A stretch of 64,000 bases of DNA from contig OZ025729.1 in the NCBI GenBank assembly GCA_964019335.1, positions 186,001 through 250,000 on the forward strand. Reading direction: 5' to 3'. Below the pieces are notes generated by a model. It was not told the origin of the DNA. It ran no database searches and saw only the letters and a list, made by a program, of their open reading frames with translations. The stretch is from Diplonema japonicum. Its lineage: Eukaryota > Protista > Euglenozoa: Diplonemea. Below are positions 1 to 64,000 of the stretch, piece after piece. A program made the translations under genes and the position numbers. How positions within the stretch are numbered: the stretch's first letter is position 1; every line of letters starts with the position of its first letter.

Positions 1-689
1 TTTCCCCCCTCCCTACAATTTTAATATTATTTCCCCTTTCTCATGGGGTTGGAGGGAGGGGCTGGGTGTGAGAATATATAAAAGCAAATTTTGATTTTTA
101 AAGAGGGAATCACAACAAAGGGTAGTAAAGCCAACAAAGGTGCATAAAGTAAAAAATTATATTTCTTTTTTTTACTAAACTAAGTAATCCAGACAGCATC
201 GATTTCTATCCCGTCTTTGCTCCTTTTTCACTATCCCTTGTTTCTTTATAACTAAATATCGTGAAGGATAAAATAAAAGAAAAAAGAAATTCGGCCTTCA
301 GTACTTGTTTGTGTACAATTACAGGTTATTCTTTTCACAATTCTGCTCTCGAGCACATTTAGATTTTTGGTTGACGATTGCAATTGTGAATCACAGTTTA
401 TTTTTTTCACTTTTTTTTTTTTTCTCCCTCTTTTCTTTTTTGATCTTGCCCAATTTCTTTTTTCATTTTCACCTCCCCCGCCCGTCTCTGCCTACCCTAA
501 TGTTCTTTTCCTTCTTTTTTTTTCTTCCCCTTCTCTTTTCACCATTTCCATAAACCTATAATATTTACTTAATAACGCGTTCTTTTTTTAAAACATAACT
601 ACTACAACAACAAAAAAAGAATAACAACTTCTACAGATTTGCTAAAGCTCAAAAAAAAAAAAAAGAACTTACAACAACAAATAACAACC

Positions 690-3600
690 ATGATACACCG
701 CATGCTGCTGCTGGTAGCCTGTGCAGGAGCTGTGTCAGCTATCTGCCCGACGGAGGGGCCTTCCTTTGACCGGGTTGCTGGGACACCGTATGCCTGCTCT
801 TCGTCTACGACAAGCGATGTGCACCTTTACTGGACGGTGGAGGGGGGGTCCGTTCACATGGCTCTCGCTGTTCAGGATGTGTCTGGGTGGGTGTCTCTGA
901 GCTTCCCCACGACACGGGGGACGATGGTCCCTGCGGAGGCGGTGTCCGGATACGGGACGATGGTCGGGAGGCAGCGGGTGACGGCTCGGAACCCATCCGG
1001 TGTGGCGGCGGACAACACCGTTCTCACCGACGTCAGCAACATGGAGATCTCGACCCTCACCATCGGGGGGTCCTCCTACCGTGTTCTTCGCTTCACGAGG
1101 ACTGTCGCAAGCATCCCCTCCGCCACCCTCTCCGTGAACTACGCCTACCACTCCACCTCCAACACCTTCCCTGCTGACAGGCACACCACTCGCGGCGGCT
1201 GGAAGGCCGACCTCCCTCTCGACATCCCTTGCACTCCTTCCTCGAACCCTGACTTCCAGTGCCAGATGTCTGTTGACTCGAGGGCGATGCTTCACTGGGC
1301 GGCCCTCTCCAACGGTACTGTGGATGCACAGCTTGTCGTGTCTCAGAACACTGCTGGGTGGGCGGCTGTTGGTTTCCCTTCGACTGGCTTCAACATGATC
1401 GGCTCGAAGGCTCTTGTCTCTGATGGGATGGTGTACGACTTGAACGGGAAGAACCCCTCTCTTGTTGTTCCTGCCACTGACATGGGTGCTTTTGACTCCA
1501 CCTACACAACAGTGATGTCTGGTGACCAAGTTCTTCGCTTCACCACTGTTGTTACCCCTGGATCTGAGATGAACCTTGTTGTGGCCTACCACACCACTTC
1601 TTCTGGTTTCCCTGTTGCAAGGCACGAGGAACGATTCGGTGTTGAAGTTCTCATCACATCTACTCCAACTCCTACTCCTCCACCTGCTGTTGTCACTCCA
1701 CCATCGTGCACTCCTTCCTCGAACCCTGACTTCCAGTGCCAAATGTCTGTTGACTCGAGGGCGATGCTTCACTGGGCGGCCCTCTCCAACGGCACTGTGG
1801 ATGCACAGCTTGTAGTGTCTCAGAACACTGCTGGGTGGGCGGCTGTTGGTTTCCCTTCGACTGGCTTCAACATGATCGGCTCGAAGGCTCTTGTCTCTGA
1901 TGGGATGGTGTACGACTTGAACGGGAAGAACCCCTCTCTTGTTGTTCCTGCCACTGACATGGGTGCTTTTGACTCCACCTACACAACAGTGATGTCTGGT
2001 GACCAAGTTCTTCGCTTCACCACTGTCGTTACCCCTGGATCTGAGATGAACCTTGTTGTGGCCTACCATACCACTTCTTCTGGTTTCCCTGTTGCAAGGC
2101 ACGAGGAACGATTCGGTGTTGAAGTTCTCATCACATCTACTCCAACTCCTACTCCTCCACCTGCTGTTGTCACTCCACCATCGTGCACTCCTTCCTCGAA
2201 CCCTGACTTCCAGTGCCAAATGTCTGTTGACTCGAGGGCGATGCTTCACTGGGCGGCCCTCTCCAACGGCACTGTGGATGCACAGCTTGTAGTGTCTCAG
2301 AACACTGCTGGGTGGGCGGCTGTTGGTTTCCCTTCGACTGGCTTCAACATGATCGGCTCGAAGGCTCTTGTCTCTGATGGGATGGTGTACGACTTGAACG
2401 GGAAGAACCCTTCTCTTGTTGTTCCTGCCACTGACATGGGTGCTTTTGACTCCACCTACACAACAGTGATGTCTGGTGACCAAGTTCTTCGCTTCACCAC
2501 TGTCGTTACCCCTGGATCTGAGATGAACCTTGTTGTGGCCTACCACACCACTTCTTCTGGTTTCCCTGTTGCAAGGCACGAGGAACGATTCGGTGTTGAA
2601 GTTCTTATCACATCTACTCCCATGCCAACTCCTCCACCTGTTGTTACTCCTTTGTGCACTCCTTCCTCGAACCCTGACTTCCAGTGCCAGATGGCTGTTG
2701 ACTCGAGGGCGATGCTTCACTGGGCGGCCCTCTCCAACGGTACTGTGGATGCACAGCTTGTCGTGTCTCAGAACACTGCTGGGTGGGCGGCTGTTGGTTT
2801 CCCTTCGACTGGCTTCAACATGATCGGCTCGAAGGCTCTTGTCTCTGATGGGATGGTGTACGACTTGAACGGGAAGAACCCCTCTCTTGTTGTTCCTGCC
2901 ACTGACATGGGTGCTTTTGACTCCACCTACACAACAGTGATGTCTGGTGACCAAGTTCTTCGCTTCACCACTGTCGTTACCCCTGGATCTGAGATGAACC
3001 TTGTTGTGGCCTACCATACCACTTCTTCTGGTTTCCCTGTTGCAAGGCACGAGGAACGATTCGGTGTTGAGGTTCTCATCACATCTACTCCAACTCCTAC
3101 TCCTCCACCTGTTGTTGTCACTCCACCATCGTGCACTCCTTCCTCGAACCCTGACTTCCAGTGCCAAATGTCGGTTGACTCGAGGGCGATGCTTCACTGG
3201 GCGGCCCTCTCCAACGGTACTGTGGATGCACAGCTTGTAGTTTCTCAGAACACTGCTGGGTGGGCGGCTGTTGGTTTCCCTTCGACTGGCTTCAACATGA
3301 TCGGCTCGAAGGCTCTTGTCTCTGATGGGATGGTGTACGACTTGAACGGGAAGAACCCCTCTCTTGTTGTTCCTGCCACTGACATGGGTTCCTTTGACTC
3401 CACCTACACAACAGTGATGTCTGGTGACCAAGTTCTTCGCTTCACCACTGTTGTTACCCCTGGATCTGAGATGAACCTTGTTGTGGCCTACCATACCACT
3501 TCTTCTGGTTTCCCTGTTGCAAGGCACGAGGAACGATTCGGTGTTGAAGTTCTCATCACATCTACTCCAACTCCTACTCCTCCACCTGCTGTTGTCACTC

Positions 3601-6600
3601 CACCATCGTGCACTCCTTCCTCGAACCCTGACTTCCAGTGCCAAATGTCTGTTGACTCGAGGGCGATGCTTCACTGGGCGGCCCTCTCCAACGGCACTGT
3701 GGATGCACAGCTTGTAGTGTCTCAGAACACTGCTGGGTGGGCGGCTGTTGGTTTCCCTTCGACTGGCTTCAACATGATCGGCTCGAAGGCTCTTGTCTCT
3801 GATGGGATGGTGTACGACTTGAACGGGAAGAACCCTTCTCTTGTTGTTCCTGCCACTGACATGGGTGCTTTTGACTCCACCTACACAACAGTGATGTCTG
3901 GTGACCAAGTTCTTCGCTTCACCACTGTCGTTACCCCTGGATCTGAGATGAACCTTGTTGTGGCCTACCACACCACTTCTTCTGGTTTCCCTGTTGCAAG
4001 GCACGAGGAACGATTCGGTGTTGAAGTTCTTATCACATCTACTCCCATGCCAACTCCTCCACCTGTTGTTACTCCTTTGTGCACTCCTTCCTCGAACCCT
4101 GACTTCCAGTGCCAGATGGCTGTTGACTCGAGGGCGATGCTTCACTGGGCGGCCCTCTCCAACGGTACTGTGGATGCACAGCTTGTCGTGTCTCAGAACA
4201 CTGCTGGGTGGGCGGCTGTTGGTTTCCCTTCGACTGGCTTCAACATGATCGGCTCGAAGGCTCTTGTCTCTGATGGGATGGTGTACGACTTGAACGGGAA
4301 GAACCCCTCTCTTGTTGTTCCTGCCACTGACATGGGTTCCTTTGACTCCACCTACACAACAGTGATGTCTGGTGACCAAGTTCTTCGCTTCACCACTGTC
4401 GTTACCTCTGGATCTGAGATGAACCTTGTTGTGGCCTACCACACTACTTCTTCTGGTTTCCCTGTTGCAAGGCACGAGGAACGATTCGGTGTTGAAGTTC
4501 TCATCACATCTACTCCCATGCCAACTCCTCCACCTGCTGTTGTCACTCCACCATCGTGCACTCCTTCCTCGAACCCTGACTTCCAGTGCCAGATGGCTGT
4601 TGACTCGAGGGCGATGCTTCACTGGGCGGCCCTCTCCAACGGCACTGTGGATGCACAGCTTGTCGTGTCTCAGAACACTGCTGGGTGGGCAGCTGTTGGT
4701 TTCCCTTCGACTGGCTTCAACATGATCGGTTCAAAGGCTCTTGTCTCTGATGGGATGGTGTACGATTTGAACGGGAAGAATCCCTCTCTCGTTGTTCCTG
4801 CCACTGACATGGGTTCCTTCGACTCCACCTACACAACAGTGGTGTCTGGTAATCAGGTTCTTCGCTTCACCACTGTTGTTACCCCTGGATCTGAGATGAA
4901 CCTTGTTGTGGCCTACCACACCACTTCTTCTGGTTTCCCTGTTGCAAGGCACGAGGAACGATTCGGTGTTGAAGTTCTCATCACATCTACTCCCATGCCA
5001 ACTCCTCCACCTGTTGTTGTTACTCCACCTTCATGCACTCCTTCCTCGAACCCTGACTTCCAGTGCCAGATGGCTGTTGACTCGAGGGCGATGCTTCACT
5101 GGGCGGCCCTCTCCAACGGTACTGTGGATGCACAGCTTGTCGTGTCTCAGAACACTGCTGGGTGGGCGGCTGTTGGTTTCCCTTCGACTGGCTTCAACAT
5201 GATTGGATCAAAGGCTCTTGTCTCTGATGGGATGGTGTACGACTTGAACGGGAAGAACCCTTCTCTTGTTGTTCCTGCCACTGACATGGGTGCTTTTGAC
5301 TCTACATCCAGCACAGTGGTGTCTGGTGACCAAGTTCTTCGCTTCTCGACAAATGACGGTGGGAACTCGATGCTGAACCTTGTTGTGGCCTACCACACTA
5401 CGTCTTCTGGTTTCCCTGTTGCGAGGCACGAGGAACGCTTCGGTGTTCCGATTCCCTTGACAGCAGTTCCGAGCGTACCGGTCCCTACACAAGCGACACC
5501 CGATCCGTCTGGGTGCGCCACGCCCTCTCCGCTTCCCGACTTCCAGTGCATGATGGTGATCGACGCGAAGGCAACGCTTCACTGGACAGTGGCGAACGAC
5601 ATCTTCGATGCGCAGGTGGTTGTCTCCTCGAACACTGCTGGGTGGGCGGCTGTGGGGCTTCCGTCTAATGGACTGCAGATGATCGGCTCGAAGGCCCTCG
5701 TCTCTGATGGGATGGTGTACGACCTGAACGGGAAGAGCGCCGCTCTTGTTGTTCGTGCGACGGACATGGGCTCATTTGCGACTACCTCTGCGACGGTGGT
5801 GTCTGGTGACCAGGTCCTCCGCTTCTCGACGAGCCTCGTGGGGCAATCGTCTGCTGAGGTGAGGCTTGTGGTGGCGTACCACAGGACGTCGACGGCGTTC
5901 CCTGTCTACCACGATGCTCGCTTTGGTGTGAGGGTCCCGACGGGCAGGGCTGTGACACCACCTGCGACCCCTGTCCCTTCAGCGGCTCCCAGGAACAACA
6001 ACACCCCTGTCCCGACTGGCTGCACCCCCTCGACACGGGCGGGCTACCAGTGCCAGCAGGTTGTGGATGCGAAGGCAGCACTCCACTGGAACCCCCTTGC
6101 GAACGGAACGGTGGACGCGATCCTCGTGGTGTCTGGGAACTCAGCCGGGTGGTCGGCGGTGGGGCTCCCTTCTTCAGGAACGAGCATGGTCGGGGCGAAG
6201 GCCCTCGTGTCGGACGGGAAGGTGTACGACCTGAACGGGAGGTCTGCTGGGGCTGTGGTGGCGACAACAGACAACGGGGCTTTCAACGGGGCGGTGGGGA
6301 CAGCAGCCTCCTCCTCCTTCCGCATGGCCGAGGTGGCACAGGTTTCAGGAGAACAGCTGCTCCGCTTCTCAACTGACGTCGGGGCCACGGGGAGCCTGAA
6401 CCTCATCGTGTCCTACCACGGGACGTCGGCGGCCTTCCCTGTGAACAAGCACGATGAACGCTACGGGCTTGTGGTGGCGACGAACGGGGGAGCACAGGTC
6501 ACCACCTTCGACGACAACACGGAGAAGGCGAAGACGCACGGCGGGGTGATGGTGACCGTGTGGGCGTACGTGGTCCCCTGTGCCATCCTGTTGAAGAGGT

Positions 6601-7124
6601 TCGGGACGGAACCTCTGGGGATGGTCGGGCAGTACCCTGTCGCCTTCATCATGCACGGGGTGATGATGTTGGGGAGCGCCATCACCACCACCATCTTCTT
6701 CGGGGTGGCCTTAAGCGAGTTCGATGGGAATGCCGGGCACGGACACAAGGACCTGGGGATCGCCCTCATCGTGGTCATCTGGGTACAGGTGGTTCTTGGG
6801 ATCGTGGCCCCTCCGAAGGACTCCGCACTTAGGTTCCCCTTCAAGGTCTCGCACACCCTCCTCGGTGTTGGCTCCTTCGGGATGTCCATCGGGCAGATGG
6901 TGACTGGGCTACGCAACATGGAAGACCTCTACACCGACACCATCAGGGACAACCTCTTGATCGCGATGATCGTGGGGCTGGTCTTCTTCGCAGTGGCCTT
7001 CCTTGTTCTCACTGTGGTGGCAGTTGTACTGGCTGACCCTGAGGCTGCGGAGGAGGAGACGAAGAACAACCAAGAGGAGGGAGAAACAGGTGCCCAAAGC
7101 AATGAGAACAGCCCTTATGAATAG
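690..7124 (+). CDS. Multi-DOMON (12 domains) cytochrome b561 membrane protein, copy 1 (CYBDOM/ferric-chelate reductase-like), 2144 aa
   Basis: True start is ATG 690 (MIHRMLLLVACAGAVSA signal peptide, shared with the other copies). Architecture: N-terminal DOMON, 9 near-identical 157/159-aa DOMON units (GWAAVGF...NMIGSKALV...VVAYH...ARHEERFG), 2 divergent DOMONs, then about 5 TM helices with four b561-type His (KTHGG, IMHGV, GHKDLG, VSHTLLG). Confidence 0.9.
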   Translation: MIHRMLLLVACAGAVSAICPTEGPSFDRVAGTPYACSSSTTSDVHLYWTVEGGSVHMALAVQDVSGWVSLSFPTTRGTMVPAEAVSGYGTMVGRQRVTARNPSGVAADNTVLTDVSNMEISTLTIGGSSYRVLRFTRTVASIPSATLSVNYAYHSTSNTFPADRHTTRGGWKADLPLDIPCTPSSNPDFQCQMSVDSRAMLHWAALSNGTVDAQLVVSQNTAGWAAVGFPSTGFNMIGSKALVSDGMVYDLNGKNPSLVVPATDMGAFDSTYTTVMSGDQVLRFTTVVTPGSEMNLVVAYHTTSSGFPVARHEERFGVEVLITSTPTPTPPPAVVTPPSCTPSSNPDFQCQMSVDSRAMLHWAALSNGTVDAQLVVSQNTAGWAAVGFPSTGFNMIGSKALVSDGMVYDLNGKNPSLVVPATDMGAFDSTYTTVMSGDQVLRFTTVVTPGSEMNLVVAYHTTSSGFPVARHEERFGVEVLITSTPTPTPPPAVVTPPSCTPSSNPDFQCQMSVDSRAMLHWAALSNGTVDAQLVVSQNTAGWAAVGFPSTGFNMIGSKALVSDGMVYDLNGKNPSLVVPATDMGAFDSTYTTVMSGDQVLRFTTVVTPGSEMNLVVAYHTTSSGFPVARHEERFGVEVLITSTPMPTPPPVVTPLCTPSSNPDFQCQMAVDSRAMLHWAALSNGTVDAQLVVSQNTAGWAAVGFPSTGFNMIGSKALVSDGMVYDLNGKNPSLVVPATDMGAFDSTYTTVMSGDQVLRFTTVVTPGSEMNLVVAYHTTSSGFPVARHEERFGVEVLITSTPTPTPPPVVVTPPSCTPSSNPDFQCQMSVDSRAMLHWAALSNGTVDAQLVVSQNTAGWAAVGFPSTGFNMIGSKALVSDGMVYDLNGKNPSLVVPATDMGSFDSTYTTVMSGDQVLRFTTVVTPGSEMNLVVAYHTTSSGFPVARHEERFGVEVLITSTPTPTPPPAVVTPPSCTPSSNPDFQCQMSVDSRAMLHWAALSNGTVDAQLVVSQNTAGWAAVGFPSTGFNMIGSKALVSDGMVYDLNGKNPSLVVPATDMGAFDSTYTTVMSGDQVLRFTTVVTPGSEMNLVVAYHTTSSGFPVARHEERFGVEVLITSTPMPTPPPVVTPLCTPSSNPDFQCQMAVDSRAMLHWAALSNGTVDAQLVVSQNTAGWAAVGFPSTGFNMIGSKALVSDGMVYDLNGKNPSLVVPATDMGSFDSTYTTVMSGDQVLRFTTVVTSGSEMNLVVAYHTTSSGFPVARHEERFGVEVLITSTPMPTPPPAVVTPPSCTPSSNPDFQCQMAVDSRAMLHWAALSNGTVDAQLVVSQNTAGWAAVGFPSTGFNMIGSKALVSDGMVYDLNGKNPSLVVPATDMGSFDSTYTTVVSGNQVLRFTTVVTPGSEMNLVVAYHTTSSGFPVARHEERFGVEVLITSTPMPTPPPVVVTPPSCTPSSNPDFQCQMAVDSRAMLHWAALSNGTVDAQLVVSQNTAGWAAVGFPSTGFNMIGSKALVSDGMVYDLNGKNPSLVVPATDMGAFDSTSSTVVSGDQVLRFSTNDGGNSMLNLVVAYHTTSSGFPVARHEERFGVPIPLTAVPSVPVPTQATPDPSGCATPSPLPDFQCMMVIDAKATLHWTVANDIFDAQVVVSSNTAGWAAVGLPSNGLQMIGSKALVSDGMVYDLNGKSAALVVRATDMGSFATTSATVVSGDQVLRFSTSLVGQSSAEVRLVVAYHRTSTAFPVYHDARFGVRVPTGRAVTPPATPVPSAAPRNNNTPVPTGCTPSTRAGYQCQQVVDAKAALHWNPLANGTVDAILVVSGNSAGWSAVGLPSSGTSMVGAKALVSDGKVYDLNGRSAGAVVATTDNGAFNGAVGTAASSSFRMAEVAQVSGEQLLRFSTDVGATGSLNLIVSYHGTSAAFPVNKHDERYGLVVATNGGAQVTTFDDNTEKAKTHGGVMVTVWAYVVPCAILLKRFGTEPLGMVGQYPVAFIMHGVMMLGSAITTTIFFGVALSEFDGNAGHGHKDLGIALIVVIWVQVVLGIVAPPKDSALRFPFKVSHTLLGVGSFGMSIGQMVTGLRNMEDLYTDTIRDNLLIAMIVGLVFFAVAFLVLTVVAVVLADPEAAEEETKNNQEEGETGAQSNENSPYE
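1230..5510 (+). repeat. Intragenic tandem repeat, 477/471-bp unit x9 (DOMON + Pro/Thr linker)
   Basis: Units start (TGC ACT CCT TCC TCG AAC) at 1230, 1707, 2184, 2655, 3132, 3609, 4080, 4557 and 5034. Confidence 0.95.
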
Positions 7125-8458
7125 GTGAAAAGCGGGCATCTAGCAGCTTCGTTTTGTTTTTATTTAGATTCTTTCCCTCCCTTATTTCTTTTTTCTTGAC
7201 AAAAAGCTTTCTCCAGTTATTTTCAGGGGTACCGCAATATTCTCAGGATATGTCATTTTATTGCGCGATCTCTCCCGCATGAGGTGGCTAAAGACGCCTA
7301 GAGAACGTAGGTCATCTGGATGCAGCACAGAGCCTTCTATAAAATAAGGTATCTTCCAGCTTTCTTTACATCTTATTCTTTTTTTTAAATTTATGCTGTG
7401 GTAACAAAACTTTGAAAGAAAATGAAAAGAAGAAAGAAAAAAAAAAGTTAAAAGTGAACGAACTAGATTTAAAAAAAAAAATATATATATATATATAATT
7501 TATAAAGGAATCGCTATTTAATGCTCCTAGGTTGGGTGTGTTTATAGATTAGAGTTCTTTAAATGCTCAAAGAATTCCGGTTTGCTCATAAAAAGCTTTT
7601 TTTTTTTCTTTCAATTTTCTTTGCTGCCCACGCCCTCTTCTTTTTTGTTTTTTTTTTCTTTTGTTTTTGTTATTCTTTTTTTTTTTTTTTGCATTCAACC
7701 TCCGGTGTGCAGTTCTTCAACATTTCATAAAAGAATACACTGCCCTCCCTACTGTCTTTTTCTTTTCATTTTTGTTTTTTTACAATCTTCAATTATCAGC
7801 CAATGCCCTTTCTATTTGGCTATTTTTGAATGATTTTACCCCACTTTTTTTTTTTTTTACCCCCGTGCACCGCCTAGTACTTGGTGTGGTTATAAAGTTG
7901 CAGATTCTTAAGAAAAAAATAAGAATAAAAGGTGGAAAGGAAATAAAATTAAAAAAAAAAAAAAAAAAAAAAAGAAAATGGGAAAGTACCCACTTCATGC
8001 TTATGTCAGGTACTATTCCCTAGCACCTACTTTTTTTTTTTCTTTTTTTTTTCTTTCTCTCTCTGCAAACATACCCCCTCCCCCTTTCATTTTTTTTTTG
8101 ACATTCTTATTTTCTCTTTTTTTCCGGCTTGCACAAACAATCAGCCGACTCTCTTTTTCCGGTTTTATAGGATCATTATGACTCATCTTTTACGACACCG
8201 TTTTTCTACTCCACACTTCTGTTCTGCAGGCTTCTATCAAGTAGTTCGTAGTAATTTTAAAAATAAGCGTAAAACATATCTCTCGAGTCCGCTGCCGTAC
8301 TTTTAAGACAACCTTATTTATTCGTCTCATCGGCTTATTCTTTCTCTCTCTTTTGTTCCCTTTCACACAAAACATTGTTTTCTTTCTTTGTTCCTTAAAG
8401 TCGCACAACTACAGTTCAATCATTCTCATTTCAGCTTATAAAAACTCTACAAGAAGTC

Positions 8459-11400
8459 ATGATACACCGCATGCTGCTGCTGGTAGCCTGTGCAGGAGCT
8501 GTGTCAGCTATCTGCCCGACGGAGGGGCCTTCCTTTGACCGGGTTGCTGGGACACCGTATGCCTGCTCTTCGTCTACGACAAGCGATGTGCACCTTTACT
8601 GGACGGTGGAGGGGGGGTCCGTTCACATGGCTCTCGCTGTTCAGGATGTGTCTGGGTGGGTGTCTCTGAGCTTCCCCACGACACGGGGGACGATGGTCCC
8701 TGCGGAGGCGGTGTCCGGATACGGGACGATGGTCGGGAGGCAGCGGGTGACGGCTCGGAACCCATCCGGTGTGGCGGCAGACAACACCGTTCTCACCGAC
8801 GTCAGCAACATGGAGATCTCGACCCTCACCATCGGGGGGTCCTCCTACCGTGTTCTTCGCTTCACGAGGACTGTCGCAAGCATCCCCTCCGCCACCCTCT
8901 CCGTGAACTACGCCTACCACTCCACCTCCAACACCTTCCCTGCTGACAGGCACACCACTCGCGGCGGCTGGAAGGCCGACCTCCCTCTCGACATCCCTTG
9001 CACTCCTTCCTCGAACCCTGACTTCCAGTGCCAGATGGCTGTTGACTCGAGGGCAATGCTTCACTGGGCGGCCCTCTCCAACGGTACTGTGGATGCACAG
9101 CTTGTAGTGTCTCAGAACACTGCTGGGTGGGCGGCTGTTGGTTTCCCTTCGACTGGCTTCAACATGATCGGCTCGAAGGCTCTTGTCTCTGATGGGATGG
9201 TGTACGACTTGAACGGGAAGAACCCCTCTCTTGTTGTTCCTGCCACTGACATGGGTGCTTTTGACTCCACCTACACAACAGTGATGTCTGGTGACCAAGT
9301 TCTTCGCTTCACCACTGTTGTTACTCCTGGAACTGAGATGAACCTTGTTGTGGCCTACCACACCACTTCTTCTGGTTTCCCTGTTGCAAGGCACGAGGAA
9401 CGATTCGGTGTTGAAGTTCTCATCACATCTACTCCAACTCCTACTCCTCCACCTGCTGTTGTCACTCCACCATCGTGCACTCCTTCCTCGAACCCTGACT
9501 TCCAGTGCCAGATGTCTGTTGACTCGAGGGCGATGCTTCACTGGGCGGCCCTCTCCAACGGCACTGTGGATGCACAGCTTGTAGTGTCTCAGAACACTGC
9601 TGGGTGGGCGGCTGTTGGTTTCCCTTCGACTGGCTTCAACATGATCGGCTCGAAGGCTCTTGTCTCTGATGGGATGGTGTACGACTTGAACGGGAAGAAC
9701 CCTTCTCTTGTTGTTCCTGCCACTGACATGGGTGCTTTTGACTCCACCTACACAACAGTGATGTCTGGTGACCAAGTTCTTCGCTTCACCACTGTCGTTA
9801 CCCCTGGATCTGAGATGAACCTTGTTGTGGCCTACCATACCACTTCTTCTGGTTTCCCTGTTGCAAGGCACGAGGAACGATTCGGTGTTGAAGTTCTCAT
9901 CACATCTACTCCAACTCCTACTCCTCCACCTGCTGTTGTCACTCCACCATCGTGCACTCCTTCCTCGAACCCTGACTTCCAGTGCCAAATGTCTGTTGAC
10001 TCGAGGGCGATGCTTCACTGGGCGGCCCTCTCGAACGGTACTGTGGATGCACAGCTTGTCGTGTCTCAGAACACTGCTGGGTGGGCGGCTGTTGGTTTCC
10101 CTTCGACTGGCTTCAACATGATTGGATCAAAGGCTCTTGTCTCTGATGGGATGGTGTACGATTTGAACGGGAAGAACCCTTCTCTTGTTGTTCCTGCCAC
10201 TGACATGGGTTCCTTCGACTCCACCTACACAACAGTGATGTCTGGTGACCAAGTTCTTCGCTTCACCACTGCTGTTACCCCTGGATCTGAGATGAACCTT
10301 GTTGTGGCCTACCACACCACTTCTTCTGGTTTCCCTGTTGCAAGGCACGAGGAACGATTCGGTGTTGAGGTTCTCATCACATCTACTCCAACTCCAACTC
10401 CTCCACCTGCTGTTGTCACTCCACCATCGTGCACTCCTTCCTCGAACCCTGATTTCCAGTGCCAGATGTCTGTTGACTCGAGGGCGATGCTTCACTGGGC
10501 GGCCCTCTCCAATGGCACTGTGGATGCACAGCTTGTCGTGTCTCAGAACACTGCTGGGTGGGCGGCTGTTGGTTTCCCTTCGACTGGCTTCAACATGATC
10601 GGCTCGAAGGCTCTTGTCTCTGATGGGATGGTGTACGACTTGAACGGGAAGAACCCCTCTCTTGTTGTTCCTGCCACTGACATGGGTTCCTTTGACTCCA
10701 CCTACACAACAGTGATGTCTGGTGACCAAGTTCTTCGCTTCACCACTGTCGTTACCTCTGGATCTGAGATGAACCTTGTTGTGGCCTACCACACTACTTC
10801 TTCTGGTTTCCCTGTTGCAAGGCACGAGGAACGATTCGGTGTTGAAGTTCTCATCACATCTACTCCCATGCCAACTCCTCCACCTGCTGTTGTCACTCCA
10901 CCATCGTGCACTCCTTCCTCGAACCCTGACTTCCAGTGCCAGATGGCTGTTGACTCGAGGGCGATGCTTCACTGGGCGGCCCTCTCGAACGGTACTGTGG
11001 ATGCACAGCTTGTCGTGTCTCAGAACACTGCTGGGTGGGCGGCTGTTGGTTTCCCTTCGACTGGCTTCAACATGATCGGTTCAAAGGCTCTTGTCTCTGA
11101 TGGGATGGTGTACGATTTGAACGGGAAGAATCCCTCTCTCGTTGTTCCTGCCACTGACATGGGTTCCTTCGACTCCACCTACACAACAGTGGTGTCTGGT
11201 AATCAGGTTCTTCGCTTCACCACTGTTGTTACCCCTGGATCTGAGATGAACCTTGTTGTGGCCTACCACACCACTTCTTCTGGTTTCCCTGTTGCAAGGC
11301 ACGAGGAACGATTCGGTGTTGAAGTTCTCATCACATCTACTCCCATGCCAACTCCTCCACCTGTTGTTGTTACTCCACCTTCATGCACTCCTTCCTCGAA

Positions 11401-13474
11401 CCCTGACTTCCAGTGCCAGATGGCTGTTGACTCGAGGGCGATGCTTCACTGGGCGGCCCTCTCCAACGGTACTGTGGATGCACAGCTTGTCGTGTCTCAG
11501 AACACTGCTGGGTGGGCGGCTGTTGGTTTCCCTTCGACTGGCTTCAACATGATTGGATCAAAGGCTCTTGTCTCTGATGGGATGGTGTACGACTTGAACG
11601 GGAAGAACCCTTCTCTTGTTGTTCCTGCCACTGACATGGGTGCTTTTGACTCTACATCCAGCACAGTGGTGTCTGGTGACCAAGTTCTTCGCTTCTCGAC
11701 AAATGACGGTGGGAACTCGATGCTGAACCTTGTTGTGGCCTACCACACTACGTCTTCTGGTTTCCCTGTTGCGAGGCACGAGGAACGCTTCGGTGTTCCG
11801 ATTCCCTTGACAGCAGTTCCGAGCGTACCGGTCCCTACACAAGCGACACCCGATCCGTCTGGGTGCGCCACGCCCTCTCCGCTTCCCGACTTCCAGTGCA
11901 TGATGGTGATCGACGCGAAGGCAACGCTTCACTGGACAGTGGCGAACGACATCTTCGATGCGCAGGTGGTTGTCTCCTCGAACACTGCTGGGTGGGCGGC
12001 TGTGGGGCTTCCGTCTAATGGACTGCAGATGATCGGCTCGAAGGCCCTCGTCTCTGATGGGATGGTGTACGACCTGAACGGGAAGAGCGCCGCTCTTGTT
12101 GTTCGTGCGACGGACATGGGCTCATTTGCGACTACCTCTGCGACGGTGGTGTCTGGTGACCAGGTCCTCCGCTTCTCGACGAGCCTCGTGGGGCAATCGT
12201 CTGCTGAGGTGAGGCTTGTGGTGGCGTACCACAGGACGTCGACGGCGTTCCCTGTCTACCACGATGCTCGCTTTGGTGTGAGGGTCCCGACGGGCAGGGC
12301 TGTGACACCACCTGCGACCCCTGTCCCTTCAGCGGCTCCCAGGAACAACAACACCCCTGTCCCGACTGGCTGCACCCCCTCGACACGGGCGGGCTACCAG
12401 TGCCAGCAGGTTGTGGATGCGAAGGCAGCACTCCACTGGAACCCCCTTGCGAACGGAACGGTGGACGCGATCCTCGTGGTGTCTGGGAACTCAGCCGGGT
12501 GGTCGGCGGTGGGGCTCCCTTCTTCAGGAACGAGCATGGTCGGGGCGAAGGCCCTCGTGTCGGACGGGAAGGTGTACGACCTGAACGGGAGGTCTGCTGG
12601 GGCTGTGGTGGCGACAACAGACAACGGGGCTTTCAACGGGGCGGTGGGGACAGCAGCCTCCTCCTCCTTCCGCATGGCCGAGGTGGCACAGGTTTCAGGA
12701 GAACAGCTGCTCCGCTTCTCAACTGACGTCGGGGCCACGGGGAGCCTGAACCTCATCGTGTCCTACCACGGGACGTCGGCGGCCTTCCCTGTGAACAAGC
12801 ACGATGAACGCTACGGGCTTGTGGTGGCGACGAACGGGGGAGCACAGGTCACCACCTTCGACGACAACACGGAGAAGGCGAAGACGCACGGCGGGGTGAT
12901 GGTGACCGTGTGGGCGTACGTGGTCCCCTGTGCCATCCTGTTGAAGAGGTTCGGGACGGAACCTCTGGGGATGGTCGGGCAGTACCCTGTCGCCTTCATC
13001 ATGCACGGGGTGATGATGTTGGGGAGCGCCATCACCACCACCATCTTCTTCGGGGTGGCCTTAAGCGAGTTCGATGGGAATGCCGGGCACGGACACAAGG
13101 ACCTGGGGATCGCCCTCATCGTGGTCATCTGGGTACAGGTGGTTCTTGGGATCGTGGCCCCTCCGAAGGACTCCGCACTTAGGTTCCCCTTCAAGGTCTC
13201 GCACACCCTCCTCGGTGTTGGCTCCTTCGGGATGTCCATCGGGCAGATGGTGACTGGGCTACGCAACATGGAAGACCTCTACACCGACACCATCAGGGAC
13301 AACCTCTTGATCGCGATGATCGTGGGGCTGGTCTTCTTCGCAGTGGCCTTCCTTGTTCTCACTGTGGTGGCAGTTGTACTGGCTGACCCTGAGGCTGCGG
13401 AGGAGGAGACGAAGAACAACCAAGAGGAGGGAGAAACAGGTGCCCAAAGCAATGAGAACAGCCCTTATGAATAG
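8459..13474 (+). CDS. Multi-DOMON (9 domains) cytochrome b561 membrane protein, copy 2, 1671 aa
   Basis: Same architecture as copy 1 with 6 repeat units; N- and C-terminal parts identical in protein. Confidence 0.9.
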   Translation: MIHRMLLLVACAGAVSAICPTEGPSFDRVAGTPYACSSSTTSDVHLYWTVEGGSVHMALAVQDVSGWVSLSFPTTRGTMVPAEAVSGYGTMVGRQRVTARNPSGVAADNTVLTDVSNMEISTLTIGGSSYRVLRFTRTVASIPSATLSVNYAYHSTSNTFPADRHTTRGGWKADLPLDIPCTPSSNPDFQCQMAVDSRAMLHWAALSNGTVDAQLVVSQNTAGWAAVGFPSTGFNMIGSKALVSDGMVYDLNGKNPSLVVPATDMGAFDSTYTTVMSGDQVLRFTTVVTPGTEMNLVVAYHTTSSGFPVARHEERFGVEVLITSTPTPTPPPAVVTPPSCTPSSNPDFQCQMSVDSRAMLHWAALSNGTVDAQLVVSQNTAGWAAVGFPSTGFNMIGSKALVSDGMVYDLNGKNPSLVVPATDMGAFDSTYTTVMSGDQVLRFTTVVTPGSEMNLVVAYHTTSSGFPVARHEERFGVEVLITSTPTPTPPPAVVTPPSCTPSSNPDFQCQMSVDSRAMLHWAALSNGTVDAQLVVSQNTAGWAAVGFPSTGFNMIGSKALVSDGMVYDLNGKNPSLVVPATDMGSFDSTYTTVMSGDQVLRFTTAVTPGSEMNLVVAYHTTSSGFPVARHEERFGVEVLITSTPTPTPPPAVVTPPSCTPSSNPDFQCQMSVDSRAMLHWAALSNGTVDAQLVVSQNTAGWAAVGFPSTGFNMIGSKALVSDGMVYDLNGKNPSLVVPATDMGSFDSTYTTVMSGDQVLRFTTVVTSGSEMNLVVAYHTTSSGFPVARHEERFGVEVLITSTPMPTPPPAVVTPPSCTPSSNPDFQCQMAVDSRAMLHWAALSNGTVDAQLVVSQNTAGWAAVGFPSTGFNMIGSKALVSDGMVYDLNGKNPSLVVPATDMGSFDSTYTTVVSGNQVLRFTTVVTPGSEMNLVVAYHTTSSGFPVARHEERFGVEVLITSTPMPTPPPVVVTPPSCTPSSNPDFQCQMAVDSRAMLHWAALSNGTVDAQLVVSQNTAGWAAVGFPSTGFNMIGSKALVSDGMVYDLNGKNPSLVVPATDMGAFDSTSSTVVSGDQVLRFSTNDGGNSMLNLVVAYHTTSSGFPVARHEERFGVPIPLTAVPSVPVPTQATPDPSGCATPSPLPDFQCMMVIDAKATLHWTVANDIFDAQVVVSSNTAGWAAVGLPSNGLQMIGSKALVSDGMVYDLNGKSAALVVRATDMGSFATTSATVVSGDQVLRFSTSLVGQSSAEVRLVVAYHRTSTAFPVYHDARFGVRVPTGRAVTPPATPVPSAAPRNNNTPVPTGCTPSTRAGYQCQQVVDAKAALHWNPLANGTVDAILVVSGNSAGWSAVGLPSSGTSMVGAKALVSDGKVYDLNGRSAGAVVATTDNGAFNGAVGTAASSSFRMAEVAQVSGEQLLRFSTDVGATGSLNLIVSYHGTSAAFPVNKHDERYGLVVATNGGAQVTTFDDNTEKAKTHGGVMVTVWAYVVPCAILLKRFGTEPLGMVGQYPVAFIMHGVMMLGSAITTTIFFGVALSEFDGNAGHGHKDLGIALIVVIWVQVVLGIVAPPKDSALRFPFKVSHTLLGVGSFGMSIGQMVTGLRNMEDLYTDTIRDNLLIAMIVGLVFFAVAFLVLTVVAVVLADPEAAEEETKNNQEEGETGAQSNENSPYE
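8999..11860 (+). repeat. Intragenic tandem repeat, 477-bp unit x6
   Basis: Units start at 8999, 9476, 9953, 10430, 10907 and 11384. Confidence 0.95.
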
Positions 13475-14277
13475 GTGAAAAGCGGGCATCTAGCAGCTTA
13501 GTTTTAATATTCTTTTGAGTTCTGATTTCTTCCCCGCCCTCCAATTTCTTTTTTCTTGACAAAAAGCATTCTCCAGTTGTGTCACAGGAAGCTACATCCA
13601 CATCTTTCGGATAAGCGATTTTGTTGCGCGATCTCTCCCGCATCAAAAGGCTTGCTCACCGGAGGATGAAAAGTAGTTTCTGTTGGCTGCAGCACTCACA
13701 GTAGTTTTCTTTAACAGATGGCACTACATTTGACTTTTTGTGAAGAGGAGCCTGGTTTGTTTCACTTTCTCAATTCTTTCCGGCTCTAATCTTTCCCACC
13801 CAATTTTGTTTCCTCTCTCTCTTTTTTTTTTTTTTTTTGTTTTTTTTTTTATTTAGTTTTAAAGAGTCGCCAACACCGGCCTCCTTTATTTTTATTTTTT
13901 GTTTATTCTTTAACTCATATATTCTTTTTTTATATTATCAATAGGGCTTGTTGTCCCCCCCCCTTTTTTTTGTTGATCTTCAAGGAGTAGCCGATGCCCT
14001 TTCTAAGGCTGTCCTGTTGAATGACCCCCGTTTTTTCTTTTTTCTTTTTTCCCACCTCTGCTAATATTAGGGTGGTGATTATAAATTAGCAGGGTTTAAA
14101 AAAAGAAAAGAGCGGAAGAAACAGGGGAGGAAAAAAAAAAAAAAAGAAAGAAAGAAATAACAGAAGTAAAAAGAAAAGCTTGTGTCCCAGCTCACTTAAA
14201 AAGTTCTTTTTTTATCGGTTGACCGCATTCAAGGTATACACAAATTCGTGTTTTTTTAAACAAGAAGAAAATTCTTC

Positions 14278-14340
14278 CTTCTTCTTCTTCTTCTTCTTCT
14301 TCTTCTTCTTCTTCTTCTTCTTCTTCTTCTTCTTCTTCTT
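14278..14340. repeat. (CTT)n microsatellite, about 21 units
   Basis: Perfect CTT run in the spacer between copies 2 and 3. Confidence 0.95.
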
Positions 14341-15423
14341 TCTACCCCGTTTTTCTTTCTACCATTACTTTTCTTATTTTATTATTCTCTGCTACCAAAA
14401 AAAAAAAAAGCTTTTGCTTGGCAAATCAAAAGAAGAAGGAAACGACAAAAAAAAAAAAAAAAAAACAAGGCTTTTTTCATACACGCCTATTCTTTCTTTC
14501 TTATTTTACTTTTATATTACCTTTATTTTTGCACAGCATATTATTATAAGAGAAACACACTTTTCGTGGCCTTTTTTTTTTTTTTTTTTTTTTTTTTTCC
14601 CCGAATTCCCTGGTTGTTTTTCTTGATATTGAGCCTTTGTTTTCCTTTCTTTATAGCTATTTACTGCCAACAAGTAATGACTTTACCGTTACCTCCCACG
14701 GAGGACGGCAAAGCACTACTTTGGTAGAAAAGTGGCTTTATTTTACGACATTCTTGAAACTAGCGTGAAGGAATTTCAGAAGAGTGAAATAAAGTAACTT
14801 TACAAGGCTGGTGATCCTACTTACCGCCAAGCGATGCATTGCCTGCCTGCCTACCCACGGTGCTGATTTAATTAAGATGCGCCGAATCGAAGCAATGTTT
14901 TTTTTTATTTTTTATTTTGTCTCTTTCTTTTCTTTCTTTCTCTCCCTTTTTCATTATTCTTTTTTTCTTTTTTGTACCCACCGTCTATTCTTCAAATTAT
15001 CAACTAGAAAAACCGATGTTGGATGACAAAGTAAGAGGACCCCATGCTAGATAGGACACGTTAAACAAGGAGCACCCGTGTTGGTGGCATAGTACAGAAG
15101 GGATGGAACACAGCAATATCTAAATTATGTAGCTTCCTTCAAAGCTTCTGACCGGCCGTTAGAGAATATTTATAAAGAAGAGTTAACCAGTATTACCTTG
15201 TACATCATCCATTTATTTCCTACAGTCTCTTTACACTAGCAAGACCACCAAAGGAGGAGAAAGCAAAGCCGTAAGTGGATACAATGATTCTGACTTAAAT
15301 ATATATTTCTTTACTACCTTTTGCTTTCCTTCTCCGCCCCTTTCTCTTCCTTCTATAGCCCTGCACCTATCTCACCTCACATTACAGATTCACATACTCA
15401 ACAACAACAAGAAGCGAGAAACC

Positions 15424-18400
15424 ATGATACACCGCATGCTGCTGCTGGTAGCCTGTGCAGGAGCTGTGTCAGCTATCTGCCCGACGGAGGGGCCTTCCTT
15501 TGACCGGGTTGCTGGGACACCGTATGCCTGCTCTTCGTCTACGACAAGCGATGTGCACCTTTACTGGACGGTGGAGGGGGGGTCCGTTCACATGGCTCTC
15601 GCTGTTCAGGATGTGTCTGGGTGGGTGTCTCTGAGCTTCCCCACGACACGGGGGACGATGGTCCCTGCGGAGGCGGTGTCCGGATACGGGACGATGGTCG
15701 GGAGGCAGCGGGTGACGGCTCGGAACCCATCCGGTGTGGCGGCAGACAACACCGTTCTCACCGACGTCAGCAACATGGAGATCTCGACCCTCACCATCGG
15801 GGGGTCCTCCTACCGTGTTCTTCGCTTCACGAGGACTGTCGCAAGCATCCCCTCCGCCACCCTCTCCGTGAACTACGCCTACCACTCCACCTCCAACACC
15901 TTCCCTGCTGACAGGCACACCACTCGCGGCGGCTGGAAGGCCGACCTCCCTCTCGACATCCCTTGCACTCCTTCCTCGAACCCTGACTTCCAGTGCCAGA
16001 TGTCTGTTGACTCGAGGGCGATGCTTCACTGGGCGGCCCTCTCCAACGGTACTGTGGATGCACAGCTTGTCGTGTCTCAGAACACTGCTGGGTGGGCGGC
16101 TGTTGGTTTCCCTTCGACTGGCTTCAACATGATCGGCTCGAAGGCTCTTGTCTCTGATGGGATGGTGTACGACTTGAACGGGAAGAACCCCTCTCTTGTT
16201 GTTCCTGCCACTGACATGGGTGCTTTTGACTCCACCTACACAACAGTGATGTCTGGTGACCAAGTTCTTCGCTTCACCACTGTTGTTACCCCTGGATCTG
16301 AGATGAACCTTGTTGTGGCCTACCACACCACTTCTTCTGGTTTCCCTGTTGCAAGGCACGAGGAACGATTCGGTGTTGAGGTTCTCATCACATCTACTCC
16401 AACTCCAACTCCTCCACCTGCTGTTGTCACTCCACCATCGTGCACTCCTTCCTCGAACCCTGATTTCCAGTGCCAGATGTCTGTTGACTCGAGGGCGATG
16501 CTTCACTGGGCGGCCCTCTCCAATGGCACTGTGGATGCACAGCTTGTCGTGTCTCAGAACACTGCTGGGTGGGCGGCTGTTGGTTTCCCTTCGACTGGCT
16601 TCAACATGATCGGCTCGAAGGCTCTTGTCTCTGATGGGATGGTGTACGACTTGAACGGGAAGAACCCCTCTCTTGTTGTTCCTGCCACTGACATGGGTTC
16701 CTTTGACTCCACCTACACAACAGTGATGTCTGGTGACCAAGTTCTTCGCTTCACCACTGTCGTTACCTCTGGATCTGAGATGAACCTTGTTGTGGCCTAC
16801 CACACTACTTCTTCTGGTTTCCCTGTTGCAAGGCACGAGGAACGATTCGGTGTTGAAGTTCTCATCACATCTACTCCCATGCCAACTCCTCCACCTGCTG
16901 TTGTCACTCCACCATCGTGCACTCCTTCCTCGAACCCTGACTTCCAGTGCCAGATGGCTGTTGACTCGAGGGCGATGCTTCACTGGGCGGCCCTCTCGAA
17001 CGGTACTGTGGATGCACAGCTTGTCGTGTCTCAGAACACTGCTGGGTGGGCAGCTGTTGGTTTCCCTTCGACTGGCTTCAACATGATCGGCTCGAAGGCT
17101 CTTGTCTCTGATGGGATGGTGTACGATTTGAACGGGAAGAATCCCTCTCTCGTTGTTCCTGCCACTGACATGGGTGCCTTCGACTCCACCTACACAACAG
17201 TGATGTCTGGTGACCAAGTTCTTCGCTTCACCACTGTTGTTACCCCTGGATCTGAGATGAACCTTGTTGTGGCCTACCACACCACTTCTTCTGGTTTCCC
17301 TGTTGCAAGGCACGAGGAACGATTCGGTGTTGAAGTTCTCATCACATCTACTCCAACTCCTACTCCTCCACCTGCTGTTGTCACTCCACCATCGTGCACT
17401 CCTTCCTCGAACCCTGACTTCCAGTGCCAGATGTCTGTTGACTCGAGGGCGATGCTTCACTGGGCGGCCCTCTCCAACGGTACTGTGGATGCACAGCTTG
17501 TAGTTTCTCAGAACACTGCTGGGTGGGCGGCTGTTGGTTTCCCTTCGACTGGCTTCAACATGATTGGATCAAAGGCTCTTGTCTCTGATGGGATGGTGTA
17601 CGACTTGAACGGGAAGAACCCTTCTCTTGTTGTTCCTGCCACTGACATGGGTGCTTTTGACTCCACCTACACAACAGTGATGTCTGGTGACCAAGTTCTT
17701 CGCTTCACCACTGTCGTTACCCCTGGATCTGAGATGAACCTTGTTGTGGCCTACCACACCACTTCTTCTGGTTTCCCTGTTGCAAGGCACGAGGAACGAT
17801 TCGGTGTTGAAGTTCTCATCACATCTACTCCCATGCCAACTCCTCCACCTGCTGTTGTTACTCCACCTTCATGCACTCCTTCCTCGAACCCTGACTTCCA
17901 GTGCCAGATGTCTGTTAACTCGAGGGCAATGCTTCACTGGGCGGCCCTCTCCAACGGTACTGTGGATGCACAGCTTGTCGTGTCTCAGAACACTGCTGGG
18001 TGGGCGGCTGTTGGTTTCCCTTCGACTGGCTTCAACATGATCGGCTCGAAGGCTCTTGTCTCTGATGGGATGGTGTACGACTTGAACGGGAAGAACCCCT
18101 CTCTTGTTGTTCCTGCCACTGACATGGGTGCTTTTGACTCCACCTACACAACAGTGATGTCTGGTGACCAAGTTCTTCGCTTCACCACTGTTGTTACTCC
18201 TGGAACTGAGATGAACCTTGTTGTGGCCTACCACACCACTTCTTCTGGTTTCCCTGTTGCAAGGCACGAGGAACGATTCGGTGTTGAAGTTCTCATCACA
18301 TCTACTCCAACTCCTACTCCTCCACCTGCTGTTGTCACTCCACCATCGTGCACTCCTTCCTCGAACCCTGACTTCCAGTGCCAGATGTCTGTTGACTCGA

Positions 18401-21400
18401 GGGCGATGCTTCACTGGGCGGCCCTCTCCAACGGCACTGTGGATGCACAGCTTGTAGTGTCTCAGAACACTGCTGGGTGGGCGGCTGTTGGTTTCCCTTC
18501 GACTGGCTTCAACATGATCGGCTCGAAGGCTCTTGTCTCTGATGGGATGGTGTACGACTTGAACGGGAAGAACCCTTCTCTTGTTGTTCCTGCCACTGAC
18601 ATGGGTGCTTTTGACTCCACCTACACAACAGTGATGTCTGGTGACCAAGTTCTTCGCTTCACCACTGTCGTTACCCCTGGATCTGAGATGAACCTTGTTG
18701 TGGCCTACCATACCACTTCTTCTGGTTTCCCTGTTGCAAGGCACGAGGAACGATTCGGTGTTGAAGTTCTCATCACATCTACTCCAACTCCTACTCCTCC
18801 ACCTGCTGTTGTCACTCCGCCATCGTGCACTCCTTCCTCGAACCCTGACTTCCAGTGCCAAATGTCTGTTGACTCGAGGGCGATGCTTCACTGGGCGGCC
18901 CTCTCGAACGGTACTGTGGATGCACAGCTTGTCGTGTCTCAGAACACTGCTGGGTGGGCGGCTGTTGGTTTCCCTTCGACTGGCTTCAACATGATTGGAT
19001 CAAAGGCTCTTGTCTCTGATGGGATGGTGTACGATTTGAACGGGAAGAACCCTTCTCTTGTTGTTCCTGCCACTGACATGGGTTCCTTCGACTCCACCTA
19101 CACAACAGTGATGTCTGGTGACCAAGTTCTTCGCTTCACCACTGCTGTTACCCCTGGATCTGAGATGAACCTTGTTGTGGCCTACCACACCACTTCTTCT
19201 GGTTTCCCTGTTGCAAGGCACGAGGAACGATTCGGTGTTGAGGTTCTCATCACATCTACTCCAACTCCAACTCCTCCACCTGCTGTTGTCACTCCACCAT
19301 CGTGCACTCCTTCCTCGAACCCTGATTTCCAGTGCCAGATGTCTGTTGACTCGAGGGCGATGCTTCACTGGGCGGCCCTCTCCAATGGCACTGTGGATGC
19401 ACAGCTTGTCGTGTCTCAGAACACTGCTGGGTGGGCGGCTGTTGGTTTCCCTTCGACTGGCTTCAACATGATCGGCTCGAAGGCTCTTGTCTCTGATGGG
19501 ATGGTGTACGACTTGAACGGGAAGAACCCCTCTCTTGTTGTTCCTGCCACTGACATGGGTTCCTTTGACTCCACCTACACAACAGTGATGTCTGGTGACC
19601 AAGTTCTTCGCTTCACCACTGTCGTTACCTCTGGATCTGAGATGAACCTTGTTGTGGCCTACCACACTACTTCTTCTGGTTTCCCTGTTGCAAGGCACGA
19701 GGAACGATTCGGTGTTGAAGTTCTCATCACATCTACTCCCATGCCAACTCCTCCACCTGCTGTTGTCACTCCACCATCGTGCACTCCTTCCTCGAACCCT
19801 GACTTCCAGTGCCAGATGGCTGTTGACTCGAGGGCGATGCTTCACTGGGCGGCCCTCTCCAACGGCACTGTGGATGCACAGCTTGTCGTGTCTCAGAACA
19901 CTGCTGGGTGGGCAGCTGTTGGTTTCCCTTCGACTGGCTTCAACATGATCGGTTCAAAGGCTCTTGTCTCTGATGGGATGGTGTACGATTTGAACGGGAA
20001 GAATCCCTCTCTCGTTGTTCCTGCCACTGACATGGGTTCCTTCGACTCCACCTACACAACAGTGGTGTCTGGTAATCAGGTTCTTCGCTTCACCACTGTT
20101 GTTACCCCTGGATCTGAGATGAACCTTGTTGTGGCCTACCACACCACTTCTTCTGGTTTCCCTGTTGCAAGGCACGAGGAACGATTCGGTGTTGAAGTTC
20201 TCATCACATCTACTCCCATGCCAACTCCTCCACCTGTTGTTGTTACTCCACCTTCATGCACTCCTTCCTCGAACCCTGACTTCCAGTGCCAGATGGCTGT
20301 TGACTCGAGGGCGATGCTTCACTGGGCGGCCCTCTCCAACGGTACTGTGGATGCACAGCTTGTCGTGTCTCAGAACACTGCTGGGTGGGCGGCTGTTGGT
20401 TTCCCTTCGACTGGCTTCAACATGATTGGATCAAAGGCTCTTGTCTCTGATGGGATGGTGTACGACTTGAACGGGAAGAACCCTTCTCTTGTTGTTCCTG
20501 CCACTGACATGGGTGCTTTTGACTCTACATCCAGCACAGTGGTGTCTGGTGACCAAGTTCTTCGCTTCTCGACAAATGACGGTGGGAACTCGATGCTGAA
20601 CCTTGTTGTGGCCTACCACACTACGTCTTCTGGTTTCCCTGTTGCGAGGCACGAGGAACGCTTCGGTGTTCCGATTCCCTTGACAGCAGTTCCGAGCGTA
20701 CCGGTCCCTACACAAGCGACACCCGATCCGTCTGGGTGCGCCACGCCCTCTCCGCTTCCCGACTTCCAGTGCATGATGGTGATCGACGCGAAGGCAACGC
20801 TTCACTGGACAGTGGCGAACGACATCTTCGATGCGCAGGTGGTTGTCTCCTCGAACACTGCTGGGTGGGCGGCTGTGGGGCTTCCGTCTAATGGACTGCA
20901 GATGATCGGCTCGAAGGCCCTCGTCTCTGATGGGATGGTGTACGACCTGAACGGGAAGAGCGCCGCTCTTGTTGTTCGTGCGACGGACATGGGCTCATTT
21001 GCGACTACCTCTGCGACGGTGGTGTCTGGTGACCAGGTCCTCCGCTTCTCGACGAGCCTCGTGGGGCAATCGTCTGCTGAGGTGAGGCTTGTGGTGGCGT
21101 ACCACAGGACGTCGACGGCGTTCCCTGTCTACCACGATGCTCGCTTTGGTGTGAGGGTCCCGACGGGCAGGGCTGTGACACCACCTGCGACCCCTGTCCC
21201 TTCAGCGGCTCCCAGGAACAACAACACCCCTGTCCCGACTGGCTGCACCCCCTCGACACGGGCGGGCTACCAGTGCCAGCAGGTTGTGGATGCGAAGGCA
21301 GCACTCCACTGGAACCCCCTTGCGAACGGAACGGTGGACGCGATCCTCGTGGTGTCTGGGAACTCAGCCGGGTGGTCGGCGGTGGGGCTCCCTTCTTCAG

Positions 21401-22338
21401 GAACGAGCATGGTCGGGGCGAAGGCCCTCGTGTCGGACGGGAAGGTGTACGACCTGAACGGGAGGTCTGCTGGGGCTGTGGTGGCGACAACAGACAACGG
21501 GGCTTTCAACGGGGCGGTGGGGACAGCAGCCTCCTCCTCCTTCCGCATGGCCGAGGTGGCACAGGTTTCAGGAGAACAGCTGCTCCGCTTCTCAACTGAC
21601 GTCGGGGCCACGGGGAGCCTGAACCTCATCGTGTCCTACCACGGGACGTCGGCGGCCTTCCCTGTGAACAAGCACGATGAACGCTACGGGCTTGTGGTGG
21701 CGACGAACGGGGGAGCACAGGTCACCACCTTCGACGACAACACGGAGAAGGCGAAGACGCACGGCGGGGTGATGGTGACCGTGTGGGCGTACGTGGTCCC
21801 CTGTGCCATCCTGTTGAAGAGGTTCGGGACGGAACCTCTGGGGATGGTCGGGCAGTACCCTGTCGCCTTCATCATGCACGGGGTGCTGATGTTGGGGAGC
21901 GCCATCACCACCACCATCTTCTTCGGGGTGGCCTTAAGCGAGTTCGATGGGAATGCCGGGCACGGACACAAGGACCTGGGGATCGCCCTCGTCGTGGTCA
22001 TCTGGGTACAGGTGGTTCTTGGGATCGTGGCCCCTCCGAAGGACTCCGCACTGAGGTTCCCGTTTGTGATCTCGCACACCCTCCTCGGTGTTGGCTCCTT
22101 CGGGATGTCCATCGGGCAGATGGTGGCTGGGCTACGCAACATGGAAGACCTCTACACCGACACCATCAGGGACAACCTCTTGATCGCGATGATCGTGGGG
22201 CTGGTCTTCTTCGCAGTGGCCTTCCTTGTTCTCACTGTGGTGATGGTTGTACTGGCGAAGCCTGTGGAAATTGTTCCTGTAAACAATTCTGCAGATGAAG
22301 GTGGCAACACCGGTGAAAGGAACAGGCCCTATGAGTAG
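15424..22338 (+). CDS. Multi-DOMON (13 domains) cytochrome b561 membrane protein, copy 3, 2304 aa
   Basis: Same architecture with 10 repeat units; a few substitutions in the b561 domain and a different cytoplasmic tail (AKPVEIVPVNNSADEGGNTGERNRPYE). Confidence 0.9.
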   Translation: MIHRMLLLVACAGAVSAICPTEGPSFDRVAGTPYACSSSTTSDVHLYWTVEGGSVHMALAVQDVSGWVSLSFPTTRGTMVPAEAVSGYGTMVGRQRVTARNPSGVAADNTVLTDVSNMEISTLTIGGSSYRVLRFTRTVASIPSATLSVNYAYHSTSNTFPADRHTTRGGWKADLPLDIPCTPSSNPDFQCQMSVDSRAMLHWAALSNGTVDAQLVVSQNTAGWAAVGFPSTGFNMIGSKALVSDGMVYDLNGKNPSLVVPATDMGAFDSTYTTVMSGDQVLRFTTVVTPGSEMNLVVAYHTTSSGFPVARHEERFGVEVLITSTPTPTPPPAVVTPPSCTPSSNPDFQCQMSVDSRAMLHWAALSNGTVDAQLVVSQNTAGWAAVGFPSTGFNMIGSKALVSDGMVYDLNGKNPSLVVPATDMGSFDSTYTTVMSGDQVLRFTTVVTSGSEMNLVVAYHTTSSGFPVARHEERFGVEVLITSTPMPTPPPAVVTPPSCTPSSNPDFQCQMAVDSRAMLHWAALSNGTVDAQLVVSQNTAGWAAVGFPSTGFNMIGSKALVSDGMVYDLNGKNPSLVVPATDMGAFDSTYTTVMSGDQVLRFTTVVTPGSEMNLVVAYHTTSSGFPVARHEERFGVEVLITSTPTPTPPPAVVTPPSCTPSSNPDFQCQMSVDSRAMLHWAALSNGTVDAQLVVSQNTAGWAAVGFPSTGFNMIGSKALVSDGMVYDLNGKNPSLVVPATDMGAFDSTYTTVMSGDQVLRFTTVVTPGSEMNLVVAYHTTSSGFPVARHEERFGVEVLITSTPMPTPPPAVVTPPSCTPSSNPDFQCQMSVNSRAMLHWAALSNGTVDAQLVVSQNTAGWAAVGFPSTGFNMIGSKALVSDGMVYDLNGKNPSLVVPATDMGAFDSTYTTVMSGDQVLRFTTVVTPGTEMNLVVAYHTTSSGFPVARHEERFGVEVLITSTPTPTPPPAVVTPPSCTPSSNPDFQCQMSVDSRAMLHWAALSNGTVDAQLVVSQNTAGWAAVGFPSTGFNMIGSKALVSDGMVYDLNGKNPSLVVPATDMGAFDSTYTTVMSGDQVLRFTTVVTPGSEMNLVVAYHTTSSGFPVARHEERFGVEVLITSTPTPTPPPAVVTPPSCTPSSNPDFQCQMSVDSRAMLHWAALSNGTVDAQLVVSQNTAGWAAVGFPSTGFNMIGSKALVSDGMVYDLNGKNPSLVVPATDMGSFDSTYTTVMSGDQVLRFTTAVTPGSEMNLVVAYHTTSSGFPVARHEERFGVEVLITSTPTPTPPPAVVTPPSCTPSSNPDFQCQMSVDSRAMLHWAALSNGTVDAQLVVSQNTAGWAAVGFPSTGFNMIGSKALVSDGMVYDLNGKNPSLVVPATDMGSFDSTYTTVMSGDQVLRFTTVVTSGSEMNLVVAYHTTSSGFPVARHEERFGVEVLITSTPMPTPPPAVVTPPSCTPSSNPDFQCQMAVDSRAMLHWAALSNGTVDAQLVVSQNTAGWAAVGFPSTGFNMIGSKALVSDGMVYDLNGKNPSLVVPATDMGSFDSTYTTVVSGNQVLRFTTVVTPGSEMNLVVAYHTTSSGFPVARHEERFGVEVLITSTPMPTPPPVVVTPPSCTPSSNPDFQCQMAVDSRAMLHWAALSNGTVDAQLVVSQNTAGWAAVGFPSTGFNMIGSKALVSDGMVYDLNGKNPSLVVPATDMGAFDSTSSTVVSGDQVLRFSTNDGGNSMLNLVVAYHTTSSGFPVARHEERFGVPIPLTAVPSVPVPTQATPDPSGCATPSPLPDFQCMMVIDAKATLHWTVANDIFDAQVVVSSNTAGWAAVGLPSNGLQMIGSKALVSDGMVYDLNGKSAALVVRATDMGSFATTSATVVSGDQVLRFSTSLVGQSSAEVRLVVAYHRTSTAFPVYHDARFGVRVPTGRAVTPPATPVPSAAPRNNNTPVPTGCTPSTRAGYQCQQVVDAKAALHWNPLANGTVDAILVVSGNSAGWSAVGLPSSGTSMVGAKALVSDGKVYDLNGRSAGAVVATTDNGAFNGAVGTAASSSFRMAEVAQVSGEQLLRFSTDVGATGSLNLIVSYHGTSAAFPVNKHDERYGLVVATNGGAQVTTFDDNTEKAKTHGGVMVTVWAYVVPCAILLKRFGTEPLGMVGQYPVAFIMHGVLMLGSAITTTIFFGVALSEFDGNAGHGHKDLGIALVVVIWVQVVLGIVAPPKDSALRFPFVISHTLLGVGSFGMSIGQMVAGLRNMEDLYTDTIRDNLLIAMIVGLVFFAVAFLVLTVVMVVLAKPVEIVPVNNSADEGGNTGERNRPYE
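15964..20733 (+). repeat. Intragenic tandem repeat, 477-bp unit x10
   Basis: Units every 477 bp from 15964 to 20257. Confidence 0.95.
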
Positions 22339-22879
22339 AGAGTAGGGAACTACTGGTTAAAGTAGGTTAGTCAGAATGTTATAGTTTTTTTTTATTTTTT
22401 TATTTTCTGCGCTGTTGCGTGCCACTTCGTTCCTATCATAGTGGATTTTATTAGTGGATCTTATTGGAGACGGGATGTGTAACTGGGTGACGGGTGAGGC
22501 AATATAACACTACCAAAGCAGAAAAAGGACAAACATCTCAAAACTGGTAATATTATTCGCATCTCCTTGCCGTAACGAAAGATGCACACCATGTCACTCC
22601 TAATGTATTGAAGTATTCTCTATTTTTCTTTTTCTTTTTTGTTTAAAAAGGCCTTCTTGCTGGCCTGTTTTTTATTTTTTTTTTCTTCCCCCCGAGTTGT
22701 ACTTTTTTTCCCCTATTTCTTTCTTTTTTTTTTTTTGCCCAAGTTGTATCCATTGTGAGATTTTTTTTTTTTTTTTTTAAACTCTTTCACACACGCGTGC
22801 TGTATTCTGATGCCTTTGCGCTTTTCTACCTCAGATGCAATTCGCTTTTTTTTTCTTTTTTTTAAATGTGTAGTGAAGA

Positions 22880-22917
<38 letters not shown>

Positions 22918-23708
22918 GGATTTTCTCCCCTTCTTGGGCATATTATAAACAGACAACCTCAGCGAATCTGAAGAAAAGTATTTTTAATTAGTACGAAGAA
23001 GATGATTTTTTAATGTAGGAGTGTGCCAACACATTGGGATTGCCATATTCTTTTTTTGCTTTAAAGGAAGGAATGTCCACAGGTAAGGCAGCCCATAACT
23101 TAATAAAGATGTTAAATCTTTTTTTTTTTCTCTTGAGAATGATGTCGCCCACTGGAAGCTTTTTTATTTATTTTTTTCATTTCATTTTTTTTTTTAATTC
23201 TTCTTTTTTGCGATCATATAGTTACAATATAACAGACCAGTGCGAAGAAAAAAAGCGTACTTGGTCTGACCTTAGAAACCTTACTGTTGTTGCTGGACTG
23301 CCGGCAGTGTGGATCTACTTGTTATTTTTGTAAATATCAAAGAATAGTATTAAAAAAAAAAAGAAAAAAAATAATTCAGGCGTGTGCTTCACATTATTAA
23401 TACTATAGCGCAAACAGGTGCAGCTTGCCTTTTCTTTCCACTCTCCTTTTTTTTCTCCTCCGGGCACACATACTCTTCTAGCTATCTATATTCTACAGCA
23501 CGTTACTCTTTTCACCAATTTCCATCTTTTCTTCGTACTCATTCTTAATCTCGACTCCCTTTTCGCTTGTCTCGCCAGCTTTACCTTTCTCTCTCTTTCA
23601 TTTCTTCCCTCCCGCCAAACCTTTGTTTCTCTTCCTTCTATAGCCCTGCACCTATCTCACCTCACATTACAGATTCACATACTCAACAACAACAAGAAGC
23701 GAGAAACC

Positions 23709-26700
23709 ATGATACACCGCATGCTGCTGCTGGTAGCCTGTGCAGGAGCTGTGTCAGCTATCTGCCCGACGGAGGGGCCTTCCTTTGACCGGGTTGCTGG
23801 GACACCGTATGCCTGCTCTTCGTCTACGACAAGCGATGTGCACCTTTACTGGACGGTGGAGGGGGGGTCCGTTCACATGGCTCTCGCTGTTCAGGATGTG
23901 TCTGGGTGGGTGTCTCTGAGCTTCCCCACGACACGGGGGACGATGGTCCCTGCGGAGGCGGTGTCCGGATACGGGACGATGGTCGGGAGGCAGCGGGTGA
24001 CGGCTCGGAACCCATCCGGTGTGGCGGCGGACAACACCGTTCTCACCGACGTCAGCAACATGGAGATCTCGACCCTCACCATCGGGGGGTCCTCCTACCG
24101 TGTTCTTCGCTTCACGAGGACTGTCGCAAGCATCCCCTCCGCCACCCTCTCCGTGAACTACGCCTACCACTCCACCTCCAACACCTTCCCTGCTGACAGG
24201 CACACCACTCGCGGCGGCTGGAAGGCCGACCTCCCTCTCGACATCCCTTGCACTCCTTCCTCGAACCCTGACTTTCAGTGCCAGATGTCTGTTGACTCGA
24301 GGGCGATGCTTCACTGGGCGGCCCTCTCCAACGGTACTGTGGATGCACAGCTTGTCGTGTCTCAGAACACTGCTGGGTGGGCGGCTGTTGGTTTCCCTTC
24401 GACTGGCTTCAACATGATTGGATCAAAGGCTCTTGTCTCTGATGGGATGGTGTACGACTTGAACGGGAAGAACCCTTCTCTTGTTGTTCCTGCCACTGAC
24501 ATGGGTGCTTTTGACTCCACCTACACAACAGTGATGTCTGGTGACCAAGTTCTTCGCTTCACCACTGTTGTTACCCCTGGATCTGAGATGAACCTTGTTG
24601 TGGCCTACCACACCACTTCTTCTGGTTTCCCTGTTGCAAGGCACGAGGAACGATTCGGTGTTGAAGTTCTCATCACATCTACTCCAACTCCTACTCCTCC
24701 ACCTGCTGTTGTCACTCCACCATCGTGCACTCCTTCCTCGAACCCTGACTTCCAGTGCCAAATGTCTGTTGACTCGAGGGCGATGCTTCACTGGGCGGCC
24801 CTCTCGAACGGTACTGTGGATGCACAGCTTGTCGTGTCTCAGAACACTGCTGGGTGGGCGGCTGTTGGTTTCCCTTCGACTGGCTTCAACATGATTGGAT
24901 CAAAGGCTCTTGTCTCTGATGGGATGGTGTACGATTTGAACGGGAAGAACCCTTCTCTTGTTGTTCCTGCCACTGACATGGGTTCCTTCGACTCCACCTA
25001 CACAACAGTGATGTCTGGTGACCAAGTTCTTCGCTTCACCACTGCTGTTACCCCTGGATCTGAGATGAACCTTGTTGTGGCCTACCACACCACTTCTTCT
25101 GGTTTCCCTGTTGCAAGGCACGAGGAACGATTCGGTGTTGAGGTTCTCATCACATCTACTCCAACTCCAACTCCTCCACCTGCTGTTGTCACTCCACCAT
25201 CGTGCACTCCTTCCTCGAACCCTGATTTCCAGTGCCAGATGTCTGTTGACTCGAGGGCGATGCTTCACTGGGCGGCCCTCTCCAATGGCACTGTGGATGC
25301 ACAGCTTGTCGTGTCTCAGAACACTGCTGGGTGGGCGGCTGTTGGTTTCCCTTCGACTGGCTTCAACATGATCGGCTCGAAGGCTCTTGTCTCTGATGGG
25401 ATGGTGTACGACTTGAACGGGAAGAACCCCTCTCTTGTTGTTCCTGCCACTGACATGGGTTCCTTTGACTCCACCTACACAACAGTGATGTCTGGTGACC
25501 AAGTTCTTCGCTTCACCACTGTCGTTACCTCTGGATCTGAGATGAACCTTGTTGTGGCCTACCACACTACTTCTTCTGGTTTCCCTGTTGCAAGGCACGA
25601 GGAACGATTCGGTGTTGAAGTTCTCATCACATCTACTCCCATGCCAACTCCTCCACCTGCTGTTGTCACTCCACCATCGTGCACTCCTTCCTCGAACCCT
25701 GACTTCCAGTGCCAGATGGCTGTTGACTCGAGGGCGATGCTTCACTGGGCGGCCCTCTCCAACGGCACTGTGGATGCACAGCTTGTCGTGTCTCAGAACA
25801 CTGCTGGGTGGGCAGCTGTTGGTTTCCCTTCGACTGGCTTCAACATGATCGGTTCAAAGGCTCTTGTCTCTGATGGGATGGTGTACGATTTGAACGGGAA
25901 GAATCCCTCTCTCGTTGTTCCTGCCACTGACATGGGTTCCTTCGACTCCACCTACACAACAGTGGTGTCTGGTAATCAGGTTCTTCGCTTCACCACTGTT
26001 GTTACCCCTGGATCTGAGATGAACCTTGTTGTGGCCTACCACACCACTTCTTCTGGTTTCCCTGTTGCAAGGCACGAGGAACGATTCGGTGTTGAAGTTC
26101 TCATCACATCTACTCCCATGCCAACTCCTCCACCTGTTGTTGTTACTCCACCTTCATGCACTCCTTCCTCGAACCCTGACTTCCAGTGCCAGATGGCTGT
26201 TGACTCGAGGGCGATGCTTCACTGGGCGGCCCTCTCCAACGGTACTGTGGATGCACAGCTTGTCGTGTCTCAGAACACTGCTGGGTGGGCGGCTGTTGGT
26301 TTCCCTTCGACTGGCTTCAACATGATTGGATCAAAGGCTCTTGTCTCTGATGGGATGGTGTACGACTTGAACGGGAAGAACCCTTCTCTTGTTGTTCCTG
26401 CCACTGACATGGGTGCTTTTGACTCTACATCCAGCACAGTGGTGTCTGGTGACCAAGTTCTTCGCTTCTCGACAAATGACGGTGGGAACTCGATGCTGAA
26501 CCTTGTTGTGGCCTACCACACTACGTCTTCTGGTTTCCCTGTTGCGAGGCACGAGGAACGCTTCGGTGTTCCGATTCCCTTGACAGCAGTTCCGAGCGTA
26601 CCGGTCCCTACACAAGCGACACCCGATCCGTCTGGGTGCGCCACGCCCTCTCCGCTTCCCGACTTCCAGTGCATGATGGTGATCGACGCGAAGGCAACGC

Positions 26701-28247
26701 TTCACTGGACAGTGGCGAACGACATCTTCGATGCGCAGGTGGTTGTCTCCTCGAACACTGCTGGGTGGGCGGCTGTGGGGCTTCCGTCTAATGGACTGCA
26801 GATGATCGGCTCGAAGGCCCTCGTCTCTGATGGGATGGTGTACGACCTGAACGGGAAGAGCGCCGCTCTTGTTGTTCGTGCGACGGACATGGGCTCATTT
26901 GCGACTACCTCTGCGACGGTGGTGTCTGGTGACCAGGTCCTCCGCTTCTCGACGAGCCTCGTGGGGCAATCGTCTGCTGAGGTGAGGCTTGTGGTGGCGT
27001 ACCACAGGACGTCGACGGCGTTCCCTGTCTACCACGATGCTCGCTTTGGTGTGAGGGTCCCGACGGGCAGGGCTGTGACACCACCTGCGACCCCTGTCCC
27101 TTCAGCGGCTCCCAGGAACAACAACACCCCTGTCCCGACTGGCTGCACCCCCTCGACACGGGCGGGCTACCAGTGCCAGCAGGTTGTGGATGCGAAGGCA
27201 GCACTCCACTGGAACCCCCTTGCGAACGGAACGGTGGACGCGATCCTCGTGGTGTCTGGGAACTCAGCCGGGTGGTCGGCGGTGGGGCTCCCTTCTTCAG
27301 GAACGAGCATGGTCGGGGCGAAGGCCCTCGTGTCGGACGGGAAGGTGTACGACCTGAACGGGAGGTCTGCTGGGGCTGTGGTGGCGACAACAGACAACGG
27401 GGCTTTCAACGGGGCGGTGGGGACAGCAGCCTCCTCCTCCTTCCGCATGGCCGAGGTGGCACAGGTTTCAGGAGAACAGCTGCTCCGCTTCTCAACTGAC
27501 GTCGGGGCCACGGGGAGCCTGAACCTCATCGTGTCCTACCACGGGACGTCGGCGGCCTTCCCTGTGAACAAGCACGATGAACGCTACGGGCTTGTGGTGG
27601 CGACGAACGGGGGAGCACAGGTCACCACCTTCGACGACAACACGGAGAAGGCGAAGACGCACGGCGGGGTGATGGTGACCGTGTGGGCGTACGTGGTCCC
27701 CTGTGCCATCCTGTTGAAGAGGTTCGGGACGGAACCTCTGGGGATGGTCGGGCAGTACCCTGTCGCCTTCATCATGCACGGGGTGATGATGTTGGGGAGC
27801 GCCATCACCACCACCATCTTCTTCGGGGTGGCCTTAAGCGAGTTCGATGGGAATGCCGGGCACGGACACAAGGACCTGGGGATCGCCCTCATCGTGGTCA
27901 TCTGGGTACAGGTGGTTCTTGGGATCGTGGCCCCTCCGAAGGACTCCGCACTTAGGTTCCCCTTCAAGGTCTCGCACACCCTCCTCGGTGTTGGCTCCTT
28001 CGGGATGTCCATCGGGCAGATGGTGACTGGGCTACGCAACATGGAAGACCTCTACACCGACACCATCAGGGACAACCTCTTGATCGCGATGATCGTGGGG
28101 CTGGTCTTCTTCGCAGTGGCCTTCCTTGTTCTCACTGTGGTGATGGTTGTACTGGCTGACCCTGAGGCTGCGGAGGAGGAGACGAAGAACAACCAAGAGG
28201 AGGGAGAAACAGGTGCCCAAAGCAATGAGAACAGCCCTTATGAGTAG
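23709..28247 (+). CDS. Multi-DOMON (8 domains) cytochrome b561 membrane protein, copy 4, 1512 aa
   Basis: True ATG at 23709 (the ORF-track extension from 23418 is polypyrimidine spacer); 5 repeat units. Confidence 0.9.
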   Translation: MIHRMLLLVACAGAVSAICPTEGPSFDRVAGTPYACSSSTTSDVHLYWTVEGGSVHMALAVQDVSGWVSLSFPTTRGTMVPAEAVSGYGTMVGRQRVTARNPSGVAADNTVLTDVSNMEISTLTIGGSSYRVLRFTRTVASIPSATLSVNYAYHSTSNTFPADRHTTRGGWKADLPLDIPCTPSSNPDFQCQMSVDSRAMLHWAALSNGTVDAQLVVSQNTAGWAAVGFPSTGFNMIGSKALVSDGMVYDLNGKNPSLVVPATDMGAFDSTYTTVMSGDQVLRFTTVVTPGSEMNLVVAYHTTSSGFPVARHEERFGVEVLITSTPTPTPPPAVVTPPSCTPSSNPDFQCQMSVDSRAMLHWAALSNGTVDAQLVVSQNTAGWAAVGFPSTGFNMIGSKALVSDGMVYDLNGKNPSLVVPATDMGSFDSTYTTVMSGDQVLRFTTAVTPGSEMNLVVAYHTTSSGFPVARHEERFGVEVLITSTPTPTPPPAVVTPPSCTPSSNPDFQCQMSVDSRAMLHWAALSNGTVDAQLVVSQNTAGWAAVGFPSTGFNMIGSKALVSDGMVYDLNGKNPSLVVPATDMGSFDSTYTTVMSGDQVLRFTTVVTSGSEMNLVVAYHTTSSGFPVARHEERFGVEVLITSTPMPTPPPAVVTPPSCTPSSNPDFQCQMAVDSRAMLHWAALSNGTVDAQLVVSQNTAGWAAVGFPSTGFNMIGSKALVSDGMVYDLNGKNPSLVVPATDMGSFDSTYTTVVSGNQVLRFTTVVTPGSEMNLVVAYHTTSSGFPVARHEERFGVEVLITSTPMPTPPPVVVTPPSCTPSSNPDFQCQMAVDSRAMLHWAALSNGTVDAQLVVSQNTAGWAAVGFPSTGFNMIGSKALVSDGMVYDLNGKNPSLVVPATDMGAFDSTSSTVVSGDQVLRFSTNDGGNSMLNLVVAYHTTSSGFPVARHEERFGVPIPLTAVPSVPVPTQATPDPSGCATPSPLPDFQCMMVIDAKATLHWTVANDIFDAQVVVSSNTAGWAAVGLPSNGLQMIGSKALVSDGMVYDLNGKSAALVVRATDMGSFATTSATVVSGDQVLRFSTSLVGQSSAEVRLVVAYHRTSTAFPVYHDARFGVRVPTGRAVTPPATPVPSAAPRNNNTPVPTGCTPSTRAGYQCQQVVDAKAALHWNPLANGTVDAILVVSGNSAGWSAVGLPSSGTSMVGAKALVSDGKVYDLNGRSAGAVVATTDNGAFNGAVGTAASSSFRMAEVAQVSGEQLLRFSTDVGATGSLNLIVSYHGTSAAFPVNKHDERYGLVVATNGGAQVTTFDDNTEKAKTHGGVMVTVWAYVVPCAILLKRFGTEPLGMVGQYPVAFIMHGVMMLGSAITTTIFFGVALSEFDGNAGHGHKDLGIALIVVIWVQVVLGIVAPPKDSALRFPFKVSHTLLGVGSFGMSIGQMVTGLRNMEDLYTDTIRDNLLIAMIVGLVFFAVAFLVLTVVMVVLADPEAAEEETKNNQEEGETGAQSNENSPYE
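24249..26633 (+). repeat. Intragenic tandem repeat, 477-bp unit x5
   Basis: Units start at 24249, 24726, 25203, 25680 and 26157. Confidence 0.95.
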
Positions 28248-29650
28248 ATAAAAAGCGGGCATCTAGCAGCTTCGCTTGTGCGTTTGACTTGGAAAATAAA
28301 ACGTCACTTCCCTCTCATTTTATTTTTTTCAATTTCAATTTTCTTCAGTTTTATATATTCTCTTATATTTTCTACTAAGTATTTAAACTTTTTGCCTGAT
28401 ATGTACCTCTACTCACTGCAGAGACTTCCTTTTAGAAAGAGGTGAAAGTTGGTAACAAGCTGTCACCGCGCAAAATTTCTTTGGAAGGACATAGGTTGTT
28501 TGAGTTAGGTAAATATTATGAGGGGAAAAAAAAAAAAAAAAAAAAAAGAAACAAAAAAAGAAAATGACAAAGAGTATTTAACAAAAAGAAACTAAAACAT
28601 ATAGTTGTAGGCTGGTTATTTCAGATACGCAAACAAGCTTTTTTATTTACTGAAGAATTTTTTTTTTTCTTTTTTTATATTTTTTTTTTTTCTATAGCCT
28701 ATGGTTTGGTTAAGGCTCTCTCCGCCGCTGGTGGGGAGGGGTGATATTAACGTAATGAAAGCATTTTCAGGACTGAGGCAGATAAATTTTTTTATTTATT
28801 TTAAAGAAAGAGGGGGGCATCCCCGAATAATTTTCCATCCATTTATTATAATAAAGGAATTTTTAGGGGGAAGAACCCTTTTTACATTTTTATTTTTATT
28901 TTTTTGTTCTTCACACTGGTAGAATTGAAGTCTACCTCACTCCGGAAACATCACAGAAGAAAAGATGAGGGGGAGAGACAAACTCTAGAGCGAGCAAAAT
29001 GTACCTTTTCTCTCTCTCTTTTTTTTCCCTCGTCTTCTAGCGACCCATGTTCATTCATTTCTATTCTACCAACACTTCGGCCGTCTTGCAGAAGAAAATC
29101 AAAAAGATTTTATCTTTTTCTCGACGCCCGTTGTTGTTTTCTTTTCTTTTGGTAAGCGATTCATATATTTCATTGTCAAAAAGAAAAAGAAAAAAAGAAA
29201 ATACGAACATGTGGGAAATGGGGGGGGGGGAATGATGTAGTTTTTCTTGTCTCTTTTTTTTTTGTCTTCTCCCTTCTCCTTTTTTCATTTTTCTCCCTTT
29301 CCAATTTGTTCCTTTTCTCCGTTAGGAAAAAAAAGCAGGAGGAAAAAAAAAAAAAAAAAAAAAAGAGTAGTGGGTGGAGCATTTCTGGGTTTAATCCTAG
29401 TAGGACGAAACCCAGTCTGTCGCAACAGAACATATCATCCCAACTATTTCTCTTTTTTCTCTTTTTTTTTTTTCTTTTTATTTTCCTGATACTCCCATTC
29501 TTTCTCCATTTCCCTTTTTTCCCCCCCTTCTTCTATTTCTTATTATACTCAGATTCACGTATACTCACAGTTTCACAGGTTTACAAAAAAAAGGGGGACG
29601 AGAAGAAAAGAAAAACAATAGCAAGCTCAACGAGCACGGAACCCGTGACG

Positions 29651-32600
29651 ATGCCTCGCACGGAAGGAGTGAAGGTGGGGGAGTACAGGAAGCCGAACCT
29701 GCTGTCTGCGGTGCTGTTCGTGATGGTGAAGAACTACCGTCTGAAGCTGAAGGAGTGGAAGTCCACGATGCTGGAGGTGCTGCTCCCGACGCTGTTCCTG
29801 ACGATGCTTGTGCCGGCGTACGTGGCGGCGGGGTCGGTGCGGTGGGACAACCGGTCCTTCCTGGACAACCACCTGGACGTGGACGAGTACTTCAACCCAT
29901 GGATGTGCCGGCTGCGGGGGGCGACGGAGCCCGAGGGGTACGCAGAGTGCGTGGACCGACCGAAGCCGTGGCACTGCCTGGGGAACCTGTGTCTGAACTC
30001 GACGGTACCGGACAAGGACACGGAGGAGCTGGAGGTGCTTCTGGGCCGGTGGTTCTACGTGGTGAACTCGACGACGGTGCCGAGCTTCGACACGATCGCG
30101 CTGTGGCGCCACTTCGCGCAGACGGTGGACATTCCCGGGTGGGACAGCTGGGACGACAACATGGCTGTGGCGCTGGGGACGGGGGCAAACGTGAGCATCG
30201 TGGCAGAGCACCCTTCTCTGCAAGGGGTGGCGGACCGGCTGGACGCTTGGCTCCTGAACAGCACCTACACCTACCAGTTCACGCGGAAGGAGTTCAAGAC
30301 GGAGAAGGAAGCGACGGACTACGCGAAGTCGGAGGGGTCATCGAAGATTTGGGCGCTGATCGTGGTGCGGGGGCCGACCGACTTCACGATTCGAATGAAC
30401 CGGACGGCGACCCCTGACACGGGGACGGACGAGGCGTTGGAGAAGGGGCTCGACAAGCAGTTCCGGCAGTACCTCGGGGGCGGGTTCCTCACCCTGCAGA
30501 CCCTCATCAACGCGAACTTGACGGGGACGGACGACAGCTCGGCGGCGGTGGTCCCGATGCCGATCCAGGGCTTCAAGCAGAACAGCTTCCTGGAGGAGGC
30601 AGGAGGCTTCCTCCCGATCATCCTGACCCTCGCCTTTCTCTTCCCCATGTCGCAGGTGGTGTCGTCGATCGTGCGCGAGAAGGAGGCGCGGATCCGGGAG
30701 GCGATGCTCATCATGGGCCTCTCGTCCTCCGCCTTCAAGCTCTCCTGGCTCCTCACTACCGTGTTGCAGATGTCGGTCACGGGGATCCTCCTCACCATCG
30801 TGGTGAAGGCCTCCTACCTGAACGAGACCATCTATGGGATCATCTTCATGCTGTTCTGGAGCTACTGCGTCTCCCTGGCGGCTGCGGGGATCCTCCTCTC
30901 CGTGTTGTTCTCGAAGGCCTCCCTTGCGAGCCTGATGAGTCCGATGCTGTACCTTCTCAGCGCGATCCCCTCCTTCATCCTGACGAACCCCTCACTCACC
31001 ACGAAGACAGGGCTGTCCCTCTTCAGCACCTACGCCTTCTCCCAGTCTGTGGGGCTGGTGTTCAGGGCTGCTGGGAAGGGAGACCCCATGACGTGGGACA
31101 GTGCGGGGGACGGGAGCTACTCCTTCAACAGGGGCCTCCTCTTCATGTGGATCGATACCTTCCTGTACCTGGTCCTTGCCGCCTGGCTGGATCAGGTGGT
31201 CCCCAGCGAGTGGGGGGCGAAGAAACCCTTCTTCTACTACTGCTGGCCCCCTCTTTGGTTCCACTCTGCTTCGGAAACGGCGAACTTCAAGGGCCTCGGG
31301 ACGGACGGGATGTTGGACCGCACCAACATGGAGACGATCACGGACAGGGAGCTCCTCGCAAAGGAACGGGTGAGGGTGACGAACATCCGGAAGGAGTTTG
31401 GGGACCTTGTGAAGTTCGGGAAGGCGGACAAGGTGGCGGTGAACAACGTGAACCTGTCGCTGTACGAGGGGCAGATCCTTGCCCTGCTGGGGCACAACGG
31501 GGCGGGGAAGACGACCCTCATCAACATGCTGACGGGGATGCTGCCTGTGACCTCAGGGGACGCGGCTGTCTACGGGAACTCAGTGTGCCACGAGATGGAG
31601 GCGGTCCGGAGGGACATCGGGCTGTGCCCGCAGCACAACATTTTGTGGGACAACATAACCTGTGCGGAGCACCTGCGCTTCTACGGGCGCGTGAAGGGGA
31701 TCCCGTCTGACGAGCTGGAGGACCAGGTGGACGACATCCTGCACAAGGTGGAGCTCTTCGACAAGAAGGAGACCAACTCGGCTGCGCTGTCCGGCGGGAT
31801 GAAGCGGAAGCTCAGTGTGGGGATCTCTCTGATCGGGGGTTCCCGGTTCATCATCTTGGACGAGCCGACGGCGGGGATGGACGTGCAGGCGAGGCGGGCA
31901 ATCTGGGACCTCTTGAAAAGCGTGCGGGATGGGCGCACCATCCTGCTGACGACACACTTCATGGACGAGGCGGACCTGCTCGGGGACTCGATCGCGATCT
32001 TGCACGACGGCCGCGTGCACTGCCACGGGTCGTCCTTCTTCTTGAAGCAGAAGCTTGGGGTCGGCTACAACCTTACAATGGAGCTGGGACCCAGCGGCGA
32101 CGTCGATGCCATCACGAACACCATCAAAAGCGAGATCGAACCGCTGAACGAAGCAAGAAACATGCAGCAGGTCGAGCTTCTGTCTGCTGCTGGGTCGGAG
32201 CTTGCGTTCAGGGTCCCGATGTGGGGTCTTCCCAACTTCTCGCGCATGTTCGAACAGCTGGAGCAGAAGGGGAGTGAGCTGGGGATCAATTCGTTCGGGA
32301 TGAGCGTGACCACCTTGGAGGAGATCTTCATCAAGATCGCCCACGACAACGAGCACCATAGCTCCCTCGCAGACGCTGAAAATGAGAGAAAGGGACATGA
32401 GCACGAACATGTTCTGCGCACCCTGGACATCAGCCCTGAGGAAAAGATGCATGGCTCGGAGTTGATGTCGTCTCAGTGGCGCGGGCTGTTCTTCAAGAGG
32501 TTCCAGTACAGCAAGCGGGACAAGTGCACGATTTGCTTCCAGCTGATCCTCCCTGTGGTGGTGGTGGCTTACACGCTTGGCCTGTTGCGTCTCAACGTGA

Positions 32601-34897
32601 CGAACCTGGACGCGATCTCCCTGGACAAGTACGGGAAGGACTCGATCTTCCCGGTAGCTCCTGCGACAAGCCCGTACGGTGCGATCCCTCCTCTCGAAGG
32701 GGTGACTCCGATGCCCGAGGCCTTCAACACGGCAGTGAACATGAGCAACTGGCTGCTGCACAGGACGGACACGAAGGACACGAAGTGCTGGCAGGCGCTG
32801 TTCCAAGAAACGTCGAACCTCGAGGCGGCCAAGACGCTGTTCTTCAACGCGAGCAACACGCACAGCATTGCGGTCGCCTTCAACAGCCTTGCGAACTCGG
32901 TGTACAAGCAGAAGAATGGGAACAACACGTATGTGTCGATGGTCAACGACCCGCTCCCCTTCAGCGACTTCTTCAAAGAGCAGCTGAAGAGCTTCATGGC
33001 GGTGAACATCGCGACCAACATCATGCTCCCCTTCTGCTTCATCCCCGCCAACTACGTCGCCTTCATGGTGAAGGAGCGTGTCACGAAGTCGAAGCACGTG
33101 CAGGTGGTGTCCGGTGTGCGCCTCCCTGTCTATTGGATGTCGAACTTTTGTTGGGACCTCCTCGCCTTCATGGTGAGCACCTTCTTGTGCTTCTTGATGT
33201 TCTTCATCTTCAACCGAAAGGAGTACGTGGGTGGGGGCGAGACCTTCCTCGCCACCTTCTTGCTGTTCTTCTTCTACGGGGTGACAGCAATCTGGGCAGC
33301 GTACCTGTCGTCCTTCTACTTCGAGAGCCCGACTGTGGGGCAGAACACGGTGCTGCTGGGGAACTACTTCTCTGGGTTCGCGCTGGTGATGACGGTCGGG
33401 ATTCTGCAAATGGTGAAGTCGACGAGGAAGGTGGCGAAGGTGCTGCGGTTCGTGTTCCGCGTGATCCCGTCCTTCTGCTTGGGGGACGGGATCCTGGCCC
33501 TGGCACAGCTTCCCTCGAACAAGAAGATGGGGATAACGAGCGACGGGGCGCTGGCGATGGACGTGGTTGGGTGGGACATTGTGTTCTTGTGCATCATGTG
33601 CCCTGTGTACGCGCTCCTGTCCCTTTCGCATGACTTCCCGCAGATCTGGTACGCCCTCGGGGTGAGGAAGCCTCCTCCGTCCCTGGACACTGTGCGGGAC
33701 GGCGGCGGCGGCGGCAGCAGCAGCAGAAAAGAAGAAGAAGACGACGACGTGGCGGCGGAGAGGCAGGCTGTCCTCGGGGGAAGGGGAGGGGACGTGGTGC
33801 GGGTGAAGGGGCTTCGGAAGGTGTACCCGGGGACGGAGGGACGGCGTCCGAAGGTGGCGGTGAAGGAAGTGACCTTCGGGGTGAAGACGGGCGAGATCTT
33901 CGCCTTCCTCGGGACGAACGGGGCGGGGAAGACGACGGTGATCTCGATGCTGGCGGGGGACTTCAAGCCGACGGTTGGAACGGCGTCGATCAAGGGCTAC
34001 GACGTGGTGACGGAGGCGACGGAGGCGAAGCGGGAGCTGGGGTACTGCCCGCAGTTCGACGCGCTGCTGGACCTGCTGACCCCTCGGGAGCACATGCGGC
34101 TGTACGCGGGGCTGCGCGGGGTTCGGCGGGAGAGGGGGGAAGCGATGGCGGCGGGGCTGGCGCGGATCCTCGGCTTCGAGGAGCACCTGGACACGGAGTG
34201 CAAGCAGCTGTCGGGAGGGAACAAGAGGAAGACGAGCATCGCGATCTCCCTGATCGGGGGCCCGTCGTGCATCCTGCTGGACGAGCCGACTGCGGGGATG
34301 GACCCCGTGGCGAGGCGTGGGATGTGGACAGCGCTCCAATCCATCGGGAAGGGCCGGTGCGTGATCCTGACGACGCACCACCTGGAGGAGGTGGAGGCGC
34401 TGGCCCACCGCACGGCGATCATGGTGGACGGGAGCCTGCAGTGCCTGGGGACGCTGTCCCACCTGAAGCACAAGTTCGGCGGGGCCTACGAGATCCAGGT
34501 GAAGGTGGTCCCAGAGAAGGAGACCGTGGTCCACGACTTCTTCGCCACCACCTTCCCCACCTCCCTCCTCATCGAGCAGACCAACCACAGGCTCACCTAC
34601 CAGCTCCCTGCAGGGCAGAAACTCTCCTCCATGTTCGCCATCATCCACGAGGCCCGCGGCCCCCTCGGCATCGTTGACTACTCCATCACAGAGACCTCCC
34701 TCGAGCAGGTCTTCATCGCAATCTGCAAGAAGTACATTAACTCAGATGCTGACAGTCATCAAGAGCACCCTGAGGGATGTTCACCTGATACCACCGAGTT
34801 GGTGTGTGTAAAGGGCTGCCCTAGAAAAGAAACTCTGAATGAAACGAAAAGGGAGCAAGGGCAAGGTGCGCCTCTAGATGGAAAATTCCTTGTTTGA
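29651..34897 (+). CDS. ABC transporter subfamily A (full-size TMD-NBD-TMD-NBD), copy 1, 1748 aa
   Basis: Walker A motifs GHNGAGKTT and GTNGAGKTT; signatures LSGGMKRKLS and LSGGNKRKTS; Walker B ILDEPTAGMD x2; ABCA-typical VREKE, GLCPQHNILW and TTLEEIF motifs; large exoplasmic loops. ATG 29651 is shared with copy 2. Confidence 0.95.
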   Translation: MPRTEGVKVGEYRKPNLLSAVLFVMVKNYRLKLKEWKSTMLEVLLPTLFLTMLVPAYVAAGSVRWDNRSFLDNHLDVDEYFNPWMCRLRGATEPEGYAECVDRPKPWHCLGNLCLNSTVPDKDTEELEVLLGRWFYVVNSTTVPSFDTIALWRHFAQTVDIPGWDSWDDNMAVALGTGANVSIVAEHPSLQGVADRLDAWLLNSTYTYQFTRKEFKTEKEATDYAKSEGSSKIWALIVVRGPTDFTIRMNRTATPDTGTDEALEKGLDKQFRQYLGGGFLTLQTLINANLTGTDDSSAAVVPMPIQGFKQNSFLEEAGGFLPIILTLAFLFPMSQVVSSIVREKEARIREAMLIMGLSSSAFKLSWLLTTVLQMSVTGILLTIVVKASYLNETIYGIIFMLFWSYCVSLAAAGILLSVLFSKASLASLMSPMLYLLSAIPSFILTNPSLTTKTGLSLFSTYAFSQSVGLVFRAAGKGDPMTWDSAGDGSYSFNRGLLFMWIDTFLYLVLAAWLDQVVPSEWGAKKPFFYYCWPPLWFHSASETANFKGLGTDGMLDRTNMETITDRELLAKERVRVTNIRKEFGDLVKFGKADKVAVNNVNLSLYEGQILALLGHNGAGKTTLINMLTGMLPVTSGDAAVYGNSVCHEMEAVRRDIGLCPQHNILWDNITCAEHLRFYGRVKGIPSDELEDQVDDILHKVELFDKKETNSAALSGGMKRKLSVGISLIGGSRFIILDEPTAGMDVQARRAIWDLLKSVRDGRTILLTTHFMDEADLLGDSIAILHDGRVHCHGSSFFLKQKLGVGYNLTMELGPSGDVDAITNTIKSEIEPLNEARNMQQVELLSAAGSELAFRVPMWGLPNFSRMFEQLEQKGSELGINSFGMSVTTLEEIFIKIAHDNEHHSSLADAENERKGHEHEHVLRTLDISPEEKMHGSELMSSQWRGLFFKRFQYSKRDKCTICFQLILPVVVVAYTLGLLRLNVTNLDAISLDKYGKDSIFPVAPATSPYGAIPPLEGVTPMPEAFNTAVNMSNWLLHRTDTKDTKCWQALFQETSNLEAAKTLFFNASNTHSIAVAFNSLANSVYKQKNGNNTYVSMVNDPLPFSDFFKEQLKSFMAVNIATNIMLPFCFIPANYVAFMVKERVTKSKHVQVVSGVRLPVYWMSNFCWDLLAFMVSTFLCFLMFFIFNRKEYVGGGETFLATFLLFFFYGVTAIWAAYLSSFYFESPTVGQNTVLLGNYFSGFALVMTVGILQMVKSTRKVAKVLRFVFRVIPSFCLGDGILALAQLPSNKKMGITSDGALAMDVVGWDIVFLCIMCPVYALLSLSHDFPQIWYALGVRKPPPSLDTVRDGGGGGSSSRKEEEDDDVAAERQAVLGGRGGDVVRVKGLRKVYPGTEGRRPKVAVKEVTFGVKTGEIFAFLGTNGAGKTTVISMLAGDFKPTVGTASIKGYDVVTEATEAKRELGYCPQFDALLDLLTPREHMRLYAGLRGVRRERGEAMAAGLARILGFEEHLDTECKQLSGGNKRKTSIAISLIGGPSCILLDEPTAGMDPVARRGMWTALQSIGKGRCVILTTHHLEEVEALAHRTAIMVDGSLQCLGTLSHLKHKFGGAYEIQVKVVPEKETVVHDFFATTFPTSLLIEQTNHRLTYQLPAGQKLSSMFAIIHEARGPLGIVDYSITETSLEQVFIAICKKYINSDADSHQEHPEGCSPDTTELVCVKGCPRKETLNETKREQGQGAPLDGKFLV

Positions 34898-35571
34898 TTT
34901 TCTTTTTTTTTAAAAAAAAACCTTTTTGTTTATCCTCAATACCTAACTTCTTTGTTTGTTTGTTTGTTTTTCTTTTTTTTCTTGTTGTTAAGCTGTGAAG
35001 AGGGGGAAAAAAAATGGTAACAAGGGTCTCCCCACCACTGCTTCAAACCAATGTAAGAATAATCATGCTGGTGTTCATGTAGAGGGGGGTTTCCCTTTTC
35101 CCCCTTTTTTTTTTTTTAACCCTCCCCGCTTATTAATTTTACCCAGAAAGAATGAAGAAAAAAAAAAAGTGCATTTTTTATATTGATAAACAGCTATCAA
35201 GAGAAAGAAAAAAAAAAAGAGAGAAAATAAAAAAAAAAAAGGTTTTGTTTGTCAGCGTTATGCGTTGTAAAATGAATTTTTTTTTGTTTTCTCTTTACCT
35301 ATTTTGCATTCGATCTTTTTTTTTTTTTTCTTTGTTTTTTGAAGCCGTTCAAGGGACAAGCTTCCTACTCATTACATGTAGATATAGCCAGCCCCTATTC
35401 TCCATTTTTTCGGAGCCAAAAAAAACAATGATATTCCTTTCTCCTGCATAAAAAAGATTGCCTTTTTTTCTTCTTTTTTTCTTTTTGTTTCTTGACTCCA
35501 ATAATATTATTTATTCTTTTCCTCCTATCTCGTGTTTTTTCTTTTACCAAAGCACAAGTACTGGTACTGGC

Positions 35572-35605
<34 letters not shown>

Positions 35606-35981
35606 CATGTCCACTTTAGCAATTTCGGCGTGCAACATAAAGCTCTTTTTTTTTTCTTTTTTTCCCCTGCCTGTTCTTTTTTTTTCCCCCCGTTCTGAAT
35701 TTATCTTCCCCCACAAAGATAAAAAGAAGGGTGAAAAAAAAAAAAAAGGTTGTTTCAAAAAAAAAAAAAAAAAAAAAAAAGAGAGAGAAAAATATTTATA
35801 CCTCCCTGCGTTTTTTTTTTTTTTTTTTTTGTTTCCTCTTTCTTTCTTTTTTTATTTTATTTTTTATATATTTCCGCCCCCTCCTTTTTTTTTTTTTTTA
35901 CCTTCCTTCCTTCCTTATTTCCCCCCCTACCCCCACCCCCTCCTTGCAAAAAAAAATATACAAAGGGGGAGGGGGGGAAAA

Positions 35982-38885
35982 ATGCTCTGCAAAAACGTGA
36001 GTTTTATGCTCCTCTTGGCGGCAACAGGTACAACAGGGATGTCAGATAATAGCGTTGTAACCCTTGCACATCCTCACGGGGAGCCCACCTCAAAAGTACT
36101 CAGAGCCGCAGCAGAGAGATTCACACAACTCACCGGCATCCAGGTGGAGATTGTTGATGAACCATGGTCGTCCCTCTATGACGTTCTTCTAGCGAACCTC
36201 TCCAAAGGTACCGGATCCGATATTGTCACAGTGGGCTCAACATGGACCTCCGACCTTTTCGAGAGAGGCCTGCTTACCTCCATTTCAGACGAAATGAGCA
36301 GCTGGCGTTTAATACGAGGGGTCTTCGGTGACATCTCCCGCGATTTTGTGAGGAATTTGGATTTCTCATATATGTTCCCAGCGAAGAACACAGATGTGTT
36401 GGAGTGGTACGTCCTGCCGGTTAACATCGACACCCCGGTGTTGTTTTATAGGAAGGATTTGTACGAAAAATATCTTAAGCAAGAAACACCGCCGTCGACG
36501 ATTGACGAAGCGAAGATTTTCGGTGCAAAGATAGCCGAGCTTGCCAAGCTCGATAATTTAACGTTGTACACATGGGGCGTCCCGGACAAGAGTGCGACAA
36601 GCGAGGTCATGCAGTCCTTGGTGACCTTCATCCACGGCCATGGTTCCGCGTTTGTAGGGAGCGGTGGTTCCTGCACTTTCACCGATGACATCTTCAAACA
36701 ATCGTTGTCCGCTTATATCGAGCTCGTTAAACAAACCCCTTGGAGGGGGCAGTCCCCGCACGATATCGCTCGTCACTTCAAAAACGGAAATATAATACAT
36801 TTTACCGGAGCCACCTGGCTGTGGTGGAACATGATAGGTGGTGCTGTGTCTTCCTCCGATATCGGAATTACTCTGGTTCCGTCCGGTCCGACCGGACCAT
36901 ACACATTTCTAGGAGGTTCCGGGTGGTCGATCCCGTCATGGGTGTCGAAGGAGAAGCGAAAGCTAGCATGGTCATTCATCCAGTTCTTCATGGAACCCCA
37001 GGAACCATGGCTGAGCAAGATTGTGTTCAGCGCCACGCTGATCCCCGCTTACGAATCAGTAGTGCGAACAGCGAAGATCGGAAGCACGTCGATCCCCAGA
37101 TTGTCACGAATAACGCTATTGAACAATGCAAATCCGATCGATCTCCTGCCTGCACATTTCACAGATCCCAACACCGCAATGCTAGCTGTCCCTGACGGTG
37201 ATTGGGCTGGTTTTAATCGGACTGTCAAGATTGAATTTAACACCCCAACATGGGTGACAGGATACCAGTTAACTACCTCTTTTGGGATGTCTGCTGATGA
37301 CCCGACCAAATGGACGGTTTATGGTGTTCGATGGGATGGTGTGAGGGTTCATCTTGATGGGAGGGTTGAAAGACTGCCGCTTCTTCGTGGTGAGACGTCA
37401 GTGGTGTTCAACATCGATGAGGCGTTGAGGGGCAGCTTCAGAATATATCTTCTTGAAATCGAGGATCTCCGTGGTGCCGCGTGCAACGACGTGTGTGAGA
37501 TAACGATTGACCAGCTCGCGTTTTCCGTCCCGCTTCACTACCCACAGCGTGCGTTCTTCAAAATAGCTCGTCTTGAGAAGAACAAAACCGTTCAGAGGAT
37601 GGTGCAGCGTGCGATAGGTGGTGTGTCGCTCGATTTAGCAGCACAGCAGGCTTGCAATGAAATGCTTGACATTACGTACGACGAACCGGTTGAAACCGTT
37701 TCGTCATCAAGCACGCAGAACGCGACTGTTATTATTGTGGTGATCGTTCTTTCAATTCTGTTTGCAGTGTTATCCATCGGCGGGTGTGTGTGCGCTAGGT
37801 TGTTTTTCAACGAGCGGGCGTATTTTGTGAGGCACGCTCCTCGAGACGGCGACATCGTCTTTGTCTTCACGGATATACAGAAGTCCAGCGAGCTTTGGTC
37901 CTTCGATCAGACGATGATGACGGAAGCATTACGCATTCACCATGAGAGCATTCGCAGTCAAATTCAAAGATTCTCCGGATACGAGATTAAAACCATCGGT
38001 GACGCGTTCATGGTCGCCTTCCAGTCGCCGATTAATGCGTTGGATTTCATGTGCCAAGTGCAGATTTCTATGTTCAACAAAACATGGCCCGACACCTTGT
38101 CAACCCACCCTGCTGGTAAACGAGAACCCGGGCAGCACAACGGTTTACGTGTTAGAATGGGAGCACATATCGGGACAGCAAATGTAGTCCGAACCCCTCA
38201 AGGAGGATTTGACTATGATGGTGCGACTGTTAACCTCACCGCAAGAGTTTCAGATAGCGGTGACGGCGGGCAGATTCTTATCACGGAAGACCTCTACACG
38301 GCGGTAGAATCGATTATGGAAGATGGTGTATCGACAGTGGAGGTAACATATTTGGGGGAGTACAATTACGAAGGGATTGGGAGCCCGGTTTCGGTGATAC
38401 AGGTGTCGCCCTTGGAGCTGATCGAGAGGGTGTTTCCTCCACTTCGCAAAGCTGTGCCAATGAGAGACGAGAACGATTCACATGATTCAATGATGTCTTC
38501 AATTGAGTACGAAGACAAGCGGGAGATCGTAGCACGGATGCAGCAGATACGGAGGTACATCGCGTACCATTACAGCAAGATAGGGATACCGCTTTCTAAC
38601 CTCTCTCACATGATCCTTGCGACGGGTATTGGGGAGTCGGTTCTTGAAGCTCTTCTTGTTGTTGCTGTCGAGGGTACTCTTGTGTGTAAACCCGTGTCTG
38701 CGCCGAACGTCCGCGGGTCCATCGCGCGCAGCACGCCGCACTATACTTTGAGATGGGAAAGCGTTTCTGTTGTCCTTCGCCGGCTTCCCTTCGGTACTGT
38801 GATCGAAATGGCTAGCAATCTACCTGCCCTCCCTCCGACCTCTAAGAACAAGGCTAGCCTTCCATTGAACCCACTGGTCGCGTGA
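35982..38885 (+). CDS. Receptor-type class III adenylate cyclase (signal peptide, solute-binding-protein ectodomain, one TM, cyclase), 967 aa
   Basis: Cyclase motifs VFTDIQKSSELW, YEIKTIGDAFMVAF, GLRVRMGAHIG and FDYDGATVNLTARV (ATP-specifying K/D, catalytic N/R). TM segment VIIVVIVLSILFAVLSIGG. Ectodomain has family-1 SBP-like motifs (FTQLTGIQVEI, LFYRKDLYEK, TFLGGSGWSIP, AWSFIQFF). Confidence 0.9.
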   Translation: MLCKNVSFMLLLAATGTTGMSDNSVVTLAHPHGEPTSKVLRAAAERFTQLTGIQVEIVDEPWSSLYDVLLANLSKGTGSDIVTVGSTWTSDLFERGLLTSISDEMSSWRLIRGVFGDISRDFVRNLDFSYMFPAKNTDVLEWYVLPVNIDTPVLFYRKDLYEKYLKQETPPSTIDEAKIFGAKIAELAKLDNLTLYTWGVPDKSATSEVMQSLVTFIHGHGSAFVGSGGSCTFTDDIFKQSLSAYIELVKQTPWRGQSPHDIARHFKNGNIIHFTGATWLWWNMIGGAVSSSDIGITLVPSGPTGPYTFLGGSGWSIPSWVSKEKRKLAWSFIQFFMEPQEPWLSKIVFSATLIPAYESVVRTAKIGSTSIPRLSRITLLNNANPIDLLPAHFTDPNTAMLAVPDGDWAGFNRTVKIEFNTPTWVTGYQLTTSFGMSADDPTKWTVYGVRWDGVRVHLDGRVERLPLLRGETSVVFNIDEALRGSFRIYLLEIEDLRGAACNDVCEITIDQLAFSVPLHYPQRAFFKIARLEKNKTVQRMVQRAIGGVSLDLAAQQACNEMLDITYDEPVETVSSSSTQNATVIIVVIVLSILFAVLSIGGCVCARLFFNERAYFVRHAPRDGDIVFVFTDIQKSSELWSFDQTMMTEALRIHHESIRSQIQRFSGYEIKTIGDAFMVAFQSPINALDFMCQVQISMFNKTWPDTLSTHPAGKREPGQHNGLRVRMGAHIGTANVVRTPQGGFDYDGATVNLTARVSDSGDGGQILITEDLYTAVESIMEDGVSTVEVTYLGEYNYEGIGSPVSVIQVSPLELIERVFPPLRKAVPMRDENDSHDSMMSSIEYEDKREIVARMQQIRRYIAYHYSKIGIPLSNLSHMILATGIGESVLEALLVVAVEGTLVCKPVSAPNVRGSIARSTPHYTLRWESVSVVLRRLPFGTVIEMASNLPALPPTSKNKASLPLNPLVA

Positions 38886-39124
38886 CGAAGGAGTCTGCTT
38901 TACGGAGGGGTAAAAAAAAAAAAAGGGAAAAAAAAAAAAAGAAAAAAAAAAGGAAACTTTTCGTTTTCGCAGAGGATCTCTCTTTTTTTTTCTTTTTTTT
39001 CTCTTCTCTTCTTCTCTCCTTTTTTTTTTTTTTTTTTAATTATTATTATTATTATCTTTTGTTTTGTTGTTGTTTATCGGCTTTCCAGTCGGCGACGAGA
39101 ACTTCTATCCCCCCCCCCCCCCCC

Positions 39125-39316
39125 CCAGGCATAGCTGTGTAACGAATCGGTTTTCGCACATCTTCGCATTTCTCTGAGCGCAAATTTTCGCAGTGCGAAA
39201 ATAGTACAAAACTATGTGAAACTATGTACTTCACTGTTCCTGTCCTCGACCTTCCTCCAAACTTCATACTGTGAAAACATGATGCGAAAACCGATTCGCA
39301 TCACTACTATGCCTGG
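39125..39316. mobile_element. 192-bp MITE-like element with 34-bp imperfect terminal inverted repeats
   Basis: Left CCAGGCATAGctGTGtaaCGAATCGGTTTTCGCA versus reverse complement of the right end CCAGGCATAGtaGTGatgCGAATCGGTTTTCGCA (29/34 match); non-coding interior. Confidence 0.75.
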
Positions 39317-40397
39317 TAGACAGACCTAGTTTACACATAGAAAACTTTTTTTTTGGGAGCAATTGCAAAACTAAAGAAAAGTGATTTTATCGACGTTTTT
39401 AAGGCTGATATGAACCCCCCCCTTCCCCCCTTCTTTCTTTTCGTGTCTGGTCTTTTGGAAAAAGCGCCGTTTTAGTTTAGCGAAGAACATATTAACAGGT
39501 AAATTATTATTTATCTTAAATGTTCCCGTCGATTTTGCTTTTTCTGCAGGTTTTTTGTTTTTGTTTTTGTTTTTTGCAGGCGTCCTGCCACATACCGCAG
39601 GTACCCTTAAATGTTTCTCTTTTTTTTTAAAGGAGGAGAAACCGCTGCTGAAAGGGATAGGTGCAGGTAGAGGATGAGAACAAGGGGGCGTCTCACAAAG
39701 ACTTCCTTTAACTCATATATATATATATATTTTTTTTTTCTTTTTTCTTTTTTACCAACGATTCTAAAGCTACAGTTTCTGTACTTTATTGGGTGGTAGG
39801 GATAGCATGGAAATATAAGAAGTACATCAGCTCAGGGTGGCGAACAGGCAGCAAACTGCATGAGCGCAGAATCTTGGTTACCCGCACGCATTAAGGACGC
39901 GGAAGAAGGTACACCTCGGCCGCGGAACGCCCTTTGTAATCAAGTAGACAGTTCTTTTGTGCAGAGCGCCGCCAATATCGGCCTCCTTTAACTCTCTTTT
40001 TTCTTTTTAAGAACAAGGGGGCGCCACGCGGCGTCACAAAGACTTCCTTTAAATCATACATTTCTTTTTTGTTTTAAACAATATTATTGTCAAGACTAAA
40101 AAAAAAAAAAAACTAGTTGGATGGCAGCGTAGTGAGCTATTTATTAGGTAAGAATCTTCCGCTCGTTCGTGCGCACAAATATTTAAAAAAAAAAAAAAAA
40201 AAGATGTCAAAGGCAGGGTTCAATCTAGGAAGGGTCAGGTGGGCGGACGTCGAGACATCGACATACCCCCCTTGGGCTACCCCGCGAAGCACAGTAACGA
40301 CTGTGTGTTCTTCCCCTCATGCGATAGGACCCACGACCCGGGAAACCATTGATCAAGGTGTGGACGGGTGGGGGACCCGGACTGCCTACGGGCAAAA

Positions 40398-41110
40398 ATG
40401 AAAACGAAGGCCCTACGGGTGCGCTTCGAGTTACCCACGAGCCCGACAGGGCGTTGGGTCTGCCCACCATTATGCTGGGAAGTTGGCAATGCCACCAAGG
40501 CGGACTTGCTGACGGAGGTGGAAAGCCACCCGGATCCTACGGCACGCCGTCGGATCCGGTTGGTGGTACAGAAATATGAGACAGAGCTAGCAGCCCTACG
40601 CAAGGAGAAGATGACCATGGTCCCCATCGACCTGGACCTTCGACGAGTGGTGGAATGGTTCCCTACCTGGAGTGCTCCTCGGGGGTTGACGCTATTTTGT
40701 CCGCAATCAGGTTACGCTACGGTCCATTTGTGGGCAAACCGGAGGCTGAGGAGAATGCTGCATCCCACGAATCCATGCGGATCTGGCACTACCTACGGGT
40801 CACTCGCGACGAGGAAGGCAAATGGTCCAAGGATCAGCTCCCGTTGTTGCACAGTTTCATGCTACGGCTTGAGGCTCTGCGCATGCAGTCGCAGTGCGGC
40901 CGAAACTTCCAGCTCAGGATTCAGAAGGCCCGCGCATACGAAGGGTACCTCTTCGGGTCCAGCTGGGAGGACTTCTCCGATGGGAAACTCAGGCTAGCGA
41001 TAAAGCACATGAACTCTTCGAAAGGAGTTCTTGAGGTCATGAAGAAGGACAGACTGAGGACCAGACAGGGTGGAACCCCTAAGAGGACTAAATTGGGAAG
41101 TTGTTCATGA
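40398..41110 (+). pseudogene. Frameshifted coding-like remnant, possibly mobile-element derived
   Basis: GC-balanced island in an AT-rich spacer; two overlapping protein-like frames (MKTKALRVRF...; ...YLECSSGVDAILSAIRLRYG...) that would join near 40660. No recognisable domain. Confidence 0.35.
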
Positions 41111-41603
41111 TCACAACAGAAACCCTAGTTGTTGGTATATTGTTCTGCTTCAAGAACTAGTAGCAACTTGTAGGTTGTTTCTCATGTAACACTCTTTTCT
41201 TCACCTATCGTTTTTGCTTTTAGCCCGACTTGACGCCCTTGTGCCGGAGCAATTATTAAGACCTTAGCGGTTGAACAGCAACTCTTTTTTTCCCTTTTCT
41301 GTCGTGTACTTGGTTGTGGATGAATGTTCTTTGGTGGGCCGTTGCTAACCACTTCGTTTCCTATCATAGTGAATTCTTTTCTTTTGTCATTCTTCTTCTA
41401 CTTTCTTTTTACCCTCCCATAGGGCGGCCCTGTAGCGGGGGCTTGTCCTTTCCTTTGAGTTTATTTCCTACAAGGATTCCGACAGTCTTCAGCTTCACAC
41501 TTCACACTTCACACTTCACAGGTTTACAAAAATACAAAAGAAAAGGGGGGAGAAAAAAAAAGGAAAAACAATAGCTACCTCAAAGAGCACGGAACCCGTG
41601 ACG

Positions 41604-44600
41604 ATGCCTCGCACGGAAGGAGTGAAGGTGGGGGAGTACAGGAAGCCGAACCTGCTGTCTGCGGTGCTGTTCGTGATGGTGAAGAACTACCGTCTGAAGC
41701 TGAAGGAGTGGAAGTCCACGATGCTGGAGGTGCTGCTCCCGACGCTGTTCCTGACGATGCTTGTGCCGGCGTACGTGGCGGCGGGGTCGGTGCGGTGGGA
41801 CAACCGGTCCTTCCTGGACAACCACCTGGACGTGGACGAGTACTTCAACCCATGGATGTGCCGGCTGCGGGGGGCGACGGAGCCCGAGGGGTACGCAGAG
41901 TGCGTGGACCGACCGAAGCCGTGGCACTGCCTGGGGAACCTGTGTCTGAACTCGACGGTACCGGACAAGGACACGGAGGAGCTGGAGGTGCTTCTGGGCC
42001 GGTGGTTCTACGTGGTGAACTCGACGACGGTGCCGAGCTTCGACACGATCGCGCTGTGGCGCCACTTCGCGCAGACGGTGGACATTCCCGGGTGGGACAG
42101 CTGGGACGACAACATGGCTGTGGCGCTGGGGACGGGGGCAAACGTGAGCATCGTGGCAGAGCACCCTTCTCTGCAAGGGGTGGCGGACCGGCTGGACGCT
42201 TGGCTCCTGAACAGCACCTACACCTACCAGTTCACGCGGAAGGAGTTCAAGACGGAGAAGGAAGCGACGGACTACGCGAAGTCGGAGGGGTCATCGAAGA
42301 TTTGGGCGCTGATCGTGGTGCGGGGGCCGACCGACTTCACGATTCGAATGAACCGGACGGCGACCCCTGACACGGGGACGGACGAGGCGTTGGAGAAGGG
42401 GCTCGACAAGCAGTTCCGGCAGTACCTCGGGGGCGGGTTCCTCACCCTGCAGACCCTCATCAACGCGAACTTGACGGGGACGGACGACAGCTCGGCGGCG
42501 GTGGTCCCGATGCCGATCCAGGGCTTCAAGCAGAACAGCTTCCTGGAGGAGGCAGGAGGCTTCCTCCCGATCATCCTGACCCTCGCCTTTCTCTTCCCCA
42601 TGTCGCAGGTGGTGTCGTCGATCGTGCGCGAGAAGGAGGCGCGGATCCGGGAGGCGATGCTCATCATGGGCCTCTCGTCCTCCGCCTTCAAGCTCTCCTG
42701 GCTCCTCACTACCGTGTTGCAGATGTCGGTCACGGGGATCCTCCTCACCATCGTGGTGAAGGCCTCCTACCTGAACGAGACCATCTATGGGATCATCTTC
42801 ATGCTGTTCTGGAGCTACTGCGTCTCCCTGGCGGCTGCGGGGATCCTCCTCTCCGTGTTGTTCTCGAAGGCCTCCCTTGCGAGCCTGATGAGTCCGATGC
42901 TGTACCTTCTCAGCGCGATCCCCTCCTTCATCCTGACGAACCCCTCACTCACCACGAAGACAGGGCTGTCCCTCTTCAGCACCTACGCCTTCTCCCAGTC
43001 TGTGGGGCTGGTGTTCAGGGCTGCTGGGAAGGGAGACCCCATGACGTGGGACAGTGCGGGGGACGGGAGCTACTCCTTCAACAGGGGCCTCCTCTTCATG
43101 TGGATCGATACCTTCCTGTACCTGGTCCTTGCCGCCTGGCTGGATCAGGTGGTCCCCAGCGAGTGGGGGGCGAAGAAACCCTTCTTCTACTACTGCTGGC
43201 CCCCTCTTTGGTTCCACTCTGCTTCGGAAACGGCGAACTTCAAGGGCCTCGGGACGGACGGGATGTTGGACCGCACCAACATGGAGACGATCACGGACAG
43301 GGAGCTCCTCGCAAAGGAACGGGTGAGGGTGACGAACATCCGGAAGGAGTTTGGGGACCTTGTGAAGTTCGGGAAGGCGGACAAGGTGGCGGTGAACAAC
43401 GTGAACCTGTCGCTGTACGAGGGGCAGATCCTTGCCCTGCTGGGGCACAACGGGGCGGGGAAGACGACCCTCATCAACATGCTGACGGGGATGCTGCCTG
43501 TGACCTCAGGGGACGCGGCTGTCTACGGGAACTCAGTGTGCCACGAGATGGAGGCGGTCCGGAGGGACATCGGGCTGTGCCCGCAGCACAACATTTTGTG
43601 GGACAACATAACCTGTGCGGAGCACCTGCGCTTCTACGGGCGCGTGAAGGGGATCCCGTCTGACGAGCTGGAGGACCAGGTGGACGACATCCTGCACAAG
43701 GTGGAGCTCTTCGACAAGAAGGAGACCAACTCGGCTGCGCTGTCCGGCGGGATGAAGCGGAAGCTCAGTGTGGGGATCTCTCTGATCGGGGGTTCCCGGT
43801 TCATCATCTTGGACGAGCCGACGGCGGGGATGGACGTGCAGGCGAGGCGGGCAATCTGGGACCTCTTGAAAAGCGTGCGGGATGGGCGCACCATCCTGCT
43901 GACGACACACTTCATGGACGAGGCGGACCTGCTCGGGGACTCGATCGCGATCTTGCACGACGGCCGCGTGCACTGCCACGGGTCGTCCTTCTTCTTGAAG
44001 CAGAAGCTTGGGGTCGGCTACAACCTTACAATGGAGCTGGGACCCAGCGGCGACGTCGATGCCATCACGAACACCATCAAAAGCGAGATCGAACCGCTGA
44101 ACGAAGCAAGAAACATGCAGCAGGTCGAGCTTCTGTCTGCTGCTGGGTCGGAGCTTGCGTTCAGGGTCCCGATGTGGGGTCTTCCCAACTTCTCGCGCAT
44201 GTTCGAACAGCTGGAGCAGAAGGGGAGTGAGCTGGGGATCAATTCGTTCGGGATGAGCGTGACCACCTTGGAGGAGATCTTCATCAAGATCGCCCACGAC
44301 AACGAGCACCACTCCAAAGAGCATGCCGTCCTCCAGCCTCCTAAGAACGGCCACCCGCAGCCTCTCTGCCACTCTCCTGATGGTTACAAAGAACATGCTA
44401 GCATCCTGCGCACCCTGGACATCAGCCCTGAGGAAAAGATGCATGGCTCGGAGTTGATGTCGTCTCAGTGGCGCGGGCTGTTCTTCAAGAGGTTCCAGTA
44501 CAGCAAGCGGGACAAGTGCACGATTTGCTTCCAGCTGATCCTCCCTGTGGTGGTGGTGGCTTACACGCTTGGCCTGTTGCGTCTCAACGTGACGAACCTG

Positions 44601-46805
44601 GACGCGATCTCCCTGGACAAGTACGGGAAGGACTCGATCTTCCCGGTAGCTCCTGCGACAAGCCCGTACGGTGCGATCCCTCCTCTCGAAGGGGTGACTC
44701 CGATGCCCGAGGCCTTCAACACGGCAGTGAACATGAGCAACTGGCTGCTGCACAGGACGGACACGAAGGACACGAAGTGCTGGCAGGCGCTGTTCCAAGA
44801 AACGTCGAACCTCGAGGCGGCCAAGACGCTGTTCTTCAACGCGAGCAACACGCACAGCATTGCGGTCGCCTTCAACAGCCTTGCGAACTCGGTGTACAAG
44901 CAGAAGAATGGGAACAACACGTATGTGTCGATGGTCAACGACCCGCTCCCCTTCAGCGACTTCTTCAAAGAGCAGCTGAAGAGCTTCATGGCGGTGAACA
45001 TCGCGACCAACATCATGCTCCCCTTCTGCTTCATCCCCGCCAACTACGTCGCCTTCATGGTGAAGGAGCGTGTCACGAAGTCGAAGCACGTGCAGGTGGT
45101 GTCCGGTGTGCGCCTCCCTGTCTATTGGATGTCGAACTTTTGTTGGGACCTCCTCGCCTTCATGGTGAGCACCTTCTTGTGCTTCTTGATGTTCTTCATC
45201 TTCAACCGAAAGGAGTACGTGGGTGGGGGCGAGACCTTCCTCGCCACCTTCTTGCTGTTCTTCTTCTACGGGGTGACAGCAATCTGGGCAGCGTACCTGT
45301 CGTCCTTCTACTTCGAGAGCCCGACTGTGGGGCAGAACACGGTGCTGCTGGGGAACTACTTCTCTGGGTTCGCGCTGGTGATGACGGTCGGGATTCTGCA
45401 AATGGTGAAGTCGACGAGGAAGGTGGCGAAGGTGCTGCGGTTCGTGTTCCGCGTGATCCCGTCCTTCTGCTTGGGGGACGGGATCCTGGCCCTGGCACAG
45501 CTTCCCTCGAACAAGAAGATGGGGATAACGAGCGACGGGGCGCTGGCGATGGACGTGGTTGGGTGGGACATTGTGTTCTTGTGCATCATGTGCCCTGTGT
45601 ACGCGCTCCTGTCCCTTTCGCATGACTTCCCGCAGATCTGGTACGCCCTCGGGGTGAGGAAGCCTCCTCCGTCCCTGGACACTGTGCGGGACGGCGGCGG
45701 CGGCGGCAGCAGCAGCAGAAAAGAAGAAGAAGACGACGACGTGGCGGCGGAGAGGCAGGCTGTCCTCGGGGGAAGGGGAGGGGACGTGGTGCGGGTGAAG
45801 GGGCTTCGGAAGGTGTACCCGGGGACGGAGGGACGGCGTCCGAAGGTGGCGGTGAAGGAAGTGACCTTCGGGGTGAAGACGGGCGAGATCTTCGCCTTCC
45901 TCGGGACGAACGGGGCGGGGAAGACGACGGTGATCTCGATGCTGGCGGGGGACTTCAAGCCGACGGTTGGAACGGCGTCGATCAAGGGCTACGACGTGGT
46001 GACGGAGGCGACGGAGGCGAAGCGGGAGCTGGGGTACTGCCCGCAGTTCGACGCGCTGCTGGACCTGCTGACCCCTCGGGAGCACATGCGGCTGTACGCG
46101 GGGCTGCGCGGGGTTCGGCGGGAGAGGGGGGAAGCGATGGCGGCGGGGCTGGCGCGGATCCTCGGCTTCGAGGAGCACCTGGACACGGAGTGCAAGCAGC
46201 TGTCGGGAGGGAACAAGAGGAAGACGAGCATCGCGATCTCCCTGATCGGGGGCCCGTCGTGCATCCTGCTGGACGAGCCGACTGCGGGGATGGACCCCGT
46301 GGCGAGGCGTGGGATGTGGACAGCGCTCCAATCCATCGGGAAGGGCCGGTGCGTGATCCTGACGACGCACCACCTGGAGGAGGTGGAGGCGCTGGCCCAC
46401 CGCACGGCGATCATGGTGGACGGGAGCCTGCAGTGCCTGGGGACGCTGTCCCACCTGAAGCACAAGTTCGGCGGGGCCTACGAGATCCAGGTGAAGGTGG
46501 TCCCAGAGAAGGAGACCGTGGTCCACGACTTCTTCGCCACCACCTTCCCCACCTCCCTCCTCATCGAGCAGACCAACCACAGGCTCACCTACCAGCTCCC
46601 TGCAGGGCAGAAACTCTCCTCCATGTTCGCCATCATCCACGAGGCCCGCGGCCCCCTCGGCATCGTTGACTACTCCATCACAGAGACCTCCCTCGAGCAG
46701 GTCTTCATCGCAATCTGCAAGAAGTACATTAACTCAGATGCTGAGCACCACCATCACCACGATGCTGGTGATGAGCAGCAGTGTGTGGGTACGTTTCTTG
46801 TTTAA
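41604..46805 (+). CDS. ABC transporter subfamily A, copy 2, 1733 aa
   Basis: Apparently identical to copy 1 except the inter-half linker (about 44311-44403) and the C-terminal tail. Confidence 0.95.
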   Translation: MPRTEGVKVGEYRKPNLLSAVLFVMVKNYRLKLKEWKSTMLEVLLPTLFLTMLVPAYVAAGSVRWDNRSFLDNHLDVDEYFNPWMCRLRGATEPEGYAECVDRPKPWHCLGNLCLNSTVPDKDTEELEVLLGRWFYVVNSTTVPSFDTIALWRHFAQTVDIPGWDSWDDNMAVALGTGANVSIVAEHPSLQGVADRLDAWLLNSTYTYQFTRKEFKTEKEATDYAKSEGSSKIWALIVVRGPTDFTIRMNRTATPDTGTDEALEKGLDKQFRQYLGGGFLTLQTLINANLTGTDDSSAAVVPMPIQGFKQNSFLEEAGGFLPIILTLAFLFPMSQVVSSIVREKEARIREAMLIMGLSSSAFKLSWLLTTVLQMSVTGILLTIVVKASYLNETIYGIIFMLFWSYCVSLAAAGILLSVLFSKASLASLMSPMLYLLSAIPSFILTNPSLTTKTGLSLFSTYAFSQSVGLVFRAAGKGDPMTWDSAGDGSYSFNRGLLFMWIDTFLYLVLAAWLDQVVPSEWGAKKPFFYYCWPPLWFHSASETANFKGLGTDGMLDRTNMETITDRELLAKERVRVTNIRKEFGDLVKFGKADKVAVNNVNLSLYEGQILALLGHNGAGKTTLINMLTGMLPVTSGDAAVYGNSVCHEMEAVRRDIGLCPQHNILWDNITCAEHLRFYGRVKGIPSDELEDQVDDILHKVELFDKKETNSAALSGGMKRKLSVGISLIGGSRFIILDEPTAGMDVQARRAIWDLLKSVRDGRTILLTTHFMDEADLLGDSIAILHDGRVHCHGSSFFLKQKLGVGYNLTMELGPSGDVDAITNTIKSEIEPLNEARNMQQVELLSAAGSELAFRVPMWGLPNFSRMFEQLEQKGSELGINSFGMSVTTLEEIFIKIAHDNEHHSKEHAVLQPPKNGHPQPLCHSPDGYKEHASILRTLDISPEEKMHGSELMSSQWRGLFFKRFQYSKRDKCTICFQLILPVVVVAYTLGLLRLNVTNLDAISLDKYGKDSIFPVAPATSPYGAIPPLEGVTPMPEAFNTAVNMSNWLLHRTDTKDTKCWQALFQETSNLEAAKTLFFNASNTHSIAVAFNSLANSVYKQKNGNNTYVSMVNDPLPFSDFFKEQLKSFMAVNIATNIMLPFCFIPANYVAFMVKERVTKSKHVQVVSGVRLPVYWMSNFCWDLLAFMVSTFLCFLMFFIFNRKEYVGGGETFLATFLLFFFYGVTAIWAAYLSSFYFESPTVGQNTVLLGNYFSGFALVMTVGILQMVKSTRKVAKVLRFVFRVIPSFCLGDGILALAQLPSNKKMGITSDGALAMDVVGWDIVFLCIMCPVYALLSLSHDFPQIWYALGVRKPPPSLDTVRDGGGGGSSSRKEEEDDDVAAERQAVLGGRGGDVVRVKGLRKVYPGTEGRRPKVAVKEVTFGVKTGEIFAFLGTNGAGKTTVISMLAGDFKPTVGTASIKGYDVVTEATEAKRELGYCPQFDALLDLLTPREHMRLYAGLRGVRRERGEAMAAGLARILGFEEHLDTECKQLSGGNKRKTSIAISLIGGPSCILLDEPTAGMDPVARRGMWTALQSIGKGRCVILTTHHLEEVEALAHRTAIMVDGSLQCLGTLSHLKHKFGGAYEIQVKVVPEKETVVHDFFATTFPTSLLIEQTNHRLTYQLPAGQKLSSMFAIIHEARGPLGIVDYSITETSLEQVFIAICKKYINSDAEHHHHHDAGDEQQCVGTFLV

Positions 46806-48157
46806 AAAAAAAGGGGGAGAAGACTTTGTTTGGGGAAAAAAAAAAAAAAAATGCGACAGGAAATTAAGATACATTTGCTGCGCTTTCGGAAGAACAATGC
46901 CAGGGAATATGGTGGCCTGAACGGAAGAAAAGGGGGAAAGGCACGGGCTATTCGTTTATTTCTTTTTTCTTTTTTTTTTTCTCTTATTATTTCCTCAATT
47001 CCATCCTTTTTTTTATTCTTTTATTTTTATTTTTTAAATCCTCTATCTTCCCTCCAAACAAAGTAGGGAAAAAAAAAAAAAAAAAAAACACATGAGAAAA
47101 AAAAAAAAAAAAGAGAGAAAAAAGAAAAAGAAGGTTTCTCTATTTTTTTTTTTTTTATTCTTTGATTCTTCTTCACCTCCTTGCTGTTTGCTTCTATCTT
47201 TTTACTTTATAAAATTTTTTTTTCTTTTTTTTTTTTTTTTGTTTTACCTCCCTCTCTTACCTTTTAGCTTACGCACTCGAGTTCGTAAAGAAATGACTTG
47301 GAATCAGGTAATTTGCAAGAACAAGCCTTTTGACTTGTCTGAGCAAAAGGGGAAAGCTGGCGAACGTGTGTTTGCGGGTATTTGCCTCTCCGGGTTTCTA
47401 CTTCTGTCACAAGAGGAACAACAGCCAATTCCTCTTCTCCTTGTTTTTCAGCTTTCTTTACTACAATGTTTTTCGGGCAAACAAAAAAAAAAAAGAAAAA
47501 ATTGTCAAAGAAAATAAGGAAAAGGGGCTTTATTTCCCTTTTGGCCTTCCATTTTCTTTTTCTCCCCATCTTTTTTTTTTTTTTTTTTATGCCCAGTCGC
47601 CAGCTGCTGAACAAGCTGGTATCTACTTGTTTTATCAGAAAAAAAAAAAAAATCGAAAGAAGAAAAAAAAAAACTTTTGCTTCCAATTAGCTAAAAAAGA
47701 AAAGAGAAAAAAAAAAAAGAAAAAGAGTTCTTTTAAGAGAAATTGTCTTCCATTTGTCTTATTGTTGTCTTTATAAAAAGTCTCGACAAAAGACAGGGAG
47801 AACTTGCTTTTTCTTTTTTTTTTAATTTTTTTTTTTTTTTTTAGCTTTTTAAATTATTCCCCCCTATCTGCATTTTATTACCCTTCCGTTCTATATTTTT
47901 TACTTTGTTTTGAAGAAAGAAAAAAAAAAAGAAAAAGAAACTGCATAATTTATTTTTTCACCCGGAAAAAAAAAAAAAGAATAAAGGGAATAAAATTAAA
48001 AAAAAAAAAGCAGTGCTGATATATAAAAAAAAAAAAAAAAATTCTTTTTGAATCTTCTCTTTTTCCTCCCTGTTTTTTTTTTTTTTTTTTCTTTGCCCGC
48101 CCTTTTCGAGAAAAAAAAAAAAAAGAGGGAGGGAAATAAAAAAGAAGAAAAAAAAAA

Positions 48158-48979
48158 ATGCCAGCCACAATATACCTACGTGTGGAGAATACCGGAGAAC
48201 AACACACTATAGAGGTATCCGAGCACGAATCAACTCACGAACTGTATAAAAAAGCAAACAACGCAACAGGCAGCCAGATGATCATACTTGAGATGGAGGG
48301 AGAGGAGATCCCCGACGACGGGAAAACAGAAGTGGGCAGTTTGGGCTTCCACGAGGGATGCGAGGTAATTATAAGAATAGGAGGGATACTCTCTGTTTCA
48401 AGCCTTTCAGAACTGAAGGCGAGGAAAGAAGAAATATCGGACACCGCATCAATCGCCGGAGATCGCTTCACCTTGGAAATCGACATCCATCAAGGTGACT
48501 TGCCAGGCTGGGCAATTCCAAAAACGGTCAGAGCTATCCGCTTAGTGGCTAGTGGTGCGCCATTATCCTTGGGGACACACTTTCTCAGCGAGGCGCAATC
48601 CTTAACCAGCATCGACACGTCTGGGCTGGCCAATGCGATTCGAGAAGTGGGTCCTAATTTCCTTGCAAACTGCACCTCGTTAACGTCTATCAATCTTTCC
48701 CCTTTTCCCTTGGAGGTGATCCCGTGTGGGTTCCTCCTTGGTTGCACGTCCTTGACGTCGCTGGACTTTTCGCCCCTTGCGGGTGTTCGTGCTATTCAGT
48801 CGCATTTTATGTGGAACTGTAGCTCTTTGGTGGACCTTGACCTGCGTCCCTTGGGCTCTGTTGTCACCTTGTCGCCTGAGCCCTTTAGGTTTTGCTCTTC
48901 ATTGAAACGGATATTGCTTCCGGACGGCGACAGCAAAATAAGAATGCTGCCAGACTACGCGAGTAGGCTTGTCCTGTAG
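48158..48979 (+). CDS. Ubiquitin-like N-terminal domain + BspA-type leucine-rich repeat protein, 273 aa
   Basis: N-terminal ~75 aa has a beta-grasp pattern (IYLRV...HTIEV...ELYKK...ILEMEGEEIPDD...SLGFHEGCEVII). C-terminal repeats follow FLxxCxSLTSIxLSPL (FLANCTSLTSINLSPF, FLLGCTSLTSLDFSPL, FMWNCSSLVDLDLRPL). Confidence 0.75.
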   Translation: MPATIYLRVENTGEQHTIEVSEHESTHELYKKANNATGSQMIILEMEGEEIPDDGKTEVGSLGFHEGCEVIIRIGGILSVSSLSELKARKEEISDTASIAGDRFTLEIDIHQGDLPGWAIPKTVRAIRLVASGAPLSLGTHFLSEAQSLTSIDTSGLANAIREVGPNFLANCTSLTSINLSPFPLEVIPCGFLLGCTSLTSLDFSPLAGVRAIQSHFMWNCSSLVDLDLRPLGSVVTLSPEPFRFCSSLKRILLPDGDSKIRMLPDYASRLVL

Positions 48980-49069
48980 CTTCTTTTTTTTTTTTTTTTA
49001 TTCCCTTTAATGTTTTGATCAAAACGTTTCTCTTTAGGAGAAAAGAGAGAAAACCTTCCTACTCTCTCT

Positions 49070-49103
<34 letters not shown>

Positions 49104-49163
49104 CAACATTTTTTTTTTTTTTTTTAGAATACCCATTATCCCACCCAACACATAAAGATATAC

Positions 49164-50213
49164 ATGACCGCTCCTGATGACATGTGGGAGAGCAGCATCA
49201 AGAAGCTTCTGAAAAGGCGAAAAACCACAGGAGGTGGTGTGACATACCAAGTGCAGTGGGCCTGCGGGGAGAAAGGGTGGGTCACTGAGGAAGACCTAGA
49301 AGAGGAAGGGTACCACTGGATGATGAGCTCCTTCGAGACCACCAGGCGGGCTTCTTCGACAAAAAAAAAAGAAGAACACAACGAGGAAAAAAAGAAACCT
49401 AGCCAACCTCTATGGGTGACTCGGCCCTACGTTCCCATTCCTCCTCCCACAGCTCAACCTGTTGTCCCAACATCCCGCTGCACGTGGAACCACAGGACGG
49501 GATACTGGAACCCACCACAGGCAACTTGGGAGTCTGTTTTCTACAAGAAAAAACCGAAAGCAAAGAAAACGATCAAACCTTGCGCCAGAAAGACCAAAGA
49601 AAAGCAAGCGAAGGCCAGCGCGCGAGCAGCTGCCTTTGTAGAACGATTGTACACTGTTTCAACAAGTGCTTTTATGTCTCCTTCGCTGCTTGGGAGCCCG
49701 CTTGGTCTTTTCCCCAATTTCATAACGGAGGTGGTCGAGAGGTTCAAGAGGAGTTCCCTTTCAGCTACTAATATTTTCAATGTGTTGAAAAAAGACAGAT
49801 TACAAGCATTCGAAAGGCAGCTCTGCGACGGTGATACCGTTAAAATGGTGTTTCACGGTACGCCCACCGCGGAAAACATCAGCGGCATCGTCGCCAGCGG
49901 ACTTAGAATACCAAATGTGGGGAATAATCCTATTAAAATGTTGAATGGGGCGGCTTACGGCCCTGGGGTTTATACGGCGGAGACCCCTGGTATGCCTAGT
50001 TCTTACAGCTTAAGCCAGAAAGCCATGTTTGTTTGTGCTGGTGTTAGGCCAACTGTGGTCAGAGGTGATGTTAATGTATACGGGGTGTCTCACAGCGTCA
50101 TCCCTATTGCTATTGTCACTTATGTAAACGCCGGCACTAAGTACCAGGAGAGCGTTCCGGTCTTCCACAGCAGCCTCTTGAATTTTGCCCCGCCGTTTTC
50201 TGATGATAACTGA
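49164..50213 (+). CDS. Chromodomain-like + PARP-family ADP-ribosyltransferase domain protein, 349 aa
   Basis: N-terminal WESSIKKLLKRR...YQVQW...GWVTEEDL (chromo-like). C-terminal MVFHGT, ISGIVASGL, GAAYGPGVYTA...SSYS, MFVC and VIPIAIVTY (ART/PARP fold motifs). Confidence 0.7.
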   Translation: MTAPDDMWESSIKKLLKRRKTTGGGVTYQVQWACGEKGWVTEEDLEEEGYHWMMSSFETTRRASSTKKKEEHNEEKKKPSQPLWVTRPYVPIPPPTAQPVVPTSRCTWNHRTGYWNPPQATWESVFYKKKPKAKKTIKPCARKTKEKQAKASARAAAFVERLYTVSTSAFMSPSLLGSPLGLFPNFITEVVERFKRSSLSATNIFNVLKKDRLQAFERQLCDGDTVKMVFHGTPTAENISGIVASGLRIPNVGNNPIKMLNGAAYGPGVYTAETPGMPSSYSLSQKAMFVCAGVRPTVVRGDVNVYGVSHSVIPIAIVTYVNAGTKYQESVPVFHSSLLNFAPPFSDDN

Positions 50214-50228
50214 TTGTTTTTTTTTTAT

Positions 50229-50575
50229 TTTTATTTCACTCTTCGTCATTTTCTTCACTCACTACGAGCCTCATAATTTAACGCGAAATCGCCGTTGTTA
50301 AATAATGGCCCTTCACTCTCGCCGTGGAAAAAAATGCACCCAACCCCTTGAAAAATCTTTTTTGGGATGGGGGTATTTTGACTATTTTTGGCCATCTGAG
50401 GCCATTCCAGCCCTTAAAAGTGGGAATAAGTGCTTTACTTCCCCTTTAAATGCCACGGCGAAATAGCTACCCTGTATTACCTTAGGAAAACCCCCAAAAG
50501 CTGACCTGCGTGAAAAAAAACAGCAGTGAAAGCAGTGAAGAGTGAGTGACTCAAATGACGAAGAGTGAAATAAAA
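50229..50575. mobile_element. ~350-bp segment bounded by 35-bp inverted repeats (MITE-like)
   Basis: 50229-50263 TTTTATTTCACTCTTCGTCATTTtctTCACTCACT versus reverse complement of 50541-50575 TTTTATTTCACTCTTCGTCATTTgagTCACTCACT (32/35). Confidence 0.6.
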
Positions 50576-50583
50576 CGACTTAC

Positions 50584-50704
50584 TTGCCGCCAAATGAGCC
50601 ATTATTTAACACTCGTTACCGTTTTTTTGCACGAGGGCCCTGCGGGCCCTCGTGCAAAAAATTCGGGAACTCGAGTTAAATAATGACTCATTATTTGTTG
50701 GCAA
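50584..50704. repeat. Long palindrome/hairpin
   Basis: Perfect 18-bp stem TTTTTTGCACGAGGGCCC-tgc-GGGCCCTCGTGCAAAAAA, extended by AATGAGCCATTATTTAAC / GTTAAATAATGACTCATT (17/18). Confidence 0.85.
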
Positions 50705-51132
50705 TAAATAGCTATTATTTTTTTTACGATTTCTTTTTTTTTTTTTTTTTTTTTTCCACTTGTACTTGTGTTATCTAACCAAATATTTGGGGGAGGGGAA
50801 AAAAAAGGGGGGTGGGGATGAGGAGTCAGACTAGCCTTTTTTTTTTTTTTTTCCCGCACTCCGGTTTCCCCTTCCTTTTCTTTTTTCTGATATCCCCTCC
50901 CTTTTTTTTTTTTTTAAACGCTCTCCCATCTTCTTTCTTTCTTTTTTTTTTTGTGTCATGGAAAAAAAAAGAAGAAAAAGAAAAAAGATATTTTTGTTTG
51001 GAGAAAAAAAAAAACCTGTGATCTAACTTTACAGAACCTTAACTTTCCTCTCTAGTTTTTCTTTCTTTTTTTTTTCCCTTTTTTGAACCCCCTTTTTTTC
51101 CCTCGAACGCACACAGACACAAAAAAAAAAAA

Positions 51133-52437
51133 ATGGCTATCAAGTGCCGTGTCTACAACGCCTCTTCAGTGGAGCTCAACAATGAAGTAATGATTCAGTA
51201 CAAGACCGAGGGCGAGACAGGGATGTGCAGCTGCTCCACACCGACACTCAAGAAAGACACGTGGACAGAACTATGCCTCCCGGAGGAAAGCTTCGGGAGC
51301 AAGGTTATTCCAACATCTGCTCTGTTACAACTCCGCGCGGAAGGCATCACATGGGAGGACACCTACACACCCCACGAGACGGAAGAAGAGGACACCCAAA
51401 ACATCGTTTTCGAAAACGGAAAAGACTACCGCCTTGTAAACGACAGTGTGAACCCTCCGTTAACCGACGAGGAGTACTACGAAAGCCTGTCTGTGCTCCG
51501 AGACATTTTGGAGGGGTTCGGCCCGATAAAGCCCCCTCACAGGGACGACAAGAAGCAACAGCAGTCTCTTTGGAGACACATTGCCCGCAAAATAGGCCGC
51601 GACGTCAAGAAGCCCGGCTGTCTCAAATCTGTGGAAAACATGGTGACGGGCCGCACGGGGTACAAAGACAGCCGTGTTAAGTGGAGGAAGGTCATGTCTT
51701 CGCATCGTCATGCTCCTGTTCCCACAAAGTTCGAGACACCGGAAGAGAAAACCGAGATTGTTTCATCTGTCGACGAGGGGAAGGTGTTCATGGAAATCTA
51801 CCATCGGGCGATGGATCGATTCCCTGGAGGGAACTGTGATGTGATTGTTGTGAAGCACAGTATGGACTTTGCCTCAAAGCAGGGGTTCGTGTGTGCCTAC
51901 CGCAACTTCGACGGCACCCCTTGCATTCACCCGGCGCGTGCTCTCTCGAAAGGTGAGGTGGAAAAGCACCGCAGGAAGCTTCTCCCACGTCTCTCAGCGT
52001 TGCTTAGCCACAACAGTCCCGCTAGTTGGGTGTTTAACTCCACAGTGGACGATGCGCAGAAGGATGACAACGAGTATGACACAGAATGGAGCAGTATTGA
52101 CATCTTGTGCTACAGGGCTCAACCTCAGGACAAAGATTGCCAACCGTTTGCTCGTGTACACCAGTACGCGCTCTGCAAGAACTGGTATTCCTTTATGGGT
52201 AAGGGTGATTCGGACAGCGACACTGTCGTTCCGACTCCTCTTGCACAGGCGGTTTTGAACGAAGTCGAGAACACCCTCAGAATAGGTCGGCCCGAGAAGT
52301 TTTCGGAAGATGAAACGGACGTGAAGCTGTCGGAGAATGGGTGGGAGGTGTCCAACACTGGGTACGTCTTCCCGCTTATTCTGAACGATTCCTTGTACAA
52401 CCCTGCAGCGGCAGTGGGGGATAAGAAGCAACACTGA
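51133..52437 (+). CDS. Hypothetical protein, 434 aa, copy 1
   Basis: Long ORF with coding-like composition after a polypyrimidine tract; duplicated at 63229. No domain recognised. Confidence 0.8.
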   Translation: MAIKCRVYNASSVELNNEVMIQYKTEGETGMCSCSTPTLKKDTWTELCLPEESFGSKVIPTSALLQLRAEGITWEDTYTPHETEEEDTQNIVFENGKDYRLVNDSVNPPLTDEEYYESLSVLRDILEGFGPIKPPHRDDKKQQQSLWRHIARKIGRDVKKPGCLKSVENMVTGRTGYKDSRVKWRKVMSSHRHAPVPTKFETPEEKTEIVSSVDEGKVFMEIYHRAMDRFPGGNCDVIVVKHSMDFASKQGFVCAYRNFDGTPCIHPARALSKGEVEKHRRKLLPRLSALLSHNSPASWVFNSTVDDAQKDDNEYDTEWSSIDILCYRAQPQDKDCQPFARVHQYALCKNWYSFMGKGDSDSDTVVPTPLAQAVLNEVENTLRIGRPEKFSEDETDVKLSENGWEVSNTGYVFPLILNDSLYNPAAAVGDKKQH

Positions 52438-53236
52438 CAAAAATACTTTCTACTGAACTGTTTACCTTCCTCTTTAAGTTTCAGCCATGAGCTGAACTTC
52501 CTTCTTCCTTTGGCTTAATCTTTTTCAAAAGAAACTAGGGCCGAAGAAATCTTTTCCTCCCGAGTTCCAAACGTTTTTTTTTTTTTTGTTTTTTTTTTTT
52601 CTGCTTTCTCCCCTTTTTTCTTGCTCCTCACCTCGATCCGCTAAAAAAAGAGTCAGATTGCAATCGAGATGTTGTTTTTTTTTTTCCTTTTTTTTTTTTT
52701 TTTTTCCAATTCTTTTTTTTTTTCTTTCTCACGGGTGTGGTTGACGGTTAGGAGAGCAACTCCCTATTAAGTAGGTCATCCTTCGGCCCCGTTTACGCTT
52801 CATCCTGATATTACAAAATATCTTTTTTTTTTTTTTGCTTGAACAAGACAAACAATGTATTGATAATGAATTGTTACTTGCTAAAAAAGAAAGAGTAACA
52901 TTGTTGGGCTTATCCTTCTACAGGTTACAATCAACCGACTCTTTTTCAATATCACAGATACAAAAAGATACTTAGACGCTCCCACCAATGTGTTTAGCCC
53001 ATTTCTTGGCACGTTGGTGACGGCTGCGACGATGCAGTATTTACCCTGCTTTCTTTCTTGTCCCTATTTTATTCTCTCTACCTTCACTTTCAACAACATT
53101 TCAGTAGCCCATTTTCTTGTGTAGTTTTTGAAAGATCGAATTATTTTTTTTTACCGGAAAAAGAGAAAAAAAAAAAAAAAGAACCTGTTCTTTTACCTTC
53201 CTTTTTCTCTACGTTTCCCTTGACCTCTCTCACAAC

Positions 53237-53269
<33 letters not shown>

Positions 53270-53315
53270 AATATTTCAAACCCGTTCAGTTTCGGTGGGA
53301 GAAAAGTGATAAAAC

Positions 53316-54155
53316 ATGTTCTCGAAGCACGATAGTTTTCCCACCGATGTCCTTGGGAGGATAGTGGGGTACATGGACTTCTTGGACACTGTGAGGTGCA
53401 GCAGGGTGAGCACTGTGTGGAGGCAGTGCATGGGGGACATGATGGGTGACAAGGAGTCTGCCTTCATGAACAAGCACTTTAAAAACTGTGAATGGGAGTC
53501 GTTGAAGAGTACTACAAACTGGGGGCCCGTTGTTGACAGGGGTGACCCGACAAACACCAGTTTCAAGTCGACAGTAGTGGGGACAAGAGGTTGTGGATCA
53601 ACATTTCTGGTGGAGGCACTGGACACAGAGCAGCCGGTCAAGCAAAGGGAGTATCACCCGACAATAGGGATTGATTTCAAGGTAAAGACACTCATCAACC
53701 CTGAGGCAAAGCCTGAGATCCTCGGCAAGCTGCAGCTGTGGGACAGGCCGGCAGGCAAGGAGCGCTTCAGAGCACTCACTCGTAGTTGCTATCGTTTCAG
53801 CAACATCCACCTTCTTGTTTACAACACTTCCTCCGATAGCGGTTTTGAGGAATTTGTGTACGAGCTGAAGAACGACTCAATCTGTGCACCATGCATTTTG
53901 GTGGGCACGATGTGTGACCTCCCCCCCAACCCGCTGACAGCCAACCTCGCCTGCTGCCTTGCACATATTTTGCGCATCCCTCATGTCAGGACATCGGCAG
54001 TCACAGGGGAGGGCATACCCAAGTTGTTGGAGCTCGTGACCGGGCAGTGTGTAAGGGTTGCTTCCGAACGGCGACAGCGACTCGCTGTAGGTGGCACAAC
54101 TGAGGAACAGAAGCCTGAAGCACCTCAAAAGAAGAAGCTGTGCAGTGTTCAGTGA
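53316..54155 (+). CDS. F-box + Rab-like (pseudo)GTPase + CaaX protein, copy 1, 279 aa
   Basis: F-box FPTDVLGRIVGYMDFLDTVRCSRVSTVWR; G1 GTRGCGST (Lys absent); switch I PTIGIDFKVKT; G3 LQLWDRPAGKERFRALTRSCYR; G4 LVGTMCDL; G5 TSAVTGEGI; C-terminal KKKLCSVQ. Confidence 0.88.
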   Translation: MFSKHDSFPTDVLGRIVGYMDFLDTVRCSRVSTVWRQCMGDMMGDKESAFMNKHFKNCEWESLKSTTNWGPVVDRGDPTNTSFKSTVVGTRGCGSTFLVEALDTEQPVKQREYHPTIGIDFKVKTLINPEAKPEILGKLQLWDRPAGKERFRALTRSCYRFSNIHLLVYNTSSDSGFEEFVYELKNDSICAPCILVGTMCDLPPNPLTANLACCLAHILRIPHVRTSAVTGEGIPKLLELVTGQCVRVASERRQRLAVGGTTEEQKPEAPQKKKLCSVQ

Positions 54156-54842
54156 CACACTTTCAGTTTCATAAATAACGGACCACACCCGTATCTGCGA
54201 GAATGGCTTCGAGAATCTGCAGTGCGGGGACATCAAGCACTGTCCCTCTCAAACCCAAATAAAAAAAAAAAAAAAATCGAGACTGGCAGGAAGGACCGAT
54301 GTCAGCGGAATACTAAAATACAGAAGAATCTCCAACCCGACCACCACATGGCACCCCACAAGCAACAGTGAGCGTAGATCCATAGTACATAGGTGAGCCA
54401 TGTCAGACGGAAGACATTGTTGAAAGATAGGTGCGGTGCTTACTCGAACTCCAGGTTTTCGAAACACTCCCAAAATAAAAATAAAAAAGGAAGAAAGCTA
54501 TCAAGGTGTGCCCCGTAAAGGACGTTGCTGGCTTACTCCTAGGTGCCTATATTTCAAAACCTAGAGGAATGACCCATGGTGACACTCACACCGGCGGCGA
54601 GGTGAGATGGAAAACTGTGCACTCCCTACCCAGCCACTCACAAGTCACTCTTAGCTAGCACAAATCAAGCAAAGTAGTAGTAGTACAAAAGAGGCCAGTT
54701 CTCATGCGGAATTAGTCAACATGGTGGCAAGTGCGTTTTTGAAAGCATGTAAACGACATCTTTTTCTTACCCCTTGTTTTGACCTTGCACCACCCAACCA
54801 CGATTCTACCGTTGTTGCAGTTCAGTTTCCATAAGGAGAAAC

Positions 54843-55688
54843 ATGTTCTCGAAGCGTGAAAGGTTCCCGTTTCCCACCGATGTCCTTGGGAGGATAGTGG
54901 AGTACATGGACTTCTTGGACACTGTGAGGTGCAGCAGGGTGAGCACTGTGTGGAGGCAGTGCATGGGGGACATGATGGGTGACAAGGAGTCTGCCTTCAT
55001 GAACAAGCACTTCAAAGACTGTGAATGGGAGTCGTTGCAAAGTACTGCAAGCTGGGGGCCTGTTGTTGACAAGGGTGACCCGACAACCAACATTTTCCAG
55101 GTGACAGTGGTGGGGGCAATGTTATGTGGATCAACATTTGTGGTGGAGGCACTCGATACAGAGCAGCCGGTAAAGCAAAGGGAGGTTACAACATGGCCAA
55201 TGGGGTGTCAATGTACGGATAAGACTCTCATCAACCCGGAGGCAAAACCTGAGATCCTCGGCAAGCTGCGGCTGTGCGAGCCGTGTGGCAGGGAGCGCTT
55301 CAGAACAATCAATCATGATTACTCCCGTCTCAGCATCATGCACCTTCTTGTTTACAACACTTCCTCCGACAGCGGTTTTGAGGAATTTGTGTACGAGCTG
55401 AAGAACAGCTTAATCTGTGCACCATGCATTTTGGTGGGCACGATGTGTGACCTCCCCCCCAACCCGCTGACAGCCAACCTCGCCTGCTGCCTTGCACATA
55501 TTTTGCGCATCCCTCATGTCAGGACATCGGCAGTCACAGGGGAGGGCATACCCAAGTTGTTGGAGTTCGTGACCGGGCAGTGTGTAAGGGTTGCTTCCGA
55601 ACGGCGACGGCGACTCGCTGTAGGTGGCACAACTGAGGAACAGAAGCCTGAAGCACCTCAAAAGAAGAAGCTGTGCAGTGTTCAGTGA
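54843..55688 (+). CDS. F-box + Rab-like pseudo-GTPase + CaaX protein, copy 2, 281 aa
   Basis: Paralogue of 53316..54155 with strongly diverged G1 and switch regions (GAMLCGST, TTWPMGCQCTDKT, LCEPCGRERFRTINHDYSR). Confidence 0.85.
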   Translation: MFSKRERFPFPTDVLGRIVEYMDFLDTVRCSRVSTVWRQCMGDMMGDKESAFMNKHFKDCEWESLQSTASWGPVVDKGDPTTNIFQVTVVGAMLCGSTFVVEALDTEQPVKQREVTTWPMGCQCTDKTLINPEAKPEILGKLRLCEPCGRERFRTINHDYSRLSIMHLLVYNTSSDSGFEEFVYELKNSLICAPCILVGTMCDLPPNPLTANLACCLAHILRIPHVRTSAVTGEGIPKLLEFVTGQCVRVASERRRRLAVGGTTEEQKPEAPQKKKLCSVQ

Positions 55689-55878
55689 CACACGTTGTTG
55701 TTTAACTTGAATTTTCAAAAGAGTAGTGGTGAGGAGCATTAACATGTAGCTTCTGCCAAAGAAAAGATGCCCCTACCATGCCTGAGAGGTTTGAAGCTCA
55801 CTCCAATTCTGGCACATAAGAGTTTTAAGATTGATTTTGTTTAACTGTTTGTACAGTTCAGGTTCCATAAGGAGAAAC

Positions 55879-56715
55879 ATGTTCTCGAAGCGTGAAGAAT
55901 CCCCGTTTCCCACCGATGTCCTTGGGAGGATAGTGGAGTACATGGACTTCTTGGACACTGTGAGGTGCAGCAGGGTGAGCACTGTGTGGAGGCAGTGCAT
56001 GGGGGACATGATGGGTGACAAGGAGTCTGCCTTCATGAACAAGCACTTCAAAGACTATGAATGGGAGTCGTTGCGAAGTACTGCAAGTTGGGGGCCCGTT
56101 GATATCCCGACAAACACCATCTACAAGATGACAATGGTGGGGGCAACGGGTTGTGGATCAACATTTCTGGTGGAGGCACTGGTCACAGAGCAGCCGGTCA
56201 AGCAAAGGGAGTATCGATCGACTATGATGGTTGATTTCAAAGTAAAGACACTCATCAACACGGAGGCAAAGCCTGAGATCCTCGGCAAGCTGCGGCTGTG
56301 GGACAAACCGGCAGGCGTTGAGAACTTCAGAGCACTCGCTCGTTGTTACTACCGTTCCAGCGACATGAGACTTCTTGTGTACAACACTTCCTCCGACAGC
56401 GGTTTTGAAGATATTGTGTACGAGCTGAAGAACAAATTTATCTGCCCACCATGCATTTTGGTGGGCACGATGTGTGACCTCCCCCCCAACCCGCTGACAG
56501 CCAACCTCGCCTGCATTTTTGCACACGTTTTGCGCATCCCTCATGTCAGGACATCGGCAGTCACAGGGGAGGGCATACCCAAGTTGTTGGAGCTCGTGAC
56601 CGGGCAGTGTGTAAGGGTTTCTTCCGAACGGCGACGGCGACTCGCTGTAGGTGGCACAACTGAGGAACAGAAGCCTGAAGCACCTCAAAAGAAGAAGCTG
56701 TGCAGTGTTCAGTGA
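55879..56715 (+). CDS. F-box + Rab-like pseudo-GTPase + CaaX protein, copy 3, 278 aa
   Basis: True ATG at 55879 (MFSKREE); GATGCGST, RSTMMVDFKVKT, WDKPAGVENFRALARCYYR; ends CSVQ. Confidence 0.85.
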   Translation: MFSKREESPFPTDVLGRIVEYMDFLDTVRCSRVSTVWRQCMGDMMGDKESAFMNKHFKDYEWESLRSTASWGPVDIPTNTIYKMTMVGATGCGSTFLVEALVTEQPVKQREYRSTMMVDFKVKTLINTEAKPEILGKLRLWDKPAGVENFRALARCYYRSSDMRLLVYNTSSDSGFEDIVYELKNKFICPPCILVGTMCDLPPNPLTANLACIFAHVLRIPHVRTSAVTGEGIPKLLELVTGQCVRVSSERRRRLAVGGTTEEQKPEAPQKKKLCSVQ

Positions 56716-57131
56716 CACACTTTCAGTTTCATAAATAACGGACCACACCGTATCTGCGAGAATGGCTTCGAGAATCTGCAGTGCGGGGACATCAAGCACA
56801 GTCCCTCTCTAACCCAAATCGAGACTGGCAGGAAGGACCAATGTCAGCCCTCTGAGACTGGCGGGAATACTAAAATGAAGAAAAGTCTCTAACCTGCACA
56901 GATATGCACACACAAGGCACCCCCAGAACCTGTAGCTCACAGCAGGTGTGCTAGCGAAGAAGGGTCCCATGTGGCACGAGCAGGCCATCGTCCTGATGGA
57001 GACAGCCCTGGACAAGAAAAGGCAGCAACAGAAAAAGCAACAGATGAAGCCGCATCAGCAACAGGGGCAGGAGAAAAAACACCGCAGCGGCTCACCTTCG
57101 AGCTAATGCGGAGCCGGGTGTTGCGTGGGCA

Positions 57132-59135
57132 ATGGAGGGCATGTACTCACAAATTACGCGGCGGTTCAAGTACCCCTTTGGGGTGGGCGAGACCTTCAGT
57201 GTGACCCTGGGATCGCAAGCGGCGACAGACGGTGTCATGGAGTTCTGTACGATAACGGGCATGGGGTTGAATATCGAGGACCTGGCGACATACTCGTACG
57301 AACGCTGGCTTCCAAAGACCGTGGTACGGTACCTCAGTTTTGTGCGACGATACATAACAGGCAAATTCTACACAGAACGAGTCCAATTGCTGGAGAAAGG
57401 CCTCTCGCACCGTCTAAGCCCCTCGGAACTGCAGAAGGTTAAGAAACCCGCAGACAACACAATCTGGTTCAAGACGGTGTTCGACCACAAGGGTAAGCAG
57501 AAGATTCCATGGCACAAGATCTTCGGCGACCCAGCAGTCCGCACGGCATGCCCAAACCCGAAGATCTTGGACAGAGTTAGGGTTTGCAATCGACTTGGGA
57601 AGACTGTACGCTCCGCGGTGTGCAATGTCAGCCAGGTCAGCCTCGCTGGCGTAAGACCGAAAACGAGCGATGTTGACCCATGCCCTTGCGCCAAGTGGAA
57701 CTCCTCGCACCAGCACGAAGGACACACATGCGGTATCGCCTCGGAGCTGACAGACGACGAGCAACTGCTGAAGATCCTAAGCATGGGTATGAAGTTCCGC
57801 CTGTCAGTCGACGCGCTCACGAGCTCCGAAAACCTGGAACAAGACTTGGTCGGCTTCGTAAACCTTCACTTCAAGAAAGCCCTCGCGTCTGAAAGATTGA
57901 CGTTCCTACGGGCTCTACACACCAAAGCAGAGGCTACTCTGAACAAAGAGCTCCAGCAGCCCGTCTTTGATCCTAAGGTCCCCGAGCAGCTTAAATCAAA
58001 GCTAAAAGAGTTGCAGAAGGCTTTCGTGTTCTTGCCAGTCGACAAAAGCGTCCACGACATCGGCATGGTCTGCAAGGCACACTACCTACAACTGCTCCAC
58101 GCCCAGCTCGACGGCGAGTGTTTTGCAGAGGTACAAGACATGGATAGCACAAGGCATAGCATCACAGAAGAGACTGAATCGTTCGGTATCAAGATCAAGT
58201 CGACGAAGATGCCATACCTTTACGGGGCCATCAAGTTACACAAAGAACAAGTAGGCTTCCGGTGGATTTCTGGCGTGTCGTCCCGAGACCCCCCTGCGAC
58301 GGAGGAAGGCACCAACCCACAAGCACAATCAACGCAGTCCATAATGGAGCGACTGCTAGCTGCAGGTTCCGACGGTGAGCGCGACGACGCCTTCAAGGCC
58401 GCCGCCCCAACGAACGCAGCAAGACCGGTTGCAGCGATGACAGGAGCGCACAAAGAGCTCTCGAGCCTCCTAAAAGCTGTACAACGCACCCTGCACGAGA
58501 AGGACCTGGAGTTCCGAAGCAAGGAGGTGAATCCGGGCCTCAGCGGAGTACGCCGCTTCTGGATCGTGGAATCAGCTGAGCAGGTCGCGGCTGAGATCAA
58601 ACAGCGGTACACGTTTTTCAAGTCGAAGGTCCCCGCCACCTACGACTTTAAAACGATGTACTCCAACCTGGACCAGGGACTCCTTCGAAAGGGCCTGGGC
58701 AGAGCAATCCGCGAAGCCTTCGAGCACGCCGGGAAGGAGCTGGTGATAAACAAGAGCGGAAGTAGCTTCGCGGATGCAGAAGACGACGACAAAGTGTACT
58801 CCCTCTCGATGGTGGAGGAACTAGTCGAATTCGTCGTTAACAACGCGTACGTCGAGCAAGGCGGCCGTGCTCTGCGCCAGGTGCGGGGCATACCGATGGG
58901 CGGCAACGCGTCTCCGGATATAGCGAACCTATACTGCTATTCCGTCGAAGCCGACTACATCGACGGCTTGATCGAGAACAAGGACTGGGGCCGTCTCAAG
59001 GAGTTATGCTCAGCTGCCCGCTACATCGACGACTTTTTGGTTTGGGACACGACCCCCCCACCCGAAGAGCTGTACGGGATGTCCTACGCCAAGACGTCGG
59101 ACAACGAGGCCTCGAGTGTGGTTGGGCCGTGGTGA
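57132..59135 (+). CDS. Penelope-like reverse transcriptase, truncated shortly after the YIDD motif, 667 aa
   Basis: Motifs CPC...EGH...LSMGMKFR, FLPVDKS, MPYLYGAIKLHK, FRWIS, TYDFKTMYSNL, QVRGIPMGGNASPDIANLY and ARYIDDFLVW. The ORF stops about 30 aa later, with no thumb or endonuclease seen. Confidence 0.85.
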   Translation: MEGMYSQITRRFKYPFGVGETFSVTLGSQAATDGVMEFCTITGMGLNIEDLATYSYERWLPKTVVRYLSFVRRYITGKFYTERVQLLEKGLSHRLSPSELQKVKKPADNTIWFKTVFDHKGKQKIPWHKIFGDPAVRTACPNPKILDRVRVCNRLGKTVRSAVCNVSQVSLAGVRPKTSDVDPCPCAKWNSSHQHEGHTCGIASELTDDEQLLKILSMGMKFRLSVDALTSSENLEQDLVGFVNLHFKKALASERLTFLRALHTKAEATLNKELQQPVFDPKVPEQLKSKLKELQKAFVFLPVDKSVHDIGMVCKAHYLQLLHAQLDGECFAEVQDMDSTRHSITEETESFGIKIKSTKMPYLYGAIKLHKEQVGFRWISGVSSRDPPATEEGTNPQAQSTQSIMERLLAAGSDGERDDAFKAAAPTNAARPVAAMTGAHKELSSLLKAVQRTLHEKDLEFRSKEVNPGLSGVRRFWIVESAEQVAAEIKQRYTFFKSKVPATYDFKTMYSNLDQGLLRKGLGRAIREAFEHAGKELVINKSGSSFADAEDDDKVYSLSMVEELVEFVVNNAYVEQGGRALRQVRGIPMGGNASPDIANLYCYSVEADYIDGLIENKDWGRLKELCSAARYIDDFLVWDTTPPPEELYGMSYAKTSDNEASSVVGPW

Positions 59136-62100
59136 ACTGGATCGCAGACTACGCAGAGCTGGCACGCATGCCGTTCGCAGAGATGCAGACAATCCAACAC
59201 CACCTCTGTACCTCGGAGCTCGCCCTGCACACCGAGGGGCATGCGAAGGAGTACCAGCCGAACAAGAAAGGCGACTTCTGCCAAAAGATCCTTGGCGAAG
59301 AGGCCTCGCTGCAGAGCGTGGTCAAGAGCGGACGGTACCCAGTTCTGGTAATCGGCCCGCCGAAAGGCTCCAGGACGGGCCACTGGACTACAGCCATCAA
59401 AACCGGCAGGTCGTGGTACACCGTGATGGACACAGACAAGGGAGAACACCGTGTCAATGGACTGAGGCAGGTCCTACGTATGTATGACGAACAGAACATC
59501 CTGGGTATCACCGAAGAAAGCTGGGCCAGAGCAAGGACCATAAGGGAGCAGAACGGCGGCAGACCAAAAGCGTTCGACGTCGACGCTTGCATCAAGGGAG
59601 CGCAGGACGAGGTAATGCCACCGGTTTCAGGCCCCTGTTTGAGCCAGACCCCTGCAGCTAGCCTCACCCCCAATGATGACCCGGTCCCTTCACCTGGTCC
59701 GGACTCAGACGCTAATCCGTTCCACAGCATTGACCCGACCCCCGTTGCAGACCCGGTCCATACATCTGGCCCGGTCTCCGTCATGGACCCGGCCCCAACG
59801 GCTAATCCGGTCGCGGACTCGGTCCCCGCGACTAAACCGGTCGCGAACACGGCCCCCGTCACGAACCCGGTCCCCGCGACTAGCCCAATCGCTGACCGGT
59901 CCTCATCACAGACCCAGTTACCGCAGCTAGCCCGATCACGGACCCGGCCCTCGTCACGGACCCGACCCGAGCTAACCCAGTCACAGACACGGCCCCCGTC
60001 GCAGACCCGGTCCCCACAACCAGCCCAGTCGCTGACCCGGTCCCCGTCACGGACCCGGTCCCCGCATCTGGCCCGGTCGCAGACACGACCTACATCACAG
60101 ACGCGATCCCCGAAACCAGCTTAGTCGTTGACCCGGTCCCTGCAGACTCGGTCCCCACATCTGGCCCGGTCGCAGACACGACCCACATCACAGACGCGAT
60201 CCCCGAAACCAGTTTGGTCGTTGACCCGGTCCCTGCAAGTAACCCAGTCGCTGACCCGGTCCGCACCACAGACCCGGTCTCCACGGCTAACCCGGTCGCA
60301 GACACGGCCCCTGCCACAGATCCAGTCCCCGCAACCAGCCCAGTCGCTGACCCGGTCCCCGTCACAGACCCGGTCCCCGCAGCTAACCCGGTCCCTGTCA
60401 CGGACCCGGCCCCCACAACCAACCCGGTTGGAGACACGGCCCCCATCACAGACCCGGTCCCCGCAGCCAGCCCAGTCGCTGACCCGGTCCCCGTCACGGA
60501 TCCGGTCCCCGCATCTGGCCCGGTCTCGATAGTCCATGACGACCCAGTGCCCACAACTGGCCCAGTCTACGCCACGGACCTAGTCAGTTCGCCTGGCCCG
60601 ATCTCTGTCACGGACGCAGTCCCCACCACAGGCCCGGTCCACGCTTCTAGTCCGATTCCCTCCGCAGACCCGGTTCCTACATCAGGCGCAGCCTCCACCA
60701 GAGACCCGGTCCCCGCGTCTGACCCGGTCCTCGCCTCGGACCCGTTACCCGAAGCTGATGCCCTCCCCGTTACAGACCCAGTCCCCGTGCAGATGGACCT
60801 GTCTGAACCTCTGGGGCAGCATGGATCGACGACATGGGTGCAACCCGAGCCCTCAACGGAGGCGGTCGCCCCACCACCCCTCTTGACGACAGCGGAGCCC
60901 TGGGTGCCGTTAGCTCTGACGACGATGTCGCAACGACAGATGCAAAGCAGTAGCAGGACTGCGTTAGGACGGGGCACTTCTACTTCTCCTCCTTCTTTTT
61001 CTGCTTCTTCTTCTTTTACGCGGACAACGACGACTGTCCATCAGAGTCTGCTGTGGACCGATGTCCCGGGGCACCAACGAGGTCGTGGGGGCATCACGAG
61101 AGGTCGCACGTCAAGCCCCGGATCACAACCGGGACGCGCACACAGCGCAACGACCGCGTGTTTCCCTCGCACCCCAGAACGATTCTCACCCCTGGCCGGT
61201 CTGTCGGCTACAGACGACCTGTACATGCCGGAGCTGACACAGCACAGCAGAGACATGTACATGCTGGAGCCACCCGCGGATTTGACTGCTGCGACGGAAC
61301 CTCCTCCTCCCCCACAGGGGGACATGTACATGCTGGAGCCACCACCCACAGAGTCGACGCAAACAGACGACGACCCCCATCCTCAATCAGCGAGACCTGC
61401 CCCACGGGGGACCGATGAGGCACAGAGAAATTTGAAGGTGGTCATAGACCTGACCGGCGACGACGACGTGGCCTCTGCCCCAATCTCGACCCCGACATCG
61501 ATAAAAACAGAGCCTACACCACAGGAGGCACAAGGAAATGAAAGGGTGGTCATAGACCTGACTGGCGACGACGGCGACAAAGTCTCTGCCCCGACCTCGA
61601 CCCCGCCATCGGAAACGGCGGAACCTGCGCCACGGACGGAGGAGCTGGAACTGGCATGCCTCACTACCCACGACGGCGACGAAGCCCTGGCCCCACACTC
61701 AGCCCCAGCCCCGGCCCCGCCCCTCGCAAGCCACCACAAGAAGAAGCGAAAGGGAGGCGCATGCCCGGACGTGTACCTTGGCCACGACACCAAGCTGGTA
61801 AGGACCAGCACAGATCGTGCACCAGAGCCACCTCTGCTCGTCAAATGGCGGTCCAAGAGCGCGAAGCGCGGGCAGTTGTGCGACGGACAAGCGGAGCCCG
61901 CAAAGAAGAAAGACCGCTTGGACCTCCTCAGGGCGAACCGACGGTCGGGCAAGGCCGCCGTTCACGCCCTGGCTGAAGAACATCAAGCGGGTCTGGAAGA
62001 TAAGCTCTCCCACACGAAACTGGCGACGGCCGGGATCGTCGAAGCGGAAGGGGAGTGGACGCCAGAAGCCATGATACGGGTCTGCAAACACGTGCTCGGC

Positions 62101-62385
62101 GAAGAGCCTAAAACCGCGAAGGAACTCGGGATTCACATGAAGTTTGTCCGGTTCGCCCTCATCCTGGACTTTGACAAGACGTGGATCATGGCCAGGTATG
62201 ACTCGGAAGGCTGGAAGGCGAAGGGGGACGTCGAGAGACGGCAGCAGTTCACGCGGCACGGAGATATGAGAGCCTTGAAGGATCACTACTTCGTGGCCAC
62301 TGACTGGCTTTTCTTCACCACGCTGCAGTGGCATAATGTGGGACAGCGCCACCCCCCAAGAACCACGAAGACCTTACGCAAGTAA
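59102..62385 (+). pseudogene. Frameshifted ORF2 of the element: papain/Josephin-like protease motifs, DPVP-rich repeats, two SIMs, basic NLS-like stretch
   Basis: ORFs 59006..60124 and 60214..62385 fuse if one C is restored at about 59896 (GACCGGTCC versus repeat consensus GACCCGGTCC); no stops in the second frame from 59896 to 60214. Confidence 0.65.
59675..60790 (+). repeat. Degenerate 18-bp-unit minisatellite (GACCCGGTCCCCGC...) encoding DPVPxT repeats
   Basis: Recurrent GACCCGGTCCCC / AGCCCAGTCGCT units with higher-order blocks. Confidence 0.9.
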
Positions 62386-63228
62386 GAGTGCTGGCCCGGC
62401 GAGCTACGAGGGCAAAAAACCTCATTTCTCCTTGGAGATGAGAACATATATTATAGTGCGACATGATCAGACTGGAACGGCCGCCCCGGGGCATCCTCTG
62501 CTCAACCCGGCGGACGTGGGAGGCCCTTCTTCGGAAGGTGCCAGTCGCTTGATCAGTGTCGTCGAATGCGCGCTATATTTTACATTTTATAAGTACATAT
62601 AACAATCGATTGAAAGAAGAAGAACCGGGTTTACGTTTACCAAGGAGTTGAATATCCGTAAGACGGTGGTCATCGAGAAGTGTACCATCCACGTCGGTAG
62701 CATAAAGGCCTTGGGCACAAGCAACCTCTGCTTAATTCCTGATACGTAGGAGGCTCCTCTTGAGGATGTCATTCGACTTTCTGTTTTCGTATGCAGTATT
62801 GATCCTTCTTCACCTGTTTTTTTTTAATACTTTTTTCACTTTTTATTCCCACTTGCAATATCGTTTCAGTAGCCTCAGGGCCCTGCAGTAAACACTGCCA
62901 CACCGCTGGGTCAAGGTGTGCAGCCCGTAAAGGACGTTGCTGGCTTACTCCATGTTTCCTATATTTCAAAGCCTAGAGTAATGACCCGCGGCGAGGTGAG
63001 ATGAAAAGCTGTGCACTCCCTACCCAGCCACTCACTCCCTTCCAAGTCACTCTTAGCTAGCACAAATCAAGCGAAGTAGTGGCACGTGTGCGCATTCGAG
63101 ACTGTATGGTTAGCTGGAAGTAGTCAACATAAACAACAAGTGCGTTTTTAAAAGCATGTAAAAGATGTGTTTTTTTTTTGAAGCCCTTTTTTTGAACATA
63201 AATACACACGAAAAAAAGAAAAGAAAAA

Positions 63229-64000
63229 ATGACTATCAAGTGCCGTGTCTACAACGCCTCTTCAGTGGAGCTCAACAATGAAGTAATGATTCAGTACAAG
63301 ACCGAGGGCGAGACAGGGATGTGCAGCTGCTCCACACCGACACTCAAGAAAGACACGTGGACAGAACTATGCCTCCCGGAGGAAAGCTTCGGGAGCAAGG
63401 TTATTCCAACATCTGCTCTGTTACAACTCCGCGCGGAAGGCATCACATGGGAGGACACCTACACACCCCACGAGACGGAAGAAGAGGACACCCAAAACAT
63501 CGTTTTCGAAAACGGAAAAGACTACCGCCTTGTAAACGACAGTGTGAACCCTCCGTTAACCGACGAGGAGTACTACGAAAGCCTGTCTGTGCTCCGAGAC
63601 ATTTTGGAGGGGTTCGGCCCGATAAAGCCCCCTCACAGGGACGACAAGAAGCAACAGCAGTCTCTTTGGAGACACATTGCCCGCAAAATAGGCCGCGACG
63701 TCAAGAAGCCCGGCTGTCTCAAATCTGTGGAAAACATGGTGACGGGCCGCACGGGGTACAAAGACAGCCGTGTTAAGTGGAGGAAGGTCATGTCTTCGCA
63801 TCGTCATGCTCCTGTTCCCACAAAGTTCGAGACACCGGAAGAGAAAACCGAGATTGTTTCATCTGTCGACGAGGGGAAGGTGTTCATGGAAATCTACCAT
63901 CGGGCGATGGATCGATTCCCTGGAGGGAACTGTGATGTGATTGTTGTGAAGCACAGTATGGACTTTGCCTCAAAGCAGGGGTTCGTGTGTGCCTACCGCA
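63229..64000 (+). CDS. Hypothetical protein, copy 2 (runs off the window end)
   Basis: ATG ACT ATC AAG TGC... matches 51133 onward apart from codon 2; missing from the ORF track because no stop falls within the window. Confidence 0.8.
   Translation, partial: MTIKCRVYNASSVELNNEVMIQYKTEGETGMCSCSTPTLKKDTWTELCLPEESFGSKVIPTSALLQLRAEGITWEDTYTPHETEEEDTQNIVFENGKDYRLVNDSVNPPLTDEEYYESLSVLRDILEGFGPIKPPHRDDKKQQQSLWRHIARKIGRDVKKPGCLKSVENMVTGRTGYKDSRVKWRKVMSSHRHAPVPTKFETPEEKTEIVSSVDEGKVFMEIYHRAMDRFPGGNCDVIVVKHSMDFASKQGFVCAYR

Follow-up and report, generated by a model that had tools for sequence, protein, structure and literature searches.

Four tandem genes of Diplonema japonicum encode proteins in which 8 to 13 DOMON domains precede a cytochrome b561 core. 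Fold, profile and ligand pattern support their assignment to the CYBDOM type (DOMON plus b561). We think it probable, at roughly 60%, that they are transmembrane reductases of this type in the plasma membrane (or an endomembrane), with an ectodomain that would act as a tethered heme relay or brush.

Gene cluster and domain organization

The four intact genes (g1 to g4; Table 1) occupy positions 690 to 28247 of the window, the stretch of 64,000 nucleotides that was analyzed. Each is an uninterrupted, intronless open reading frame on the + strand, and all share one plan: a signal peptide, tandem DOMON domains on Pro/Thr linkers and a five-helix cytochrome b561 core. The N-terminal signal peptide is typical and hydrophobic. 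The initial annotation had described four tandem genes of this composition with four heme His residues in b561, and both the open reading frames and the motifs agree with it. Its DOMON numbers were reproduced by motif and HMM counts, which gave, as assembled, 12 units in g1, 9 in g2, 13 in g3 and 8 in g4 (42 in total, 30 of them of the core type). Tandem Repeats Finder detected 477-nt arrays of 8.9, 5.9, 9.9 and 4.9 copies in g1 to g4, respectively, with 95% matches.

Three DOMON types follow one another in a fixed order (head, amplified core and base), and in g1 to g4 only the middle type is amplified. In g2, the head domain, D1, is 32% identical to a core unit, and the penultimate DOMON is 61 to 62% identical to one. 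Two core units of 157 aa are private to g1. The inter-DOMON linkers have 19 residues, including 7 Pro and 4 to 5 Thr, and are probably O-glycosylated. N-glycosylation sequons occur about once per unit, as would suit an exoplasmic ectodomain; there are none in the b561 core and one in the tail of g3, which is unlike the tails of g1, g2 and g4.

Table 1. Coordinates of the four genes and of the domains mapped in g1 and g2 (window positions).
Feature	Position	Strand	Description
g1	690..7124	+	2144 aa; 12 DOMON: head D1, 9 core, 2 divergent base
g1 b561 core	~6513-7043	+	followed by acidic tail ending PYE
g2	8459..13474	+	1671 aa; 9 DOMON, 6 core
g2 signal peptide and head DOMON D1	8459..8998	+	Met in TMVPA, His in DRHTT
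g2 core array	8999..11863	+	six units of 477/480 nt, with one DOMON (Met56, His132, unit numbering) and one 19-residue Pro/Thr linker per unit
g2 penultimate DOMON	11864..12370	+	QMIGS / VYHDA; 28-residue linker
g2 last DOMON	12371..12862	+	Met aa 1360, His aa 1448; modeled packed onto b561 core
g2 cytochrome b561 core	12863..13393	+	five helices; four His at aa 1477, 1516, 1546, 1582
g3	15424..22338	+	2304 aa; 13 DOMON, 10 core
g4	23709..28247	+	1512 aa; 8 DOMON, 5 core

Fold, profile and ligand pattern relate the proteins to CYBDOMs

The Pfam DOMON model (PF03351) scored 74.6 bits on the whole protein, above its cut-off of 32.7, while single units scored 15 to 17 bits each, below it. The Pfam b561 model scored 16 bits on the b561 part, below its cut-off of 23. 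DOMON thus exceeded its HMM cut-off on the summed score only, and b561 was assigned through profile and fold; the domain names rest on the summed Pfam score, the profile search and fold comparison together. In the profile search, the family profile matched 4o6y (E value, 5.5e-8) and 5zle (2.1e-7), and the four His residues aligned with known heme ligands. An AF2 model of the last DOMON plus b561 (pLDDT 88.5, pTM 0.78) contains five long helices and a tail helix in its b561 part, with hydrophobic windows in the sequence. This model matched Arabidopsis b561 (4o6y) with Z 14.4 (2.9 Å over 160 residues) and human Dcytb with Z 14.1, followed by the DBH DOMON (Z 12.3), the pyranose dehydrogenase cytochrome b (Z 10.6) and the cytochrome domains of cellobiose dehydrogenase (CDH; Z about 10). 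A core unit model matched the DBH DOMON with Z 12.8 and the CDH cytochrome with Z 10.7, and the next matches, an Ig-like background, reached at most 7.4. The nearest language-model clusters were plant and nematode CYBDOMs. In the family consensus, TM1 is followed by a conserved Lys-Arg, and TM4 is preceded by an Arg, which gives context for a possible ascorbate-dependent ferric reductase activity. The signal peptide and the analogy to CRR (PMC10784552) lead us to predict that the N terminus lies outside and the C terminus in the cytosol.

CYBDOMs such as Arabidopsis CRR/HYP1, mammalian SDR2/FRRS1 and Drosophila CG8399 likewise have a signal peptide, a Met/His DOMON, which is extracellular in them and predicted to be so in g1 to g4, and a five-helix b561. 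The order of the b561 His residues is the same as in CRR, with a spacing of 39/30/36 in g1 to g4 versus 36/33/36. In contrast with CYBDOMs, which have one DOMON and rarely two in insects (PMC10691727), g1 to g4 have 8 to 13; they also have three ordered DOMON types (head, amplified putative relay and base), Pro/Thr linkers and no reeler domain, and they are so divergent that their single units score below Pfam cut-offs.

The DOMON units also share the beta-sandwich fold (Z about 10 to 10.7) of the cytochrome domains of CDH (AA8; PDB 1D7B, 4QI3) and pyranose dehydrogenase (6JT6). In both groups, a loop in the middle of the domain bears a Met, and a His lies close to the C terminus. Identity is 12 to 13%, and no sequence match to CDH was obtained; equivalence to CDH Met65/His163 is predicted from pattern and fold. 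Unlike those enzymes, g1 to g4 have many serial copies and would be fed by a membrane b561 rather than by a fused flavin or PQQ dehydrogenase. By Pfam, the four proteins contain no GMC or FAD domain, which sets them apart from cellobiose dehydrogenase.

Unit number and expansion of the family

Units are 89 to 100% identical, and the genes are 98 to 99.6% identical over 4 to 5.8 kb; assembly of so complex a repeat could have gone wrong in how many units each gene has (8, 9, 12 or 13) or in how many genes there are. Short-read transcript assemblies do break or collapse within the repeats (P0003 is one example, and P0001 lacks one unit of its gene), and the transcript variant P0009 is missing from the primary assembly. 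Nevertheless, we regard an assembly artefact as very improbable. The genome was assembled with hifiasm at QV 59.4 from 102x PacBio HiFi data, whose 840,000 reads total 7.93 Gb and average about 9.4 kb (PMC13598402). Since the genes measure 4.5 to 6.9 kb and each is flanked by mutually unrelated spacers of 1.3 to 1.9 kb, single reads of that length are able to span them. Gene pairs differ at 17 to 88 positions. Furthermore, counted from the 3′ end, the arrays nest within one another in register, which, together with the private units of g1, fits real gain and loss of units and not collapse. Gain or loss of units adjoining the head domain would tune array length, and gene conversion would keep the coding sequences of g1 to g4 similar. 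The 5′ end is transcribed: D. japonicum transcript P0003 is 100% identical to g2 over aa 1 to 181.

The family is not restricted to this cluster. On the same chromosome, 110 kb away (C82:299-310 kb), two paralogs have 6 and 3 DOMONs. Their amplified type is the head rather than the core, present in five and two amplified copies on 10-residue linkers, with Met and His kept, and head D1 of g2 is 67 to 71% identical to this amplified unit. Multi-DOMON paralogs of variable length occur elsewhere in the D. japonicum genome and in other diplonemids, and unit number differs between tandem paralogs among the relatives as well. The family profile gave 169 matches in 1.84 billion representatives, with relatives in Flectonema, Lacrimia, Rhynchopus, D. 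ambulator, Tetraselmis and ENA contigs. Among the relatives found (other diplonemids, a green alga and ENA contigs), no protein with b561 has more than 6 DOMONs, and the maximum is 7 where b561 was not detected, and the maximum in insects is 2 among 888 CYBDOM proteins (PMC10691727). These surveys bear out the earlier claim that the DOMON number exceeds that of known CYBDOMs.

Candidate heme ligands are conserved under purifying selection

All 42 units carry the DOMON Met (in TMVPA, NMIGS, QMIGS or SMVGA), the last-strand His (in DRHTT, ARHEE, VYHDA or NKHDE) and a pair of Cys residues at the N terminus, with the motifs exactly as the initial annotation had given them. The four b561 His residues are present in all four genes; by analogy, His1477 of g2 would pair with His1546 on the outer side and His1516 with His1582 on the cytoplasmic side. 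Across 34 homologs, down to 18% identity, DOMON Met56 and His144 and b561 His173, His242 and His278 are invariant (alignment numbering) and b561 His212 is nearly so. Both candidate DOMON ligands are invariant in alignments A2 and A4. In the wider family of 154 related DOMONs, the Met is conserved in 92% and the His in 61%, or in 82% where the position aligned, while a second local His (position 121) has no conservation. The 30 core units are about 96% identical, so their retention of Met and His does not count as independent evidence. The core units have a dN/dS of 0.09, with 29 codons varying only synonymously versus 10 variable residues, and the DOMON units are under purifying selection.

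Met and His are the heme ligands of CDH and are retained in CYBDOMs but absent in sugar-binding DOMONs and DBH (PMC10691727). An ascorbate-dependent ferric reductase, CRR, carries Met89/His180 as well as four His and has its DOMON on the extracellular side (PMC10784552). On the basis of their sequence, the DOMONs of g1 to g4 are probable candidate heme-binding domains. The estimate of about 10 to 15 b hemes per chain in the initial annotation holds as arithmetic of potential sites, whose occupancy is predicted.

The top structural match of the DOMON, DBH, binds no heme, so fold alone is no proof of heme binding. This match would suit a stalk or coat in which redox activity is confined to the membrane-proximal DOMON and possibly the head, with the core units serving mainly as a glycosylated spacer that sets the height of the head or as an adhesive or ligand-binding coat. 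Array length would then vary for reach or for surface variation rather than for conduction. The Pro/Thr linkers and the single sequon per unit resemble mucin, the distinctness of the head and the two base units with amplification confined to the middle type fits a spacer, and the model does not fix how units are oriented relative to one another. Repeats can also lose a ligand, as in the relative P0016, where Ser replaces Met in 5 of 6 units. We consider this alternative unlikely, because both ligands are kept throughout the four arrays, the low dN/dS extends across the whole domain and not only its scaffold, other multi-DOMON relatives retain the Met in nearly all units, and a distant head domain would not be reducible without a relay.

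A proposed tethered heme relay

Under the preferred reading, a tethered relay, a cytosolic one-electron donor, most likely ascorbate, would reduce the inner bis-His heme of the b561 core, and the electron would cross the membrane to the outer bis-His heme. From there it would pass to the Met/His b heme of the membrane-proximal DOMON packed on the b561 core, and heme-to-heme self-exchange would spread electrons over 7 to 12 further near-identical DOMON cytochromes, a string on flexible Pro/Thr linkers that ends in the distinct head DOMON. Such a tethered bucket brigade, or redox brush, could hold up to 10 to 15 electrons and carry reducing power tens of nanometers from the membrane, where likely acceptors would be Fe(III) chelates or colloids, O2 or secreted AA10 copper monooxygenases. 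Each DOMON may thereby resemble the CDH cytochrome, a mobile, flexibly linked heme domain that delivers electrons to external partners, LPMOs among them. An argument against a serial relay is that units so nearly identical should be isopotential, which would leave no driving force along the chain.

The initial annotation had compared these proteins to a nanowire and called for structure prediction of linked units. In a two-unit model, each domain had a pLDDT of >90, but the linker reached 67 to 69 and the pTM was 0.63, so the prediction did not fix unit orientation. Because the Pro/Thr-rich linkers are predicted to be flexible, a rigid wire is unsupported, and close packing like that of bacterial multiheme c-type cytochromes is unlikely. 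The four proteins contain no CxxCH heme c motif. With MtrCAB and OmcS they share only the idea of many hemes per polypeptide leading outward from the membrane: the folds are unrelated, and the hemes of g1 to g4 would be noncovalent and of b type, one per globular domain and flexibly linked instead of closely stacked at a few angstroms. The proteins look like reductases of the CYBDOM type whose extreme ectodomain would carry electrons as a flexible tether and not as a rigid wire, with heme binding predicted from the ligand residues.

Alternatively, the DOMONs could bind heme with no serial outward transfer, the array holding or capturing heme or iron (for example, from prey) or buffering redox charge. 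The potential capacity of 10 to 15 sites per polypeptide would be high, and D. japonicum presumably lives as a predator or scavenger. A store of this kind is improbable, more so than a stalk, since every array is joined to an intact b561 electron gate with four His residues, which would be superfluous. In addition, known Met/His DOMON cytochromes (CDH, AIR12 and CYBDOM) hold heme tightly as a redox cofactor (PMC10784552).

For the tethered relay, genome content bears on donor and acceptor. A gene with an ALO domain (last step of ascorbate synthesis) is present, and PF03067 has 52 matches, with about 50 full-length secreted AA10 LPMO loci; in the two inspected, the signal peptide is followed by an N-terminal His. 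There are 27 FRE/NOX-type ferric-reductase membrane domains, and no FTR1 permease was found in the genome, so a role in iron uptake is not singled out. The proteins may be located at the surface or in a food vacuole or endosome. Tentatively, and with less confidence than in the relay itself, we propose that in diplonemids an ascorbate-fed b561 gate would pass reducing power outward into a long, flexible poly-cytochrome of up to 13 b-heme DOMONs, its length tuned by unit gain and loss, which might prime AA10 LPMOs and/or reduce particulate Fe(III) at a distance. It would amount to extracellular electron transfer in a eukaryotic, protein-tethered form and would parallel, at the membrane, the CDH-LPMO system of fungi.

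Significance

The eukaryotic transmembrane reductases known to us act on acceptors within a few nanometers of the membrane. If heme is bound, these would be the first eukaryotic proteins whose b hemes serve to transport or store many electrons well beyond the cell, and the natural length variants (8, 9, 12 and 13 units, with paralogs of 3 and 6) would form a ready series for relating electron transfer to the number of tethered cytochromes. If it is not, the finding reduces to a surface glycoprotein with an unusual expansion of repeats. In the sea, few heterotrophs are as abundant and diverse as diplonemids, and therefore a surface redox system linked to the acquisition of iron, or to attacking chitin or cellulose oxidatively, would matter for the cycling of iron and carbon in the ocean.

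Four CYBDOM genes with extended DOMON arrays

The four tandem genes g1 to g4 are real, transcribed, and selected genes for CYBDOMs (DOMON plus cytochrome b561 proteins), and their DOMON arrays are the largest found in this survey. Each is an uninterrupted open reading frame (ORF) from its first ATG. The predicted proteins share one domain order: a hydrophobic signal peptide, a head DOMON (D1), the amplified core units, two base DOMONs, a five-helix membrane domain, and an acidic tail. Tandem Repeats Finder reported 477-nt arrays with 95% matches in g1, g2, g3, and g4. The core units, 30 in total over the four genes, are 157 to 160 aa long and near-identical (about 96%); identity to a core unit is 32% for D1 and 61 to 62% and 56% for the base DOMONs. 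Core linkers are 19 residues long with 7 Pro and 4 to 5 Thr, and each unit has about one N-x-S/T sequon. The DOMON counts are those given in the initial annotation, and the Cys pair, Met motif, and His motif that it listed were found in every unit of g1 to g4.

All four proteins end in Pro-Tyr-Glu, despite the divergent g3 tail; a distant paralog, L003 on contig C34, ends in Gln-Pro-Tyr. This ending may act as a conserved signal for sorting or binding at the C-terminus.

Features of the DOMON-b561 cluster, its neighbors, and related loci in the D. japonicum genome (window positions, or locus positions where prefixed with L)
Feature	Position	Strand	Details
g1	690-7124	+	2144 aa; 12 DOMONs, 9 core
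g2	8459-13474	+	1671 aa; 9 DOMONs, 6 core
g3	15424-22338	+	2304 aa; 13 DOMONs, 10 core
g4	23709-28247	+	1512 aa; 8 DOMONs, 5 core
Spacers	7125-8458, 13475-15423, 22339-23708		not alignable with each other
Third-last/second-last DOMON junction	about 5286-5684, 11636-12034, 20509-20907, 26409-26807
Pro-Tyr-Glu C-terminus	7113-7121, 13463-13471, 22327-22335, 28236-28244
ABCA-type transporter	29651-34897		1748 aa; near-identical to the second
Receptor cyclase	35607-38885		between the transporters
ABCA-type transporter	41604-46805		1733 aa
Small ORFs	48158-48979, 49164-50213
Paralog with 6 DOMONs	L001:1208-4903	+	C82:299-310 kb; nearly identical b561
Paralog with 3 DOMONs	L002:1225-3408	+	C82:299-310 kb; nearly identical b561
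AA10 LPMO examples	L005:497-1636, L006:379-1431	-	signal peptide, then His-Gly-Tyr (HGYV..SPPSR)

Domain identity from profiles and fold comparisons

The whole protein passed the Pfam DOMON model at 74.6 bits. Single units scored 15 to 17 bits, below the cut-off of 32.7, and the membrane part likewise fell below the cut-offs of Cytochrom_B561 (16 bits) and DUF2427 (19 bits). Since Pfam alone was weak, profiles and fold comparisons were used for domain identity. A sequence search of the whole protein against solved structures gave no match, and the only match to the DOMON profile A3 was a chance one, to a lectin. A word-based homolog search, a method limited here by its length window and by divergence, returned one protein from a 367-aa piece and none from full-length g4. 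More informative was an exhaustive search of 1.84 billion representative proteins, in which a profile built on the unit types picked up 169 relatives.

The last DOMON and membrane domain were aligned with 33 relatives (identity down to 18%). DOMON Met56 and His144 and membrane-domain His173, His242, and His278 were invariant, and His212 was nearly so. The profile of this alignment matched Arabidopsis cytochrome b561 (4o6y; E 5.5e-8) and human Dcytb (5zle; E 2.1e-7), and the four membrane-domain His residues aligned with the four heme-ligand His residues of solved b561 structures. A confident AlphaFold model of the same region (pLDDT 88.5, pTM 0.78) resembled 4o6y (Z 14.4; 2.9 A over 160 residues), Dcytb (Z 14.1), the DOMON of dopamine beta-hydroxylase (DBH; Z 12.3), the pyranose dehydrogenase cytochrome b domain (Z 10.6), and the cytochrome domain of cellobiose dehydrogenase (CDH; Z about 10). 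For two core units, the model (pLDDT 90.7) matched the DBH DOMON (Z 12.8) and CDH cytochrome (Z 10.7), with all others at or below 7.4. Language-model neighbors were plant and nematode "cytochrome b561/DOMON" clusters. Together, the profiles, predicted folds, and language-model neighbors give good support for placing g1 to g4 in the CYBDOM architecture.

Candidate heme ligands

In CDH, heme b is ligated by a Met/His pair that CYBDOMs retain and that sugar-binding DOMONs and DBH lack (PMC10691727). In 154 related domains from 98 proteins, the Met was kept in 92% and the last-strand His in 61% (82% where the position aligned); both were invariant in the two-domain and one-domain alignments. His121 (in AYH), a second locally invariant His, was rejected as a ligand because relatives have G, W, or N at this position. 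The Met and His are spaced 88 apart in the last DOMON and 91 apart in Arabidopsis CRR. The sequence searches against solved structures gave no CDH match that would align CDH Met65/His163 residue by residue.

The 30 core units are so alike that their keeping both ligands does not count as independent evidence. Independent support comes instead from the three divergent unit types, the paralogs, the wider family, and purifying selection. The best DOMON fold match is the DBH DOMON, which is non-heme; the case for heme rests on the ligands, and each protein probably holds 10 to 15 b hemes.

Transcription, selection, and repeat number

A D. japonicum Trinity transcript, P0003, is 100% identical to protein residues 1 to 181, which shows transcription of the 5′ part; within the repeats the transcript loses frame, behavior typical of short-read assemblies. 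A kinetoplastid origin, considered because the tandem genes lack introns, was set aside on this transcript identity. Among core units, mean dN was 0.0087 and mean dS was 0.095 (ratio, 0.09), and 29 codons vary synonymously only, against 10 variable residues. This substitution pattern indicates that the core units are under purifying selection. A transcript fragment from the same Trinity gene as P0003, P0009, has only 81% identity to the third-last/second-last DOMON junction of all four genes. It seems to represent a fifth gene or a divergent allele outside the primary assembly.

The genome was assembled with hifiasm from 102x PacBio HiFi data (QV 59.4), and 7.93 Gb in 840,000 reads corresponds to about 9.4 kb per read (PMC13598402, which names the HiFi reads as ERR11483523). 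Since the genes are 4.5 to 6.9 kb long and the spacers (1.3 to 1.9 kb) are mutually unrelated except for short low-complexity matches (22837-22874 was left out of this comparison), single reads can anchor both ends of a gene. Gene pairs differ at 17 to 88 positions over 3.9 to 5.8 kb. Counted from the 3′ end, the arrays stay in register and each shorter one nests in the next (g4 in g2 in g1 in g3), indicating that unit number changes adjacent to the head domain. Two 157-aa units are private to g1. The assembled unit numbers thus look like real gain and loss.

Coding sequences are 98 to 99.6% identical between genes. Identity starts 83 nt upstream of the ATG (as seen in g3/g4) and stops about 30 to 170 nt past the stop codon, which points to gene conversion restricted to the transcribed or coding part.

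A proposed flexible tethered relay

The initial annotation proposed a "nanowire," a claim that is better recast as a flexible tethered relay. The inter-unit linkers are Pro/Thr-rich and have a pLDDT of 67 to 69, and the two-unit model has a pTM of 0.63, though each domain exceeds a pLDDT of 90. In contrast with the tandem core units, the last DOMON packs on b561 in the model (pTM 0.78). Each candidate heme would sit in its own globular domain, and no CxxCH motif occurs in the g1 to g4 proteins. The low-confidence linkers, set against the well-packed last DOMON, suggest a fixed gate of three hemes (two in b561 and one in the proximal DOMON). Beyond the gate would lie a flexible string of iso-potential cytochromes exchanging electrons on contact, in the manner of a bucket brigade or redox brush. 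Electron transfer on contact by a mobile cytochrome domain is established for CDH and would apply to g1 to g4 by inference.

Candidate electron donor and acceptors

The electron donor is probably ascorbate, given an aldonolactone oxidase-type gene in the genome and conserved basic residues on the b561 loops that are cytosolic in the inferred topology. On the acceptor side, the candidate with a precedent is iron reduction: Arabidopsis CRR, a CYBDOM with Met89/His180 and four His residues, is an ascorbate-dependent ferric reductase with its DOMON outside the cell (PMC10784552). However, the D. japonicum genome also has 27 Ferric_reduct (FRE/NOX-type) membrane-domain loci, and a genome search found no FTR1 permease. 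Sixteen b561-like loci were found, several ending ORFs of 2400 to 2800 aa. The set of transmembrane electron carriers is unusually large.

A second candidate acceptor, by analogy, is the AA10 LPMO family; this is genome context and not evidence of a link. LPMOs require an external reductant, which in fungi is the DOMON-type CDH cytochrome. The genome has 52 AA10 (PF03067) matches, of which about 50 are full length; many lie in tandem arrays, and the secreted copper monooxygenase family that they form is very large for a protist. In the two proteins read, the signal peptide is followed directly by the N-terminal His of the copper His-brace position; both also carry two CBM1-like Cys modules on Pro-rich linkers. 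We found no paper on the D. japonicum AA10 family. A genome search for AA9 was blank but uninformative, as its control likewise failed.

The receptor-type adenylate/guanylate cyclase flanked by ABCA genes has a bacterial solute-binding-protein ectodomain. These neighbors give no clue to the function of g1 to g4. The two small ORFs beyond them have matches to a BspA-type leucine-rich repeat and a PARP catalytic domain.

Array length within the family

The initial annotation suggested a survey of the maximum DOMON count per b561 protein. Within this DOMON subfamily, the maximum alongside a b561 among the best 150 of the 169 relatives was 6 (proteins P0013 and P0016), compared with 8 to 13 here; because repeats of this kind collapse in short-read transcriptomes, counts elsewhere are lower bounds. 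Of 888 insect CYBDOMs, 19 carry two DOMONs, the highest number in that set (PMC10691727). Representatives of Atlas look-alike clusters are at most 894 aa. Named relatives are Flectonema, Lacrimia, Rhynchopus, Diplonema ambulator, and the green alga Tetraselmis. In the literature searched, we found no paper on diplonemid DOMON proteins, on b561 proteins with tandem DOMON arrays, or on extracellular electron transfer through DOMONs in eukaryotes.

A 73,837-bp ENA contig carries four neighboring paralogs (P0002, P0008, P0160, and P0162, with 5, 6, 7, and 5 DOMONs). Three of them, including the seven-unit one, have no detectable b561; these could be AIR12-like proteins with several DOMONs, or their gene models could be truncated. 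In P0016, a six-DOMON b561 protein from a 529,575-bp ENA contig, Ser replaces the Met ligand in five units and the His is kept; its repeats would have either a different ligation or lost heme.

Of 66 DOMON matches in the D. japonicum genome, 42 fall within the window. A paralog pair on the same chromosome (C82), 110 kb downstream of g1 to g4, has instead amplified the head-type DOMON (copies 94 to 100% identical) with a 10-residue linker. Transcript P0001 matches the three-DOMON member minus one unit, probably because of assembly collapse. That different DOMON types have been amplified twice, independently, within one family suggests that array length is under selection or at least tolerated.
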